A DNA stretch of 61,605 bases, the filler included, from Sanchytrium tribonematis (lineage: Eukaryota): assembly GCA_018985235.1 (NCBI GenBank). It is 8 parts of 8 records of this genome, joined end to end, with 100 filler letters (N's around TTAATTAATTAA, not from the genome) between each part and the next. Parts side by side here need not be neighbours in the genome. Positions count along the whole stretch, not along the records: positions 1 to 26,047 come from JADGIG010000063.1; positions 26,148 to 31,146 come from JADGIG010000650.1; positions 31,247 to 36,227 come from JADGIG010000651.1; positions 36,328 to 41,307 come from JADGIG010000652.1; positions 41,408 to 46,387 come from JADGIG010000653.1; positions 46,488 to 51,466 come from JADGIG010000654.1; positions 51,567 to 56,536 come from JADGIG010000655.1; 1 more part is not named here. One strand, 5' to 3'. Under the pieces are notes generated by a model. That model made no database searches. It had not been told where the DNA came from and worked only from the letters and a program-made list of their open reading frames with translations. This document shows, in pieces, positions 1 to 61,605 of this stretch. The first letter of the stretch is position 1, and each line of letters begins with the position of its first letter. Position numbers and translations under genes: made by a program.

Positions 1-2
1 GC

Positions 3-3000
3 GTAATACAAAAAGAACTGAATGATCTGGCATCAACTAGGTATGTTAAATCAACAACCCAGGTCAAAAAGGGTGGGCAGAAACATATTGAAACAAGAGA
101 TACTGCAAACCCTGCTATGATGAGGTTTTTCAAATCCTGTCTGATCGACGAAAAGTCAGTTAATGTGGAAACCGTCAAAATTGCTAAAAAATTCAGGGAC
201 GACGTCATATGGGACAATTGCAAGTATCCCTTCAGAAGATCAGGAATGTATATGTGCCTAAAAGTTGTTCTTCACTTACTGTTGGTCCGTGACTTGGGTG
301 AACCGGATGGCAATATTTTATATAAATTACTGATTCTAAAGTTTCATCTCCATGTATTTGACTCTAGCAAAATCGATATCAACTTACAAATAGAATTACT
401 GAATAAAATTGGAAAGAGAATTCATAAATTGGAAACTTTAATATCTCAAAAATCTAGCACCAATTTGAAGCAATTGGTTGACAAAGAATTAAATTTAATT
501 GAAACCTATATAAAGGCAACACAAGAAAAAATTGAAACCATTTGGGAAATCATTGTATCTCAAGACTCTATTTCGTATATTGCACCGAAAGCAGTGGAAG
601 ATTCGGATTTGAGATATTATTTCAATGTCAAGCTACAGGGTGACTCAAAACCAGCTCAAAGTATGCAAATTTTTGCAGAATATTATCAAAGGCATGAAGA
701 AGCTACTTTTTTTGACAAATCAATACTAGTTAATGCATGTTCTATAGTCACAAAGACCGCTGCCTTGTATGACTTTGAAAATTGGCTTTTAATGCATGCT
801 GAGAAGTTCATTACAATAGAGCATAGTGGAGCATTTTTTGATCTATTCACATCATATACTTCACTCATTCAATTTTATGATGGTGATCCACTTTCAGTAA
901 GTCGCAGCATCCTTCATCAAATTCAATTGATATGTATTTTAGATAAGATTGCGTTATTGGAAGTTGACATTTACCAAGATCATAGTTTAGATATTAACGC
1001 TAAAATAATTGACAATTTACTATTGCAAACCAAAAATGAATTTGAATTGGCATTTGCTCTGCAAAAATATATCCAAAATCGTAGAAAAGCTAAGTTTGGC
1101 GGTCTTTTTGATAAAATAACTAAAACCTCAATTGGTCCTCGCCACGTTGCTAAGTATCCAAAAATTTATCAGGAAATTTTGGATAGCTTTAATCAATTTG
1201 ATGAGAATATGATAGAGCGAAAAAAGATCGAAGTTAAGAGCGCGTTAGAGGAGTGTAAAAAATTGAATGCTCAGGTGAATGAATTGGAATGCAGTTATGT
1301 ACACAGAGGTGAAAATCTTGTACATGACCGATATTGTTATAGATGCCAACTTTCTGAGAGATATGAAAACTGGGAAGTCTTGATTTACGAAAAATGCTTA
1401 ACAGCAAACGATACTCTTAATCGAGCAGTACTGTTTGAATGTGCTCTACCCTCATCAATTGGGTGTCTAAGAGATGCTCTTTACCTATTTAATTTGAGCA
1501 TTGGTTCTATAACTGTTGAAGACACAAAATTTTACGGAACATGGTTGAAATATCTTGAAAAAGAACAAAGCTCTAAACATATTATAGCTCTTGGTAGTAC
1601 TTTGAAACTAGTCAGTCAATCTCATTACAAATCACTGCATCCTTCTGTTCCTTTTGAAAAATTTATTTCATTTTGTGGATACAATACAATTTGGTCCAAC
1701 GGGTTCGCCTCTCTCAACTTTGAATTGAATGAATTCCAACTAAATAATCGATTTAAAATAGAATCTCCATACAATGTGCTGAGCTTTTGTTTTGAAAGTA
1801 CGGATTATTCTCAAAATCAGGTCATTGCTCTGCAATCCGAATGTCCTCAAAATTGTCTTTTACAAGAATTTTTAGCATTTGGGTCATTAAGATGTGGACA
1901 CAGATTGCTTTGGTATAATTTGTGCAGGTATTTGGATGAGCTGGATTTATCACATAATTCTGTTCTGCACCTTTTAATAGCAACCCTTTACACAGCCGGG
2001 GAAAGTTCCAATACTTGGCTTAGGGATTCACATATGCCTTTAGGCAAGGCTGCATTTGTGTCTGACCTGCTTCACCTTTTGAAAGAACACATTAATAATA
2101 TCCAGGAAAGCTGGAAGGAATATAGAAGATTAATTTGCTTCATATTCATTTTAAGACGAGTTGCTTTTCTTCAACCTATTGCAATTCAACTTTTGAAAAT
2201 GATTCGGGATATTTTGTATTCATGGATCGACCTCGTTTCTAATACCATTGAGAAAACATCGTCAAAGAAGGAGCTGCAAATACTCTTAATAGATTTAAAT
2301 GCAGCTTGCTGCTTGACTTTTGGATTTGAGCCCCTGACATTTGAAGACAAAGTGAGTTGGTTGTTAAGAGTTGTAAATATTAACGAATTGTCATTACTTA
2401 CGAGCCACCGACTTTCCAACATTTATGGAAACATAATTTGGCGCCTAGGATTTCAATTACTTGAACATTTCAACGACGAAATCGCGCTAAGGAAATTTAT
2501 TTCTTTGCACTATATGGAAACAACCTGCAAATTAGAGAAAATTCAACTGAATACATTTATTCTAGAATCAGGAAAATATCAGATAGATCCTATTTCTGGG
2601 TCATTTTTAGTTAACGGTTCTCCAATTGGTTTTTTAGCGAGTAGGTTTACAGACCATGAAAATTACAAATATTTATTTCAGACAAAATCACTAGAAGTGA
2701 GGCCTTATGACAATGGTTTTATTACCTCACAAAAGCTGAATGGACGATTATATAGCTTCACAATGGATCCAGACTTGAAAATTGAAGAATTGTTTGATGA
2801 ACGCTTATATTTATTTATTCCTATTTTGAACTTCAAGTCTCTGCCTTTTGAGCTATTAGACAAGCGAGCCTGGTATGATTATAATAACTGCATAGAATTC
2901 AGGAATGTAAAAAACGAAGTTACCTACATTTTCAATTTAGATGAATTTATTTACAATTCGTTTCATCAAAGATTAATTATGCGAAATGCTGTAGTATATG

Positions 3001-6000
3001 AGCAGGTTATGACATTTTTTACCAAAATAGAGCTGTCACAACATATACGCGTATATTTTGATGATGTTCTTAAAGTGTTTTTACCTAGATACAAGCTGCA
3101 TTTCGAGTGGCGAAATAACCATTACTTTTGCACCGAGCTTAAAATGAAAGTGAGCACATTTAAATTAGATACTCTGGTGGGACTTGATTCTAAAATCGTT
3201 TTAGAATCTGAGTATGGGGATTTTAGCTTAATTGTTCCACACGGTTTGTTGAAATTCCAAAAAATGCCAAATCATTCCAATATTCATGTCGACTTGGAAA
3301 ATGTATTTGAGCCAATCTATTTTAAGTATGAAATCGATAGCATTCTCTGCAGGCTAATTCCTGGTCAAAATCAAGCATCCTGGTTATATTTGGCATATCT
3401 TCATGGCGTATCTACTCATTCTCTACCTGATCCTTTTACGGGATTTACCGGATTTGAATCCGCGTTATGTATTTTGCAGAGGGGCAATTGCTGGTCCTGC
3501 AAGCCTTACTCTACGCACTGTCAGACCCTATTAGGTTTAATTGCACAGCTTTCTCCTACCAGATCTTACTATCCAGAACATCTTCAAGTTATGCAAAAGA
3601 TCAAGTGGGGAGAATTGCATGATATTGCTTACCAAGATGATTATCATGTTTTGGTTTCGAAGCTCATACAAAATAGCACCAATTTGTCTTTTTTATTTCA
3701 GGATGTTAGCTCAAACTTACCGACAAACGAAATAAGTCTCTTGCATAGAAGCGTGGCTCGTTATGGTTATAGCAGAAATGAATTTGGAAAATATAATTAT
3801 AAGCCGCTTTTTTCTAAACCTATCGAACTCAAAATTGAAATAGACCCTCGAGTCTCTACGTTATCAATTTGTGTTAGAAAAAATGCCATCGCTGAATTTA
3901 CTCCTGATTTAGATTTTTTAAAAAGAATTAAAAATCTTCCGTCAAATCATTTTGATAACCAATTGTTTGACAAATCATGGTTTGAAATTTATAAAATGGC
4001 AAAGTCGGGAATAGATATGGAAAATTGGGTATTTTTACTATCTAGATATCATGCAATCAATGATGTTGAAATTTACAAATTAATGCTTCTCCAAGCTGTA
4101 CATTGTTTTGAAACTAAATTTCCTCAGATACCGCAAATCCAAGAGTTTTTTGACACTGGCGAAAATTGTATTCAGTCAGATAAGATAGACAGCATAGTTC
4201 GAAAACATTTGTTTCCTTTTGACAAATTTTGTAAGCAAAACAATCATTTAATGTCCAAAAATGAGAAATATTATAAGTATCAATCACGAATGATGAATAT
4301 TTACAACGATCGAGTTAACAAGTCCATTCAACATATTTGCGAAACTTTGCAATCGTTTTGGCCAACAACACCAAAATTTGAAGACTTCAATGTAGATCAG
4401 CTCGTTTATTTTAATGCTGCCTTTTCATCTATAGAAGCGGCATGCCTAAAATGGAAGAATAATCTAGAGCTTCATCAGTTTTTAGAAAATGTGGTGAGTT
4501 CGTGTATTAAATTGCCAATTGTCCAGATCACTCTACCTAGTATAACGACATATAATGTCGCAAAAATGAAAGCTCCCTTCTCTGTAAGGCTTACTCCTGA
4601 AAATTCAATTGTTAGAGATTCCACCAACTTTGACTACTTAAGTCTGTTCAATACTGGAAAGATTGAAACAGATTCGCCGTCGTTTTTTTCTCATCGCTTT
4701 CCTGAATACGTTAAATGCCCTTTTGTGACGGCTTCAAATCCAATTTATGATTACATGATCAGTCAAGTCAGTGAAAGTTGGGCTAGCTATATGAAATACC
4801 AGATGACAGACCATTTTGATAGACAAAAATTTAAGGATTTTCAAGCCAAATATCAAAATTATTTTCAGCAAAAAGTGGACAGCTTTTTTCGCGAGATTCA
4901 ATCTCAACAAATTTATCATTATGCAATGGTTAATTTTTTAGGACGTTGTACTCCGATATCCATTTTGTCCAAACTTAATGAAAATACTCCCTTGATTGGT
5001 GCATATGCTGTCTCTTTAACGTATTACCAACAAACACTGCGGTGCCTTAAATATGAAAAAGCCAATATGATTCAGCATATTGCTAAAGAATCCCAATTTA
5101 TGTTTCCCCCCAAAAGCTATCCACAATGGGTACTTTTGCAGCTAGAAATGAACGTTATGTTTAGGGAACATCAAGTAACACTTGCTTTGAATCTCAAAGA
5201 TGTTATGCAGCTGCAGATGGGAGAGGGAAAAACTAGCTGTGTTCTTCCTATGATTTCCACTGTAAAATCCAAGAAAATGTGCCAGATTGTAGTGTTGAAG
5301 TCTCTTTACAACTTGAATTATGATTTGCTGAAATTCAAATTGGGAGGCTATTTGTCAAGCGTAAATGTTTATACATTTCCTTATCACAGAAACCTTCAAT
5401 TGGATGAAACGAAATTAAATAAGCTATTTCTAGCCTACAAAAGTTGCATTGAAAATCAACATATTTCAGTTACAATGACGGAATATTTGCAAAGTTTTCA
5501 TTTAAAATGTATTGAAACGAGTTGGAAGCAGGATGATTTGGGATTGAAATATTTAAAGTTGTCGAAATTTTTAAAGGAAAATTCCAAAAATATCCTAGAT
5601 GAATCAGATGAAATTCTCCATTATAAGCACCAACTCGTTTACACTTTAGGAGGTCAGCGTCCAATAGACGGAGGAGCTTTGAGATATCAAATTATTGAAA
5701 AAGTCTTAACAGCATTGTATGAGGAAGGATTTTTTACGATTCATTTAAAATATAGTGACGCTAAGACATTCGCAAAAATACTTCTTGACAAAATAATATT
5801 AAAAAATTACATTGTTTTACCTGATATGGACCCGGCAAAGATGGAAGCGTTTGTTCTGGACTCAACTTGTTCATTGAGTTACACCAATGAGGTACTTTTG
5901 ACACTAAGGGGACTATTTGCTTATGATATACTTTATCATGCATTACAAAAAAGATTCCGAGTTAATTTTGGAGTAGATACTGCTTTTCGTGGCATGGCCA

Positions 6001-8057
6001 TTCCTTTCAAAGCAAAAGACACTCCAACAGAGCAAACAGAGTTTGGCCACTGCGACATGGCAATTGTTTTGACCTGCTTAGCGTGGTATCAGTATGGACT
6101 CAATGACAAGCAACTCGCTCAAGTGTTTGAGTTATTGGAAAAACTTCCAAATGGTACTCAGTTGTATCAAACATGGGTTGGAAAACCGTTCACCTTGAAT
6201 TTTATGGACGAGTACTCAAAAGATATTGCATTTAGTGATGCCAGATTTAATATGCACGTAATCCATTTTTATTTAAACACTTACGTTTTTCCAAAAGAAT
6301 TAAAACATTTTCCTTATTTACTAGTCAGCACTGGATGGGATTTATATAATATCAGTGGATTTAGTGGTACAAATGATACTGAATTATTACTCCCCAACAT
6401 AAAGCAAAATAATTTGCCATTTTTAAAGCATACAAACGGTCAGGTTCTAGTCAATATACTGAAAAATGATAAATATTTTAGTGGGATGCCTATAGTTGAT
6501 ATCTTGGTGAGTAACGGTGTTCAATTATTAATTGATTGTGGGGCATCCTTTGTAACACTAAGCAATCGAGAAGTGGCTTTACAATGGCTCTTAAGAACAA
6601 CATTTAAAGTTTGCTTATATTTTCATAATGATAGACTTATGACCATTGACCGCTATGAGTACATTGAAGAATATGAGACCAGTGCGTTTAAAAATAACTT
6701 GCAATCTTGTTTGATATATTTAGATGATCATCACACCAGAGGTGTTGATTTGTTGCTACCTGTAAAATTTAAAGGCGCTGTGACTATTAGCCAGGATATG
6801 ACAAAAGACAAATTCTGCCAAAGTTGTATGCGAATGAGATTGCTTGGTGATACCCATGAACTTATATTTATAGCAAATGATAAGGCAAATGTAGAAATTG
6901 AGAGGATTTGCAGTAAGTTGACTGAAAACAAAGTTTTGGGAATACTCTACTTTGTATTCGAAAATACGATTAATCAGATTCAAAACAATTTCCTAAATTG
7001 GGCTCAAGCCGGCCTGTATCATTATTACAAGGAAATTGTTTATGATTATTTTATTAAAAAGGGCAAGATAAAATTGTTTGGAGAAATGTGCTTAGTTCCA
7101 GAGAACACTGATTTGGAATGTTATAAATTCACAAGAGAATTGCAAAAAATTCCTGTGATTGTTGAAACAGTATTTCAGAGCTTTTGTAACAAATTGCAAC
7201 CTTTTGGTCTTGTAAAATCATACACTGTCATGTGCAAACAAATACTCGATCATTGTCAAAAGTTTGTTTTTGATGCTGAAAATTTCAAGCAATTATTTAA
7301 CGACGAACAACAGCGCGAATTGGAAAACGAAGTAGAAATCGAGAGCCAAAATTATAGACCGGCTGCTGCAATCGAAAGCGTGGAAGAACATACCGATAAC
7401 CGGCTTATAAGATTTATACGAACTGGAGAAAATAGATTGGACACCTTTTTTAAAGTATTCCCTGATATATGCAAAGGCGAAACTAATTTACATATGACTA
7501 CTAATTTTGCAAATACAGTCAAAGAAGATGGTCTTGATTATATCAGGATGCCAGTTTGGATCATTCATTACCGTAGTAATTTGGTTATGATATCTCCATT
7601 TGAGGCAAATCAGGTCATTCACATGTTTGAAAATCATCCAACAATGGAAATAATGATTTACCACCCTAAAAATACACAAACATCCAGCACCTTATTGGAC
7701 AAAGTCGGATTTTCAATTGGTCTAAAGCATGAAATTGAAGTTTTTTCGTATATGCAATTATTTTTGTTTTCAGGTGCCTTGTATTTTCAAAGTGGATTTG
7801 AGGAATCCAAATATTTAGAGATGATTGGTTATGTTGCAAGGCCTCGTAATGAAAAAGAGGATGCAGCTTTTAAGAAGGGTTTGATCATAGATGGATTCTT
7901 GAATTCAAGCCACCACTCTGATTTTGGATATAATGACTGCATATTTACTAAAAACCCTAGGGATTTTCTTTTGAGTTTGCTTGATGTTAGAAATAGACAC
8001 TATTCAGATGACTGTCATGTTATGAGAGCTTTAAATAGTTGTAAAACATTTCAGTAA
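3..8057 (+). CDS. Giant DUF3638/DUF3645-type protein (helicase-like P-loop C-terminal half); 5'-partial
   Basis: The frame is open from position 3. Motifs WVLLQLEMNVMFREHQ, MQLQMGEGKTS, ILDESDEIL and MAIPFKAKDTPTEQTEFGHCDMAIVLTCL match what I know of this large fungal family. Confidence 0.8.
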   Translation, partial: VIQKELNDLASTRYVKSTTQVKKGGQKHIETRDTANPAMMRFFKSCLIDEKSVNVETVKIAKKFRDDVIWDNCKYPFRRSGMYMCLKVVLHLLLVRDLGEPDGNILYKLLILKFHLHVFDSSKIDINLQIELLNKIGKRIHKLETLISQKSSTNLKQLVDKELNLIETYIKATQEKIETIWEIIVSQDSISYIAPKAVEDSDLRYYFNVKLQGDSKPAQSMQIFAEYYQRHEEATFFDKSILVNACSIVTKTAALYDFENWLLMHAEKFITIEHSGAFFDLFTSYTSLIQFYDGDPLSVSRSILHQIQLICILDKIALLEVDIYQDHSLDINAKIIDNLLLQTKNEFELAFALQKYIQNRRKAKFGGLFDKITKTSIGPRHVAKYPKIYQEILDSFNQFDENMIERKKIEVKSALEECKKLNAQVNELECSYVHRGENLVHDRYCYRCQLSERYENWEVLIYEKCLTANDTLNRAVLFECALPSSIGCLRDALYLFNLSIGSITVEDTKFYGTWLKYLEKEQSSKHIIALGSTLKLVSQSHYKSLHPSVPFEKFISFCGYNTIWSNGFASLNFELNEFQLNNRFKIESPYNVLSFCFESTDYSQNQVIALQSECPQNCLLQEFLAFGSLRCGHRLLWYNLCRYLDELDLSHNSVLHLLIATLYTAGESSNTWLRDSHMPLGKAAFVSDLLHLLKEHINNIQESWKEYRRLICFIFILRRVAFLQPIAIQLLKMIRDILYSWIDLVSNTIEKTSSKKELQILLIDLNAACCLTFGFEPLTFEDKVSWLLRVVNINELSLLTSHRLSNIYGNIIWRLGFQLLEHFNDEIALRKFISLHYMETTCKLEKIQLNTFILESGKYQIDPISGSFLVNGSPIGFLASRFTDHENYKYLFQTKSLEVRPYDNGFITSQKLNGRLYSFTMDPDLKIEELFDERLYLFIPILNFKSLPFELLDKRAWYDYNNCIEFRNVKNEVTYIFNLDEFIYNSFHQRLIMRNAVVYEQVMTFFTKIELSQHIRVYFDDVLKVFLPRYKLHFEWRNNHYFCTELKMKVSTFKLDTLVGLDSKIVLESEYGDFSLIVPHGLLKFQKMPNHSNIHVDLENVFEPIYFKYEIDSILCRLIPGQNQASWLYLAYLHGVSTHSLPDPFTGFTGFESALCILQRGNCWSCKPYSTHCQTLLGLIAQLSPTRSYYPEHLQVMQKIKWGELHDIAYQDDYHVLVSKLIQNSTNLSFLFQDVSSNLPTNEISLLHRSVARYGYSRNEFGKYNYKPLFSKPIELKIEIDPRVSTLSICVRKNAIAEFTPDLDFLKRIKNLPSNHFDNQLFDKSWFEIYKMAKSGIDMENWVFLLSRYHAINDVEIYKLMLLQAVHCFETKFPQIPQIQEFFDTGENCIQSDKIDSIVRKHLFPFDKFCKQNNHLMSKNEKYYKYQSRMMNIYNDRVNKSIQHICETLQSFWPTTPKFEDFNVDQLVYFNAAFSSIEAACLKWKNNLELHQFLENVVSSCIKLPIVQITLPSITTYNVAKMKAPFSVRLTPENSIVRDSTNFDYLSLFNTGKIETDSPSFFSHRFPEYVKCPFVTASNPIYDYMISQVSESWASYMKYQMTDHFDRQKFKDFQAKYQNYFQQKVDSFFREIQSQQIYHYAMVNFLGRCTPISILSKLNENTPLIGAYAVSLTYYQQTLRCLKYEKANMIQHIAKESQFMFPPKSYPQWVLLQLEMNVMFREHQVTLALNLKDVMQLQMGEGKTSCVLPMISTVKSKKMCQIVVLKSLYNLNYDLLKFKLGGYLSSVNVYTFPYHRNLQLDETKLNKLFLAYKSCIENQHISVTMTEYLQSFHLKCIETSWKQDDLGLKYLKLSKFLKENSKNILDESDEILHYKHQLVYTLGGQRPIDGGALRYQIIEKVLTALYEEGFFTIHLKYSDAKTFAKILLDKIILKNYIVLPDMDPAKMEAFVLDSTCSLSYTNEVLLTLRGLFAYDILYHALQKRFRVNFGVDTAFRGMAIPFKAKDTPTEQTEFGHCDMAIVLTCLAWYQYGLNDKQLAQVFELLEKLPNGTQLYQTWVGKPFTLNFMDEYSKDIAFSDARFNMHVIHFYLNTYVFPKELKHFPYLLVSTGWDLYNISGFSGTNDTELLLPNIKQNNLPFLKHTNGQVLVNILKNDKYFSGMPIVDILVSNGVQLLIDCGASFVTLSNREVALQWLLRTTFKVCLYFHNDRLMTIDRYEYIEEYETSAFKNNLQSCLIYLDDHHTRGVDLLLPVKFKGAVTISQDMTKDKFCQSCMRMRLLGDTHELIFIANDKANVEIERICSKLTENKVLGILYFVFENTINQIQNNFLNWAQAGLYHYYKEIVYDYFIKKGKIKLFGEMCLVPENTDLECYKFTRELQKIPVIVETVFQSFCNKLQPFGLVKSYTVMCKQILDHCQKFVFDAENFKQLFNDEQQRELENEVEIESQNYRPAAAIESVEEHTDNRLIRFIRTGENRLDTFFKVFPDICKGETNLHMTTNFANTVKEDGLDYIRMPVWIIHYRSNLVMISPFEANQVIHMFENHPTMEIMIYHPKNTQTSSTLLDKVGFSIGLKHEIEVFSYMQLFLFSGALYFQSGFEESKYLEMIGYVARPRNEKEDAAFKKGLIIDGFLNSSHHSDFGYNDCIFTKNPRDFLLSLLDVRNRHYSDDCHVMRALNSCKTFQ

Positions 8058-8062
8058 ACGAT

Positions 8063-8923
8063 TTAGAACGGAAGCGGGAAATCTTTTTGGCCCATTCTTG
8101 CATAATTTGCACCCATTTTCGCCATTTGATCTGCTTTTTCGTTACCGTAATGGCCAACATGTGCTTTAATTTTTGTAACAATAAATTGACCATCATGCCG
8201 ATGTAGCAATTTTAATAATTCTATCCAGTGATCTCTATTTTTAAGGTCTTGTGGTAATTCCTCAAACTCTCCATTTTCAATCAATTTTTTCCAATTAGAG
8301 ATACCCTGAATAACATAATTGCTATCTGTGTATATAGTACAATTGTCCTTATTCTGAAGTATTCTTAGTGCAAAAATAATAGCCTTAATTTCAGCAATAT
8401 TATTTGTTCCTTTTAATTCTCCTCCAATATAATTTCTTTTATCATCTTTCCCAAAATAGCAAGCATATCCGATAAAGTTGCCACCGACATTATCTAAACA
8501 AGATCCGTCCGTATAAATTTCAATAGAATCATTAGAGACAGCATGAATTGGAATCGAACCAACGTAATCGATTGCGTCTTGCTTTGATTTGAACGATTTA
8601 AATTGAGCACAAGGAAAACCTTTAACTAAAGGCTCCACGTCTTCCCAGTTCTCAAATACACCTGTGGAATGTCCTACACGAACCCCATAATATTTCCTTT
8701 TGTTTTTCTTCGCAAGTTTAGCTGAATCTGCGTTTAGAGTTGCAACAGGAACTCTTGTGTCAAAATCAGGAAGCTTCTGTCGTAAATATTGAATAGCTTC
8801 ATCTTGGGAATGAAATTTTTTAATAAATGCATTGCTGAATCCGGAAGTTTGCTTTTTCACATCATCGTAGTGTTTATACAGACCCGGATTATGACCTCTA
8901 ACAACAGCATAAAAAAACTTCAT
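8063..8923 (-). CDS. RNH1: Ribonuclease H1 with two N-terminal hybrid-binding (Cauli_VI) repeats
   Basis: Repeats FYAVVRGHNPGLY and YYGVRVGHSTGVF; catalytic motifs IYTDGSC, TNNIAE, YTDSNY and KIKAHVGHYGNEKAD. Confidence 0.93.
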   Translation of the reverse strand: MKFFYAVVRGHNPGLYKHYDDVKKQTSGFSNAFIKKFHSQDEAIQYLRQKLPDFDTRVPVATLNADSAKLAKKNKRKYYGVRVGHSTGVFENWEDVEPLVKGFPCAQFKSFKSKQDAIDYVGSIPIHAVSNDSIEIYTDGSCLDNVGGNFIGYACYFGKDDKRNYIGGELKGTNNIAEIKAIIFALRILQNKDNCTIYTDSNYVIQGISNWKKLIENGEFEELPQDLKNRDHWIELLKLLHRHDGQFIVTKIKAHVGHYGNEKADQMAKMGANYARMGQKDFPLPF

Positions 8924-9044
8924 CAAATCAGTAAACTTTGAAATTGTTTCTCCCTAACAGTGGGAAAATTAATTCACTGTTGAGATGATATCAATGTAGC
9001 ATCATGTATTTATTTTTGTATCATTGACAGTCATTCCTATATAT

Positions 9045-9965
9045 TCAGAATTTTATGACACTTTCAATCCTTAAACTAAAAGGATCCCTAATTATACAAG
9101 AATTCGAGTTTCTTTCTAGTAATTGATTATTTACAAGATCATAATAATCTAAAGCGCAACTCATTTGTGACTTTAGTCTGAATTCCCGAAAAGAGTAGTA
9201 AGAAGCATGCGTCACAGCAATTAAATCATTTTGATTTGAAATTAGTTTTGCAGTTGCGGGAAGGGTATAAATGTTTTTGCTATTCAAATTTAGCGAATCA
9301 TAATAAATCAAGGACCCGTTTCTTTGTGAGGTCACAAATCCGCTTTTGTAATTAATCATGTGTAATATATCTGATGTCTGACGCAATTTTTTTATATATT
9401 TTCGATTTTTGTAAATAAGTAGGGCCTTTTCGCTAGATATATAAACAAAGCCATCAACCTTTACAAAGGTGAAAGCAGAACCTTTTCTTAGTTTACAAAC
9501 AAGAGATGTCGATACGAAACATTCTTTAACAATAATTTCTAATATTTCGCCTGGAGTTCTGGCTGATCCTAGTAAGCTTATAGTATAATGATTTTCTGAT
9601 TCCTGAGTTACGCATGTAATGACAGATTTGAACTTTTTTACGTAAAATTTTCCATTGTCAAATTTAAAGAACAATTTTTCTCTTTCAGCGTACACAAGGA
9701 AATGCTGCTCAACAAAATACTTGGAAATTTTTTTAGTGCTCAAAAGTTCTTTCTCTTCATTCGAGCAAAATATGTCACAGTTCAAGTTTAAATTTCTGTC
9801 AAAAATTTCACGTTTTTTGACAAATTGAAAAATTAAACTCTCCAATCGAATATTTGTGTTTTCAACTAGAGTGGAATGTGTTGTAATTGATTTTCTTTTG
9901 TGCTCCTCTGTCTCTCTGTAGTATCGATTGGATTCCACATCAAAGTAAAATCCCGGAATCTCCAT
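9045..9965 (-). CDS. Divergent DCAF4/WDR21-like beta-propeller protein
   Basis: The N-terminal EIPGFYFDVESNRYYR resembles the DCAF4-family N-terminal motif; the rest is beta-rich and divergent. Confidence 0.55.
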   Translation of the reverse strand: MEIPGFYFDVESNRYYRETEEHKRKSITTHSTLVENTNIRLESLIFQFVKKREIFDRNLNLNCDIFCSNEEKELLSTKKISKYFVEQHFLVYAEREKLFFKFDNGKFYVKKFKSVITCVTQESENHYTISLLGSARTPGEILEIIVKECFVSTSLVCKLRKGSAFTFVKVDGFVYISSEKALLIYKNRKYIKKLRQTSDILHMINYKSGFVTSQRNGSLIYYDSLNLNSKNIYTLPATAKLISNQNDLIAVTHASYYSFREFRLKSQMSCALDYYDLVNNQLLERNSNSCIIRDPFSLRIESVIKF

Positions 9966-10003
9966 AATTTTGGAAAATTTGCGGTTTCACAAACTTGTAC
10001 TCA

Positions 10004-12239
10004 CTACAAATTTATTAAAGTACTCACTGTGTAGCATTTGAGAGGAATAAATATAACGCAGGAATAGGATTTAGTGGGGATGACACTGGTTGATAATTTT
10101 GTTAAATACTGACTATTTTGTTGCGAATAAAAGTTTACATCTTTATAAGCCTCTTCAATGGAAGATTTGAAGATTCGCATTATATCGAAACTTCTTTTGT
10201 GAGTAAATTTCTTAGTTTCCCTATTGTGAAATATCATATCCTCCACATCGCATATGTTTTTGCGCTTCAGTATTTCCAATGCTGATTTTCCAGAAATTGG
10301 TAGCTTGTCAAAGAATTCGATCGCATTTTGTAATGGCATCGCGTTCTCGAGTATAAGGTGACAAAAATGATTCACAAAAGAAAAGAATTGTGCGGTAATG
10401 TCGAGTGGTACATTAATTTTAAGTTTTTTGGTCGAGTTACAACAACATTTTTGACAATGAAATCCGGATGCTTTTTGTTTGCAACAATATTCGTGAACCC
10501 AGGAGTGGCACGAAAAACACTCTACAATGCTACTATCCTAGATAAACTGAATTTACCATTGAGACTTTACAAGGACAACAAATTAGAGATTCTGAATCTT
10601 GGTTATTTTCTTCCTCTCCAAAAACTTCGGCCTCAACTTTTGCAGGGTCGCAAGTCTCAACAACTAATCGATCCGAAGATGATTCGCCTTTGATCTCAGG
10701 CCCAACTTCGACGGGTATATCATTGTTTGTTGATTCTGAAATTGCTTTAGAACTATTTCTTGAATCTGAATGCGATTCTTGGCTGGTTTTAGAAATTTGA
10801 CTCTCGGCTATAAAGGAACAATCAGGACCAGTTATCTCATTTGTGGAATGCACAATATGGTCCAGAATTTCTTCAGCTTGAGGTTTCTCTTGGAACAAAG
10901 AGACAATATCATTTTTAAAGCATGTATCAGCTGCAATTTCAGAAATTTCAGCGTGTTCTTCTGTTGTTACTTCTGGGAATAATTTACAATCCTCAGTTTC
11001 GCCGTCATTAACGATGCATGTGGAGGTGCTACCATGACTAACATTATGACATTTAGGTCTCTTGTTGTCGATTATTGCCGTGTCAGCATTTTCGGGAAGA
11101 TTATCATTGGGTGCCGGGGAAATATACTTGGCTTCAACAGGCGTATTGCAATTCAAGGCCACCTCAGAAATGAATGGTGCAAGAGCCGCAACTTCGCTAC
11201 TAGGATTCCCCTCCACCATCTCAGTTTGCAATGGTTCAGTACAGGGTTGCGAAGAGTGCTGCAAAAAGACTTCTAGTAAATTTGATTTTTGAACACTCAA
11301 TTCTTGAGAATTTTTACAGTTTTGATTAGAAATATTTTCTTCTTCTTTGAAACAGATTTGCGAAGATTGTGCTTTGAATGGTTTGTAAAAATCAAGCATT
11401 TCTACCTGAGTAAATTCGCTTCCAGCAGTACTGGCAGCATATGTTTTCATTTTGTCAAAACTGCAGCTTGAATCTGATTCAGACTCATGTCTCAATTCCG
11501 CATTTTTATCTTCTTTACAGGATTCATCTTGAGGTTTTAAAATTTCGACGAGTTCAGTATTTTCCACTATAATGGAATTTGTGCTTTTCTTTTTTAAAGG
11601 CGAGCTGGGTTCTGTTTCGGAGGAGCGACTTTCAACACATTCTACTCTTTCATTGTTGGCTTTTAGTCTAGATTTTTCGGAATATTTTTCAGGCAACTTC
11701 TTTAGGGATATAGGAGTATTGAATATCGAAGGGCGCTCGGATTTAAAAAGGTCTTTTTTAAACTTATTGATAACAACAGGAGACATGACTATTTTGCTTG
11801 GTCTTTTCATTGATGCAATCGCCTTAAAGCAAATGTCGGGCTTTGATCGTTTTCTAGTATTCTTGAGTAATTTTGATTTTCCTAATGTTTTGAAGCTGTG
11901 CCTAAACTTTTTTTCCACTTTCACAATATCCAGTGCTTTGTCTTGTTTGTTCCATGGCAAGTTAACTTTTACTTCACAATCTGTCATACAATCTGATAAC
12001 AAATTAAGATCTCCGTCAGTCAAGAATTCTTTCAAACTGTAATCTACAGGACCGTTGATGAAATACTTCTCCCATGCATCCTTGTTTTCGAAAATTTTAC
12101 ATAAATCTTCTTTGCAAATTTTGGTTGACTGATTTCCATCCAGAAGATACAGGCAATCATCGAGAAGCTCAATTTCCAATTTTTGTGCTTCATTTTTAAA
12201 TACCAATTTAAATGGCTTATAATTCTTTTGTCGAAACAT
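10004..12239 (-). CDS. PHD-finger protein; exons 12239-10557 and 10537-10004
   Basis: Splicing the 19-nt intron joins two ORFs and rebuilds a C4HC3 finger: CCPCKVSM|DSSIVECFSCHSWVHEYCCKQKASGFHCQKC. Confidence 0.75.
10538..10556 (-). other. 19-nt spliceosomal intron GTAAATTCAGTTTATCTAG
   Basis: GT..AG ends; removal restores the frame and the PHD finger. Confidence 0.88.
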
Positions 12240-12354
12240 TTTTGGTTTCAAACTGATCAGTTGACCAAGTTGTTTGTTCAATATAAAATCAATTTCTTTA
12301 AGCCCTTAAAGTGCCGAATTTGAAATGGAAAGGATCAATTACCATACAAAGGAG

Positions 12355-13333
12355 ATGTCCAACAACATTAAAATATTTGCGGGAAACTCTCATCGACAAT
12401 TCGCGGAATTAATAGCTAATAGAATTGGTCTGCCTTTAGGAAAGTGCGGTGTTAGCAAATTCGCAAATCAGGAAACCTCTGTGAGTATTGGTGAAAGTGT
12501 GAGAGATGAAGATGTTTATATAATTCAAAGCGGGTGCGGTGAAATCAATGACCACTTGATGGAACTGTTGATTATGATTAGTGCTTGTAAAACAGCATCA
12601 GCTAGAAGAATTACAGCGGTTGTACCATGTTTTCCTTATGCCAGGCAAGATAAGAAAGATAAAAGTAGGGCTCCGATAACAGCAAAATTAGTTGCAAATA
12701 TGCTTACTGTTGCAGGAGCTGATCACGTTATTACTATTGATCTTCATGCTTCGCAAATTCAAGGATTTTTCAACATTCCTGTGGACAATCTATACGCAGA
12801 GCCCTCATTTCTTTATTGGATCAAGCATAATGTGGAGGAGCTTCAAAACGTTGTTATTGTCTCTCCAGATGCTGGTGGAGCAAAGAGAGCCACAGCTATC
12901 GCAGACAGGTTAAATGCCGATTTCGCGATAATTCACAAAGAGCGCAAAAAAGCAAATGAAATAGCCAGAATGGTTTTGATCGGGGATGTTACTGACAAAA
13001 TCGCTATTTTGGTTGATGATATGGTAGTTGACGCTCATTTAGGCTGATACGTGCGGCACACTTGGACTTGCTGCAACTCGCTTAATAGATGGTGGTGCGA
13101 AACAAGTCTATGCTATGGTTACGCATGGCATTCTTTCAGGCAAGGCGTTGGATGTCATATCTAATTCTCCCATCACTAAACTTGTCACCACAAATACAAT
13201 TCCACAAACTCAAAACTTGGATAAATGTTCTAAACTTGAAGTCATAGATCTTTCCGCCACAATTTCAGAAGCCATAAGAAGAACTCACAACGGTGAAAGT
13301 GTCAGTTATCTATTTAATCATGCTCCACAATAA
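12355..13333 (+). CDS. PRS: Ribose-phosphate pyrophosphokinase (PRPP synthetase); exons 12355-13023 and 13043-13333
   Basis: Motifs [18 protein letters not shown] and [10 protein letters not shown]; splicing restores the conserved LVDDM|ADTCGTL motif. Confidence 0.96.
13024..13042 (+). other. 19-nt spliceosomal intron GTAGTTGACGCTCATTTAG
   Basis: Exact removal gives DDMADTCGT with no gain or loss of residues. Confidence 0.95.
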
Positions 13334-13375
13334 AACTATAAGTTTAAATCGGACTTTGTCGGAGTTGAAACAAAA

Positions 13376-13531
13376 ATGATTACTGGTATGTTAAACAAAA
13401 GATTTGTGCGCGATTTATTGATTGCTGGTGTTACTGGAGGTCTTGTTGGGGCTTATTTTCAGATAAATGTCAGAGGAAAGGATATTGAGCGAAGGGCGCA
13501 ATTTTACGCCAGCTTGGAGAAACCTGAATAA
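13376..13531 (+). CDS. COX9: Cytochrome c oxidase subunit Cox9 (51 aa; absent from the ORF track)
   Basis: MITGMLNKRFVRDLLIAGVTGGLVGAYFQINVRGKDIERRAQFYASLEKPE follows the fungal Cox9 pattern ITG..(K/R)R...D..TM..R..FY..L. Confidence 0.8.
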   Translation: MITGMLNKRFVRDLLIAGVTGGLVGAYFQINVRGKDIERRAQFYASLEKPE

Positions 13532-13567
13532 ATTCTTCGATTTATTTCAATTACTCAAAATGTAAAT

Positions 13568-15842
13568 TTAAATTGTCTTTGTCCTCTGCCTCATGCCTAT
13601 GGGTTGCTTACTACTAGTCAAAAATTTCATTTGAGGGTCTGAATCAATAACACTCTCTGTACTCAAAAAATTAATATTGTCGAATGTACGTTTAAGGATA
13701 TCTATAGAAACGTTTTTGCATTGGGAAATATTGACATTGTCAATAGCAGGCGCATTAAGTAAAAATTCAATAACCGCTTCTTGTGAAATTTTAAAACATC
13801 CTCGAATACCTAGTCTTTTTAAGGACTGACTCGATGATAGGGTCTCTAGCCCTTTGTCAGTCACGAAGGAACCGCAAAAGCTTGCGTCTAAAGTCTCCAA
13901 ATTTTCTAGTCGAGAAACATGTTCTATACTTTTCTCGGTGAGACCACAGACAAAAGAGACGCACAGTAATTTTAAATTAGGACAGCTTTTTGAAATTATT
14001 TCTATGGAATTGTCAGTTAAAAAGCTACAGTCACTCAAAACTAAAACTTCAATATCAAAAATGTGACCCTCCAAATGCCTATAGCCCACGTCTGTTATAG
14101 AAGTACACCGTTGTAGATTTAATTTTTTGATATTTGCAAAAAGAAATGGGTCCTTGTATATATCATTGTTAATACTTTTGCAATAACTTAGACTCATTTC
14201 TTCTAATTGGCAAAAATCCAATAAGCTAGTAATTCCTGAAGCATCTACCTTTCTACAATTACTTAAATCAATAGATCTTATTTTTGGACACCCTTCTGCT
14301 AGGGCTATGAGACCTTCACTGGATATCTCCCAACAGCTATGTATATTGATAATTTCTAAATTCGGACAATTTAAAGCCAAACTAACTAGACCAGAGTTTG
14401 TAACCTTAAAGCATCCTTTCAAATTTATGCTTCTGAGACTGAATTTTCTACATTATAAACAATTACCCCAACTCTGATATTCCGTTTAGACCAGCATTAT
14501 TCATAGAGTTTTGATATTCGCACAAATCTATATTAACGCAAATAGTCGCTAATTTAGAGATCTCGTCATAAAAAGCCTGACAAACCGAGGATAAAGTAAA
14601 AATATCTCTAAATCTCAAAAAGTCAATGATACAGCGAAATATTTTAGGCTTTTCCAACGCAATGTTTAAAAGTTCAGAATAAATGTTATTAGTTTTTGAT
14701 TTTATATTCAAATTGGACAGTTTTTGCCCAGATTTTTTACGCTCCACTAATTTAGATAGGGTAGGATCTGCCCAAACCGCAATGCTGGCACGCCTTTTCT
14801 CCCCTGATGTAACCATTAATCGTTGAGAGTCAAATGATTTCGATAAATTAGACTTGCTACTTTTTTCTTCGCTAACCATTAAATTTTCAAGAGAATGCTC
14901 TAAAGACTTGACAAATGATAACTCTATTTGTTCTCGCACATCCGCATTGGATTCCATAAGTGCCAGAACCGATCTAGATTCCAGAATACAGGCAGTTCCT
15001 GCTGACAGCGCCAACAGAGTCTCATTCTCCAAGGTATCGCGATTATTAAGATTTAAAGCCCCATAAAACTCATTTTGAGCAAAGGATTTTTTTCTTATTT
15101 CGTCTGATATTGAGCTGCTTACAATTCCATTAAGGACCATTAAGATGCTCGGAGATGCATCATTTAAATTTATTTCGCCAGGCTGAAATCTAATTGTTTT
15201 TAATAATTGAAATATTTTTGATAAGGAATCTCCATCGCAAAATTGAAAAGGGGGAAATTTTTTTAGAGCCTTGCAAATTAATTCCTCGTCTAAAAAAAGA
15301 GAGTTGGTAGATTCATTTCCAGTATTTCCTGGGATAATGTTACTATTATATTCGGGGATTTCGTCCACTTTACCAAGCTTCTTATTATTTAAAGCTTCTA
15401 ATCTAGTTGATGCCTCATCTTCCAATTGAGTCCATAATTCTAAATTTTTGAAATCCAAATAATCTTGCTTATGCAAACATAGCACAAAACATTTCGATCG
15501 TGCTAAAACGTTGGCTGTCCTATTAACATTTTTTAATAATGCGATTTCTCCAAAGAATGATCCTGAATATAATGTCGCGTACACAATTTCATCGTCGCTG
15601 CTTAATATGTCGACCTCTCCTCTTATTAAAAAGAAAATTGCTTTACCTTCGTCGCCTTCTTGTATAATTTTATCTCCACTCAAATAAATTCTTGATTTCA
15701 TGACTTTACATAATTCTCTAATCGTATCATCGCCAGATTTTCTGAATAATGGATGATTCCTTAATGACTCTTCGATATCGCTAGGTAATTCATTAATTGA
15801 TTCGATGCTTAATTTTGATTCTTGATTCTTTTGTTGAAACAT
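13568..15842 (-). CDS. Cyclic-nucleotide-binding domain + F-box-like + Cys-containing LRR protein; exons 15842-14467 and 14447-13568
   Basis: cNMP cassette GSFFGEIALLKNVNRTANV; F-box-like IFRCIIDFLRFRDIFTLSSVCQ; LxxLxLxxCxxITD repeats. The two ORFs are joined by a 19-nt intron. Confidence 0.85.
14448..14466 (-). other. 19-nt spliceosomal intron GTAATTGTTTATAATGTAG
   Basis: Removal gives SELG|KFSLRSINLKGC, in frame with the LRR ORF. Confidence 0.9.
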
Positions 15843-15952
15843 CCGAAATTCTAGGTCAATTAATAAACAACGGTCTTTATTGTCAACTTGAATTAAATTT
15901 AGGTAAATCCAAAATAAAGTAGACTTAAAAAATCCTCAAACCAGGGTTCAAA

Positions 15953-17218
15953 ATGCTATGCAATGAACCTATTCAGATTTTCAAATATGACGATAGTTCT
16001 TTTCAAAACATAAAATATAGAGAAGATGGTATCGACAAATATATCGGAAAAGAGACTGACGCGTCACAAGAATCTTATGGGTTGGCCATTTTACAACATG
16101 AAGATGTATCCATCGGATGCTACACAATTAATGAGTACATTTACATATTCGACCCAAAAAGCGGTTTAGTATCAAATTTTATTCAGCTTCCGAAAAATGC
16201 AGAAGGGAAAGAAGTGCTTTACACCGTGGAGTTTGCAATTATAGAAGAAGAACTGTTTATTGCAGCCGGTGGATGGTATGGTTCTATTTATATTATAAAT
16301 TTAAATGATGCTACAAATTATGTAGTACTGGAGCAACATGGAGGACCAATTCATTGTATTCAAACGAACCCACAATACCCTCATATAATCGCAAGTTGTT
16401 CTGCCGATCGGACGGTAAAAGTGTGGGATTTAAAGCATTTTGTCAAGAATAACCCAAAAGATATGGACTCCATAATAACATTCGCCGGTGTTGGCGGTCA
16501 TAAGATGCAAGTCAATACGATTTGTTGGAATCCAGTTGGGGATAAGATCGCCAGCGGAGGCTACGATTTGATGATCTGCATGTGGGATATTCCCATTGAA
16601 CTTGTCGAAATTTGGAGCGGAAATCCATACAAAGAAAATTATGTATTTGAAATTTACCCACTTTTAATCCAGAATCCCGGTTGGTCAACAATGATGCTTC
16701 ATACAAGCGCCATTGATGATATATTATGGCTCAGTACTTGTTTGCTATCCAAGGCAGCAGATGGTGAGATTATATGCTGGAAGAAAGATGAAAGGGAAGA
16801 GATTGAATTTAATATCGATGTTGCGAGACTAAATCCTGTTGAGATAATTTTGAGAATGACTTTTGAGTCAGACACGACATGGTTCATCAGATTTGGTTAC
16901 TGCCGCCGAAATTGTCATGCAGTTTGTGGAAACAGCAGTGGTTCTTTGTTTTTTTGGAATTTAGAAGATTTGCTCATAAATAGGGAACGAGAATTTTTAA
17001 GCAAAAAGATCATTTTTGAAAATTTTGACATAGCTGATATGAGGGACACATATAATAACCATTGTAAGAGAATTAGTTATGACCCAGGACTAGGTTTTAA
17101 TTATTCCTACAAATACTTAAATTCCAACTGGAGAAATTTTGCATTCACAATTGATGGCTCGTATTGTTATGCTTTGAACGATAGTGGTATACTCATAAGA
17201 ATCAACAGCGAATGCTAA
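15953..17218 (+). CDS. EED: Polycomb PRC2 subunit EED/ESC-like WD40 protein
   Basis: FAGVGGH, LHTSAIDDILWLSTCLLSK...IICW and WFIRFG...CGNSSGSLFFWNL parallel EED signature segments. Confidence 0.75.
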   Translation: MLCNEPIQIFKYDDSSFQNIKYREDGIDKYIGKETDASQESYGLAILQHEDVSIGCYTINEYIYIFDPKSGLVSNFIQLPKNAEGKEVLYTVEFAIIEEELFIAAGGWYGSIYIINLNDATNYVVLEQHGGPIHCIQTNPQYPHIIASCSADRTVKVWDLKHFVKNNPKDMDSIITFAGVGGHKMQVNTICWNPVGDKIASGGYDLMICMWDIPIELVEIWSGNPYKENYVFEIYPLLIQNPGWSTMMLHTSAIDDILWLSTCLLSKAADGEIICWKKDEREEIEFNIDVARLNPVEIILRMTFESDTTWFIRFGYCRRNCHAVCGNSSGSLFFWNLEDLLINREREFLSKKIIFENFDIADMRDTYNNHCKRISYDPGLGFNYSYKYLNSNWRNFAFTIDGSYCYALNDSGILIRINSEC

Positions 17219-17231
17219 TAAATCTCTAAGT

Positions 17232-18246
17232 TTATTGCTGTATCAATTTAAAAAAATATTCCGACTCTAATTGTCCATCGTCCTCAAATTCTGTAAAAAA
17301 AATTCCAATGTCATTCTCTGAAGACAACAAGGCTCTTAAAGATGTCTTGTGTTTCAAAATAGAGACTTCCCTAGTGAGAGGGCCAACAATTTGTCTTAAT
17401 TTTTCCACAACATTTTCCGAGATCACCTGTCTAGATTAATATAAAATACATTATGACACAATTTCCTTTGCATAATGTATTACATAAATGGGAGATATTT
17501 GGAAGAACTCCAGCATAAATTTCCAAATAATTTGAAGCTTCTTCCCTGGAAAGCGATAGTGTAGTGATACAAGTCAATCGAAATGATTTCCTCAGATTTT
17601 CAAGAGCAAAACTAATTTTTCTATTATTAATAATATAGTCTGTTAAAATTACCACTGCTGAATTTTCATTTTGAAAAAGAAACTCAAGCTTTACAGATTC
17701 CAATTTTTCAATTATGTTATTGTCTCCAATAAAATTGCTTGAAATCGTCTTCATCGGTTTTTCAGTTGATCCGATAGCAATTATAAATATTTTATCACCA
17801 TCCAGACCGGAAATATTACAATCCTTGTTCGGCCAATAACCCATTTTCAGTATATGTACTTTTGCAAAGCTCTCAAAATGGCCAATTTGGTCCACTTCAT
17901 CAAGGGACTGTAGAACGAAAGCGATTTTAGAAATTCCGTAGATAACTTCTTCTGTAAATTCGTTTCCAAATCCCGTTATTTTATATGTGCGGGAAAATAA
18001 TTCAATGCATTCGAATTTTTTGAACTTTGTGATAGAGAGAGGAGCAATTCTTGATTTTTTCAAAAATAATTTGTTTCTGCTTTGATCAAATATTCTGACA
18101 CCTTGGGCAAAATATTGAGAGTTATTTCGATCGATATATAAAGTTAAAACAAAATTTCTTGTCAAACAAGAGTTCCGGTCAAAATGCTCAGCAAATATAT
18201 GTAACTCTTGTGTAGGTAAGGGCCCTATATCTTCTTCAATCAGCAT
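17232..18246 (-). CDS. NME7: Degenerate NME7/NDK7 (DM10 domain + NDP-kinase-like domains); exons 18246-17450 and 17430-17232
   Basis: DM10-like FAEHFDRNSCLTRNFVLTLY...IFDQSRNKLFLKK...FSRTYKITGFGNEFT; the C-terminal EDDGQLESEYFFKL resembles NME7 EDGLLEVQYFFKI. Confidence 0.8.
17431..17449 (-). other. 19-nt spliceosomal intron GTATTTTATATTAATCTAG
   Basis: Removal gives GNCVII|QVISENVVEKLR in frame. Confidence 0.9.
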
Positions 18247-18418
18247 AGCTACACAAATTATTAGCCACAAATGTTTTGAAAATTCTAGCACAGATATCAC
18301 ATTGACAGACCGACAGTTTTATTTCTATATTGCAGTAGTGACTATTAATTTCACCATCACATAAACAAAATATTAGTCAAGACATAATTTTAAATATTTT
18401 GACCAAGCCACAGAAGAT

Positions 18419-21032
18419 ATGAGCCAGAGCCAAAAGATATTAGATGTATCTTTGTTGTTTGAAGACGCTAAAGAATCTGGTTTAGATTTGGATGAAATAT
18501 TACAAACAAAAAGAAGGTCCTCCGCACCGGACTCCATAAATGATCCAAAAAAACGCGAAAGTTTAAATTTGGGTCCACTTTTAGAGGAAAACAAAGACAT
18601 GAGACCTTCAGAAACTAAAAACTTTCCCGAAAGAACATCATCAATAACTAGAAATCGTGGTATGAAAGGAAGAAAATTTTCTACTAAGCGAACAGCATCT
18701 ACTTTGTCCAATACCCTTGAAAATGAAAGCGAAACAAGCCTGGAAGAAAAAGAGACCGACAAGAAAGATAAGGAGCCAGGGTCTCCTACTTTATCTAGGA
18801 AAGGGAAAATGAGGAACAGTTCATTTGAATCTACAAATAGTGGAAATTCTACTAAAGCAATCTCTATACCTCGTAGGTCAGTATCTCTTCCATCAAAAGA
18901 AGTCGATACAATTATTATGGATGTTTCTAAAAGGATTCTGGGTGTACCTGGTCTTGCTGCAAATTGGAGACTTATTAAAAGCTTTAATACTCAATTTGAA
19001 GCGCTTCCTAGTATAATGAGTCCGAGTCTCCAGCCTTCAGAATCAAAACTAAATAATATTAATTTGATAATAGATCATTTGCACAGAGCTTTGCAATTGG
19101 TGTCAGAAGAAACTCATTCCCTTCTAGAAGCTCGAATTTCTGCGTTATTAGGGGTTGCAAATGATATCAGAGGGAAGCCTGAAATAGCCAAAGAATGGTT
19201 TATTAAATCTCTGACATGTATTCAGCATCAAATAGGCCAAATTTTTCCGGATAGTGCAAAAGAAGAAGCTGAAGTTTTAAATAGTAATCTCAATTTGGAT
19301 GACCAAAAGTCTATCTACGAGGGAATTAAACGAATCATGTCTCAAACCCAAACTACTCAAGATTCAGATGCTGTGGTAGTTGATCCAGCTTGGTTCGCTG
19401 AATTGCTAGGAAATATGGGAAACGTATGTTATGTTTTGTTGGAAACAAAAGAAGCGATAGGTTGGTACAGAAAGAGTGTTCTTATATGTAGACAAATTGT
19501 CACCACATATAGCAAATATGCACAGCCATATATACGTCCAATTGCTCAAATGATGTTGTCAGCAGAAGCTGGGATTGTTCGTGGATGTTGTCAATTAGCG
19601 CTTTGCTTTCAAGCATTAAATAGGATTCCTACAGCCATTTATTATTCTAGAAAAGCGCACGTATCCTACGAAGAATACAAGAGCGTTTTTGAAATCCATT
19701 CTCCCCAAACAGTTGTTCATACAATGGCAGTGTTGGAAACAATTAACTTAGTTTCTGGATGCAAGGTTTTATCTCTATGTTATTCAGAAGAAGGTCTAGA
19801 AAATTGTCCTGCCGATTATACTCACTTTTTGCTGTTTAGAAAGGCAGCCTCTACTTCCGAAAACGCTGCTCTTAGACACATTTTATGGAAAAATTTTCTC
19901 AAAACCTGCACCAAAGAACAATTTAATGATTTAACACAGCGAAACGTGACTAATAATTTCAGTGTATTTGTAAAATCTATGTTAAAAGAAGCAATTGATT
20001 CATTTGAAGCTGCTGATGTTGAAAACAATGATTTGATGTTTGATGCTAGACTTCATTTATTCGTCAGAGAAGGAATCGGTAAAGCTTTTTCACTTAGCTC
20101 AGATATTATTACTACTAGAGAATGGAAAAACATCATTTTCTCATCTTACCCAAACTTTGAAGAAACAAGCGACCAGGACCAAGGTAACTCTTGGTTTACC
20201 TCACGATTTTGTAATCCACATGTATCGTCGTCTGTATAGCCATTTAGGACAAACGTTGAAACCTTCAATGATGAGTGGGAGTGATTTATCAATCGGGTTT
20301 TCAATTGAAGAATGTATGTCATCACCCTGTGTACAGTACCACGATCATTATATCAAGAGTTCTCAAGCCGTTGGTGATGTTTATGGAAGGATTGTGGGCA
20401 CACTGAGGCTTTCTTATACCCATTATAATATCGCTTCGAAAATGTATACCAATTCAGGACCTTCTCAAGACGAGAGTTTGGAAAAGGCCTTTAATTATTG
20501 TCTCGAATGCGTTCAGACGTCACTTTATCACAATTTTTATAATTTCGCAGCGATTTCACTGTTACAAGCAGCGTCTGTTTTAGAATGTTATAGAGAATTA
20601 AGTGGTGCTAGAGACCCTCAATTCAAAGTAGATGTAAGCAAAGAAGCAAAAAAGATATCTAGTGTTAAAGAAACATGCTTTTTAGATTGGGACAACTGGA
20701 CACAAACAAGATTATTTTCCGCTATTAAAACAAGCAAAAATGAATTGAATTCGGCTATAATACAATATAGGTGGCTAGGAATAATGATAATGATTACTAA
20801 TTTATATGTCGTATCAAAAGAGGAATTGTTGATATCAGAAACACTAGAAAATCCAAATAATATCTTGAGGTTGCATTTTGATAAGGTAAGCAGATTAAAT
20901 GAGAGTGGTCATATTCTCGCATTTTTAGGTGACCAGGATGAGGCCGTATACCAAGAGATATTTAAAGTGTTGGAAATAACAAACAATCATGTCGCACAGA
21001 TCCAGGATTGGCTCGATGGCATTCACAAATAA
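18419..21032 (+). CDS. Large TPR-like helical protein with a disordered Ser/Arg-rich N-terminus; exons 18419-20078 and 20098-21032
   Basis: TPR-like AELLGNMGNVCYVLLETKEAIGWYRKS; two overlapping ORFs are joined by a 19-nt intron. Confidence 0.65.
20079..20097 (+). other. 19-nt spliceosomal intron GTAAAGCTTTTTCACTTAG
   Basis: It gives the required +1 frame change (VREGI|AQILLLLENG) and fits the intron consensus. Confidence 0.82.
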
Positions 21033-21043
21033 ATTTACTTTAA

Positions 21044-21475
21044 TTATATCAAAGACTTGCCTGTTTTAAGAAATTCAATTACTAAATCTACTAGTGAATC
21101 CATTTCATTTTCTTTTAATAAGATTCTAGACAGTACAATTCTGCTTGCATTGTGTAAACTTTGTTTTTCAATCAGGACTTTTAAAGGACTCTCGCATGTT
21201 TGCTCTAATCTAACTACAAAACCACAGATATTGATTTCTGGGAACATTTGAATCAAATTAGAATTGGAAAAGTTAATTTGCTGAATTTCACCATCCCGCG
21301 TAAGCTCACCTACTATTTCCTCTTTTTCATTGTCTTTTGAAAAATTAATCGCTGCTTTGAGCCCTTCAAAATCAATCTTTAAATCCCCCAATAGCTTCCC
21401 ATCAGTTGATTTTTCTATGTTTGCGGTTCCAATAGATTTAGAAAATCCATAGCCTGCAAGAAAAACCTTGGCCAT
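21044..21475 (-). CDS. Hypothetical protein (143 aa)
   Basis: ATG-initiated ORF that fills the gap between neighbours; no family recognised. Confidence 0.6.
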   Translation of the reverse strand: MAKVFLAGYGFSKSIGTANIEKSTDGKLLGDLKIDFEGLKAAINFSKDNEKEEIVGELTRDGEIQQINFSNSNLIQMFPEINICGFVVRLEQTCESPLKVLIEKQSLHNASRIVLSRILLKENEMDSLVDLVIEFLKTGKSLI

Positions 21476-21478
21476 TCT

Positions 21479-21733
21479 CTAAGACTGGAATCTTTTATTT
21501 ATGACGGAGGCAACCTTTTCATATGATTCTATGTAATTAGCGCTAACTTTTTTTATGCATTGTTTTTCTCGTTCGCCAAAATTGTCAAAATTTGAGAAGC
21601 ATTCAAAGCTAAGGTCGTAAACAGTTTCCATAAATTGACTCATTCGTTCCTGAAATAGCTGCTGGCGGTATCTGGCTTTGCTGGCTTCCAATTGTGCTTG
21701 ACTATCGCTTTCAGAATTTCCAAATATCCCCAT
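21479..21733 (-). CDS. Small Tim (Tim9/Tim10-like) mitochondrial IMS chaperone with only two cysteines
   Basis: 84 aa; ERMSQFMETVYDLSFECFSNFDNFGEREKQCIKK parallels Tim9 QMKDFMRLY...C...KEQTCIMKC. Confidence 0.6.
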   Translation of the reverse strand: MGIFGNSESDSQAQLEASKARYRQQLFQERMSQFMETVYDLSFECFSNFDNFGEREKQCIKKVSANYIESYEKVASVINKRFQS

Positions 21734-21754
21734 TTGTAAAGAATTCTCTGAAAT

Positions 21755-22120
21755 ATGACTGACCATGACGAGATTGAGCAAAAATCTTTAAAACATGTAA
21801 AATATGACGTGAGTAACATACAGCCTTCAATTGAAGGATATATTATTATGATGACGAACGTACACGAGGAAGCTACCGAAGATGATGTTTTAGATCTTGT
21901 CACTGAATATGGGAAGGTTGTTCACATCCATTTAAATACCGACAGAAGAACAGGATATGTTAAAGGATATTGTTTACTGGAATACGAGAAATTGGACGAG
22001 GCTGTAAATGCCGTAATTGGTTTAAAAAAGACTAAATTTCTTGGACAAAACTTGGATTGCGACTTTGCATTCACTAAGCCTAATTCTAGGCATCTAGATA
22101 GGGTTTTAGATATTAAATGA
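21755..22120 (+). CDS. RBM8A: Exon junction complex subunit Y14 (RRM)
   Basis: SIEGYIIMMTNVHEEATEDD and IHLNTDRRTGYVKGYCLLEY are Y14 signatures. Confidence 0.95.
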   Translation: MTDHDEIEQKSLKHVKYDVSNIQPSIEGYIIMMTNVHEEATEDDVLDLVTEYGKVVHIHLNTDRRTGYVKGYCLLEYEKLDEAVNAVIGLKKTKFLGQNLDCDFAFTKPNSRHLDRVLDIK

Positions 22121-22174
22121 TTTTTTCTTTTTTATTTTTTGGTAATTTTACAATCCTTGTTTTATAAAGTTCTA

Positions 22175-22699
22175 ATGCAAGAATGTTTAACAGTAGCTTT
22201 GGTTTGCATCTTTGTTGAAATTGTCAAAAGAATCGGCTTTTCAACTTGTTCCACCTTACTTTATAATTTCGTTTACGGTGGTAAAGACGTCTCTGCTTTG
22301 AAAAAAGAAATATATGAGTTAGAAGTAGAACTGAAAAAAACCAGCGCCATGGACGAATTTGCCAAATGGGCCAAAATCCGTCGGCAGCTAGATACAGCAA
22401 CGAAAAAGCAACAAGACATGATGTCAGACGAAAGTATGAAAAAACTTAAAGTTCAAATTAAAGTCACTTCAGGATTATGGATACTCACTAATGTCATGCA
22501 CGCCTGCTGTAGTTTATATTATAGATATGAGCCCATGTTTTACTTGCCAAAAATTCTTGGACCTTTAAATGACTGGGTGCATCTGCCTTTTGCACCACTT
22601 GGATCTGTAAGTGTTGTGATTTGGTACTTTACCGTTCAAAGAACAGCAAATTTATTGTTTGACACTATTATCCCCATAGAGAAAGAAAAAGAGCAATAA
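22175..22699 (+). CDS. GET1: GET pathway receptor Get1/WRB
   Basis: Coiled-coil motif TSAMDEFAKWAKIRRQLD, TM segments and LPFAPLGSVSVVIW. Confidence 0.92.
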   Translation: MQECLTVALVCIFVEIVKRIGFSTCSTLLYNFVYGGKDVSALKKEIYELEVELKKTSAMDEFAKWAKIRRQLDTATKKQQDMMSDESMKKLKVQIKVTSGLWILTNVMHACCSLYYRYEPMFYLPKILGPLNDWVHLPFAPLGSVSVVIWYFTVQRTANLLFDTIIPIEKEKEQ

Positions 22700-22728
22700 A
22701 ATTTGTTAAATTTATATTTTTGACACAA

Positions 22729-25700
22729 ATGGACAGTTTTACAGTTGGAGACGAAGTTCTTGTTCAAACTTCACAAAATTCACTGGGGATCATTAGGTTT
22801 ATAGGCGCAACAAAATTTGCAGAAGGTATTTGGTGTGGAATTGAATTACAAGAAGCCACAGGCAAGAATAATGGTTCTGTAAACGGAGAGCAATATTTTA
22901 TTTGTGCGGAAAATCACGGTTTGTTTTGTAGGTCTACCCAGTTGAAGTTGAAAGGATCAAAAAGCAGACCAACAAGTGTTGGAAGTAGGCCACAATCCCG
23001 CCTTGAAAAGCCTATTTCAAGGAACTCCTTAGATCGAGGCACCAAATCCTCGGCTGAAATACGGTCCAATAGATTATCGCTACAAGACTCAAGACCTTCA
23101 TCTAGATTGTCAAACGTGATACCCGATGATTCCAAATCGCAAGAAGTTCAAAAATTGAAGGCAACAATAATTGAAAAAGAAAAAATAATTGCAAATCAGG
23201 AAAAAAGGCTGGAACAAGCTAAAAATGAATTAGAGTCCTTGAATCTACTAGAAAAGCAAATCGACGACTTGGTTTTTCAAAAAGATGCTCAAAATGTAGA
23301 GCGATCTAAGATAAAAGAGCGCAGTGAGATTCGGGAAAGAGAACTTTCAGCAAAGCTTCAAAACTTTGAGACCCAAATTGTTAATCTTACTTCACAACTT
23401 ATTGAAAAAGACGAGATTATTAATCGTTTGAAAAATCTGGCTGACGAAGATATGGAAGAAGTATCAAATGGTGAAAACGTACACCGCTATGAATTTGAGT
23501 CCGCAATGGCCGAAAACGAACAACTCAAGTCCCAAATTAATCAACTCAATATCATTATCTCGCAAAATGAATCTGTAGCGGCATCACACAGTGAAGATCT
23601 GAAATTGTCAAAAAAACAAATCGATTCCCTTAAAAATGATTTAATAACAAAAGATTTGAAAATAAGCGAGCTTGTCAATTATGATAAACAAATCAAAGCG
23701 GATACATCTGACGAAGAGGAGTTATTAGAATTGCGGGATCAAATTGAGATAATTGCTTTGGACAAAGAATATGCTGAAGAGCAAGTCATATTTTACAAGG
23801 ATCAATATGAAGAAGCGAAGATAAATTTTGAAAAACTATCTGTGAAATATAACGAAATATCAAACATGGATTCTGACACTTTGAAACTTCAAGAGGCACT
23901 TGTAAGACTCAAAATATACAGCGAAGGTTTGGAAAAAGACCTTTCCAATTCTAAATCGAATGAGAAGGCAACTCAATTTGAGATTACTAAATCTCTGGAA
24001 TTGCAAAAAACCATGGAAATGCTAGAAAAAAATAATCATGAACTTCGCCTACAATTGGAAACTGCTGAGAATAATGAAACGTTTATTCAAGAGTTATCAG
24101 AAACCAATTTGCTGCTAAATTCAAAAATTGAAAATTTAGCGAAAGAGGTCAAGGATTTGGAAGCACTAAAGGAAATGAGCGACGAGATTGAGCATAGATA
24201 TGCCGATGCCTTGAGTGATATGGGAAATGAATTGTCACAGACCAATCTTGAAAAGAAAAATCTTGAAGTTAATTTTAATGCTCAAAAAGACATTATTCAG
24301 GATTATGAAGATACCATCATACAATTAAGAGATTTTATTCATAAAACTCAATCTGAACTTGATGAGATCAAACTTCAAAATAACGATAAGCAGCAAGAGT
24401 TGACTTGGCTTACAAATCAAAGTAAAAATATGATGAAGATGAATGTTAAGCTACAAGCTTCCTCCGTCCAAGTCAGAAGTAGAATGATTGATGTCGACTT
24501 GAAAAAGAATGAAATCGAGATATCAGAGCTGATGAAGTCCCTGATTAGTCATTACCTTCCCAATTATTTCACCAATTTAGATGAAAAGTGTCTCAATGCA
24601 TACATAAGTCTTAAAAAGTGCTTTAATAAGTTGAGAGTTTTTTTCAAATATTTAGAAGACGAGACCACATCAGATTTAGAAGATCTGAAAGCGCTTGAAG
24701 TGCGCAATTATTGCGACTTTAAACAGAAATACAATTGGGTTATGGGAATTCTCTTTGTGTTAATTAGATATATCGAGACCTCAGATAGTGACCAGTTTGT
24801 AAAGGTTTTAAAATTAACAACTGACATTACTAACTTGGAACAAGTCTCCGATGAATTTATTCGCATACTTAAGAAGAATGAATTCGTATGTGGAACTCAA
24901 TTATCTGTTGTTGCTAGATTGGGATTGCATATCGAAAAGGTCGCTGACGAGTTTATTGAATTTCCGAATGAGCTCGTTACTCAAGAATATAGCTCAGTGA
25001 TGTTGGAAGCAATAGGCAATTTAGCGGATAAATTGAACTCGGATTTTGAAGTTCTTTCCCCGATTTTTAAAATCGATGGAATTGAAGAATTAGAGAACTT
25101 AACTGTTGAGATGAGGCATATATTAAAGCAACATTTTGAGTATTTAGATCAAATGAAAAACTCGGCTCTTTCTGTTCAAATATCGTCTCAAACTCAGGAA
25201 TTATTATTTAAATTTTTAAAATTTATCAAGTTTTTTGACATGATTTTAGAGAAAGCACTTGAATTAGAAAAGTCGGATGAAGTTGCCAAACTAGATTCTT
25301 ATTTTAAATCAGTCTCAACTGAAGTTTTCAATCAAGAGCTTGATCTTAAGGGTCTTTTTGGAATTTTTCGCAATCTTTTAGAAGATCTTAGAAAATACCA
25401 CTTTTCATCCACCGAAGACCATAATCATGTAAAAATAGTAGATGTCACGCCTCCATGGATATCCAGATCTGATCATATAAAGGAACAATTGGTTAATAAA
25501 AAAGAAGCTGAAGAACATATTCATCTGATGCAGGTGCGACTTGACAATTTGACTCGAGATTTGATTTTAAAAGAACAAAAGATTGAAGAGTATCAACATC
25601 AGCTTCTGGTTTTGGAGACTCAGAAAGTGGACAATGTAGTTACTGACGCGCATATTCAATTAAAAAAGCAAATTAAAGGATTTCAGGAACAAGAAGCAAT

Positions 25701-26047
25701 TTATGAAGACGCAATTGACAATTTACACAATGAAATTGGAATATTGCAAAAGCAGCTACAAGATGCAAAAAATCAATTTAGTCATATGGAAGAACTTCCT
25801 GTGAATCTTCAGTCGAACAATCAATTGGCACAGCTTTATAAAAGAAGACATGATAAACTTCTAGAACTCAATCTCTCATCTCTAATAACGTATATTGATG
25901 CCAATTTATCGCCAGTACTTCTAAAAAGATTAAGTTTCAAAGAAAAATGTAGAGAAAATCCAAATTATTCAGCAGATCCAAAAGAAGAAGGTAAAACACA
26001 GAAAGAACACAAATCATTTAAAGAGCTTTTAAGTTTCTACTCTAACT
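22729..26047 (+). CDS. DCTN1: Dynactin p150Glued (CAP-Gly + coiled coil); 3'-partial at contig end
   Basis: CAP-Gly GIIRFIGATKFAEGIWCGIEL..GKNNGSV; IEIIALDKEYAEE; LQEALVRL. Confidence 0.92.
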
Positions 26048-26147
26048 NNNNNNNNNNNNNNNNNNNNNNNNNNNNNNNNNNNNNNNNNNNNTTAATTAAT
26101 TAANNNNNNNNNNNNNNNNNNNNNNNNNNNNNNNNNNNNNNNNNNNN
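26048..26147. other. Artificial contig linker (44N-TTAATTAATTAA-44N); identical copies at 31147-31246, 36228-36327, 41308-41407, 46388-46487, 51467-51566 and 56537-56636
   Basis: Seven identical 100-bp spacers with a six-frame stop. Genes are truncated at them, and contig sizes after the first descend (4999, 4981, 4980, 4980, 4979, 4970, 4969 bp). Confidence 0.98.
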
Positions 26148-26399
26148 TTGCTTGAACTCGCATAACTCATCCGATTCGAATGGGAAGGACTTCCAGATCT
26201 GCTCGGTGATTTGCTTGAACTCGCATAACTCATCCGATTCGAATGGGAAGGACTTCCAGATCTGCTCGGTGATTTGCTTGAACTCGCATAACTCATCCTA
26301 TTCGAATGGGAAGGACTTCCAGATCTGCTCGGTGATTTGCTTGAACTCGCATAACTCATACGATTCGAATGGGAAGGACTTCCAGATCTGCTTGGTGAA
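26148..26399. repeat. 63-bp coding tandem repeat, at least 4 copies
   Basis: Units start at 26148, 26211, 26274 and 26337 (TTGCTTGAACTCGCATAACTCAT...); near-identical with no spacers. Confidence 0.95.
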
Positions 26400-27475
26400 T
26401 TCGACGAGGCATTGCTATCTCTCTTGGTATCTCCCAGATTTAAATTTGGAATCTTCACAGTGTCGATAATTTTAATTTCGGAAGCAGTTCTTTGATTATA
26501 TGAATTGTCTGATTGTGGAATATCCGAATTTCTATTGGCAAACGTTGAGCGACTGGCTGATTTTCTCTCAGGGCTTTGAGAAATGCTAGATGCAAGAGGA
26601 AGCTTAAGATCTAGCTTGTAGTTTTTACCGTCCACTTCAGGAATTTTATCAAACTTTTGCGAAGAAGGTAAGGACCTATTAATAGTCGGTGGAGACCCCA
26701 AATTGTTTTTAGTATTAGGGTTTGCGTTATTTTTAGAGCTTGTTTTGATATTCAGTGAGGGAATTTTTGGGACAGGCTCATTTCCGTGAGCTGCAAATTG
26801 TGGCATACCCATGTCTATAGTTTTTCTCTTAACGATTTCATTATTAAAGACTTGGGTGACACTTTTGGCGGTCTTATCAATTGGTGCACTCCTTCGCTTA
26901 CTAGAGGATGAGACAGGAATCCCAGGTACATTGACAATACTCACATTAAATGGCTTTTTCACACTCATGAATGATTCGTCTTTTTGAGCGGTTTCAAAAG
27001 AACGTGTGTTACTCTTTATAGAAAGATCTTCAACAGACTGAAGAGGATTTTGAAGTACCGCTTTTGAAGGTGAGTTTGACTGTGGACTGGGTTTCGTTTC
27101 TCGATTCACACTATTTTTTTTGCGCTCGAGTGAAGCAAAAGAAGGCTTCAAAATCTTTTCTTTCTTCTTAACAACTAATTTCGGGGACGTAGAAGATACC
27201 TCCACATTTTTATCAATATCATCCAACATTTCATCCATAGCTTCATCTTCGCCTGTATCAGTTGGATTGACATAATCACTATCAGGATCCTCTACTAGCT
27301 CCAGATCTTTTGCGGGTTTTGCGCTGGAATTTCTCTTCCTGCGTCTTTTTTTCTTGTAAAAGCCTCTCTCGTATTCCTCCTTTGTGTGAGTATAACCTAT
27401 AAAAACAACAATATCATCTCTAATCTCATGCTCGTATTCTGTTACGTTTTCAGTTAAAAATCTAACCGATTTCAT
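26148..27475 (-). CDS. Ser/Lys-rich disordered protein with 21-aa tandem repeats; 3'-partial
   Basis: Long ORF with a basic cluster KKKRRRKR, an N-terminal KSVRF, and SSKSPSRSGSPSHSNRMSYAS repeats running into the contig end. Confidence 0.7.
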
Positions 27476-27602
27476 TGCAATCGTATTGAGAAATGGAGGC
27501 AAACGTTTAAAAGACGAATTATAGTCTTTGGACCAATCAAATTAAAGTTTTTTATTAAAACCTTTGATGAAAAATGACGAGAATAAATTTAGCATTCATA
27601 CT

Positions 27603-28619
27603 CTATTTCGGAGGTGAATCTTGCAATGGTGAGGGGTGCGCTCCAGTTTTGTAGCGATCGATCATATTGATTGCAGATTCAAATTTCGAACTACTGAAGG
27701 CATCTTCATATTTTAGCTTGGTTTCAATGGGTTTTAATCGCACAGAACCCTCATTTTGATTGTCCTCAAGTTCATTTATATCAGCGTTACTCGAGAAAAT
27801 CAAACTTTTTAGAGATTTTTTGCTGTTTCTGTATAGCTGGGTAAAAGAACGTCCTCCTTGTACTGCAGAATCATTCGTAGAAGAAGAAATAAATCGCCGT
27901 TTATACATTTCGTCTGACAAATACGATTTGTTGGTTTGGACCGACATAGCCGTACGATTTACGTTGTTTAAATCAGCATTTCTTTCATTAAAAGTTTCCA
28001 AATTTTTGCTAGTTTTAGAACTCAAAAGACTGACATTAGAGAATTTGGCACTAAGCTGGGCATAATTAAAAGATGGGACGTTTCTCAGAACGAGATCTGC
28101 TTTGGGAAAGCTGCTAAATTCAGACTTCATATTAACGAGTCGTTGGTTTTGCCTACGCCTCCGGAGTCCAAGAAGAGCACAGAAAATTGGCAATAAGCAA
28201 CAAAATACAATTAAAATAATTATCCAAGGGTTGATTAAGTAGGTCACATTATGAAAATCTGGACTTGCATCGCAATTCTCCTTTGGACAGCTATCAAATG
28301 CATTAGAAATAGTTTTATCGCAAGATTCGACATTATCTCTTATTAATTTGCAAGACTTCTCACACAATCGCGAGCCGCAGTTGCTATTTTGGCTTAATAA
28401 TTGACAGACGTAATACTTTGTATACGGTTGGCACGAGTAGTTGGAAAAATGGGAAACATACTTATCTAACTGACTAGTACTATTAATTTCAATTGTACCG
28501 ACTATCATTGACTGAAATTTAGTGCCTTCCCAAGGACTACATTCTTGTGTAGAATCAAGATTGAAGCAACTATTGGAAAATGATATGCTGTTCATAGAAG
28601 GCAAAGCATTTTGAGACAT
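27603..28619 (-). CDS. Single-pass membrane protein with a Cys-rich ectodomain
   Basis: Cys-rich N-terminus, TM WIIILIVFCCLLPIFCALLGL followed by RRRR; Cys spacing resembles the upstream neighbour. Confidence 0.75.
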   Translation of the reverse strand: MSQNALPSMNSISFSNSCFNLDSTQECSPWEGTKFQSMIVGTIEINSTSQLDKYVSHFSNYSCQPYTKYYVCQLLSQNSNCGSRLCEKSCKLIRDNVESCDKTISNAFDSCPKENCDASPDFHNVTYLINPWIIILIVFCCLLPIFCALLGLRRRRQNQRLVNMKSEFSSFPKADLVLRNVPSFNYAQLSAKFSNVSLLSSKTSKNLETFNERNADLNNVNRTAMSVQTNKSYLSDEMYKRRFISSSTNDSAVQGGRSFTQLYRNSKKSLKSLIFSSNADINELEDNQNEGSVRLKPIETKLKYEDAFSSSKFESAINMIDRYKTGAHPSPLQDSPPK

Positions 28620-28662
28620 TATTAGTTTTCTCCTATCCGTAAATGATTGTGTTACGATTGCA

Positions 28663-30060
28663 TTATTTATTACGATGACGCGTTAAATTGTGTAAGTCTT
28701 CATTCACGACCTCTGACACTTCGTCGTTATTTGTGAATTGAGAATCTTCTGTATACCCAGTAAACCCAGTGGCGACTGTGTACTCACTTTCATGCTTTTT
28801 AGAAGGTGGTTGATATGTGGTTGTGGAATAAATACTTTCAGGTTGGTGAGTCGATACAGTATATGTGCTTTCTGGAGGTCTCGTTGTGGCAGTGTATGCG
28901 CTTGCTGTATATGTGGAATAATTCCCAGTGTAAGCAGAAGAGGCCATGCTGGAAGCAAAACTAGAACGCATTTTGTTAATCTTATCAAGACGTTTTTTGT
29001 TTCCGTAAACGCTTTCTCTCGTTTTAAATTTTTGCTTATTAGTTGTTGGTACAATGTAATTTAGCGGAAGTACACCAAGTTGTCCAGTATTATTGTTAAA
29101 TCCGTAAGCCCAACCATCGTCATATTGATGAGAAACAACAATGATATCTCCGACAGCGATTTCCATTTCATCATCCATGGTAGGGACATAGTCTCTAACA
29201 CATTTATAATGATGAGTTGATTTTGCTAAAAGTGATACAATTTCTTGATCCAACATAGATGAAGCTGCAGAATTAGTGGATGCAGTCCTTCTATTTAGAT
29301 CCCTGGTTGATTCGCTATCATGTCCGCTTTGTGTATAAGAAGTACTGGAGCTTCTAGAATTTCTTAGATCGATCAATGATTCATGATTGGATTGTTGGCT
29401 TGGATTAAAATTCCTAGGAGAGTCAGTTCGCTCTGATCTAATAGATCTGGCCGTTGGTTTAGTATTTGGATTTGTTCGTTTTGCACGACAACGAAATATG
29501 ACAATTATTATCAAAGCAAATAATGCTATTCCAGCAACAATGACTGCAATATACTCATTTCTCCAACCTTCAGAAGCAACAGACGGCATTCCGTCAGAAG
29601 GCATTTCGTCCTCATTCATCTCTGCGCTAATACAGTCACTGTCAGAGCTGAACATTTTATCGCTCCCGCAAAACTGTGTCAAATTAGCTAACTGTGCACT
29701 GGAAGGCGAACATTTGTCTAATATGTTTTTCACGCTGTTTATGTACGTGTTACAAGTGGTATTGCAGAGATATTTGGGACTTTTGGGATTATTGCAATTT
29801 AAATTGCTTTCATTGACTAAAATCGCGCAAATAAAAGTTCTCAAATATTGCCTATTTGATACGTCTTCCTTTTTGCAATGGTATTCTCCAACGATTTCAT
29901 CAATACTTTTCACATTAACAAATTGCTGGATATTTTTGTCTAAAATTGAAATATCCTTCGTGCTGCTGTTGTAAAAATTAGATATTGTTGTGTCAAAGAA
30001 AAAGTTTTGATACCCAGGGCATACTTTCGAATTCTTGAATGAGAGGCAATTGTCATTCAT
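28663..30060 (-). CDS. Cys-rich ectodomain + TM + SH3 domain protein
   Basis: TM YIAVIVAGIALFALIIIVIF; SH3 YKCVRDYVPTMDDEMEIAVGD...DDGWAYG...GVLPLNYI. Confidence 0.88.
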   Translation of the reverse strand: MNDNCLSFKNSKVCPGYQNFFFDTTISNFYNSSTKDISILDKNIQQFVNVKSIDEIVGEYHCKKEDVSNRQYLRTFICAILVNESNLNCNNPKSPKYLCNTTCNTYINSVKNILDKCSPSSAQLANLTQFCGSDKMFSSDSDCISAEMNEDEMPSDGMPSVASEGWRNEYIAVIVAGIALFALIIIVIFRCRAKRTNPNTKPTARSIRSERTDSPRNFNPSQQSNHESLIDLRNSRSSSTSYTQSGHDSESTRDLNRRTASTNSAASSMLDQEIVSLLAKSTHHYKCVRDYVPTMDDEMEIAVGDIIVVSHQYDDGWAYGFNNNTGQLGVLPLNYIVPTTNKQKFKTRESVYGNKKRLDKINKMRSSFASSMASSAYTGNYSTYTASAYTATTRPPESTYTVSTHQPESIYSTTTYQPPSKKHESEYTVATGFTGYTEDSQFTNNDEVSEVVNEDLHNLTRHRNK

Positions 30061-30180
30061 CTTTCGAAAGGAGGCTATGGGATTAATAAAAGGGACTTTG
30101 TCCAATCAAAAACTCTTGCACAATGACATTTGAGCACAAGCGTCTTGTAGTATAGAAAACAATTTATTTCGTCCATGAAC

Positions 30181-30366
30181 TTATTGTATTCGATTTTGAA
30201 TTGACATCATTTGCTCATGGAGCAACCTTATGCGCTTCAATTCCTCTTCCTCAATAAGAATTTTTTTAAATATTCTAGTACGCATGACGTCAAAAAGCTC
30301 TTCCACTTGTGGATTATCCGTGGGACACTCCATAGCTGTTATGAATGAGTGCAAGGAAATGTCCAT
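30181..30366 (-). CDS. Small hypothetical coiled-coil protein (61 aa)
   Basis: ATG ORF that fills the intergenic gap, with protein-like composition. Confidence 0.5.
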   Translation of the reverse strand: MDISLHSFITAMECPTDNPQVEELFDVMRTRIFKKILIEEEELKRIRLLHEQMMSIQNRIQ

Positions 30367-30410
30367 ATTTTAAAACAATGGAGAACGTAATACAAATAAT
30401 ATTTATTGAA

Positions 30411-31146
<736 letters not shown>

Positions 31147-31246
31147 NNNNNNNNNNNNNNNNNNNNNNNNNNNNNNNNNNNNNNNNNNNNTTAATTAATT
31201 AANNNNNNNNNNNNNNNNNNNNNNNNNNNNNNNNNNNNNNNNNNNN

Positions 31247-31641
31247 ACATGAATCAATTATATATACGAAAAGTATTAGGCACACCTGAATTCATGGCAC
31301 CAGAAATGTGGAAAAAACAAGAATCCTCAAATTATCCATCCATGTTTGCATTTTTAAATCACAAATCACCCTATATTCGTGAATCATTTGATGCATTAAA
31401 ATCAGATATTTATTCACTAGGTGCTACTATGGGTCGATTATTCCAAATAAGCTATTTCATTAGAAATCCAAATCACGTCTTTTCAAACTGTTTTCCCAAT
31501 GATCGTCGTCAATATGAATTACTGATGCAATCTAAAGATGAATCTTCAAGACCCTTGTTAAATATCATCTTTTTAATGACCCAATGTAATCCAGAAAATC
31601 GACCAAGTGCCAATGAATTGTTGAAATTGATAACTCTTTAA
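31247..31641 (+). CDS. Protein kinase C-lobe; 5'-partial, first member of the tandem array
   Basis: Motifs GTPEFMAPE, KSDIYSLG and PENRPSA. Confidence 0.8.
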
Positions 31642-31740
31642 TATGACTAGAAATGAATCAATCGAGTTGATTTGACCATGTATCACCCATTCAATTATCA
31701 ATAAAGAACCATTTAAATTAGGGATCGAAAAATCAACTCC

Positions 31741-32682
31741 ATGTTTCCAGGGGCAATGCTCTTTTGTCTTCAAATTTCTGCATTTTACAATTGCCTTCCA
31801 GTTTCTAATGAGCTATTAAAAGTATTGGAAGCGCAAACATATGAGGAAAATGCCCAAATTATACCTTTTCATAAGGGACCACTCAAATTTAAAGTCACTA
31901 AATCATTTAAAATCAATTATGAAACTGAACTAGCTAAAGAAACTCTCAAAAGGCTTTGCAATGAGATCCAAGTTTTGGAATATTTAAAAAAGAATGATTT
32001 ACAACGCAATCACATCATCCTATTAGATCAAAGTGAATCGGATTGCAAAGATAATGATCCGACTTTTGCCATTTTTTCAATGAAATGGTATTTTGCAAGC
32101 AATGCAGCTTTATTTGGATTTAATGATAAAAGCATTTTGTTATTTGCGGAACAAATGCTGGGTGCATTAAATCATTTACATTCTCAAAATCCACCCATTG
32201 CTAATGGAGATTTCAAATTAGAAAATGTTGTGGTTGAACTCCAACAATTGAAACCTGTGTTTGTATTGGCAGATTTTGGATATTCTAGAATTGGAAATAA
32301 AAATGAACAAAAAATCATGTCAAATGACAAATGTGGTACAAGGGCGTATGCAGCCCCTGAACTATTTACAAAGACACCCCATGATGTAATCAAGGCAGAT
32401 ATTTATTCATTTGGGATTTCATTAGGTATTATACTTGGTACTTTCAACTATAAGGAAAAACAGGCGAGATTTGTTCCAAAACGTGAAATATTTCAATTTT
32501 TTAAAGACTATAGCACAATGGATCATTTGCAAACTTTACAATTCATTCAAAATTCGGAAAATTTGAGTTTTACCAATGTGATGAATATATTGGTTTTTCA
32601 AACAACCGTGTTAGATCCACAAAATAGACCCAGTGCTGCTCAATTGTTGGATTTACTGGATGAAATAAAGTTAAATCAATAA
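31741..32682 (+). CDS. Lineage-specific protein kinase with a hydrophobic leader (HRD changed to NGD)
   Basis: VTKSF, LCNEI, ANGDFKLEN, DFG and APE present; no GxGxxG loop. Confidence 0.85.
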   Translation: MFPGAMLFCLQISAFYNCLPVSNELLKVLEAQTYEENAQIIPFHKGPLKFKVTKSFKINYETELAKETLKRLCNEIQVLEYLKKNDLQRNHIILLDQSESDCKDNDPTFAIFSMKWYFASNAALFGFNDKSILLFAEQMLGALNHLHSQNPPIANGDFKLENVVVELQQLKPVFVLADFGYSRIGNKNEQKIMSNDKCGTRAYAAPELFTKTPHDVIKADIYSFGISLGIILGTFNYKEKQARFVPKREIFQFFKDYSTMDHLQTLQFIQNSENLSFTNVMNILVFQTTVLDPQNRPSAAQLLDLLDEIKLNQ

Positions 32683-32728
32683 AGTCGAACAATGTGCTGT
32701 ACACTTTTGTTTTCTCCTTTTAATCCCC

Positions 32729-33511
32729 ATGTTCTTTCATTTGAATGTATTTACATTATTCTGTTGCATGAGACCCGCTATCAGTGATATTAAAGCAACT
32801 ATTTATTTTACAAATGATAATTTTGTCATTAAATCATTTAAAAGAAATAAAAAGAGTCAAAGAAATGATTTACAACAACGTCAATTCGAAGTGATGAAGG
32901 ATATCTGCAATGAAATTGATTTATTACCACGTATAAAGCATGAACATATTATTAATATCACTGAAATTCAATCCAATTGTCATTTACAGCACCCTACATT
33001 CGCATCTTATAAAATGAAGAAATACAAACAAATACGATTGAATGATATGGATACACAAGCCATATGGGCATTTACAACTCAAATATCAAGTGCATTAGCG
33101 TATTTACATGGATTAAATCCACCTATAGCACATCGAGATATTAAATTAGAAAATATTTTAGTTGAAAATGAGCATTATGTATTGAGTGATTTTGGATTGG
33201 CATTACAGGGTCAAATGGGACAGAATCGAGTGATGACATTGGATAAATCTGGTTCTATGAGTTATGTCGCACCAGAAGTATTAAATTATGGGGAAATAGA
33301 TGCGATTCCTTCGGACATTTATTCATTGGGTGTGTGTATTGGTGAATTATTGGGACAGGTTAAATCAATGCATGATTTGAATGATAAAAAGGATAGGGAA
33401 TTACTTGAATCCATGGTTTATCTCATGATTCTACCAGAACCATATAAAAGACCCACTTCATCAGATTTGATCAAGGTGTTTCAAAAAATAGATGGAAATA
33501 AATATTCATGA
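32729..33511 (+). CDS. Lineage-specific protein kinase with a hydrophobic leader
   Basis: VIKSF, ICNEI, HRDIKLEN, DFG and APE present; no GxGxxG loop. Confidence 0.88.
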   Translation: MFFHLNVFTLFCCMRPAISDIKATIYFTNDNFVIKSFKRNKKSQRNDLQQRQFEVMKDICNEIDLLPRIKHEHIINITEIQSNCHLQHPTFASYKMKKYKQIRLNDMDTQAIWAFTTQISSALAYLHGLNPPIAHRDIKLENILVENEHYVLSDFGLALQGQMGQNRVMTLDKSGSMSYVAPEVLNYGEIDAIPSDIYSLGVCIGELLGQVKSMHDLNDKKDRELLESMVYLMILPEPYKRPTSSDLIKVFQKIDGNKYS

Positions 33512-33625
33512 AATAATTGTTTGTTATGCTTTCCATTTGTCGCAATGAATCCAAATTTCCCTCGTGTTTCTGTGTCATCATGTGTAACCACATGTCAATT
33601 TTGTGTCAATGTGATTTTACCCCGT

Positions 33626-34513
33626 ATGTTTGTATTTCTTTTTCATTTGAATGCATTTGTATGTTGCACCAAATTACAAAAAAAAAGAGTCAAAGCACGC
33701 ATACATTACCCGTGGTTCTCTGATATTGTCACCAAATCATATAAAAGAACCTTTAAAGGCAGTCTATATAAAATAGAAAATGTAATTCTGCAAAATTTAT
33801 GCAATGAAATCAATATTGTGCCACAATTGGAACACTCAAACATTATTAAAATTAAAAATATTGATTCGGATTGTGATTTAGAGACACCTAGATTTGCCAA
33901 ATTTGAAATGGCTAAATATCCCGCTACTGTTGCAAAAATTTACGATGATCAGGAGAATGAGAGATTGAGTTTTAAATTTATTTTTCAGTTTGCTCATCAA
34001 ATGATAGAGGCCTTGAAATATTTACACACTCTCGATATTCCTATTGCACATGGGGACATTACTCCGAATAATATCTTCGTTGAAATGAGAGATGACGAAT
34101 ATCATTTTGTGTTGGGTGATTTTGGATACGCACAACGTATTGAAAATGGATTAGTTGACTCTAAAATGGTCCAAATGACTCGAAATTATGCTGCCCCAGA
34201 AATTAAATTGCAAATATATAGACAATTGGATCAAGAATCCTTAAAAATCGATATGGTGAAAGCAGATATCTATTCATTGGGTATAACTATTGCAGCTTTA
34301 CTGGGCAGAACAGAAATGGAGTCTGATAGTTTAAAATTAAAGAGACAGGAAATCAACATGATTTTGACTGAAAATGATGAACATTGCAGTGTGTTGCCTT
34401 TAGAAAAAGAATTGTTAGAAATGATCAGCAGAATGACATTAACAAATCCCACGCTTCGACCAAATGCAGCTGATTTACTTGAAAATCCAATATTTACTAA
34501 ATTTCAATGTTAA
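33626..34513 (+). CDS. Lineage-specific protein kinase with a hydrophobic leader (HGD variant)
   Basis: Start MFVFLFHLNAFVCC chosen by analogy to the paralogs; LCNEI, HGDITPNN, DFG, APE. Confidence 0.85.
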   Translation: MFVFLFHLNAFVCCTKLQKKRVKARIHYPWFSDIVTKSYKRTFKGSLYKIENVILQNLCNEINIVPQLEHSNIIKIKNIDSDCDLETPRFAKFEMAKYPATVAKIYDDQENERLSFKFIFQFAHQMIEALKYLHTLDIPIAHGDITPNNIFVEMRDDEYHFVLGDFGYAQRIENGLVDSKMVQMTRNYAAPEIKLQIYRQLDQESLKIDMVKADIYSLGITIAALLGRTEMESDSLKLKRQEINMILTENDEHCSVLPLEKELLEMISRMTLTNPTLRPNAADLLENPIFTKFQC

Positions 34514-34868
34514 ATTGGAAAATATATTTGCGATTGAAAATATTGACTGGAAAAATAGAAAATATTATGAGTTTATATTGGGTAATTTTGGGAAATCTTT
34601 ACAAATCAAGGATGAGTTTGATGTATTAAAATCAGATATATATTCACTCGGTATTTGTATAGGCCTTGTTATGGGAATAATGAAAAATGACAATGAAACT
34701 CTTGATTCAATTTCAGAGAAATTTGTAAATATAAATAATCTTGATAAATTACTTGAGAAACCAGATAATGTAATGATGAAGGGGATGGTTTATTTAATGA
34801 CCCATAAAAATGATCAAAATATACCAAGTGCTTCTGAATTGCTTGATTTTATAACTAAAATTCAATAA
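34505..34868 (+). pseudogene. Truncated kinase remnant (C-lobe only)
   Basis: Begins at NVKLENIF overlapping the previous stop. DFG has become NFG, the activation segment/APE is deleted and the N-lobe is absent; it resembles 34986-35876. Confidence 0.65.
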
Positions 34869-34985
34869 ATAAATCACAATGACCTCTAGTTTTTTACAAT
34901 CTCTGTGATTCTCTGTACAACTCTGTGCAACCATGTGATTGTACAACATGATACAAAATAAATTTGTGATTTTCAAAATTACCCC

Positions 34986-35876
34986 ATGATGTTGTTCCTT
35001 TTTGAATTAGCAATAGCTGCATTTTGCACAGCGTGTACACCCACACAAATCAAAGCGACTATTGAATTTCCATGGTTCTCAAATCGTGTCATTAAATCAT
35101 ATAAAAGACGATATTTGAATAATTTACAAGACATGGAAACCCAATTATTGCAAGAAATGTGTCATGAAATCAAGATTTTATCACAATTAGATCATGCCAA
35201 CATTATTAAAATAGATCAAACTGAATCAGATTGTGAAAAAGAGGCAAATTCAATCACATTTGCCAAATTTAATATGAAAAAGTATCCATTAAATTTAAAT
35301 GATATCGGAATGAGTTTAAATTTAAGAGCCATCATTCAATTTCCATTTCAAATGACAAGTGCATTAACGTATTTACATGACTCAACACCACCAATTGCGC
35401 ATCGAGATATTAAATTTGATAATATTTATGCTGAACAACTATTTAATGATAAAAATAGAGAATGGTATTATCACTATGTATTAGCTGATTTTGGATACGC
35501 AATTGAAATCAAGAAAGATGAGACAAATGAAATCATGACAAATCAGCGACTGGGAACGGAAGCGTATGCAGCACCAGAATTATTTGATGAAAATATAGAA
35601 AACATTGATGCAATTAAAACAGACATTTATTCATTGGGTATTTGTATAGGTCTTATGTTGAAAGTAGTCAAAAAAGTAGGCAACAGATTTGTATATTCTC
35701 AAGATTTGTCTTATAAATTTAAAAATGTTAAAACATTAGATAAGTTATCGGTTTATAGTTTAAGTGATAAATTAAAGGGCATGGTCTATTTAATGACTCA
35801 ACAAGATCCGCAATCAAGACCCACTGCATCTCAATTGTATGACTTTCTTGAATTAAATAAAATCATTGTTTATTAA
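34986..35876 (+). CDS. Lineage-specific protein kinase with a hydrophobic leader
   Basis: Leader MMLFLFELAIAAFC; VIKSY, MCHEI, HRDIKFDN, DFG, APE. Confidence 0.88.
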   Translation: MMLFLFELAIAAFCTACTPTQIKATIEFPWFSNRVIKSYKRRYLNNLQDMETQLLQEMCHEIKILSQLDHANIIKIDQTESDCEKEANSITFAKFNMKKYPLNLNDIGMSLNLRAIIQFPFQMTSALTYLHDSTPPIAHRDIKFDNIYAEQLFNDKNREWYYHYVLADFGYAIEIKKDETNEIMTNQRLGTEAYAAPELFDENIENIDAIKTDIYSLGICIGLMLKVVKKVGNRFVYSQDLSYKFKNVKTLDKLSVYSLSDKLKGMVYLMTQQDPQSRPTASQLYDFLELNKIIVY

Positions 35877-36227
35877 TAGTATTCAACGCACTGCCTGCTT
35901 TAAACCATTTTAAATGCAAATCAGTCATGGAATGCTTACATTTCACTAAAATCTCTTGATGATCTCTCTTGAATCTTAAAATAATGGGAGAATTTGGTTT
36001 TAATGCATTTAATCCATTTGTCTCTACTTTCCACAAATGGGCATTAGTAATTAAATCATAATCCTGTTTATCAATAAATGTTAATGGTAAAACACCTTGT
36101 TTCTTTAAATTGGTCTCATGAATACGCGCAAATGATTTAGCGAGGATTAATTTACAATTGAGATATCTGACTTGCATGGCTGCTGATTCTCTAGCAGATC
36201 CTTCTCCATAATTATCATCTGTAATGA
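35863..36227 (-). CDS. Mitochondrial aconitase-family C-terminal (swivel) domain; 5'-partial
   Basis: DDNYGEGSARE..., KSFARIHETNLKKQG and WFKAGSALN. Confidence 0.93.
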
Positions 36228-36353
36228 NNNNNNNNNNNNNNNNNNNNNNNNNNNNNNNNNNNNNNNNNNNNTTAATTAATTAANNNNNNNNNNNNNNNNN
36301 NNNNNNNNNNNNNNNNNNNNNNNNNNNAACCCTTTACGTCAATTTTATTTGTT

Positions 36354-36845
36354 TCAAAAGAGGATCAAGGTAGACAGTGTCAACACTGTAAATGTGGTAG
36401 TGGCAGCAGATGAAATACTATTTGGAGCTGCATATGTTGTTAAACTTCCAAATTCGGGGTCATATGGATATTTCGCAGCACAATCTCGTATTTGTGGCCC
36501 ATTTTCTGAATCTAAATCTTCCCAAAACATGACAAATTTTGCAACAAATTGAGAACATTTGTTGGGGCATCCAATCGGGTCAATTTTTGACTCTCCATCA
36601 CTCTTTGGTTCATTCCTGCAATACTCACCATCTTCTTGATGACAACCTATTGCACTACTGCGAAGATAATAGTCGTTAAAATCTTTAGCATTACATTTTG
36701 TGAATAATACTTCGGTGAAATTTCTACATTTGCCACAAATTTCTGATGGTGTTTGTCCCCAAAATTTCTTTATACAATGTGAAGCAGCAAGATTAGCAGC
36801 TTGACAATTTGATGACAATGATGAATTTGATGATAATAATGACAT
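36354..36845 (-). CDS. Small Cys-rich protein with a GPI-signal-like hydrophobic C-terminus
   Basis: About 10 Cys; ends NSISSAATTTFTVLTLSTLILF. Confidence 0.6.
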   Translation of the reverse strand: MSLLSSNSSLSSNCQAANLAASHCIKKFWGQTPSEICGKCRNFTEVLFTKCNAKDFNDYYLRSSAIGCHQEDGEYCRNEPKSDGESKIDPIGCPNKCSQFVAKFVMFWEDLDSENGPQIRDCAAKYPYDPEFGSLTTYAAPNSISSAATTTFTVLTLSTLILF

Positions 36846-37026
36846 TTTCACAGTTTTTCAATTCAATCATTTGTAGTTTTATAAACCAATCACAGACACA
36901 AGTGAAAAACTGGCAAGCTTTTTCAAAATTCGATTGACATTTCCTGACATGTTGATTTAATAATCTAATTACCCAGTTTCATTGATTTCATCTCATTGTC
37001 ATTTCTCCATGTTTTCTCCTTGACAC

Positions 37027-38328
37027 ATGAACATTGAATCCAACAAACAATCTTCTACCCACTCCCACATCAAGGGATTATCCTCATTAATTGGCCAACC
37101 ACAAGCAATAGAATCCACCCAACTCATTCTACAACTCATTCAAGAATCCAAATTATCAGGTAGATCCATTTTATTCACAGGTCCCACAGGAACTGGTAAA
37201 ACTGCCATTGCCCTCGCATTATCCAATGAATTAAAAGTACCATTCACTAGTACCATTGCATCTCAAGTGTATTCACATCAATCCAACAAATCAGAGTATT
37301 TAACCATTTTAATGCGACAATCCATTGCCATTAAAATCAAGGAAATTAAACAAGTTTATGAGGGTCAATTGACGCAATATGATGTCATTGAAGATACAGA
37401 TCCATTAAATGGCTATTCCAAGATCATCTCTCATCTCCAAATCACTTTAAAAAGTCAAAAAGGATCCAAACAATTAAAATTAGATGCGTCCATGTATCAT
37501 GCTTTCCAATCCAACCATATCCAATTAAATGATGTCATTTACATTGAATCAAATAGTGGACTCGTTAAACGATGTGGTAAATCAGATGCATTCGCAAATG
37601 AATATGATTTAGAAAATGAAACTTATGTCCCAATTCCAAAAGGAGATGTCTTTAAATCAAAAACAGTCATTCAGACAGTCACTCTACATGATCTAGATGA
37701 GTCTAATACATCCAATGATCCTGTCAATGGCTCATTAACTCAATTAAATGCATCTGGCATCTCAAATAGTCGCATTTTATCATCTAGTAAAACTAGCAAA
37801 TTAAGAAATGAAATTAACAAAGTAGTAAATGAATATATCAATCAGGGCATTGCTGAATTGTGTCCTGGTGTGTTATTTATTGATGAATGTCATTTATTAG
37901 ATGTGGAATGTTGGGCATTTTTAAATAAAGCCATGGAATCTCCAATTGCTCCAATTATCATTTATGCGACGAATAAAGGACATTGTTTGATTAAAGGAAC
38001 AGATGAAATGGGATCTCATGGCGTGCCATCTGATATGTTGGATCGATTATTGATTATTAAAACCAATCCATTTAATATTGTAGAAATGAAGGAAATTATT
38101 GCGTGTAAGAGTATTGAAGATGATTTAAAGTGGACAGATGCAGAATTAGATGAATTGAGTCAACTGGGAATGAAATATGGGATTAGATATGCTTTACAAT
38201 GTATGGAATATTATTATTTGATGAAACATGACACAGAATTGGGAGAAATGACAGATGTGACATTGGATGACGTGACTGGATTGTTTATGGATGCAGGGAC
38301 CAGTGCGGGATTGTTGGAAGGGAAATAA
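37027..38328 (+). CDS. RVB1: RuvB-like AAA+ ATPase 1 (divergent)
   Basis: HSHIKGL, GPTGTGKT, VYEG, YVPIPKGDVFK, VTLHDLD, PGVLFIDECH and LDRLLII. Confidence 0.93.
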   Translation: MNIESNKQSSTHSHIKGLSSLIGQPQAIESTQLILQLIQESKLSGRSILFTGPTGTGKTAIALALSNELKVPFTSTIASQVYSHQSNKSEYLTILMRQSIAIKIKEIKQVYEGQLTQYDVIEDTDPLNGYSKIISHLQITLKSQKGSKQLKLDASMYHAFQSNHIQLNDVIYIESNSGLVKRCGKSDAFANEYDLENETYVPIPKGDVFKSKTVIQTVTLHDLDESNTSNDPVNGSLTQLNASGISNSRILSSSKTSKLRNEINKVVNEYINQGIAELCPGVLFIDECHLLDVECWAFLNKAMESPIAPIIIYATNKGHCLIKGTDEMGSHGVPSDMLDRLLIIKTNPFNIVEMKEIIACKSIEDDLKWTDAELDELSQLGMKYGIRYALQCMEYYYLMKHDTELGEMTDVTLDDVTGLFMDAGTSAGLLEGK

Positions 38329-38362
38329 ATAAAATATTTCACATTGTTTTAACAAGCCACTC

Positions 38363-41144
38363 ATGTACGCGCTATTTTTGACATTGCTTGCTGTTTCTAT
38401 AGATTGTTCAATAGTGATTCAATTGGGTATAGACATGGATATCAAGTATACAAATACAGAATATCAAATACAGTATGAAAAAGATTGTTGTTTGGGATAT
38501 GGTGTGATTTGTGAAAATGAACGAGTTGTTGAACTACATTGGGACTTTACAAGTAATTATGCGGGTGCTAGATATCCAATATTACATTTCCCGCCCATGT
38601 TACGCGTATTAAATTTGAGATATAGTCAAAAATCAATGATTATTCAAGAATTACCAGATACGTTGAAAGTAATGGATTTATATGGTGCGTATGACATTCA
38701 ATTAAATCTAAAAGTGTTTCCCAACTTGAGATTTCTTGGTTTATTTAGATTCTCAACATCTTTTATGCCAAAATTACCAAAAATACCAGAATCTGTAGAA
38801 TATTTGGATTTGGTGAATTACTATTCATACGAAATATTCCCATCTAAAAATAGCAATTTGAAAGTATTTTATGGATATGATGAATCATATGAAATGCCAT
38901 TTCCAGATCTTCCAGATGGCCTTGAAGTGGTAGAAATAATTGGTTCTAAATTAAAAGGCCCTATTTCTTTCAAATTCCCACATATTACTGATCTATATCT
39001 TACAAATTCTCTATTAAATGGTAATTTGACTATTTTATCACCTAATATCACTAGTTTGTATATTTATGACAGTTCATTTGATAATTTATATCTCCCATAT
39101 CCGGAGAAAGTTCAAAGCTGCGCATTGTCATCCGTATTTGATACTGAAAGCAATTTAACATTGAGTAAATTACCCTGTACATATACGCTGAAATCACCAA
39201 GATCTGTTGATTGTGATTCTATCATTTTATTTGCACGCCAATTAAATATGCATTTGACAAATCCAGAATACTGCAATTATCTCTCAACCAGTTCAAATTG
39301 CTGCGATGACCAGTTTTACCACGTGCAATGTAAAAATAATAGAATTTATGATATTTATTTTGAACGAATGAATTTAAATGGTACACTAAATACGACACTC
39401 TTGCCTGATACTCTTGAATTTATTTACCTACATGACAACCATTTACAAGGTGAATTCCCTAATTTGACTCATTTTACGAATCTACATACGATTTATATGG
39501 ATAATAACCAATTTAGTGGTCCTATTATGAATAAATTACCAGTACAGTTGAAAGTATTATATGCAAATTATAATCAATTAAATGGCACAATTCCAAATTT
39601 GAATTTACTCCAGGATTTGTTTTTAAGGGGAAATCAATTTGAAAATGTAGAAAATCAATTAATAGGCAATTCGATTCACAATATTGATATTTCTTATAAT
39701 CAGATTAAAGGAATCTTTGACATGTCTAATTATCAAGGTTCTACTTCATTTAATTTTCAAAGCAATTTTATTGATTTCATCATCACCACTTCAAAAATAT
39801 CCTCTTATTATTGTGATGTGACCATGAATCAATTAAATCAATCTGCATTAACTAATTTTATAAATTGTAATTACCAAATTCAAAGATATACACCCAATCA
39901 ATGCATGAATTATATGAAACTAGCTCAAAAAATGGATATTTTGAATCTAGATCGTGATCAAAATTGTTGTGCATCTAATCCATATATCAAATGTGATTAC
40001 AACATTATGACTGAATTGACAATTGCGTATCATCATCATATAAATTCATTTCATGGATACGCATTTTCAATTCAAGATTTGCCACTTAGTTTGAAGAAAT
40101 TATTGATTTTACAGCCATTTAATCAAAGTACCATGATTCCACCATTGATTCCTGGTCATATTAAATATTTAGAATTCACAAATGCAAATATTAGTGGTTA
40201 TTTACCACAATTTGCAGAAGGATTAGAAACATTAAAATTGACAAATCTTAAATTAATGGGTGGTTTGCCATTACTCCCGAGTACATTAAAAATATTAGAT
40301 GTGACCTATTGTGAATTATCTGGTGGGATTCCACCCCTTCCACCCAATTTACAAGCATTGTATTTAAATGGGAATCAATTGAGTGGTCCATTGCCAGTAT
40401 TCCCTGATTCGCTTTCAATCGTGGTATTGGGTGATAAAGTGAATGAAGGCAATACATTTACTGGCACACTCAATTTATATAAACCATCTTTAATCATTTT
40501 AGGAAATATTAATATTTCAAATGTGCAAATTAATGACACTTCAAAACTTGTAAATTGTGATTTATCATTTAATCCACTCTCAAATAGCACATTATTGAGT
40601 AATTATACCATTTGTACACAATTTTATTTGACTGCAAAACCACTTTTAATGCAAATTGAGAGTACCAAAAGTAAAACTAGCTCATGGTTTTCCACAGATA
40701 CTACAAATTTGCCACAATCAAGTGAATCAACTTCAACAGTGTCAACAATAGTTGCACAATCAAGTGAAATAAGCACCATGGAAGATCCAGAAATGCTACA
40801 ATCCAGTAATTTATGATAATTTAGTCAAAAGACGTGCTATTTTTAAAGCAAGTGCAACTTTAACCACTTTACAAAGCTACTTTTTTACGAATACAACCCA
40901 AATTAATACGCAAACCAATACACAATCTATAATTAATTTGTCTAAATTTGATAAACCTGTAATTGTAATCAAATGGACATGGCAAATTATATTAAGTATT
41001 GTTTTGGATTTATTGGTGATGTATAATATCATTTTTGCAGTTTATAGTGGAAGAAAGAGGAAATCAAAGCAGCTATACAATCAAGCTAATAGTTATGTGT
41101 TCTGTATTGCCACTGGACACTTGCAAATCACTCATTATCAGTAA
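38363..41144 (+). CDS. Receptor-like LRR protein (short leader, three Cys-capped LRR modules, Ser/Thr stalk, C-terminal TM); exons 38363-40805 and 40825-41144
   Basis: Repeated SxDC...CC...C.N.RI caps and LxLxxNxLxGxIP repeats; splicing adds TM WQIILSIVLDLLVMYNIIFAVY followed by RKRK. Confidence 0.85.
40806..40824 (+). other. 19-nt spliceosomal intron GTAATTTATGATAATTTAG
   Basis: Removal gives QS|IKRRAIFKAS in frame to the TM exon; same position and phase as in the contig-7 paralog. Confidence 0.9.
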
Positions 41145-41153
41145 AGGTATTTA

Positions 41154-41307
41154 TTATTCATCTTCTTCTCTTTTATGTTCTCTATTTGCCACATTTGGCA
41201 ATTTCACATCTCTATCAACCCAATCACCTGGGTCACTTCCTACTTGTTCTCGCTTCTCGTTGCCATCCTCGTTGCCATCCATTTGCCAATTCAAAATGAG
41301 ATGATTC
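41154..41307 (-). CDS. C-terminal fragment of an unidentified gene (5'-partial)
   Basis: Open frame from the contig end: NHLILNWQMDGNEDGNEKREQ...HKREEDE*. Confidence 0.4.
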
Positions 41308-41407
41308 NNNNNNNNNNNNNNNNNNNNNNNNNNNNNNNNNNNNNNNNNNNNTTAATTAATTAANNNNNNNNNNNNNNNNNNNNNNNNNNNNNNNNNNNNN
41401 NNNNNNN

Positions 41408-41584
41408 CATCAATTGCACCTGGTGGTATATAGGACTTATTTAGGAGGTTACACTATTAAATTAGAAAGCTACGATCAAGATGGTGAATTAATTTTCTGC
41501 TTCAGTGGTTCATTCACCTTGAAGAAAAAAGAAATTCCAAGTGGAAAATTCTCTCCTTATAGCAGATACAATAAATTAGATTAG
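41408..41584 (+). CDS. ML/NPC2-like lipid-binding domain C-terminus; 5'-partial; exons 41408-41425 and 41445-41584
   Basis: Spliced product SIAPGG|GYTIKLESYDQDGELIFCFSGSFTL matches the ML-domain C-terminal pattern. Confidence 0.65.
   Translation, partial: HQLHLVVYRTYLGGYTIKLESYDQDGELIFCFSGSFTLKKKEIPSGKFSPYSRYNKLD
41426..41444 (+). other. 19-nt spliceosomal intron GTATATAGGACTTATTTAG
   Basis: Fits the consensus, and removal yields an ML-like P-x-G-x-Y junction. Confidence 0.8.
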
Positions 41585-41617
41585 ATGAAATTTCTCCTAC
41601 ATTGCCTCATATCTCTC

Positions 41618-41881
41618 ATGTCAAAGGTTCAAATCAAATTATTTGCAATGGGATCGTCCACACCACAAATTCGACAGAGTCAATTAAAAATTAGTGATCA
41701 AACAACTATTTCACAATTGATTGCATTTATAAAAAAACAAATCAAAGTCGACAGCTTGTTCATTTACATAAATAATCAATTTTCTCCATCGCTTAATGAA
41801 ATACTCTCTAGCTTAACAGCCGTTTACGGAAAGGATGGTAACTTGGTCATTTATTACTGTATATCGCCTGCTCTGGGTTAG
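41618..41881 (+). CDS. ATG12: Ubiquitin-like autophagy protein Atg12
   Basis: KVQIKLFAMGSSTP, SLFIYINNQFSPS and LVIYYCISPALG with a C-terminal Gly. Confidence 0.92.
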   Translation: MSKVQIKLFAMGSSTPQIRQSQLKISDQTTISQLIAFIKKQIKVDSLFIYINNQFSPSLNEILSSLTAVYGKDGNLVIYYCISPALG

Positions 41882-41900
41882 CGATTATCTCCTTGAAATT

Positions 41901-42488
41901 ATGAGCACTCGTAAAATAAATACTTCATATCGTGTGCCATTTCTCTATGGAAATTTTACAATCCAATTGCATAAACCCAGTCCAGAAAATCCAGAATTGC
42001 ATACCCACCGATGGACTTTGTTTGTGAGAGGTGTTAATGGCGAAGATATATCATATTATGTTTCCAAAGTGGAATTTAAATTACACGAATCTTTTGTAGA
42101 TCCAATTAGAACTATTGCAGAACCGCCATTTGAATTAACAGAAACGGGGTGGGGCGAATTTGCCGTCGGAATGAAGGTTTATTTCGTTGATCCAGTCGAA
42201 AAGCCAATATCTCTGAGCCACAGATTAGCTCTTTTTGAGCACAACGATCTTCCAAATACTTTAAAAATTGAGAGATATAGGGGCGGTGTCAAAAGTGAGT
42301 ATTATGACGAATTTGTATTCCAGGACCCCACCACTGACATGTGCAGAATACTAGAAGCAAATATACACAAGTCTCTGCCTATTCTTGAAAATGTAGATAG
42401 TTTTTATACCAAGGAATTAGAAGACAAATTAATGACTGAGTTGGATGAAGCAGAGATTGAAATTCTAGCAGAACTTGAGGCAAAGTAA
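41901..42488 (+). CDS. YAF9: YEATS-domain protein Yaf9
   Basis: HTHRWTLFVRG, KVEFKLHESF and PPFELTETGWGEF. Confidence 0.92.
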   Translation: MSTRKINTSYRVPFLYGNFTIQLHKPSPENPELHTHRWTLFVRGVNGEDISYYVSKVEFKLHESFVDPIRTIAEPPFELTETGWGEFAVGMKVYFVDPVEKPISLSHRLALFEHNDLPNTLKIERYRGGVKSEYYDEFVFQDPTTDMCRILEANIHKSLPILENVDSFYTKELEDKLMTELDEAEIEILAELEAK

Positions 42489-42602
42489 AATTTTATTGGT
42501 TAAGTATATAATCCTAAACACTCATTCAGATGAATTTTATTCAGAGCAATTAGTTTTGCGCTGTACAACTAAATAAACTCTGAAACATTTTTTCTTCCAT
42601 TT

Positions 42603-43133
42603 ATGCTAGAGCAATTGAGAAGAACAACTTTCAAAAAAATGCCAAAACTCTTTTCCGAAGAACTTCAAGGAAGTCAAAGAAGCGTAAGTGTACAAACTGA
42701 GATAGTTGTAGAGCCTTTTCAATGTTCGATTTGCCTAGATGTTGCTAGCAGTCCAATAACTACTAAATGTGGCCATTTATTTTGTTTTAAATGTATAAAG
42801 TCATGGTTCGACGTATCCTTTAAGTTGAGCTGTCCGGTTTGCAAACAAAATTCTGGCTTTAAACATTTAATTCCGATTTACATAAACAACGATGAGAAAC
42901 ATGCTTTTGATTATCAAGAGGAAATTCCAGAGGAGTTTAATAATAGAAACAGACCCAGAAGCAATCCATTCCATCGCTTTAATCCATTTGCACCCTATGC
43001 CTTTGGAGATGCAAATTTTGGACATCAATTTGTATTTGATCTCAATGGCACACCGATTCGTAATCGAAATGAGAGCGGCTGGCTGCTTATTTTTGGCGCT
43101 ATGCTTATGTTCTTTGTGGTATATCCATATTAA
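42603..43133 (+). CDS. RNF5/RNF185-like C3HC4 RING E3 ligase, tail-anchored
   Basis: FQCSICLD..CGHLFCFKCI..CPVCK..LIPIY plus a C-terminal TM. Confidence 0.85.
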   Translation: MLEQLRRTTFKKMPKLFSEELQGSQRSVSVQTEIVVEPFQCSICLDVASSPITTKCGHLFCFKCIKSWFDVSFKLSCPVCKQNSGFKHLIPIYINNDEKHAFDYQEEIPEEFNNRNRPRSNPFHRFNPFAPYAFGDANFGHQFVFDLNGTPIRNRNESGWLLIFGAMLMFFVVYPY

Positions 43134-43192
43134 TTCTTGATTGGACAGTTTCACGTGAAATTGAAATATCATACTACTTTTTAAATAAACTC

Positions 43193-43382
43193 ATGTTGCA
43201 TCAAGGGTGTCAGAGTAAACTTACTGATTCTTTTGAATATCTATCTCTGGGGAAGGTCTGAGATCCGCTAGTGTGATACAACGAGTGTAATGCTCGGGCA
43301 ACTGGACCAGTTATTGAAATCGGTTGTCGGATAAAATATTAGCTAGATCCCTCCTACTCAATTCAGACTATGATGCTAACAT
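43193..43382 (+). ncRNA. RPR1: Nuclear RNase P RNA, minimal (~190 nt)
   Basis: CR-I GGGAAGGTCTGAGA (43250-43263) and CR-V ACTCAATTCAGACTA (43356-43370) form the P4 pseudoknot. P1 is ATGTTGCATCA/TGATGCTAACAT; P3 is CAGAG/CTCTG with ATTC-TTTT-GAAT; P7 is ATCCG/CGGAT; P9 is CGAGT/GCTCG. Confidence 0.9.
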
Positions 43383-43578
43383 CCCGGGCCTTTGGCCTGG
43401 TCCCTAGTTTTTACACTTTCAAAATCTATAAAATGGAATTGTCTCACTGCTAAATTTCTCTTTACGATTTTTTTCTTTTGTCGCTCAATTTGGAAATACT
43501 TCTTTGAGATACTCCAGGATTTGATGCTACATATAATTTCTTGAAAATTAAATTTTCGAAACAAATCGCAATACAATT

Positions 43579-46387
43579 ATGACTGAAGTATATATTGACA
43601 GAGGAGGAACATTCACAGATTGCGTATATTATCAAAATGCGAAATGGGAAGCTTTTAAGATTCCCTCTTCTAATACTAGCATTGCTGACTGTCTTTTAAA
43701 AGTCGCAAAATCAACTGATAAAATTCCCCTTTTAAAATTCGAAAGAATAGTCATCTCCAGCACACTGGCAACAAATACCTTATTAGAAGAGTCTGGTCCG
43801 GAAGTAGCACTAGTTGTCACTAAAGGATTCAAGGACATTCTAAAGATTGGAGACCAGCGAAGACCTCACTTATTTGATCTTGATATTCCCCAAAAGAAAA
43901 TTATATACAAAAAAGTTTACGAAATTGACGAAAGAATAACTTTAACTCCAAGTAAGCTATGCTCTTTTCAAAGTGAAGATTATTACGAAAGACCTGTGAA
44001 AAAGTCGGATCTTGATAGCCTTGTTCATAATTTAAAACAAGACGAAATCCAAAATGTAGCTCTTTCGTTGGTCCATAGTGCTCAAATAAACCTTCACGAA
44101 GAAACAATTGCAGAGTATTTGCAAAACGCCGGTATCACTGTGGTGAAATCTTCTTCCTATCCAATCAAGAATTACCTTGATCGCACCTCCATATCTGTTT
44201 TGGATGCATACTTAAACCCTGTCCTTAATCAAGCTATGATCGTTTTGTTCAACAAGTTTGATGATCCCGAACTCGCTAAATCGAAAGTATTAATGATGAC
44301 ATCGATGGGTACCTTGAAATTAGCAATACACACAACCGGAACCGAGGCGCTTCTGTCGGGTCCGGCTGGAGGTCTCATAAGCCTTAAAAATTTGTATACT
44401 ACAGCACTCGGTAAAGAAATCGGTCTCATTGGTCTGGATATGGGTGGAACCAGCACCGATTTATCACGATTTGGTGGCTCGAAGATCGAACGCACACAAG
44501 AATATAAGCACGAGAATATTTCTATAAACTTAAATTTTGTGGATATTCAGACCCTTGCTGCTGGAGGTGGTTCTGTACTCTCTTTTGTTAATGGATTATT
44601 GAAAGTAGGACCTGAGAGTGTTGGTAGCAATCCAGGGCCGTTGATGTACAACAAAAATGGTCAATTCGCTGCCATTTCAGATGCGAATGCAGTTCTGGGT
44701 TATCTTCAGCCAAAATATTTTCCTAAATGCTTTGGTTCACATAATGATCAGTCGCTGAATGTAGAATTATCAAAAGATGGTATACAATTGCTTGCGAATG
44801 ACATAAATTTGCATTATAAGACGAACAAGTCACTGGAAGAGGTCGCCTTGGGGTATTTGAAAATTGCTTGTAACAACATGGGATCCAAGATTCGGTCCAT
44901 CACACAATTTAAGGGATTTCAGCTTGAAAATCATATTTTAAATGTTTTTGGTGGAGCGGGTGCGCAAATAGCCTGTCTCCTTGGGAAAATTCTAAAAATC
45001 GATGTAATAATGATTCACAGAATGGCTTCGGTTCAAAGTGCTTTCGGTTTAAGTAGCAGTAGTATAACAGTCCGAAATTCAAAAGCAGTCCAGTTTCCTT
45101 TAGGTTCTTTAGAAATCGCTAATGTCTACAACCAATTGCTATTGTTAAATGAATGTGAAATAGAAAAGTCTTTTAAAAAGTTCCCTTTTGACCATCAGGC
45201 TTTTCTTAATTGTAGATATTTTGGAAGTAACACGGAAATCGAAGTTTCTTTGGAAAATGCAAAATTCGAGTTTGAACAGGAGCATGAACGTTTGTTTGGC
45301 TTCAATTTACAACGAGATATTGAAGTTACTGTAGTTAGATTAAGAAGCACAATGGTTCAAGAACAAACCAAAAGACAAACTCTTTTTGAAGAATTTAAAA
45401 GCACTGTTCTCAAGAAACCAATCGCATCGCCAAACTATCATGATTGCTATTTTGAGAAATGGGTAAAAGTTCCGTTTTATAATCTTGACCAGTTGGAAAA
45501 ATGTAAAATTAATGGGCCTTGCATTTTGTATGACGCAAATTCTACAATTGTAGTGCAGGCCCAATATTCTGCCAGTGTATTGACCGATGGAGTTGTTTTG
45601 GTGAATGATAGTGAAAAGAATATTTTAGAGCCAACTGAAACTTTTGATATTGATCCAGTAGCATTGAGTGTTCATAGTAATAGGTTTATGTCTATTGCGG
45701 AAGAAATGGGTGCTACATTGCAAAAAACGGCAGTTAGCGTAAATATTAAGGAAAGACTCGATTATTCCTGCGCGCTGTTTAGCTCAAACGGAGACTTGAT
45801 TAGCAATGCTCCTCACATTCCAGTTCATTTGGGCTCGATGTCTCGCTGTGTCAAAGAAGCTGTTATTCAAAAACACGAAATCAATCCTGGTGATGTTTTT
45901 TGCACCAATGATCCTGCTTTTGGCGGGACTCATTTGCCAGATATTACGGTAATAACTCCTGTTTTTGTAGACAATGTACTAAGGATGTTTACCGCTTCAC
46001 GAGGACATCATGCAGACATTGGGGGATCAAAACCAGGATCTATGCCTTCGAATTCGAAATTTCTTAGCGAAGAAGGTGCATTGATTTCAAGTATTCGAAT
46101 AGTGAAGGAAAATGAGTTTCAAGAAAAGGAAATACAAGCGATTTTACTCGGTGCAAAGACAAGAAATTACAGTGACAATATAAGTGATCTTAAAGCACAG
46201 ATTGCCGCAAATAAAAAAGGCGCCACGCTAGCTTTAGAACTAGCAAAATCTGTTGGTATTGAAACTATGGAGCACTATATGAATCTCATTGTGCAAAATG
46301 CAAGCTCCGCGGTTATGGCTTTTTTCAAGAAAACTTGTGAAACACTGGGTCCAAAACTTACTGCTTTTGATTTTTTGGATGATGGTA
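43579..46387 (+). CDS. OXP1: 5-oxoprolinase (hydantoinase A+B fusion); 3'-partial
   Basis: IDRGGTFTD, LLSGPAGG, DMGGTSTD, NIKERLDYSCALF, APHIPVHLGSM and RGHHADIGG. Confidence 0.95.
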
Positions 46388-46487
46388 NNNNNNNNNNNNN
46401 NNNNNNNNNNNNNNNNNNNNNNNNNNNNNNNTTAATTAATTAANNNNNNNNNNNNNNNNNNNNNNNNNNNNNNNNNNNNNNNNNNNN

Positions 46488-47204
46488 CTCCACAACCAAC
46501 TCCAATGCCAACACCTGTAAGTCCAAGTAGACCAGCTAGTCCATTCGGGACCCAAAAAAGAAGTAATACAAAGCTGGCAATGGTTAGAAGAGCCTTCACC
46601 GCAACTGACGATGAGATTGAGAAATTGAGCAGCAATCCATCGAGCCCATCCTTTCCGCAAGAAATGATTTTCAATGAGTATTTCAAATTTATTTAGAAGG
46701 AAGTATTGTGTATTTTATATGGATGATGGCGGATATAGAAGTACGGATGAAGGTGATGAGCTAACCCAGGAATTATACTTTATTGGGATCATAGATATAC
46801 TGACACCTTACAATGCAAAAAAGAAAACAGAAAGTGTCTTAAAACGAGTCTTTCAGGATAAATATGGAGTGAGTGCTGTAAAGCCTTCATTTTATGGTGA
46901 GCGATTCTTCAATTTTATGAGAACTCTAACAAGCATTACAACTGTATCAAACAATGCACCTGAATTTCCACCACTCCCAATTTTAGAATCAAAACTAAAG
47001 GAGCAACAAGATAGTGTACAACCAGTTAGCTTGGTGCAAGCATTTCAAAAATCAAATCATCAGTCCTACACACGGTCAACCAAATCCACTAAACCCTCGC
47101 AAATCGCGACTTTCAGCTCGACTAAATCTACGGAAAGTAGTCTTTCGAAAGCTGTAGAGCCCATATTGGAAAAACCAACTGTCGCGAGTCCCACTCAAGA
47201 ATAA
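46488..47204 (+). CDS. MSS4: Phosphatidylinositol-4-phosphate 5-kinase C-terminus; 5'-partial; exons 46488-46677 and 46697-47204
   Basis: E|RKYCVFYMDDGG, ELYFIGIIDILTPYNAKKKTE and VSAVKPSFYGERF. Confidence 0.88.
46678..46696 (+). other. 19-nt spliceosomal intron GTATTTCAAATTTATTTAG
   Basis: Joins ORFs 46505-46696 and 46674-47204 in frame. Confidence 0.9.
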
Positions 47205-47337
47205 ATAATATTAGAAATAAAACAGGCTTGGCACTAATGGATATATCATACAGCATGGCGACCACTTGATGCTATCATTGCATGATACAAGGCGTCGTCA
47301 CTATTTCATATATAAGCATATCATACTTTTCAAATCA

Positions 47338-47427
47338 ATGAATTATTTATTGGCAGTAGCTACTGCATTATCAGCTCGTAAAATTAAGCAAGATGGTGTT
47401 ACGCTTGTTGAAATTGTTGAACAATAA
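47338..47427 (+). CDS. Candidate 29-aa peptide MNYLLAVATALSARKIKQDGVTLVEIVEQ
   Basis: TATATAAG starts 29 nt upstream, the N-terminus is hydrophobic, and the stop overlaps AATAAA as in other genes here. Confidence 0.4.
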   Translation: MNYLLAVATALSARKIKQDGVTLVEIVEQ

Positions 47428-47450
47428 ATATTTTTGAACTCTACATTTTT

Positions 47451-48038
47451 ATGAAACTTCCTTTAAATAAAAGAATCAAATCTTACTTTTTAAAATATCC
47501 AAAACTCAAATATTTTGTGGGGACGTTTGTTCTTGTATCTCTTATACTAATCATTGTGCTGCCATTGACTGTCACACCAAAGCCAAATCTTAATCAAATA
47601 TATTTTACATTTTATGGATTTGATGATAATGATGATGGAAAACATCACTATGGAACAAGTAAAATATCAGATCCGACTATTCATCAGGTTGCTACAGAAG
47701 ATTTGGGGACATATGATAATCCAAGCACATTTGCTGGCGACGAAAAATACAGATTGACCAAAGCAGGCCAAAGAATATATGTTCCAAGATTAAAAAAGTA
47801 TTATATTATGGAAGATACTTGTGTAGAATGCACTGCGGATCAAAATAGAGGTAAATTGAGGATCGATTTGTATATTGGTGGAAATACTGCTTTGCAAAAC
47901 CCAGCCTTGAAGGACTGCCAGTCAAAACTGACTGTTGATAAACCATATACTGAGACTGTCATAATCGATCCGCCAAATAATCTTGCTGTAGACACTAAAC
48001 CATTATTTTCAAGTGATGGATGTTATGTTCCAAGTTAA
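47451..48038 (+). CDS. Type II membrane protein with a 3D/double-psi-barrel-like domain (copy 1)
   Basis: N-terminal TM; TFYGFDDND, GTYDNPSTFA, GQRIYVPRLKKYYIMEDTC and RIDLYIGG. Confidence 0.75.
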   Translation: MKLPLNKRIKSYFLKYPKLKYFVGTFVLVSLILIIVLPLTVTPKPNLNQIYFTFYGFDDNDDGKHHYGTSKISDPTIHQVATEDLGTYDNPSTFAGDEKYRLTKAGQRIYVPRLKKYYIMEDTCVECTADQNRGKLRIDLYIGGNTALQNPALKDCQSKLTVDKPYTETVIIDPPNNLAVDTKPLFSSDGCYVPS

Positions 48039-48094
48039 ATAAAATTTTGTTTTCTTTTAAGATCCGAGTAAATCTCAGATTTTAGGCCTACTGA

Positions 48095-48775
48095 ATGAAA
48101 CTGTCGATATCCAGATTCCATCACAAATTGAAATTGTTGAATATCAAATACCCTAAACTTAAGTTGATTGCACTAATTATTTTTGTGGTGATTGTTGTTT
48201 TATGCGTAGCTTTACCCTTGACTTTAATTACACCACCAAATACAAGTCCTTACTCTACAGGAAATGAAAGCAATGGCAAAAATGATACTAATTCCTTGAC
48301 TATTACGAAGAGTAACGAGACAATATTAAATAATATCTATTTTACATTCTACGGGTTCGACGACAATGACAATGGGATGGGTACCTTTGCAACTGCTGTC
48401 ATCTCTGACCCTACTATCCATAAGATAGCTACAGAAGATCTAGGGACTTTTGAACGACCAAGTACATTTGCTGGTGATGAAAAATACAGATTAACTGTCG
48501 GGGGTCAAAAAATTTACGTACCAAGGCTCAAAAAATACTACATCATGGAAGACACGTGTGTGGAATGTACTAGAGATCGCAATAAGGGCAAATTAAGAAT
48601 AGATTTGTACATTGGTGGAAACACTAAAGTAGAAGGAAAACCATTAAGCGACTGCGAAGGTAGCCTAACTTTGGATGTGCTTTATTCAGAAACTGTAATT
48701 ATAAATCCAAATGCCTCTCACCCGGTAGACACCAAGCCTTTATTTTCGAATGGTACCTGCTACGTGCCCAAATAA
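48095..48775 (+). CDS. Type II membrane protein with a 3D/double-psi-barrel-like domain (copy 2)
   Basis: Tandem paralog with the same motifs and a longer Asn/Ser/Thr stalk. Confidence 0.75.
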   Translation: MKLSISRFHHKLKLLNIKYPKLKLIALIIFVVIVVLCVALPLTLITPPNTSPYSTGNESNGKNDTNSLTITKSNETILNNIYFTFYGFDDNDNGMGTFATAVISDPTIHKIATEDLGTFERPSTFAGDEKYRLTVGGQKIYVPRLKKYYIMEDTCVECTRDRNKGKLRIDLYIGGNTKVEGKPLSDCEGSLTLDVLYSETVIINPNASHPVDTKPLFSNGTCYVPK

Positions 48776-48793
48776 ATGTTAATTTGATTTATT

Positions 48794-50212
48794 TTATATA
48801 TGGATCGCCTTGTTAACACCATGAGTCATCAAACAGGCTTCTTTAAATGCTTCGCTTAGAGTCGGGTGTGCATGGCAAGTTCTTGCAATATCCTCGCTTG
48901 AAGCGCCATATTCAATAGCAATAACACCTTCAGCGATCATTTCCCCAGCATTTGTGCCAATAATGTGAGCCCCAAGTATCTGGTCTGTTTTTGCGTCTGT
49001 AAGTATCTTGACAAAACCTTCAGTCTCATCATTCGTTTTAGCTCTAGAATTTGCAATAAATGGAAATTGGCCTTTTTTATAATCAATTTTCTTTGCTTTT
49101 AATTCTTGTTCATTTAAACCAACCCATGCTACTTCAGGATTGGTATAAATAACTGATGGAATCGCGTCATAGTTAACATGACCAGGTTGACCACTAACTA
49201 ATTCGGCTACGGCAATACCCTCTTCCTCTGCCTTATGAGCCAGCATCGGACCTTTGATGACATCTCCAATGGCATAAATGTTTTTGGAGTTCGTCTGAAA
49301 GTGTTCATTGACTTCTATTTTGCCCTTTTCTGTTTTCAAACCGGCATTTTCTAACTTTAAATTATCTGTAAATGCACGTCTTCCAGTTGCAAGAAGAATT
49401 ACATCTCCATAAACAGAGCTAGTTTTGCCTTTTGTCTCAATAATAATGTTATAGCCGTCTCCTTTTTTCTCATGGCTTACCACTTTTGAGTCCATTTTAA
49501 ATTCCAAGTTTTGTTTTTTGAGCAATCTTTGAAACTGCTTGGCAAGATCAGCGTCCATTCCGGCTCCTATACTTGGCATATATTCAATAACGGTTACTTT
49601 GCTTCCTAGTCTACTCCACACACTCCCGAGTTCTAAACCGATAACACCTGCACCAATTACAATAAGATTTTCAGGAACCTTATCTAAAGAAAGTGCACCA
49701 GTGCTTGTAACTATGGTTTTTTCATCAGCCGTAAAGCCAGGCAATACAGCTGGCTCGCTACCGGTGGCGATAATTATATTTTCAGCGGTTATTGTTTGCT
49801 GATCTTTGTTACTCTCTATAACTAATGTATTTTTGTCTTTAAATGACGCAGCACCTTTGAAGGCGGTGACTTTGTTTCCTTTAAATAACATTTCTATTCC
49901 ACTTGTTAATTTAGAGACACTACTTTCCTTTCTTGCCATCATTTTTGATAAATCCAATTTAACATTTTCAACAACGATTCCGCGACCCTCAAAATCGTGC
50001 TTGGCAGCATGGTACAAATGGCTGTCGTGCAGAAGTGCTTTGGAAGGAATGCAACCAACATTTAAACAAGTTCCACCAAAAGCTCCTCTTTTGTCAATAC
50101 AAGCGACTTTTTTCCCAAGCTGAGCCGCCTTGATTGCAGCCACGTATCCTCCGGGGCCTCCGCCGATAACAGCAACATCAAATTGTTTTTGCAAAAGTAC
50201 TCTTCGTAACAT
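48794..50212 (-). CDS. LPD1: Dihydrolipoamide dehydrogenase (E3)
   Basis: IGGGPGGYVAAI, GGTCLNVGCIPSK, GPMLAHKAEEEG and HAHPTLSEA. Confidence 0.98.
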   Translation of the reverse strand: MLRRVLLQKQFDVAVIGGGPGGYVAAIKAAQLGKKVACIDKRGAFGGTCLNVGCIPSKALLHDSHLYHAAKHDFEGRGIVVENVKLDLSKMMARKESSVSKLTSGIEMLFKGNKVTAFKGAASFKDKNTLVIESNKDQQTITAENIIIATGSEPAVLPGFTADEKTIVTSTGALSLDKVPENLIVIGAGVIGLELGSVWSRLGSKVTVIEYMPSIGAGMDADLAKQFQRLLKKQNLEFKMDSKVVSHEKKGDGYNIIIETKGKTSSVYGDVILLATGRRAFTDNLKLENAGLKTEKGKIEVNEHFQTNSKNIYAIGDVIKGPMLAHKAEEEGIAVAELVSGQPGHVNYDAIPSVIYTNPEVAWVGLNEQELKAKKIDYKKGQFPFIANSRAKTNDETEGFVKILTDAKTDQILGAHIIGTNAGEMIAEGVIAIEYGASSEDIARTCHAHPTLSEAFKEACLMTHGVNKAIHI

Positions 50213-50272
50213 TTGAGTCCTTGTGTTTTGAAAAATTTATTTTTTCAATTGACATAAATGGGCCGAATTTAA

Positions 50273-50464
50273 ATGCTTGTTGCTTGGCTATTTGGATTTT
50301 ACCTAGCGATTCATTTTTTTATTATTGCTATATTTTTATATATTTCAATTGAGGTTGTCAGACATTTGCAATCTTTAAAAAGTAAAAGTATTGACCTGGC
50401 AAAAACGACAAAATTGAACGAATCTCAGATTTCCAAGACTTCTTGGACCGCAAAAGGGCTTTGA
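50273..50464 (+). CDS. Small single-TM hypothetical protein (63 aa)
   Basis: ATG ORF with a hydrophobic N-half; its TGA overlaps AATAAA. Confidence 0.45.
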   Translation: MLVAWLFGFYLAIHFFIIAIFLYISIEVVRHLQSLKSKSIDLAKTTKLNESQISKTSWTAKGL

Positions 50465-50860
50465 ATAAATTATTTAAGGTTTTTGTGAAATATAAAATCA
50501 AGATACATAATTTTAGTAAACAATACAGTATGCAATTTATGTTTGGAACAATGGTTAAGGGAATTCCCATCCCGTATTACTTAGGTGTTCAAGCAAAAGA
50601 AGAGAAAATTCTAAAGAGTGCAGCTAATCGCTTATCATCAATTTCGTCATCAGCATCAGGCAATCCAATTCTGTTGCCAAATAAAATAGCACGACTATTT
50701 CCTCTCCAAATAATTCGCAGAGTGCATCTGCTTGGCATTAGTCCGAGAAAATCTAATTTAAAGCAACCTTTTTATAGTTCTCCATTTCCTATATCCCACG
50801 AACAATTTGAGGAAATGTTTTGATAATTTGATACATATTCAACTCCTAAAATTAAATAAA

Positions 50861-51466
50861 ATGTCTACGAAAATAGTTGCTGCTACTATAATAGTGGTCG
50901 TGGGAGAAATGGCAATATTTTATTCAATACATAACATGTCAACACCAGAAAATGCAAGGTATAAAGAGGTCTCCAGGTATCTATCTGATGGCTGGCTTGG
51001 GAAAATGGATTTAAGTGATCATCAACAGCGATTTTTCAGAAATAATCTAGGAATACTGAGTATAGTCATGTTGGCTCATACTCTTATAAGCTTTTTATTT
51101 AAGCAATACTTTAAGAAATTTACCTTTGGATTTGCAATTTTATTTATATTTGCATTACATGGACTGAATGCAATCAAAATATTGTTTCTCGTAAGCACTA
51201 ATTATCTAATCACTATAAAATACGGAAAGTCTGGAACCGTGGTACTTGGGCTTTGGATATGGCATGTTTTCATGATTCTATTTATTGAAAGGATAGATTT
51301 TAAAGTATCTTTCGAAGGAATTATATCTCAATGGATTGTATATTATAAATTTAATATTCTAAGAATGATTTCTTTCACAATGGATTTTTACTGGTCCCAC
51401 GATTATGCAGCCATTGATAGGCGAATCAGTGATAAAAAAGCAAGAATAGAAACACCTTGTAAAGAA
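50861..51466 (+). CDS. GUP1: MBOAT acyltransferase Gup1/HHAT-like; 3'-partial
   Basis: LSDGWLGKMDLSDHQQRFFRNNL and FNILRMISFTMDFYW. Confidence 0.88.
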
Positions 51467-51566
51467 NNNNNNNNNNNNNNNNNNNNNNNNNNNNNNNNNN
51501 NNNNNNNNNNTTAATTAATTAANNNNNNNNNNNNNNNNNNNNNNNNNNNNNNNNNNNNNNNNNNNN

Positions 51567-52092
51567 TTGGCAGGGTAGTTAAAGAACCACTAAAATCATT
51601 GCTACTTATTCTGAAAAATGACAAATTAGCGGGTAAATTAGAAATAGTCCCATTTAAATGATTATGTCTTATATCCAAAAACACCAAATTATTTGGTAAT
51701 ATTGGTAAATTTCCATAAATAGAGGCACCGTATATATCAATTTCCATAACAGAGTCTGGAATTCCATTTGGTAGAACTGTATTTAGCTTATCATTCGCAT
51801 ACATAGTAAGACGATCCAAATTTGGTGGAATAAATTCTGAATTGATAGTTCCATTGATATTCAACAGGTTTAATTTGAGCACATTGATTCTATTAGATAG
51901 GCAGTAAATGTATATATTTGTTGAAATACTACTATATCCACAGCAATCTGTTGGAATTTGTTGAAATTCAATTGGGTCCGTTATGTGCATATTTAGTGAT
52001 TTGAAGAAATTGATAACCAATGGACAGTCTACAGAGACACCATTGACAAGTAGTCGCATGAATATCATGAAAACTATACAAAGGTGATTCAT
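51567..52092 (-). CDS. LRR receptor-like family member; 3'-partial
   Basis: Hydrophobic leader, SVDCP...LNMH..DCC cap and LRRs as in 38363-41144. Confidence 0.8.
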
Positions 52093-52787
52093 AAAATTTT
52101 AAAATCTTCTGAAACAATTGGCCTACCAACATTGAAGCAACAGTCACGGTAGAAACAAAAATTCATTGATACTCAAACAATCTTAAATGTAGTGACTATT
52201 CTTTGTATACCATTAAATCAATGCTTACTCATCAACAAGTCATTTACTGACTATTATCTCAAACAGAAATACCATCATCCCAATCTATATATTTTTAATT
52301 TTATCGCTAAAATTCCCAAATTCAAAATCCAATATCAATAGAATTTCATTGTTTAAAATTAATAACTAACAAGAATTATTAAAGTCATTTTGAACCATTG
52401 GAATATGGATTATATTTGTATTATAACTTGCAGTCTCATTTTGCATTTAATTATTTGACCAGGAATGAGTTTAAGTGTAAATAAATAATTTATTTGTGTT
52501 TTAGAAAGTGTAATCTGCTGAAAAAGGCTTTTTTGGATTTCTTTTGTGCTGTTCTAATGAATAATTACCATAAAAGAGACCAATTAATAGCAAAACATCC
52601 ACAGATACTCTAATAATTAGTCTAAATGTCAATTTAAATTCAAATATTACCGGATTTGGAAATTTTGTGAGATTGTTGGCAGTGATGCTTTTAGTGGCCA
52701 TTTCACTGAATAAGGATTCTGTATCGTTGTACATAATACTACTAGCTACAATCACACTCGATGCTTTGTAAAATACACGCGTCACAA

Positions 52788-52806
52788 CTAAATTAATAGA
52801 AATAAC
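52788..52806 (-). other. 19-nt spliceosomal intron GTTATTTCTATTAATTTAG
   Basis: Removal gives RS|IVTRVFYKAS; homologous to intron 40806-40824. Confidence 0.88.
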
Positions 52807-54079
52807 TTGATCTGGCATCTGTGGTTGTAAAATCCAAATTATCGGGTAAATATGACAAGTAGTACTTATTACACATGCTATAATTAGCAATATATGAGCT
52901 ATTTAGCAAGGGATTAAAGGATAAATCACAGTATGTTAATAGACTCGTGTTTTGTAATTGGACTTCATAAATAGACGTATTTCCTAATACTAATAATTTT
53001 GGTTTCTGCAGAATGACCTTGTCGTTGAAGAAATTGCTTTCGTTGACTAGATCCCCCAATACGACATCATTTAAAGAAGCAGGAAATGGGGGCAATGGAC
53101 CTGTTAGAAAATTCCCCTGAATTCGCAATTGTTGTAAATTGGGTGGTAAAGTAGGAAGTTTGCCTGTCATATTACATTCAACTAATTGAAGTACTTTTAA
53201 TGTGCTAGGTAATTGAGGGATCGTCTGATTAAAGTTTCCTTTTTTAAATTTTAAAGTCTCTAATCCCTCTGAGAATATTGGCAATTTGCCTCCAATATAT
53301 GGGCCTTCAATGCTAAGATATTTCACATTCCCTGGAATATAGTCTGGTATTCTTGCTGTTTGGTTATAATTGCCAAAAATGTACAATGATTCTAAAGTTG
53401 AAGGAATATCTGCAATTGAAAATGCAAACCCGTCTACAGTTTGTAATAGATCCCCTCCATCTATACTTAATTCTGTCACATTTAGACTTTTGCATGTTAT
53501 ATATTTACTAGTTTCACAGCAATTCTCATCCCGTACTGAATCGCTTTGAATTCCCATTTTTTGAAACATATTCTCAACCAATTTGCATGCGCCTAGGGAT
53601 GTCGGAATCGAATATTTTTGAATTTCTGATTTGCATTTTGTTAAATTGACCAAATTAGCTATTGAAATATTGTTTAAGGAAACATCACAAGATCGAATCA
53701 CACTCAAATTTGTTGTCACAACTTTCTCAATCAGATTATTTCTCAAATTGAATTCATTATATGCTGAAGGATCAAATTTTGAAGCGTCTAAAATCCCTTT
53801 AATCTTATTATTTTTCAAGTATAATTGAGTCCAAGTATTTCCCTTTAATTCATTTTCCACATTATCAAATTCATTGTCAGCAGCTGAAAACATTTGTAGC
53901 TGAATTAAATTGGGAATGGTGCCATTTAATTGATTCGTATCTAGGGCTAAATTCACTAGAGTATTGGGTAATTTGCCAAATCTCCTCACTGCCCACTCTT
54001 AAGTTGTAGAAAATCCGGTACCCCAAATTTCAGAAATGACGCCATAAATTTCTGTTGAAAATCCGGACAAATACTAGAT

Positions 54080-55917
54080 TTATTCTATTCTTGGTATTTC
54101 AATGTTCCTTGCTTCTTCCAAGTCTGCTACTGTATATGGACAGTTTCTACCAAGTGTGTGCCATAAAGTATGGCATTCTATGGCATGTAATCTAATTTCG
54201 GGATCACAAAATGTGCATCCATACGTCGTAGTGCTTCTTTTGCGCTTGTATTCCTTGCAATATTTACACTCCCGTCCTGCACCACCATAATTGCGTGGCC
54301 AATGTCCAAATGCAGTTGTCAAAAACCACCATGGCTGGCTGGATTCTATTGAAACAGGAATAGTCATTCTCTGTGATCTTCTGGTTCTTTTGGTGTATGT
54401 TCTCCCTCCAATCAAATGCTCAATAATGGCAAGTCTAAATTCCTCTATTGTATGACTATGCCCTAATAAATTAAAAATCACAGAGGATGCCACAATGTAG
54501 AAATCAAGAAACCAGAAGAAGGATCACAACCACCATCGACGTGTATGCAACAAAGTGGCAAATTTTTCCATCTTCTGATCGCATAAATCAGACCCTCCCA
54601 TATTCCAGTTGTAGGAAATGGCAATTTTGGGAAGAGCAAGAGTAGTGCTGCCATTTACAGTGACCAACTGATATTCATTTGCAACATCATTACTCACATT
54701 GCGTTTTACTGTGATGGTTTCATGTCTCTCGTCAATCAAAACGGGATGGGTAGTGGCAAAGTACACATTTTTGACCTAAATAAATAAAAATGTACGGCAC
54801 CAGTTTGTAATTTAATCATTCTTAGTAATACTTGGTTGACATCTTGAATATAAAGTGATTGGTAGAAAGAATCACCTTGTAATTCTTGTAAAATGTGGTC
54901 TGGAATCCTGTTGGTTCTAATGGTGCCACAATAATATATGCCTCTCTCTAGTAATGTATTCATTAATTCACGGGTAGTAAACCAGTTGTCACAAAATAAA
55001 CAAACACTAGAATCTTCCAAGAATTCTGTCATTTTTGACACGATTCGTATCACTTTGCCAGCATCCGAATCAGATTTATCATCAAAATAAAATGCAAATG
55101 GATAACCCGTCCTCGGGCAACAGAGTGTAAAGACTTTAAATCCACGTGGTTGTGGCTTGGTTTTAATTGTGAATGTTTTAGAATCCCTCCCTGTCCATGG
55201 AATTATTGCCTCGTCAAGTGACAGTGCATTGGGAGCAACCACAAATAATCGTAATAAACTCTCTTTTTCAAGGATTGGTTTTAATTTGAAAAGTTTATCT
55301 GTAGAATCAGATTGTTCATTGTTGGTTAAATGCAAATTTTGCATAAAAAACTTGAAATCGTTCTTTGTCATGACCTTTTTTACGTAATCATCACCAAACG
55401 GGAATGATGTTGTCCAATGATTGTCCACATTGGCACGTTTTCTATGCATTAAAAGCAATGCTAGTCCTAAAAATGTCTTAATTTTGTTTCCATCAATGCC
55501 ATTTGGGATATCAGAGGTAGAAACTGGTATGTTGTTATCTGCTGCTCTTTTTGCTTTTTTTTGATGGCAGTAAATGGATGTTTGTACTGCTATAGAGTCA
55601 AAAAACTCGGATTTAAAAAATAAACTAAAAATTTCACTGGGAGTTACTGCTTGCAAGTCAGGAAATCCATCAGCATCACTCTCCAGACCAAGTTCAGAGG
55701 CAATGGCAGGTGTATTTGGCTCGATACAGCCCTCAAAGTCTCGCACATAACTCAAAATATCTGTCAAAGAAGAAAAGTCTAGCCAAATGTCCTCTTCGCA
55801 CTGCTCCATCATCTCCTCATATCCCTCTTCAGATGAGATACTTGCTTCCGATTCACTGAGCCAGTCATCATCGCTCTCAAGTGGAAATGCGTCACTTGTG
55901 GGTAATGAAGATGACAT
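54080..55917 (-). pseudogene. piggyBac-type DDD transposase (~605 codons) with a C-terminal Cys-rich domain, one 20-nt intron and one in-frame TGA (54524-54526)
   Basis: SLDEAII, KTKPQPRGFK, FCDNWFT, GTIRTNR, YNWNMGGSDLCDQ, RRWWL*SFFWFLD and CKYC..TTYGCTFC..C. Confidence 0.9.
54776..54795 (-). other. 20-nt spliceosomal intron GTACATTTTTATTTATTTAG in the transposase
   Basis: It has the length class needed to join the frames, gives LQTGA|VKNVYFATTH, and shares the host 3' consensus. Confidence 0.8.
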
Positions 55918-56846
55918 TGTTTTGAGGGGGGAAGCACGTGTATTTTAGTCATTTATTGTAATCACACAAATCAAATTGCCCAAATTCGAAAATTTTCACT
56001 CTTAATTAAGACCGTATTTCCGCGCCCTTCAATCTTAAACAGGGAGGTCGGATGGAAATCCGGACTCTGGGCAGAGAGGGGATATTGGGCCAGTAAACAA
56101 ATTGTTCGAAAGGTAAAGATTTTGTAAATTTTTAAAGCCTGACAAGTCTGGAATGTTCCCTTTAATATTGTTATATTCTAAACTCAAATATTGTAGCGTA
56201 TACGGTAATAATGTGGTGTTGATGCTGCCATTGAGATTTAAATACCGCAACTCGATATACGTGATTCTATTGTCTTGAAATCTGGCATAACCCGATAAAT
56301 TATCGCAACAATCACGTTTTTTCAATATATAGTTGTAATTGTCTGGAACAGTTAGATGCATGTTTAATTGTTTTAAAAATAAATCAAATTTGGGGCAATC
56401 GATGGAAGGAGGAGATTTAAATGATAAATTACACTTCGAGGTTAAAACAACATCCGCCTGCATTTCTGGATCAAAATAATTATAGATAGTATTGCAATCT
56501 TTTATCCCATTACTGTTTGCCACAAATAACCAATCANNNNNNNNNNNNNNNNNNNNNNNNNNNNNNNNNNNNNNNNNNNNTTAATTAATTAANNNNNNNN
56601 NNNNNNNNNNNNNNNNNNNNNNNNNNNNNNNNNNNNAAGACCGTTTGGAGCATCTTCAACGTAGAATAGCGTATCTACATTTGGCGTGAAGTAATTTGCA
56701 AAATTGGAGAGCGAGTGTTTCATTGCAGTTTTCGAGATCAATCTTGCAAAGTGGATAATTGATCAGCGTAAATTGAATACTTGCTTGCTCTTAATTTGCA
56801 AGTAATCACGCTGCTTGATGGCCTGGTGTGATTGGTTTCCGTTTGA

Positions 56847-56920
56847 GATCGGCAAGTGTTTTTCACTGTAAAAGTAGTCTGTGATTGGTGAAGTTATATC
56901 GTAGCGGGATTTAAGAAATC
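56847..56920 (+). promoter_or_regulatory. Conserved upstream module of LPMO gene 1 (GATCGGCAAGT at -92, GTGATTGGT at -58, TTTAAGAAATC at -29)
   Basis: The same motifs occur at the same offsets before the other copies. Confidence 0.65.
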
Positions 56921-56938
56921 ACTTTCCAATCCGGCAGT

Positions 56939-58099
56939 ATGATATTCGCTACAACAATCCTAGCGCATTGTCAAACGACTTACATTGGTCTCAATGGAGA
57001 CTTTCGAGAAATGAGAGATCCTCCAAACGGAGACCACAATGGCTTCTATCCATTAGATCACGCTGATTTGCCTTTCAGAAATCCAGGCAATTGGGAAGTC
57101 GCAGTTTGCAGAAACACGACTACTAAATCCCCGAATCCTCTGACTGTCAAACCAGGAGATAAACTCACTTTGGACTTCCGTCCAGAATGTAATTCCGGTA
57201 CCAAACAGGGTGAGCAAGTGACTGTCATGTCTCAAGGTAAGAAGATTCAAGCGGACACTGGAGATTGGGATGGCGGTCCACGTCACAAAGGAGGATACTG
57301 TCAAGTTTCCATGACTTACACAAAAGCGCCTAAAGATAAGAACCCTCAGTGGTCTGATTTCGTCGTCATAGCACAATATATTGGAAAATGTCCCGACTCT
57401 ACCTCAGAATGGGATTTCAATTTACCAGATCAACTCCCTAGTGGAGAAGCTGTTATGATGTGGACTTGGTTCAGCGGACACGGAAGAGCTGAATTCTATT
57501 CTACTTGTTGGGATGTCATCGTAGAAGGAAATTCCTACGATAAGGGTATTTATGGATTCTGTGTCAAATATGGCAATTTGAATGAAACAGGCAAATTCTT
57601 CTTACCAGTTGACAAAATTACTAAAAAAACATCGACATCTGGATCTGTCGAATACAAGGGAAAAGCTGGTAATCCGTCAACAGATACGACACTAGTCGCC
57701 ATTAAAACAGCCCCACAAATGGGATGTGATGACACATTCGACTACATGCATACTTTGGACCGATTACCACCTACTGGACCATTTGGCAGTGGATATAAAC
57801 AAGGAACACCTAGTTTACCAGCAGTACCAACAGAAACAGCAACTCCAAATCCACAAAATCACTACAACCAGAACAAGACACATACAGGGGACAATAATGC
57901 TCCTCCAGCGACAGAAAGTGGGGAACCTGCCGCATCTAGCCCAACTGCAACACCAAATCCACATAGGGGACATGCAGCACCAAGTCCAACTGAAGAACCT
58001 GCACCGCCAAGTCCACATCCACATTCTAGTCCAAGTGGAGGAGATAATCCTCATCCAAGTGGAAGCGGAAGCACGAGAAGATGCATGAAGAAACATTAA
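56939..58099 (+). CDS. AA11-like lytic polysaccharide monooxygenase, copy 1
   Basis: His directly after the leader; RHKGGYCQVSMTY, FVVIAQYIGKCP and LPSGEAVMMWTWF...RAEFYSTCWDV; Pro/Ser/Thr tail. Confidence 0.85.
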   Translation: MIFATTILAHCQTTYIGLNGDFREMRDPPNGDHNGFYPLDHADLPFRNPGNWEVAVCRNTTTKSPNPLTVKPGDKLTLDFRPECNSGTKQGEQVTVMSQGKKIQADTGDWDGGPRHKGGYCQVSMTYTKAPKDKNPQWSDFVVIAQYIGKCPDSTSEWDFNLPDQLPSGEAVMMWTWFSGHGRAEFYSTCWDVIVEGNSYDKGIYGFCVKYGNLNETGKFFLPVDKITKKTSTSGSVEYKGKAGNPSTDTTLVAIKTAPQMGCDDTFDYMHTLDRLPPTGPFGSGYKQGTPSLPAVPTETATPNPQNHYNQNKTHTGDNNAPPATESGEPAASSPTATPNPHRGHAAPSPTEEPAPPSPHPHSSPSGGDNPHPSGSGSTRRCMKKH

Positions 58100-58264
58100 A
58101 TCAAAGGAATAAATTGGAACGATTTGATTTTATTTTACACTTAAAAATTCAGATGCTTTGTTTGATATTTGGTTAAATTTTTTACCCTTATTGAGAGTCT
58201 GCTTGCTGTTAAATTGCAAGTTGGGTCACGACTCTGCAAGACCTGTTAGACCGTTTGATTGGTG

Positions 58265-58348
58265 TCGGCAAGGGATCGGCAAGTGTTTTTCCGCTTGCAA
58301 ATCATTTGATTCGCTAACTCATAATGTTCTGTTTGTTTTAAAGAATCC
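58265..58348 (+). promoter_or_regulatory. Conserved upstream module of LPMO gene 2 (TCGGCAAG x2; GATCGGCAAGT at -92; TTTAAAGAATCC at -29)
   Basis: Direct comparison of the three upstream regions. Confidence 0.65.
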
Positions 58349-58365
58349 GATTACTTCCCTGCATT

Positions 58366-59496
58366 ATGTTATTCGCAACAACAGTATTAGCGCATTGCCA
58401 AACAACCTATGTAGGTCTCAATGGAGACTTTAGGGGTATGAGAGATGGTCCAAATGGAGAAGATAATAGTTTTTATCCATTAAATCATGCGGATCTGCCT
58501 TTCAGAATTCCTGGCAACTGGAAATATGCTGTATGTAGAAATACAACTACCAAATCACCAGATCCACTCACTGTCAAACCTGGTGACAAACTCACATTGG
58601 ATTTCCGTCCAGAGTGTAATTCTGGCACTAAAGAGGGTGAAGAAATCACAGTCATGTCCCGTGGTAAAAAAATCAAAGCACAATCAGGGGATTTTGACGG
58701 TGCTTCACGTCACAAGGGAGGATACTGTCAAGTCTCTATGACTTACACGCAAACACCAGATGGTGTGAATCCGCAATGGTCTGATTTCGTCGTCATTGCG
58801 CAATACAAAGGAAAATGTCCAGATTCCAAAACAGAATGGGACTTCAATTTACCAGATCAACTCCCAAGTGGAGAAGCTGTCATGATGTGGACTTGGTTTA
58901 GTGCCCATGGAAGAGCCGAATTCTATTCTACTTGTTGGGATGTCATCGTTCAAGGAAATTCTTACGACAAAGGTATTTATGGATTCTGTGTTTTATACGG
59001 AAACTTGAATGATACAAGCAAATCTTTCTTGCCTGTTGCGCCTGGCAGAATCAGTACTTCTGGATCAGTCGAATACAAAGGAAAAGCTGGTAATCCAGCT
59101 GTTGATGCGACACTAGTAGCCATCAAAACTGCCCCACAAATGGGATGTGATGACACATTTCCTTATTATACAAGTTTGGACCGATTACCAGTGACTGGAC
59201 CATTCGGCAGTGGATATAAACAAGGGACACCTAGTTTACCAGCAGTACCAACAGAAACAGCACCACCTACTCCTCAAAATCACTACAACCATAACCAGAC
59301 ACACACAGGGAACCACAATGCTTCTCCAGCTACTGAAAGTGAAGAACCTGCCGCATCTAGCCCTACCTCAGCACCAAATCCACATAGGGGACATGCAGCA
59401 CCAAGTCCAACTGAAGAACCTGCACCGCCAAGTCCACATCCACATACCAGTCCAAGTGGAGGAGAAGGAGCAAGAAGATGTAAGAAGAAGCATTAA
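58366..59496 (+). CDS. AA11-like lytic polysaccharide monooxygenase, copy 2
   Basis: Same motifs as copy 1. Confidence 0.85.
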   Translation: MLFATTVLAHCQTTYVGLNGDFRGMRDGPNGEDNSFYPLNHADLPFRIPGNWKYAVCRNTTTKSPDPLTVKPGDKLTLDFRPECNSGTKEGEEITVMSRGKKIKAQSGDFDGASRHKGGYCQVSMTYTQTPDGVNPQWSDFVVIAQYKGKCPDSKTEWDFNLPDQLPSGEAVMMWTWFSAHGRAEFYSTCWDVIVQGNSYDKGIYGFCVLYGNLNDTSKSFLPVAPGRISTSGSVEYKGKAGNPAVDATLVAIKTAPQMGCDDTFPYYTSLDRLPVTGPFGSGYKQGTPSLPAVPTETAPPTPQNHYNHNQTHTGNHNASPATESEEPAASSPTSAPNPHRGHAAPSPTEEPAPPSPHPHTSPSGGEGARRCKKKH

Positions 59497-59841
59497 CTTT
59501 AAATAAATGACTGCAATTAATTTTATTTAAAATGTTTTTGAATTATCAGTGATTACAGAAATGTAACATCGCATTGGATACTTGACAGCCAACTTTCGCT
59601 AGGTTTTCATTTGCAAGGAATAATTTATTTTTGTAACATCGTTTAATCTCTTTCACCCATTCACATGTTTTTTGTTCCAAAAGTACATTTTTGATTCCCT
59701 GTCTTTAATATTCGATTGGTAATCTAAATCGATTCAATTCGACCGTATTTAGCTCCCCAAATCGGGCAAACACATTCATTAATTAACTGTTAAACTGAAA
59801 AACATCACGATGATGCCAATATTTGATAAACAGTTTAATTG

Positions 59842-59927
59842 GATCGGCAAGGGATCGGCAAGTCAATTTTACGCTTTTATTTCTCTGTGATTGGTCAGCC
59901 AATTTATTCTTGGGATTTAAAGAATCC
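59842..59927 (+). promoter_or_regulatory. Conserved upstream module of LPMO gene 3 (GATCGGCAAG x2; motifs at -92, -58 and -29)
   Basis: Direct comparison of the three upstream regions. Confidence 0.65.
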
Positions 59928-59944
59928 CGCATCCGTCTGACAGT

Positions 59945-61066
59945 ATGTTATTCACAACTACAATTCTAGCTCATTGCCAAACGACTTACATTGGTCTCAA
60001 TGGAGATTTTAGAGAAATGAGAGATCCAGCCAATGGAGACAATTATGGGTTTTATCCATTAGATCATATCGACAGACCATTCAGAAAACCTGGCAACTGG
60101 AAATATGCAGTGTGCAGAAACACAACCAAGAAATCACCAGATCCACTCACTGTCAAACCAGGTGACACTCTCACTTTGGATTTCCGTCCTGATTGTAATT
60201 CTGGGACTGTCCAGTATCAAAAGACCACAGTCATGCAAAAGGGACAAAAAGTACAAGCAGATTCAGGAGATTGGAATGGCGGACCACGTCACAAAGGTGG
60301 ATATTGTCAAATTTCAATGACTTATACGCAAACACCAGAAGGTGTGAATCCGCAATGGTCTGATTTTGTCGTTATTGCGCAGTATGAAGGCAGGTGTCCT
60401 GATGCCACCTCTGAATGGGATTTTAAATTGCCTGATTCTCTCCCAAGTGGAGAAGCAGTGATGATGTGGACCTGGTTTAGCGCAAAAGGAAGATCGGAAA
60501 TGTATTCCACTTGTTGGGATGTGAATGTGGAAGGAAATACGCAAGACAAGGGCATTTATGGATTTTGTGTTTTATATGGCAATTTAAATGAAACCAACAA
60601 ATTCTTTTTGCCTGTCGATGAAACACTAAATCATCCAAATACTTTTGGATCTATGGAATACAAGGGAGTAGCGGGTGATCCTTCTAAAGATGCAAGTACT
60701 ATAGCCATCAAAACAGCACCAGAAATGGGATGTGATGACACTTTTGACTATATGAAGAGTGTGAGTCGATTGCCTACAACTGGACCATTTGGAAGTGGCT
60801 ATCAACAAGGCAGCCCAAGTTTACCTGCTGCACCTTCTACGTCTACGGAAACTGCGCCGCCAAACCCAGAAAGTCATTATAACTTCAACAATACCAACAA
60901 CAATCCTACGCCACCCACAGGATCAGAAGATGGTGGACCAGCAGCATCTAGCCCAAGTCCAAGTGGACAATTAGCAGAGCCAAATCCATTTAGTGAAAAT
61001 CCACCAAATCCGACTTCAAATCCAAGTACGGGAGGAAGTATGAGAAGATGCATGAGAAAGTACTAA
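59945..61066 (+). CDS. AA11-like lytic polysaccharide monooxygenase, copy 3
   Basis: Same motifs as copy 1, with RSEMYSTC. Confidence 0.85.
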   Translation: MLFTTTILAHCQTTYIGLNGDFREMRDPANGDNYGFYPLDHIDRPFRKPGNWKYAVCRNTTKKSPDPLTVKPGDTLTLDFRPDCNSGTVQYQKTTVMQKGQKVQADSGDWNGGPRHKGGYCQISMTYTQTPEGVNPQWSDFVVIAQYEGRCPDATSEWDFKLPDSLPSGEAVMMWTWFSAKGRSEMYSTCWDVNVEGNTQDKGIYGFCVLYGNLNETNKFFLPVDETLNHPNTFGSMEYKGVAGDPSKDASTIAIKTAPEMGCDDTFDYMKSVSRLPTTGPFGSGYQQGSPSLPAAPSTSTETAPPNPESHYNFNNTNNNPTPPTGSEDGGPAASSPSPSGQLAEPNPFSENPPNPTSNPSTGGSMRRCMRKY

Positions 61067-61143
61067 GGCGGAATAAATGATTGAGTATTCAAATTGCCAT
61101 GTCTTTTTTAAAAATCACGGCATCTCCGCTGTCCCCTCAAAAC

Positions 61144-61605
61144 ATGATTTTACATGATGCTGCTTCAATTCAATCCCTACAGCACCATCAATTCATTATC
61201 AATCATATTATCCCTAATGAATCCATTATATCTCTCACAGGTCCATCAAATCACTGTAAATCTTTATTGGCATTAAATTTAATTTGTCACATTTCCACAT
61301 CTACCCCATTTTGCCATCAATCCATCTCCAATCCAGGTCATATTATTTATATTACATCGGATTCACTTATATCTATCAAAAATAGACTCTTATCATGGTC
61401 TATATTCCACAAATCAAATGTGGATTTAATTTATTTTGTAAATTCATTTGATTTGACAAATCAATCCCTATTAAATACATTTCTACAATCTATTTATCCA
61501 CTGAATCCATCTTTAATTGTCATTGATTCCATTTCAAGATGCGGTTATTCAAATTCAAATCAATTTATTCAAATTTTAGATTCGATTAAATCACTTTTAA
61601 ATTGT
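61144..61605 (+). CDS. RecA-fold ATPase, AAA_25/RepA-helicase-like, degenerate; 3'-partial (absent from the ORF track)
   Basis: 154 open codons: FIINHIIP...LTGPSNHCKSLLALNLICHIST...GHIIYITSD...RLLSWSIFH...LIVIDSISRC. Confidence 0.7.
   Translation, partial: MILHDAASIQSLQHHQFIINHIIPNESIISLTGPSNHCKSLLALNLICHISTSTPFCHQSISNPGHIIYITSDSLISIKNRLLSWSIFHKSNVDLIYFVNSFDLTNQSLLNTFLQSIYPLNPSLIVIDSISRCGYSNSNQFIQILDSIKSLLNC

Follow-up and report, generated by a model that had tools for sequence, protein, structure and literature searches.

The coding sequences in the stretch of Sanchytrium tribonematis DNA analyzed here (the window; 61,605 nucleotides, filler included) are interrupted by inserts of 19 to 20 nt, which in all probability represent major-class (U2) spliceosomal introns that were shrunk to a lower size limit in the sanchytrid ancestor. 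Judging by comparison, these inserts are very likely spliced. The first-pass annotation had proposed a fixed length of 19 nt. All inserts indeed measure 19 or 20 nt, but one intron is polymorphic (19/20 nt) and the protein tails of orthologs correspond to 19, 20, and possibly 21 nt. Since several lengths are found in sanchytrids, the introns are not strictly 19 nt long; their length is 19 to 20, perhaps 21, nt, and the constant feature is the predicted distance from the branch A to the AG.

Frame breaks and the motif shared by 11 inserts

The DNA examined comprised 8 contigs (~60.9 kb), and introns were picked by frame breaks (n = 11), giving sites on six of the eight contigs and a density of ~0.18 per kb. 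As the first-pass annotation had stated for each of the eleven coordinates, all segments have GT..AG termini on the coding strand, with ten of 19 nt and one of 20 nt, and excision reopened the frame in 11/11 cases. The introns lie mid- and late-gene and occur in all three phases (0, 1, and 2 in four, four, and three cases, respectively).

On the first contig, removal of 10538..10556 (minus strand, 19 nt, phase 0), identified by motif, frame, and weight matrix, joins the open reading frame 10557-12305 to 10004-10537 across a Cys/His-rich stretch, which gave no Pfam match and which we take to be PHD-finger-like. The PRPP synthetase gene (12325..13333, plus strand, two exons) is interrupted at DDM|ADT by the intron 13024..13042 (plus strand, 19 nt, phase 0), and the cNMP-binding/F-box/LRR gene (13568..15851, minus strand, two exons, 754 aa after splicing) by 14448..14466 (minus strand, 19 nt, phase 2). 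A gene with a weak match to the NDK7 N-terminal domain harbors 17431..17449 (minus strand, 19 nt, phase 2), and a TPR-repeat gene harbors 20079..20097 (plus strand, 19 nt, phase 1), which has the lowest motif score of the 11. The Akt-like kinase gene, cut by the contig end so that its 3' part is present (30411..31146, minus strand, two exons), contains 30957..30975 (minus strand, 19 nt, phase 0) at HIKVT|DFG. Two LRR paralogs carry an intron at an identical position and in the same phase, namely, 40806..40824 (plus strand, 19 nt, phase 1; motif and matrix), ahead of a C-terminal hydrophobic segment, and 52788..52806 (minus strand, 19 nt, phase 1), in a gene that a transposon splits upstream. 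A gene fragment at a contig end, weakly matching the ML domain, contains 41426..41444 (plus strand, 19 nt, phase 1; motif and matrix), where an in-frame alternative donor at 41423 would give a 22-nt candidate, and a PIP5K-family kinase gene contains 46678..46696 (plus strand, 19 nt, phase 2). The remaining candidate, 54776..54795 (minus strand, 20 nt, phase 0), lies in a decayed transposase gene of piggyBac-like type (DDE_Tnp_1_7), which also has an in-frame stop.

Alignment of the 11 introns gave the consensus GTA-x-W-T...T-N-A-Y-N-TAG. T at -8, A at -6, a pyrimidine at -5, and a terminal TAG are common to all of them, the T-N-A-Y at -8 to -5 being the predicted branch-site motif, while GTA at the 5' end and T at +6 are each present in 10/11. 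Among the 311 other 19-nt GT..AG strings of the window, just 10 (3.2%) combine T at -8, A at -6, and T at -3; the end pattern shared by the introns is beyond chance. In a leave-one-out weight matrix, 8/11 introns ranked above all background strings of the same length, two were equalled by 1/311, and one by 3/311. The full matrix, in a length comparison that is partly circular, found 11 strings scoring at least 6 at 19 nt (ten named introns and one antisense), five at 13 nt, and zero to two at every remaining length between 14 and 40 nt. The motif put forward in the first-pass annotation, GT-N9-T-N-A-Y-N-TAG, was likewise enriched at 19 nt (14 matches versus 3.7 expected), but its four additional 19-nt matches are at chance level, as are those at 18, 20, and 21 nt.

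A search for joins by frame only returned 150 candidates of many lengths, with 19 nt and 118 nt tied at eight each, showing that the length is not set by frame repair alone. Most breaks also permit longer GT..AG joins if judged by frame only, and the exact ends of the introns at 10538, 20079, 46678, 40806, and 52788 are therefore motif-based; for 46678-46696, this is because the upstream piece has no profile match. The matrix search gave no support in the window for hidden in-frame introns of 18, 21, or 24 nt or for GC-donor introns.

Homologs, orthologs, and haplotypes

Protein-level evidence for exact repair was obtained for the PRPP synthetase, the Akt-like kinase, and the cNMP/LRR gene, the other eight introns being placed by frame. 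The 19-nt cut outperformed three alternative cuts against 112/112 PRPP synthetase homologs and, in the kinase, three alternative cuts against 97/97 Akt-like kinases, bearing out the residue-exact repair claimed for both enzymes. After splicing, the kinase matched Pfam Pkinase over positions 84 to 140 and then, past the junction, 141 to 263. The junction at 14448 aligned without gaps to several full-length fungal homologs. A further candidate in the kinase gene, 30925-30943, was rejected as coding sequence, its removal being favored by 0/97 kinase homologs.

Orthologs from Amoeboradix gromovi break at the same codon in 4/4 genes tested, a comparison that covers 4/11 introns and in which intron lengths are deduced from protein tails, not DNA. 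Three A. gromovi read-through tails gave 19 nt. By protein, the ortholog tails correspond to 19 nt for P0142, P0141, P0001, and P0246 and to 20 nt for P0133; those of P0122, P0124, and P0139 end within the intron, and P0397 yields no length. All informative tails are compatible with 19 to 21 nt, 21 nt being possible only. For the 14448 intron, the A. gromovi tail is compatible with 19 nt, and for the 17431 intron, the ortholog terminates at the same codon. Despite their common position, the intron sequences of orthologs are unrelated. The break at DDM|ADT was absent from four intron-bearing fungal-like PRPP synthetase loci (seven loci aligned), and a metagenome scan with this protein revealed no sanchytrid-like locus among the matches listed, the best of which had 73% identity.

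Contigs derived from reads were compared with two of the eight window contigs, covering six inserts. Four inserts (10538, 13024, 14448, and 20079) were bridged unchanged, and that at 17431 was covered with fewer than 31 letters on one side. Among the matches listed, the kinase intron 30957 was bridged in a 20-nt form alone; this intron is thus 19 nt long in the window and 20 nt in a second haplotype, the extra base sitting between the donor and the predicted branch site. All eight exon differences of the second kinase haplotype are silent after splicing, and the sole indel among the variants listed for this 5-kb contig falls inside the intron. In two downstream exons, 10/10 haplotype variants occupy the third position of a codon once the frame is spliced, and 9/10 are silent. 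In the NDK7-like gene, 4/4 variants of the exon downstream of 17431 are at third positions versus just 2/9 in the upstream exon, so that the silent-site signal is uneven.

Alternative readings and a possible splicing mechanism

One could suppose that the frame breaks arose through faulty assembly or amplification, or that the genes are dead and carry frameshifts spanned fortuitously by GT..AG pairs. One host is a decayed transposase, the same element splits one of the LRR genes, and the sole read set is possibly the source of the window and hence perhaps not independent. Nevertheless, the read-derived contigs bridge four inserts unchanged and a fifth in its 20-nt form, relatives assembled separately have breaks at these codons too but with other insert sequences, exon variants downstream of the inserts are mostly silent, and the PRPP synthetase shares 92% identity with that of A. 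gromovi. This explanation is very improbable overall and largely refuted for four genes. Equally far-fetched is removal by a nonspliceosomal route, through Ire1-type cleavage and ligation or through ribosomal frameshifting or bypassing. Ire1-type introns of HAC1/XBP1 mRNAs measure 19 to 26 nt, a size akin to that of the inserts, and have stem-loops at both junctions. However, the inserts lack a common fold (z-scores of -1.45 to +2.10), and with 0/11 folding better than shuffled sequences, the Ire1-type class was rejected; the GT..AG termini and the branch-like A are, in addition, invariant. As for frameshifting, several inserts hold in-frame stops, and a length change of +1 is tolerated where simple frameshifting would fail. 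Six extra residues before DFG fit worse than the exact cut in 97/97 homologs. Assignment to the minor class was also rejected. U12-type introns have the extended donor RTATCCTT and the branch TCCTTAAC, and column counts revealed neither.

A reading that accepts the introns as real takes them for the shortest peak of a broader length distribution, in a genome that also has longer introns of ordinary size and whose spliceosome is in no way unusual. Microsporidia, which retain a separate class of 76 nt (PMC6349667), offer such a precedent, most core spliceosome factors are annotated in A. gromovi, and in this small sample 0/11 long introns bounds their share only below ~24%. Yet, as the first-pass annotation had noted and as far as was checked, no break in the window requires a longer intron. 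In addition, the range of 21 to 30 nt contains no unexplained high-scoring coding-strand candidate in the window by matrix search, and the informative ortholog tails stay within the narrow range given above. We therefore regard a wider distribution as unlikely, though a reasonable minority view.

If the inserts are U2-type introns, as we favor, how they are recognized may be sketched as follows. We infer that branching takes place at the A in position -6, with which U2 would pair via the short T-N-A-Y site. The 3' AG would be chosen at a fixed five bases past this A, leaving no space for a polypyrimidine tract, and the donor would consist of scarcely more than GTA plus T at +6. The donor-to-branch loop would be 14 bases, with 15 or 16 tolerated. 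The whole intron might then be recognized as a single small unit in which sequence fixes the 3' end and the 5' span is as short as the sterics of the sanchytrid spliceosome allow, a floor to which deletion bias would trim longer introns. Transcripts that escape splicing would carry frameshifts and encode truncated products.

So short a branch-to-AG spacing could also make Slu7 and Prp18 dispensable; Slu7 is not needed at branch-to-3' splice site distances of up to 9 nt (PMC10158995). The modified spliceosome deduced in the first-pass annotation is conjectural; the A. gromovi annotation includes Prp8, Brr2, SF3B1, both U2AF subunits, and SF1, as well as U1-70K, Luc7, Prp40, Yju2, Cwc25, and Isy1. 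Slu7, Prp18, and U1C are the sole factors sought that have no rows in it, an absence weakened by the fact that this annotation covers about half of the proteins and was built from intron-blind open reading frames. That Slu7 and Prp18 are missing from the annotation of the sister species fits their dispensability and is suggestive only. In S. tribonematis, the annotation has rows for U1-70K and SmD1. An Rfam search of the window matched RNase P RNA alone and found no snRNA genes there.

Extended to the phylum, the proposal becomes tentative, and we consider it somewhat less probable than its negation: Sanchytriomycota would have only introns of 19 to 21 nt, numbering ~2,000 per genome and shorter than in any other Fungi, with a 14-base lariat; their spliceosome would retain U1, U2AF, SF1, and the branching factors, whereas U1C and the second-step pair Slu7/Prp18 would have been lost as a consequence of a branch-to-AG distance locked at five bases; and both published proteomes would be truncated at every such intron.

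Known ultra-short introns and consequences for sanchytrids

A literature search, which the first-pass annotation had left to be made, found no report of introns this small in sanchytrids. At 19 to 20 nt, they would be below every described fungal intron length that we found. A close match in size is the Bigelowiella natans nucleomorph, whose GT..AG introns also have a narrow size range (18 to 21 nt) and are termed 19-nt introns (PMC10245619; PMC2483917). That genome is, however, a relict algal nucleus with >800 introns in ~300 genes, whereas the sanchytrid one is a fungal nuclear genome with ~0.18 introns per kb. Stentor coeruleus, as described in PMC9505925, resembles sanchytrids in the GUA start, the U-rich intron body, the retention of most spliceosome parts, and a branch A that, as the 10th of 15 or the 11th of 16 nucleotides, likewise lies at -6. 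It belongs to an unrelated lineage and differs in that its introns are RNA-confirmed, while those of sanchytrids are recognized by comparison, and in having 15 to 16 nt with a 10-nt lariat loop instead of 19 to 20 nt with a predicted loop of 14 to 15 nt. Mikrocytos mackini and Paramikrocytos canceri are likewise parasites with uniform tiny introns, most of a single length and a few one base longer, 217/224 having 16 nt and seven having 17 nt (PMC10245619). Unlike sanchytrids, they have shorter introns and a spliceosome of 17 to 19 proteins in which U1 was not found, while the A. gromovi annotation retains U1-70K, Luc7, Prp40, U2AF, SF1, and branching factors.

Among fungal relatives, Encephalitozoon cuniculi also has a class of short GT-AG introns, in which the AG adjoins the branch motif, CTAAYTT. 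These are a few dozen introns of ~25 nt with a strong consensus, 5'-biased and poorly spliced, in contrast to the mid- and late-gene sanchytrid introns of 19 to 20 nt with a weak branch consensus, estimated at 1,000 to 3,600 per genome. As Sanchytriomycota are the sister group of Blastocladiomycota, the shortening in sanchytrids would be separate from that in microsporidia. Rozella allomycis, an early-branching fungal relative, has short introns of ~30 nt (PMC6349667), which are ~8 to 10 nt longer than those of sanchytrids. Myxobolid myxozoans and Dicyema, opisthokont parasites with ultra-short introns, share the GTa donor and retain U2AF, but their lengths are spread, with medians of 22 to 27 nt, and their putative branch A recedes from the AG as length rises, whereas the sanchytrid A stays at -6 (PMC13644364). 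These comparisons support the earlier suggestion of an origin in a fungal genome independent of ciliates, mikrocytids, and nucleomorphs.

The source organism is an algae-parasitic fungus. At the introns, the public sanchytrid proteins of four genes, those for the PRPP synthetase and Akt among them, are cut short. Broken gene models had been predicted by the first-pass annotation; their cause is the intron-blind open reading frame caller from which the public sanchytrid proteomes derive, not a minimum-intron setting. Extrapolation from 0.18 introns per kb gives roughly 1,000 to 3,600 sites per genome, which may distort gene counts, "lineage-specific" proteins, and claims of gene loss for the phylum. 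If our interpretation is true, near-minimal spliceosomal introns would have arisen independently within fungi in the sanchytrids, at lengths below those described for microsporidia (~25 nt), Rozella (~30 nt), and myxozoans (median of at least 22 nt) in the sources consulted. Given a Stentor-like 3' geometry combined with a different loop size, comparison of the two systems would test whether loop sterics or snRNA pairing determines the minimum intron, and the natural 19/20-nt polymorphism of the kinase intron would allow the effect of length on splicing efficiency to be tested within the system itself.

Intron ends and shared motif

The inserts are real and very probably spliceosomal introns. 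All 11 positions proposed in the first-pass annotation proved correct, and every segment runs GT..AG, with a length of 19 nt in 10 cases (10538-10556, 13024-13042, 14448-14466, 17431-17449, 20079-20097, 30957-30975, 40806-40824, 41426-41444, 46678-46696, and 52788-52806) and 20 nt in one (54776-54795). Phases 0, 1, and 2 account for four, four, and three of them. Since a frame-and-codon filter applied over the window passes 150 joins of varied lengths, frame repair alone is weak evidence on length. When the introns were aligned by their 3' ends, T(-8), A(-6), Y(-5), and T(-3) were each present in 11/11, while at the 5' end A(+3) was found in 10, A/T(+5) in 11, and T(+6) in 10. The T-8/A-6/T-3 combination occurred in 10 of 311 background 19-nt GT..AG strings. 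With a leave-one-out matrix, eight of the 11 introns scored above every background string of the same length; of the other three, two were equalled by 1/311 strings and one by 3/311.

The claim that repair is residue-exact in two conserved enzymes held up: the 19-nt cut ranked first among four alternatives against 112/112 full-length homologs of PRPP synthetase (13024) and 97/97 homologs of the Akt-like kinase (30957), and the Pfam alignment of the kinase continues across the junction, from positions 84-140 to positions 141-263. For the cNMP/F-box/LRR gene (14448), the 19-nt cut gave an ungapped junction with several full-length fungal homologs, was ahead of the 25- and 28-nt cuts by only 0 to 5 bits, and was not the cut preferred by certain homologs. 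The ends of the remaining eight introns were set by motif and frame; at 41426, a 22-nt intron using an in-frame donor three bases upstream is possible. A plain frameshift is a rival explanation for the 20-nt case at 54776, whose host transposase gene also has an in-frame stop (TGA at 54524-54526), but this candidate scored above 272/272 background strings. Removal of the inserts by an Ire1-like route would leave the spliceosome out altogether; a common RNA fold was not found among the inserts, which counts against such a route.

Haplotypes, paralogs, and gene content

Contigs assembled from one DNA sequencing run, maybe the window's own source and hence not independent, spanned the inserts at 10538, 13024, 14448, and 20079 unchanged, and no joint was found at these four sites in them. 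They also contained two-haplotype patches, several percent apart, at 17355-21131, 26515-26603, and 30801-31069, which suggests that the source was heterozygous or mixed. In the second kinase haplotype, the intron carries one substitution and one inserted base between donor and branch site, the sole indel among the differences listed for that 5-kb contig, and none of the exon differences changes the protein when read in the spliced frame (8/8 silent). Variants in the NDK7-like gene (17431) fell at third positions in 4/4 cases downstream of the intron, three of them silent, and in only 2/9 upstream, while those in the TPR gene (20079) were silent in 8/9 cases upstream, with none downstream.

Two LRR paralogs (40806 and 52788) have introns of different sequence at an identical position and phase, just ahead of a C-terminal hydrophobic segment, so that intron retention would, speculatively, yield an unanchored protein. 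LRR family members with an N-terminal hydrophobic leader occupy 38333-41144, 51567-52098, and 52501-56536. A piggyBac-like element (53980-56083, minus strand) lies inside an LRR gene and encodes a DDE_Tnp_1_7 transposase; it has 16-nt terminal inverted repeats, and its outer ends are both AT, not TTAA. That its gene holds a 20-nt intron candidate in the tiny format of the host suggests long residence or local gain.

The window, eight contigs joined by N spacers, has 35% G+C and is gene-dense. A single frame that lacks introns, at least 2,684 codons long and encoding DUF6606, DUF3638, and DUF3645 domains, fills its first 8 kb (3-8057, plus strand). The plus strand also carries a row of at least five protein kinase genes or fragments in tandem, divergent and free of introns, several of them hydrophobic at the N terminus (31247-35876), a compact nuclear RNase P RNA of 186 nt matching model positions 1-301 (43195-43380), two paralogs in tandem that each have an N-terminal membrane anchor, the one scanned having no Pfam match (47421-48775), and three tandem paralogs starting M-x-F-x-T-T-x-L-A-H-C (56915-61066). 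One of the latter, when scanned, weakly matched AA9 (lytic polysaccharide monooxygenase); a role as host-wall enzymes is plausible. Orthologs of the cNMP/F-box/LRR and NDK7-like genes (within 12310-18318) both lie on Amoeboradix gromovi NODE_55 (p5 and p9), suggesting conserved gene order.

Intron length in relatives and putative branch geometry

The top match of the PRPP synthetase is an A. gromovi protein (92%), with the next at about 82% or less; the kinase fragment is identical to a Sanchytrium tribonematis protein across 57 residues and 91% identical to that of A. gromovi. These matches place the window in S. tribonematis or a very near relative, within the phylum Sanchytriomycota. As described in PMC8371127, public sanchytrid proteins are TransDecoder predictions on genomic contigs, which read through introns, so that protein tails preserve intron sequence. 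Homology ended at the same codon in the A. gromovi orthologs of 4/4 genes tested and likewise in five proteins from environmental contigs. We back-translated 10 tails from outside the window. A length of 19 nt fits P0142 and P0141, where downstream DFGLCK is read out of frame, and P0001; in P0246, a stop falls exactly at positions 17-19, and codons fix T-8, A-6, and T-5. For P0133, whose tail exactly matches the translated second kinase haplotype, 20 nt is the sole fit, and for P0245 the best fit is 21 nt. P0122, P0124, and P0139 stop within the intron, with a best fit of 20 nt if the tail holds the branch A and longer lengths possible; P0397 carries no length information. The claim of fixed-length 19-nt introns thus stands for their ultra-short size, while a strict 19-base ruler is contradicted by the 20-nt kinase haplotype and by tails fitting 20, perhaps 21, nt.

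We infer that the invariant A(-6) within T-N-A-Y is the branch point. From there, the distance to AG would be constant and a pyrimidine tract absent, with length varying only in the donor-to-branch span (14, 15, perhaps 16); the intron would be anchored at its 3' end and its loop kept to a minimum. The Stentor branch A is placed likewise at -6 (PMC9505925).

Splicing machinery and known short-intron systems

The A. gromovi annotation (PMC8371127 Supplementary Data 1) has rows for Prp8, Brr2, SF3B1, U2AF large and small, SF1, U1-70K, Luc7, and Prp40, as well as Prp22, Yju2, Cwc25, Isy1, and cactin. No row in that sheet, which annotates about half of the proteins, matched Slu7, Prp18, or U1C by the identifiers used. 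Slu7 is described as unneeded where the branch point lies no more than 9 nt from the 3'SS (PMC10158995), so a possible loss of it would fit the short branch-to-AG distance.

Known ultra-short introns measure 15 to 16 nt in heterotrichs, 16 to 17 nt in mikrocytids, and 18 to 21 nt in nucleomorphs (PMC10245619), with medians of 22 to 27 nt in myxobolids and Dicyema (PMC13644364) and about 25 nt in Encephalitozoon and about 30 nt in Rozella (PMC6349667). The mikrocytid model, as outlined there, has a length floor set by spliceosome function and neared through deletion bias (PMC10245619). The main text of the sanchytrid genome paper (PMC8371127) makes no mention of splicing. In the open-literature papers examined for Sanchytrium, Amoeboradix, and Sanchytriomycota, introns are named just in cited titles and in text on other matters, and for the Sanchytriomycota spliceosome nothing was found in open literature; ultra-short introns are apparently unreported for this phylum.

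Sanchytriomycota parasitize algae and form the sister group of Blastocladiomycota; their genomes measure 10.5 to 11.2 Mb (PMC8371127). If the window, with 11 introns per 60.9 kb, is representative, each genome would hold about 2,000 introns (range, 1,000 to 3,600). The independent origin suggested earlier is borne out as a separate fungal case of a known extreme, that of ultra-short uniform introns. Breaks at the same codon, together with tail lengths in relatives, indicate that the tiny-intron trait predates the divergence of the two described genera.

What the first reader, a model, noticed from the sequence alone, without database searches (positions are those of the whole stretch)
13024..13042. 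Branch point fused to the 3' splice site: invariant T(-8), A(-6), TAG
Seen: the last 9 nt of the 11 introns are TTTATCTAG, CTCATTTAG (x2), ATAATGTAG, TTAATCTAG, TTCACTTAG, ATAATTTAG, CTTATTTAG, TTTATTTAG (x2) and TTAATTTAG. All have T at -8, A at -6, a pyrimidine at -5 and TAG (never CAG). Ten of 11 start GTA, and there is no polypyrimidine tract. Established: yUnAy is the degenerate branch consensus, and the tiny Stentor introns also carry a conserved A six nt from the end. Inference: the branch is at intron position 14, giving a 14-nt lariat loop. That is probably too short for simultaneous canonical U1 and U2/SF3b occupancy, so U2AF/SF1/SF3b changes or sequential binding are predicted. A 3n+1 length also shifts the frame of every unspliced message; EJC subunit Y14 is present at 21755.
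Basis: partly seen in the sequence, partly recalled or inferred. Interest (0 to 1): 0.75.

Follow-up and report, generated by a model that had tools for sequence, protein, structure and literature searches.

The report
19-base introns in a sanchytrid fungus
This fungal DNA carries eleven intron-like inserts of 19 or 20 bases that all share one end signal, whose fixed adenine six bases from the end is likely the branch point, so this overlooked lineage would join the few organisms with the smallest known introns.

Summary
All 11 inserts exist, and their last nine bases read exactly as listed. T(-8), A(-6), a pyrimidine at -5 and TAG occur in 11 of 11; GTA occurs in 10 of 11.

One correction: ten are 19 nt, but 54776-54795(-) is 20 nt. 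One more, 41426-41444(+), sits 18 bases from a contig edge and rests mostly on the motif.

- **They are real introns.** Found by frame-bridging alone, 9 of 11 bridging 19-mers carry the 3' motif, against 5 of 310 non-bridging ones. The full pattern gives 12 hits against 1.9 expected. Removing 19 nt joins PRPP synthetase at human residues 222|223 and a kinase at Pfam positions 140|141.
- **The organism is a sanchytrid fungus.** The closest named relative is Amoeboradix gromovi. Its ORF-called proteins break at the same site in 3 of 3 genes checked.
- **The branch point is inferred.** The motif is yUnAy with a 5-nt tail. Stentor has the same tail, and Yarrowia the same A(-6) placement by my count from its published consensus. 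No RNA was available.
- **Novelty.** This is a new member of a known kind, after heterotrich ciliates, mikrocytids and chlorarachniophyte nucleomorphs. I found no paper reporting it. The sanchytrid genome paper called ORFs without modelling introns.

The scan has earlier notes on longer tiny introns in other fungi (Rozella, Neolecta), none on this genome.

The parts
13024..13042 (+). 19-nt intron, phase 0, in the PRPP synthetase gene (the finding's own coordinates)
   Evidence: Exon 1 ends at human PRPS1 residue 222 and exon 2 starts at residue 223, with no gap. ORF-called proteins of A. gromovi (P0001) and two unnamed relatives (P0122, P0124) all stop a few residues after the same DDM.
30957..30975 (-). 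19-nt intron, phase 0, in an AGC-type protein kinase gene
   Evidence: Pfam Pkinase profile positions 84-140 end exon 1, and positions 141-263 start at the first residue of exon 2. The junction joins ...IKVT to DFG....
10538..10556 (-). 19-nt intron, phase 0
   Evidence: It bridges ORFs of 583 and 177 codons. A Cys/His spacing that I recall as the PHD-finger signature, C-x2-C-x10-C-x2-C-x4-H-x2-C, spans the junction; I read it by eye, and no Pfam hit supports it.
14448..14466 (-). 19-nt intron, phase 2, between a cNMP-binding part and an LRR part
   Evidence: It bridges ORFs of 489 and 293 codons. If retained, translation stops after one codon. ORF evidence only.
17431..17449 (-). 19-nt intron, phase 2, in an NDK7-N-domain-like gene
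   Evidence: It bridges ORFs of 289 and 66 codons. The A. gromovi orthologue P0126 (39% identity) ends one residue past the same site, which fits GTA followed by A or G.
20079..20097 (+). 19-nt intron, phase 1, in a TPR-repeat gene
   Evidence: It bridges ORFs of 567 and 311 codons. The A. gromovi orthologue P0128 (72% identity) ends G-N-E-N-stop right after the same EGI. That puts a stop codon on intron positions 12-14, which fits T.A.
40806..40824 (+). 19-nt intron, phase 1, in an LRR gene
   Evidence: It bridges ORFs of 824 and 106 codons. If retained, translation stops after 3 codons. ORF evidence only.
41426..41444 (+). Probable 19-nt intron, phase 1, 18 bases from a contig start
   Evidence: Full motif match. 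The downstream frame stays open for 46 codons, with a weak match to the end of the ML domain (E = 0.059). The upstream exon is cut by the contig end.
46678..46696 (+). 19-nt intron, phase 2, in a PIP5K-like gene
   Evidence: It bridges 62 codons (cut by the contig start) and 169 codons. Exon 2 matches PIP5K profile positions 215-287 of 288 from its 4th residue.
52788..52806 (-). 19-nt intron, phase 1, the only one starting GTT
   Evidence: It bridges ORFs of 397 and 95 codons. ORF evidence only.
54776..54795 (-). 20-nt intron, phase 0, in a PiggyBac-type transposase-like gene
   Evidence: It bridges ORFs of 383 and 83 codons, and among the short candidates only a 20-nt removal does so. Exon 1 matches DDE_Tnp_1_7 profile positions 1-255 and exon 2 positions 286-333, the latter weakly (E = 0.033). 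A is still at -6 and T at -8.
21529..21547 (-). Unresolved 12th motif match (starts GTT)
   Evidence: It matches the full pattern. The upstream frame is open for 80 codons. The frame ends 9 codons later if spliced and 22 if not, and there is no homology to decide.

Best explanation
These are spliceosomal GT-AG introns of a sanchytrid fungus, squeezed to 19 (once 20) bases, and their invariant adenine six bases from the 3' end is likely the branch point.

Shown:
- Each intron is almost wholly signal. It has a 5' site GTA-N-W-T, about four free bases, a yTnAy block at -9..-5, then N-T-A-G.
- Removing exactly these bases restores reading frames and gap-free homology.
- The sites are shared with Amoeboradix gromovi.

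Inferred:
- U2 would select the A at -6, giving a lariat loop of 14-15 nt with a 5-nt tail.
- The AG five bases downstream would be taken in the second step. No pyrimidine tract or U2AF-type spacing would be involved.
- The fixed length would be the floor set by the 5' site-to-branch distance, under deletion pressure in a compact, intron-poor genome.
- Because the length is never a multiple of three, a retained intron runs into an early stop. Such messages could then be removed by nonsense-mediated decay.
For: Real introns:
- Nine of 11 frame-bridging 19-mers carry the motif, against 5 of 310 non-bridging ones.
- The full pattern gives 12 hits against 1.9 expected.
- The length scan peaks only at 19.
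- PRPP synthetase joins at residues 222|223. The kinase joins at Pfam positions 140|141.
- The 20-nt intron joins two parts of one transposase domain, in order.

Conservation:
- In 3 of 3 genes with a retrieved A. gromovi orthologue, the ORF breaks at the same site. The tails fit GTA and T.A.

Branch point:
- T(-8), A(-6) and Y(-5) are 11/11, and Y(-9) is 9/11, which is yUnAy.
- A(-6) is the only invariant internal A. In 20079-20097 it is the only A between position 7 and the AG.
- The 20-nt intron keeps the 3' spacing.
- Stentor 15- and 16-nt introns have the same 5-nt tail (PMC9505925).
- Yarrowia has ACTAAC, then 2 nt, then AG (PMC2483917). By my count that also places the A at -6.

Specificity:
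- Look-alikes inside conserved domains lack part of the signal. 12587-12605 has A at +6 and G at -5. 37678-37696 and 37769-37787 start GTC.

Information content:
- The relative entropies sum to roughly 19-20 bits by my addition. I estimate about 16 bits after a small-sample correction.
- About 13 bits are needed to find 11 sites in this window.
Against: - There is no RNA evidence of any kind. No RNA run was listed, and no spliced transcript or lariat has been seen.
- Only 11 introns from about 61 kb were available, and no whole genome. 'Invariant' may soften to 'strongly preferred' genome-wide.
- Introns of 18 or 21 nt without a stop codon would escape frame-based detection, so the apparent lack of 3n lengths is partly an ascertainment effect.
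- Four introns (14448, 40806, 52788, 41426) rest on ORF or motif evidence alone.
- Position -7 is A in only 4/11 and never G. The match to the stronger WCTRAY consensus of other intron-poor species is therefore poor, and pairing with U2 would be weak.
- The U-rich -5..-3 block could instead be read as an extended 3' splice-site signal.
Confidence: 0.75

Rival explanations
1. The introns are real, but T(-8)/A(-6)/T(-5..-3)/AG is one extended 3' splice-site element. A protein or snRNA would read it as a unit, as U2AF reads the C. elegans UUUUCAG (that reading by U2AF is recalled). The branch would form elsewhere or at a variable nucleotide.
For: - The conserved block runs without a break from -9 to -1, and -5..-3 is U-rich.
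- C. elegans has a strong TTTCAG 3' consensus and no identified branch-point motif (PMC2483917).
- Nucleomorph 18-21-nt introns are spliced well with no discernible branch A (PMC6009652).
Against: - No other adenine is conserved. One intron has no other A between position 7 and the AG.
- The block fits yUnAy position by position.
- Stentor has the same 5-nt tail, and Yarrowia a recognisable ACTAAC ending 2 nt before the AG.
Confidence: 0.12
2. The signal is real but overstated by the small, partly motif-guided sample. Across the genome the positions would be preferred rather than invariant, and other lengths (18, 20, 21 or more) and CAG ends would be common.
For: - There are only 11 introns, and one is already 20 nt and one starts GTT.
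- Introns of 3n length without stops cannot be seen by frame tests.
- Stentor shows about 91% and 5%, not 100%, for its branch A positions.
- Two relatives' PRPP synthetase tails put a stop codon on intron positions 13-15. That fits either a 20-nt intron or a purine at -5.
Against: - The motif-blind frame test recovers the same set. Nine of the 11 bridging 19-mers carry the motif, and the other two are a shadow of a true site and one unsupported candidate.
- The motif scan over lengths 12-44 shows no second peak that survives inspection.
Confidence: 0.3
3. These are not introns at all. They would be frameshifting errors, pseudogene lesions or programmed frameshift sites that happen to look like GT...AG.
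For: No RNA evidence is available. The published protein sets treat these genes as ORFs that end at these sites.
Against: - The length is identical, the termini and internal motif are shared at 11 sites, and the count is 12 against 1.9 expected.
- Housekeeping genes (PRPP synthetase, a kinase) are restored exactly.
- The same sites are interrupted in a relative whose orthologue is only 39% identical.
Confidence: 0.03

Closest known systems
15-16-nt introns of heterotrich ciliates (Stentor coeruleus, Fabrea salina, Blepharisma, Condylostoma)
   Same: - Near-fixed ultrashort length, GT...AG termini and AT-rich sequence.
- Conserved A six bases from the 3' end, giving a 5-nt tail. When the intron is one base longer, the A moves with the 3' end (PMC9505925 section 2.1; PMC9004412 passages).
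- Most genes have no intron. In Fabrea the introns are also enriched at the 3' end of genes (PMC13685798 passage).
   Different: - Here the length is 19-20 nt, so the loop is 14-15 nt rather than 10-11.
[quoted passage not shown]
- The length is not a multiple of three here, whereas 15 is.
- The host is a fungus, not a ciliate, so the origin is independent.
Anchored branch points without a pyrimidine tract in intron-poor eukaryotes (Yarrowia lipolytica, Trichomonas vaginalis, Giardia lamblia; Irimia and Roy 2008)
   Same: - Low intron density.
- No pyrimidine tract.
- Branch motif at a fixed distance from the AG. In Yarrowia there are 2 nt between the motif and the AG (PMC2483917), which by my count places the A at -6 as here.
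   Different: - Those introns are long (Yarrowia median 204 nt, per the table). Only their 3' end is constrained.
- Their motif is a strong ACTAAC or CTAACA. Here only yTnAy is fixed, and -7 is A in just 4/11.
18-21-nt introns of chlorarachniophyte nucleomorphs (Bigelowiella natans)
   Same: The same length class, described as '19 nt introns' in PMC2483917 and as 18-21 bp in PMC6009652. GT-AG termini.
   Different: - Nucleomorph introns have no discernible branch adenosine and no motif beyond GU-AG.
- They are dense, at 3.1 per gene (PMC6009652).
- Here the internal motif is invariant and density is about 0.2 per gene.
16-17-nt introns of mikrocytids (Mikrocytos mackini, Paramikrocytos canceri)
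   Same: A parasite with uniform, sequence-conserved ultrashort introns; 217 of 224 are 16 bp (PMC10245619 section read).
   Different: - A rhizarian lineage with a shorter length.
- Its spliceosome is strongly reduced. The sanchytrid spliceosome could not be examined here.
Short introns of other Holomycota (microsporidia; Rozella)
   Same: Reduced parasitic relatives of fungi with short introns and a branch motif close to the 3' end. Encephalitozoon cuniculi has CTAAYTT (PMC2483917).
   Different: - E. cuniculi introns have a median of 32 nt and variable length (table).
- None of these has a fixed 19-nt length.

Membership tests
U2-type spliceosomal GT-AG introns | GT at the 5' end and AG at the 3' end | tested here: met
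   11 of 11.
U2-type spliceosomal GT-AG introns | Removing exactly the insert restores the reading frame and homology across the junction | tested here: met
   The frame is restored in 10 of 11; the 11th is cut by a contig end. Homology is gap-free for PRPP synthetase and the kinase. It is ordered but weak for the transposase.
U2-type spliceosomal GT-AG introns | Branch-point motif yUnAy upstream of the 3' splice site | tested here: met
   Y(-9) 9/11, T(-8) 11/11, A(-6) 11/11, Y(-5) 11/11. That the branch is actually used was not tested.
U2-type spliceosomal GT-AG introns | Spliced mRNA and a lariat intermediate | not testable with these tools
   No RNA holder was listed for this DNA.
Ultrashort fixed-length introns (heterotrich-ciliate type) | Narrow length distribution below about 22 nt | tested here: met
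   Ten introns of 19 nt and one of 20 nt. The motif scan over lengths 12-44 peaks only at 19. The sample is 11 introns.
Ultrashort fixed-length introns (heterotrich-ciliate type) | Conserved A six bases from the 3' end (5-nt tail) | tested here: met
   11 of 11, including the 20-nt intron. The comparison is with PMC9505925.
Ultrashort fixed-length introns (heterotrich-ciliate type) | Common descent with the ciliate introns | tested here: not met
   The host is a fungus. PRPP synthetase is 92% identical to that of Amoeboradix gromovi and about 80% to those of chytrids. It works alike but arose independently.
Anchored-branch 3' architecture of intron-poor eukaryotes (Irimia and Roy 2008) | Low intron density (they use about 0.1-0.15 per gene) | tested here: inconclusive
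   I count about 47 ORF-defined genes in the window, with 11 introns, or about 0.23 per gene. That is low but above their cut-off, and it comes from 61 kb only.
Anchored-branch 3' architecture of intron-poor eukaryotes (Irimia and Roy 2008) | Branch motif at a fixed distance from the AG, with no pyrimidine tract | tested here: met
   There are always 2 nt between the yTnAy block and the AG.
Anchored-branch 3' architecture of intron-poor eukaryotes (Irimia and Roy 2008) | The same strong hexamer (WCTRAY type) in more than half of the introns | tested here: not met
   Position -7 is A in 4/11 and never G. Position -9 is C in 3/11. No single hexamer dominates.

The most novel reading that the evidence does not exclude
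Sanchytrid fungi run a rigid ruler-type splicing system. Some two thousand introns genome-wide (my extrapolation from 11 per 61 kb to an 11-Mb genome) would nearly all be 19 nt, with a 14-nt lariat loop and a 5-nt tail. These would be the smallest introns in any opisthokont. They would have evolved independently of ciliates, mikrocytids and nucleomorphs yet reached the same branch-to-3'-end geometry. That would point to a universal lower limit of the spliceosome's active site rather than a lineage quirk.
Probability: 0.45. Interest if true: 0.75.

Novelty: new member of a known kind. Interest (0 to 1): 0.6.

Why it matters
**A fourth lineage.** Introns of fixed length below 22 nt are known from three lineages: heterotrich ciliates, mikrocytids and chlorarachniophyte nucleomorphs. 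A fungal case would be the first in opisthokonts. It would be shorter than the 22-bp median recently called the shortest in animals (PMC13644364).

**Convergent geometry.** The same 5-nt tail appears in Stentor, and the Yarrowia consensus places the A at -6 by my count. This makes the question 'what sets the minimal intron?' comparative and testable.

**A practical consequence.** The public sanchytrid protein sets were made by ORF calling on contigs (PMC8371127 methods). Intron-containing genes are therefore truncated or split there, as shown by P0121, P0001, P0126 and P0128. This can affect the gene counts, orthologue tables and phylogenomic matrices built on them.

Tried and rejected
- **No RNA holder listed**, so expression and splicing could not be examined. 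The one listed holder is a DNA run that may be the source of this DNA, so I did not lay it.
- **No whole genome held**, so a genome-wide logo, an 18/21-nt depletion test and snRNA or splicing-factor searches were not possible.
- **Metagenome scan with PRPP synthetase exon 1**: 596 of 600 matched stretches encode a relative and 80 were kept. The best is 73% identical, so none is a sanchytrid-like relative, and I used none further.
- **Homologue search for the 10538 gene** found only the window's own protein.
- **Scan notebook**: nothing for this genome, its look-alikes or sanchytrids.
- **Other candidate introns rejected:**
  - 30925-30943(-) bridges frames only as a shadow of 30957-30975. Pfam continuity 140|141 picks the latter.
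  - 58415-58433(+) bridges frames, but it starts GTC, has no motif and no homology support.
  - 22657-22679(+) lies between two complete, unrelated genes, Get1/CHD5 and dynactin.
  - 39428-39446(-) is antisense to a long gene.
  - 12587-12605(+), 37678-37696(+) and 37769-37787(+) lie inside domains that align without gaps, so they cannot be spliced.
- **Small bumps at lengths 33 and 36** in the motif scan are scattered coding or antisense hits. Two of them merely extend true introns.
- **First guesses abandoned:** a ciliate and a myxozoan. The ciliate guess fell once PRPP synthetase pointed to fungi. The myxozoan guess fell on its longer introns, median 22-27 bp.
Full report
**What is at the coordinates**

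Positions 13024-13042(+) hold a 19-nt insert that starts GTAG and ends TTTAG. It sits in a PRPP synthetase gene between ...VDDM and ADTCGT....

- Exon 1 (12325-13023) aligns to human PRPS1 up to residue 222.
- Exon 2 (13043-13330) starts at residue 223.
- Neither alignment has a gap, so exactly these 19 bases must leave the message.

**What the window is**

The window is not one stretch of a chromosome. Seven linkers of 44 N, TTAATTAATTAA and 44 N split it into eight contigs:

- 1-26047
- 26148-31146
- 31247-36227
- 36328-41307
- 41408-46387
- 46488-51466
- 51567-56536
- 56637-61605

Genes are cut at these joints. An oxoprolinase gene and an aconitase gene both stop there.

GC is about 34%. 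All three stop codons act as stops, and ORFs lie back to back. By my count there are about 47 ORF-defined genes.

**The organism**

- PRPP synthetase exon 1 is 92% identical to a protein named EP00835 Amoeboradix gromovi in EukProt. It is about 80% identical to chytrid and zygomycete enzymes.
- Two more genes of the first contig have their only close relatives in A. gromovi. Both relatives lie on one A. gromovi contig.
- The window therefore comes from a sanchytrid fungus that is related to, but distinct from, A. gromovi. The three orthologue identities are 92%, 72% and 39%.

**The intron set**

Ten are 19 nt. The one at 54776-54795(-) is 20 nt, and among the short candidates only a 20-nt removal joins its two ORFs.

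Position counts:

| Position | Base | Count |
|---|---|---|
| +1, +2 | G, T | 11/11 each |
| +3 | A | 10/11 (T at 52788) |
| +5 | A or T, never G | 11/11 |
| +6 | T | 10/11 |
| -9 | pyrimidine | 9/11 |
| -8 | T | 11/11 |
| -6 | A | 11/11 |
| -5 | T 10, C 1 | 11/11 pyrimidine |
| -4 | T | 8/11 |
| -3 to -1 | TAG | 11/11 |

Positions 7-10 carry no signal. The introns are 76.7% A+T.

**Is this more than chance, and is it circular?**

I therefore searched without it.

- Of the 321 GT-N15-AG 19-mers on both strands, 11 bridge two long open frames. The test required at least 55 codons upstream, at least 60 downstream, and an early stop if unspliced.
- Nine of those 11 carry T.AY.TAG, against 5 of the 310 that do not bridge (Fisher P = 1.2e-12).
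- The two bridging 19-mers without the motif are weak. One is a shadow of the kinase intron, excluded by Pfam continuity. The other is an unsupported GTC site at 58415.
- At other lengths from 14 to 30 nt, bridging candidates number 0-6. Only five of them carry the motif. One is the 20-nt intron itself; the others share their 3' end with a true intron (13024, 14448, 30957 or 10538) and start at an alternative GT.
- The full pattern GTW-N8-TNAYNTAG occurs 12 times against 1.9 expected; 0 of 100 shuffles reached 12.
- When the spacer is varied, only total length 19 stands out.
- The twelve hits are ten listed introns plus two others. The site at 21529-21547(-) is unresolved. The site at 39428-39446(-) is antisense to a long gene.

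**Support from homology**

- The kinase intron (30957-30975) splits the Pkinase profile at 140|141. Exon 2 starts at its first residue.
- The 10538 junction rebuilds a Cys/His spacing that I recall as the PHD-finger signature. I read it by eye, and no Pfam hit backs it.
- The two sides of the 20-nt intron match one PiggyBac-type transposase profile in order, positions 1-255 and then 286-333. The second match is weak (E = 0.033).
- Exon 2 of the 46678 gene starts in the last part of the PIP5K profile.
- Four introns (14448, 40806, 52788, 41426) have ORF or motif evidence only.

**Support from a relative**

The public A. gromovi proteins were called as plain ORFs on contigs, so an unspliced intron shows up as a short foreign tail.

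- **PRPP synthetase.** The window's own ORF ends [10 protein letters not shown]. The A. gromovi ORF ends DDM-VFFSNLG, and two unnamed relatives end DDM-VVYF and DDM-VFSL. The A. gromovi tail has the same length as the window's. Its N-L-G end back-translates to AAY-TTA-GG, if the L codon is TTA as in the window. That gives A(-6), Y(-5) and TAG.
- **NDK7-like gene.** The A. gromovi orthologue is only 39% identical, yet it ends one residue past the same site. That fits GTA followed by A or G.
- **TPR gene.** The orthologue (72% identical) ends G-N-E-N-stop after the same EGI. That gives GTAAY at the start and a stop codon on intron positions 12-14. A stop there fits T(-8) and A(-6) if it is TAA or TGA.

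All three orthologues retrieved are interrupted at the same place.

**Natural negative controls**

Three look-alikes lie inside domains that align without gaps, so they cannot be spliced.

- 12587-12605(+) in PRPP synthetase has GTA, T(-8), A(-6) and TAG. It has A at +6 and G at -5.
- 37678-37696(+) and 37769-37787(+) in the RuvB-like gene have the complete 3' block but start GTC.

These suggest that +3, +6 and -5 all count.

By my addition, the relative entropies sum to roughly 19-20 bits. I estimate about 16 bits after a small-sample correction. About 13 bits are needed to pick 11 sites out of this window. The signal plus the fixed length could therefore define these introns alone.

**Mechanism**

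Shown:
- The anatomy of the introns.
- The exactness of their removal at the DNA and protein level.
- The conservation of their sites in a relative.

Inferred:
- The A at -6 is the branch point.

Reasons for that inference:
1. Positions -9 to -5 fit yUnAy, with the A in the right place.
2. It is the only invariant internal A. In 20079-20097 it is the only A between position 7 and the terminal AG.
3. In the 20-nt intron the A stays at -6 and moves to position 15, so it is anchored to the 3' end.
4. Stentor's 15- and 16-nt introns place their branch A at positions 10 and 11, again a 5-nt tail (PMC9505925, section 2.1).
5. Yarrowia lipolytica has ACTAAC, then 2 nt, then AG (PMC2483917, passages). 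By my count that also puts the A at -6.

This gives a loop of 14 nt (15 in one case) and a 5-nt tail. The 5' site (positions 1-6) and the branch block (11-15) are only about four bases apart.

That is reasonable, and a similar steric argument is in print for Stentor (PMC9505925, abstract and passages). Nothing here tests it.

All 11 lengths are non-3n. For the 10 introns whose frame assigned, retention gives a stop 1 to 53 codons after the donor. For 41426 I read the frame by eye and find a stop within two codons.

A Y14/RBM8A gene is present at 21752-22117. This fits surveillance of unspliced messages but does not show it. Stop-free 3n introns would also have escaped my frame test.

**Comparison with what is known**

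| System | Intron length | Internal signal | Source |
|---|---|---|---|
| Heterotrich ciliates | 15-16 nt | branch A at -6 (Stentor) | |
| Mikrocytids | 16-17 nt | highly conserved sequence | |
| Chlorarachniophyte nucleomorphs | 18-21 nt | no discernible branch A, no motif beyond GU-AG | |
| This window | 19-20 nt | strict yTnAy block, A at -6, TAG only | |

- Anchored branch points without a pyrimidine tract are known from Yarrowia, Trichomonas and Giardia, in the setting of intron-poor genomes.
- The sanchytrid case combines both. It has a fixed ultrashort length and a strict 3'-anchored branch block, in a genome with about 0.2 introns per gene.
- It differs from the Irimia-Roy class in having no dominant WCTRAY hexamer. 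Position -7 is A in 4/11 and never G.
- It differs from Stentor in length and in the strictness of the block.
- It is a new member of a known kind, not a new kind.

**Is it in print?**

- Searches for sanchytrid plus intron and for Sanchytrium, Amoeboradix, Sanchytriomycota and introns found no paper that discusses sanchytrid introns.
- In the genome paper (PMC8371127) the word 'intron' occurs only in a reference title. Its methods state that ORFs were predicted from contigs with TransDecoder.
- The only other paper holding all those terms mentions introns only for Blastocladiella.
- A search for 19-nt or 19-bp introns returned only nucleomorph work among eukaryote genome papers.
- A search for shortest, ultra-short or tiny introns with fungi returned nothing on sanchytrids.
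- I did not open supplementary files. Subscription journals are not covered.

**Verdict**

- The branch-point reading is likely but untested.
- The spliceosome predictions remain open.
- The main value is a previously unreported fungal lineage with 19-nt introns, and the consequence that its public protein sets are truncated at these sites.

Noticed in passing
window 26048-26147, 31147-31246, 36228-36327, 41308-41407, 46388-46487, 51467-51566, 56537-56636: The window is eight separate contigs joined by N44-TTAATTAATTAA-N44 linkers. The first is 26 kb and the other seven are about 5 kb each. Genes such as oxoprolinase and aconitase are cut at the joints.
   Followed up: yes
all 11 introns; relative positions for the 8 with complete genes: Every measurable intron lies in the last 40% of its coding sequence, at relative positions 0.61-0.88. 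Under a uniform model the chance is about 0.4^8. This is the opposite of the 5' bias usual in intron-poor genomes. A passage in PMC13685798 reports 3' enrichment for Fabrea salina. The motif scan, which needs no flanking ORF, found no 5'-proximal site either.
   Followed up: partly
P0121, P0001, P0126, P0128 (proteins from public sets): Public ORF-called sanchytrid proteins end in a translated intron or stop at the donor. Intron-containing genes are therefore truncated or split in those proteomes.
   Followed up: partly
window 43195-43380 (+): A nuclear RNase P RNA gene (Rfam RF00009, 37.7 bits, E = 1.4e-7). It is the only Rfam match in the window.
   Followed up: no
window 31249-35873 (+): A head-to-tail array of five protein-kinase ORFs on one 5-kb contig; the first is cut by the contig start. 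None is interrupted by an intron.
   Followed up: no
window 56915-61063 (+): Three tandem ORFs of about 380 residues. Two give a weak match to the AA9 (lytic polysaccharide monooxygenase) family, E about 4e-5 and below Pfam's cut-off. This may be relevant to a parasite that enters walled algae.
   Followed up: no
window 54083-55944 (-): A PiggyBac-type transposase-like gene that carries the 20-nt intron. An in-frame stop at 54524-54526 separates its second exon from a further 147-codon ORF. It is unclear whether this is an active element, a domesticated gene or a decaying copy.
   Followed up: partly
window 12587-12605 (+), 37678-37696 (+), 37769-37787 (+): Near-perfect intron look-alikes inside conserved domains that cannot be spliced. 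They differ from true introns at +3 (C), or at +6 and -5. They are ready-made negative controls for a splicing assay.
   Followed up: yes
window 3-8054 (+): One uninterrupted ORF of at least 2684 codons runs off the window start. It matches DUF6606, DUF3638 and DUF3645.
   Followed up: no
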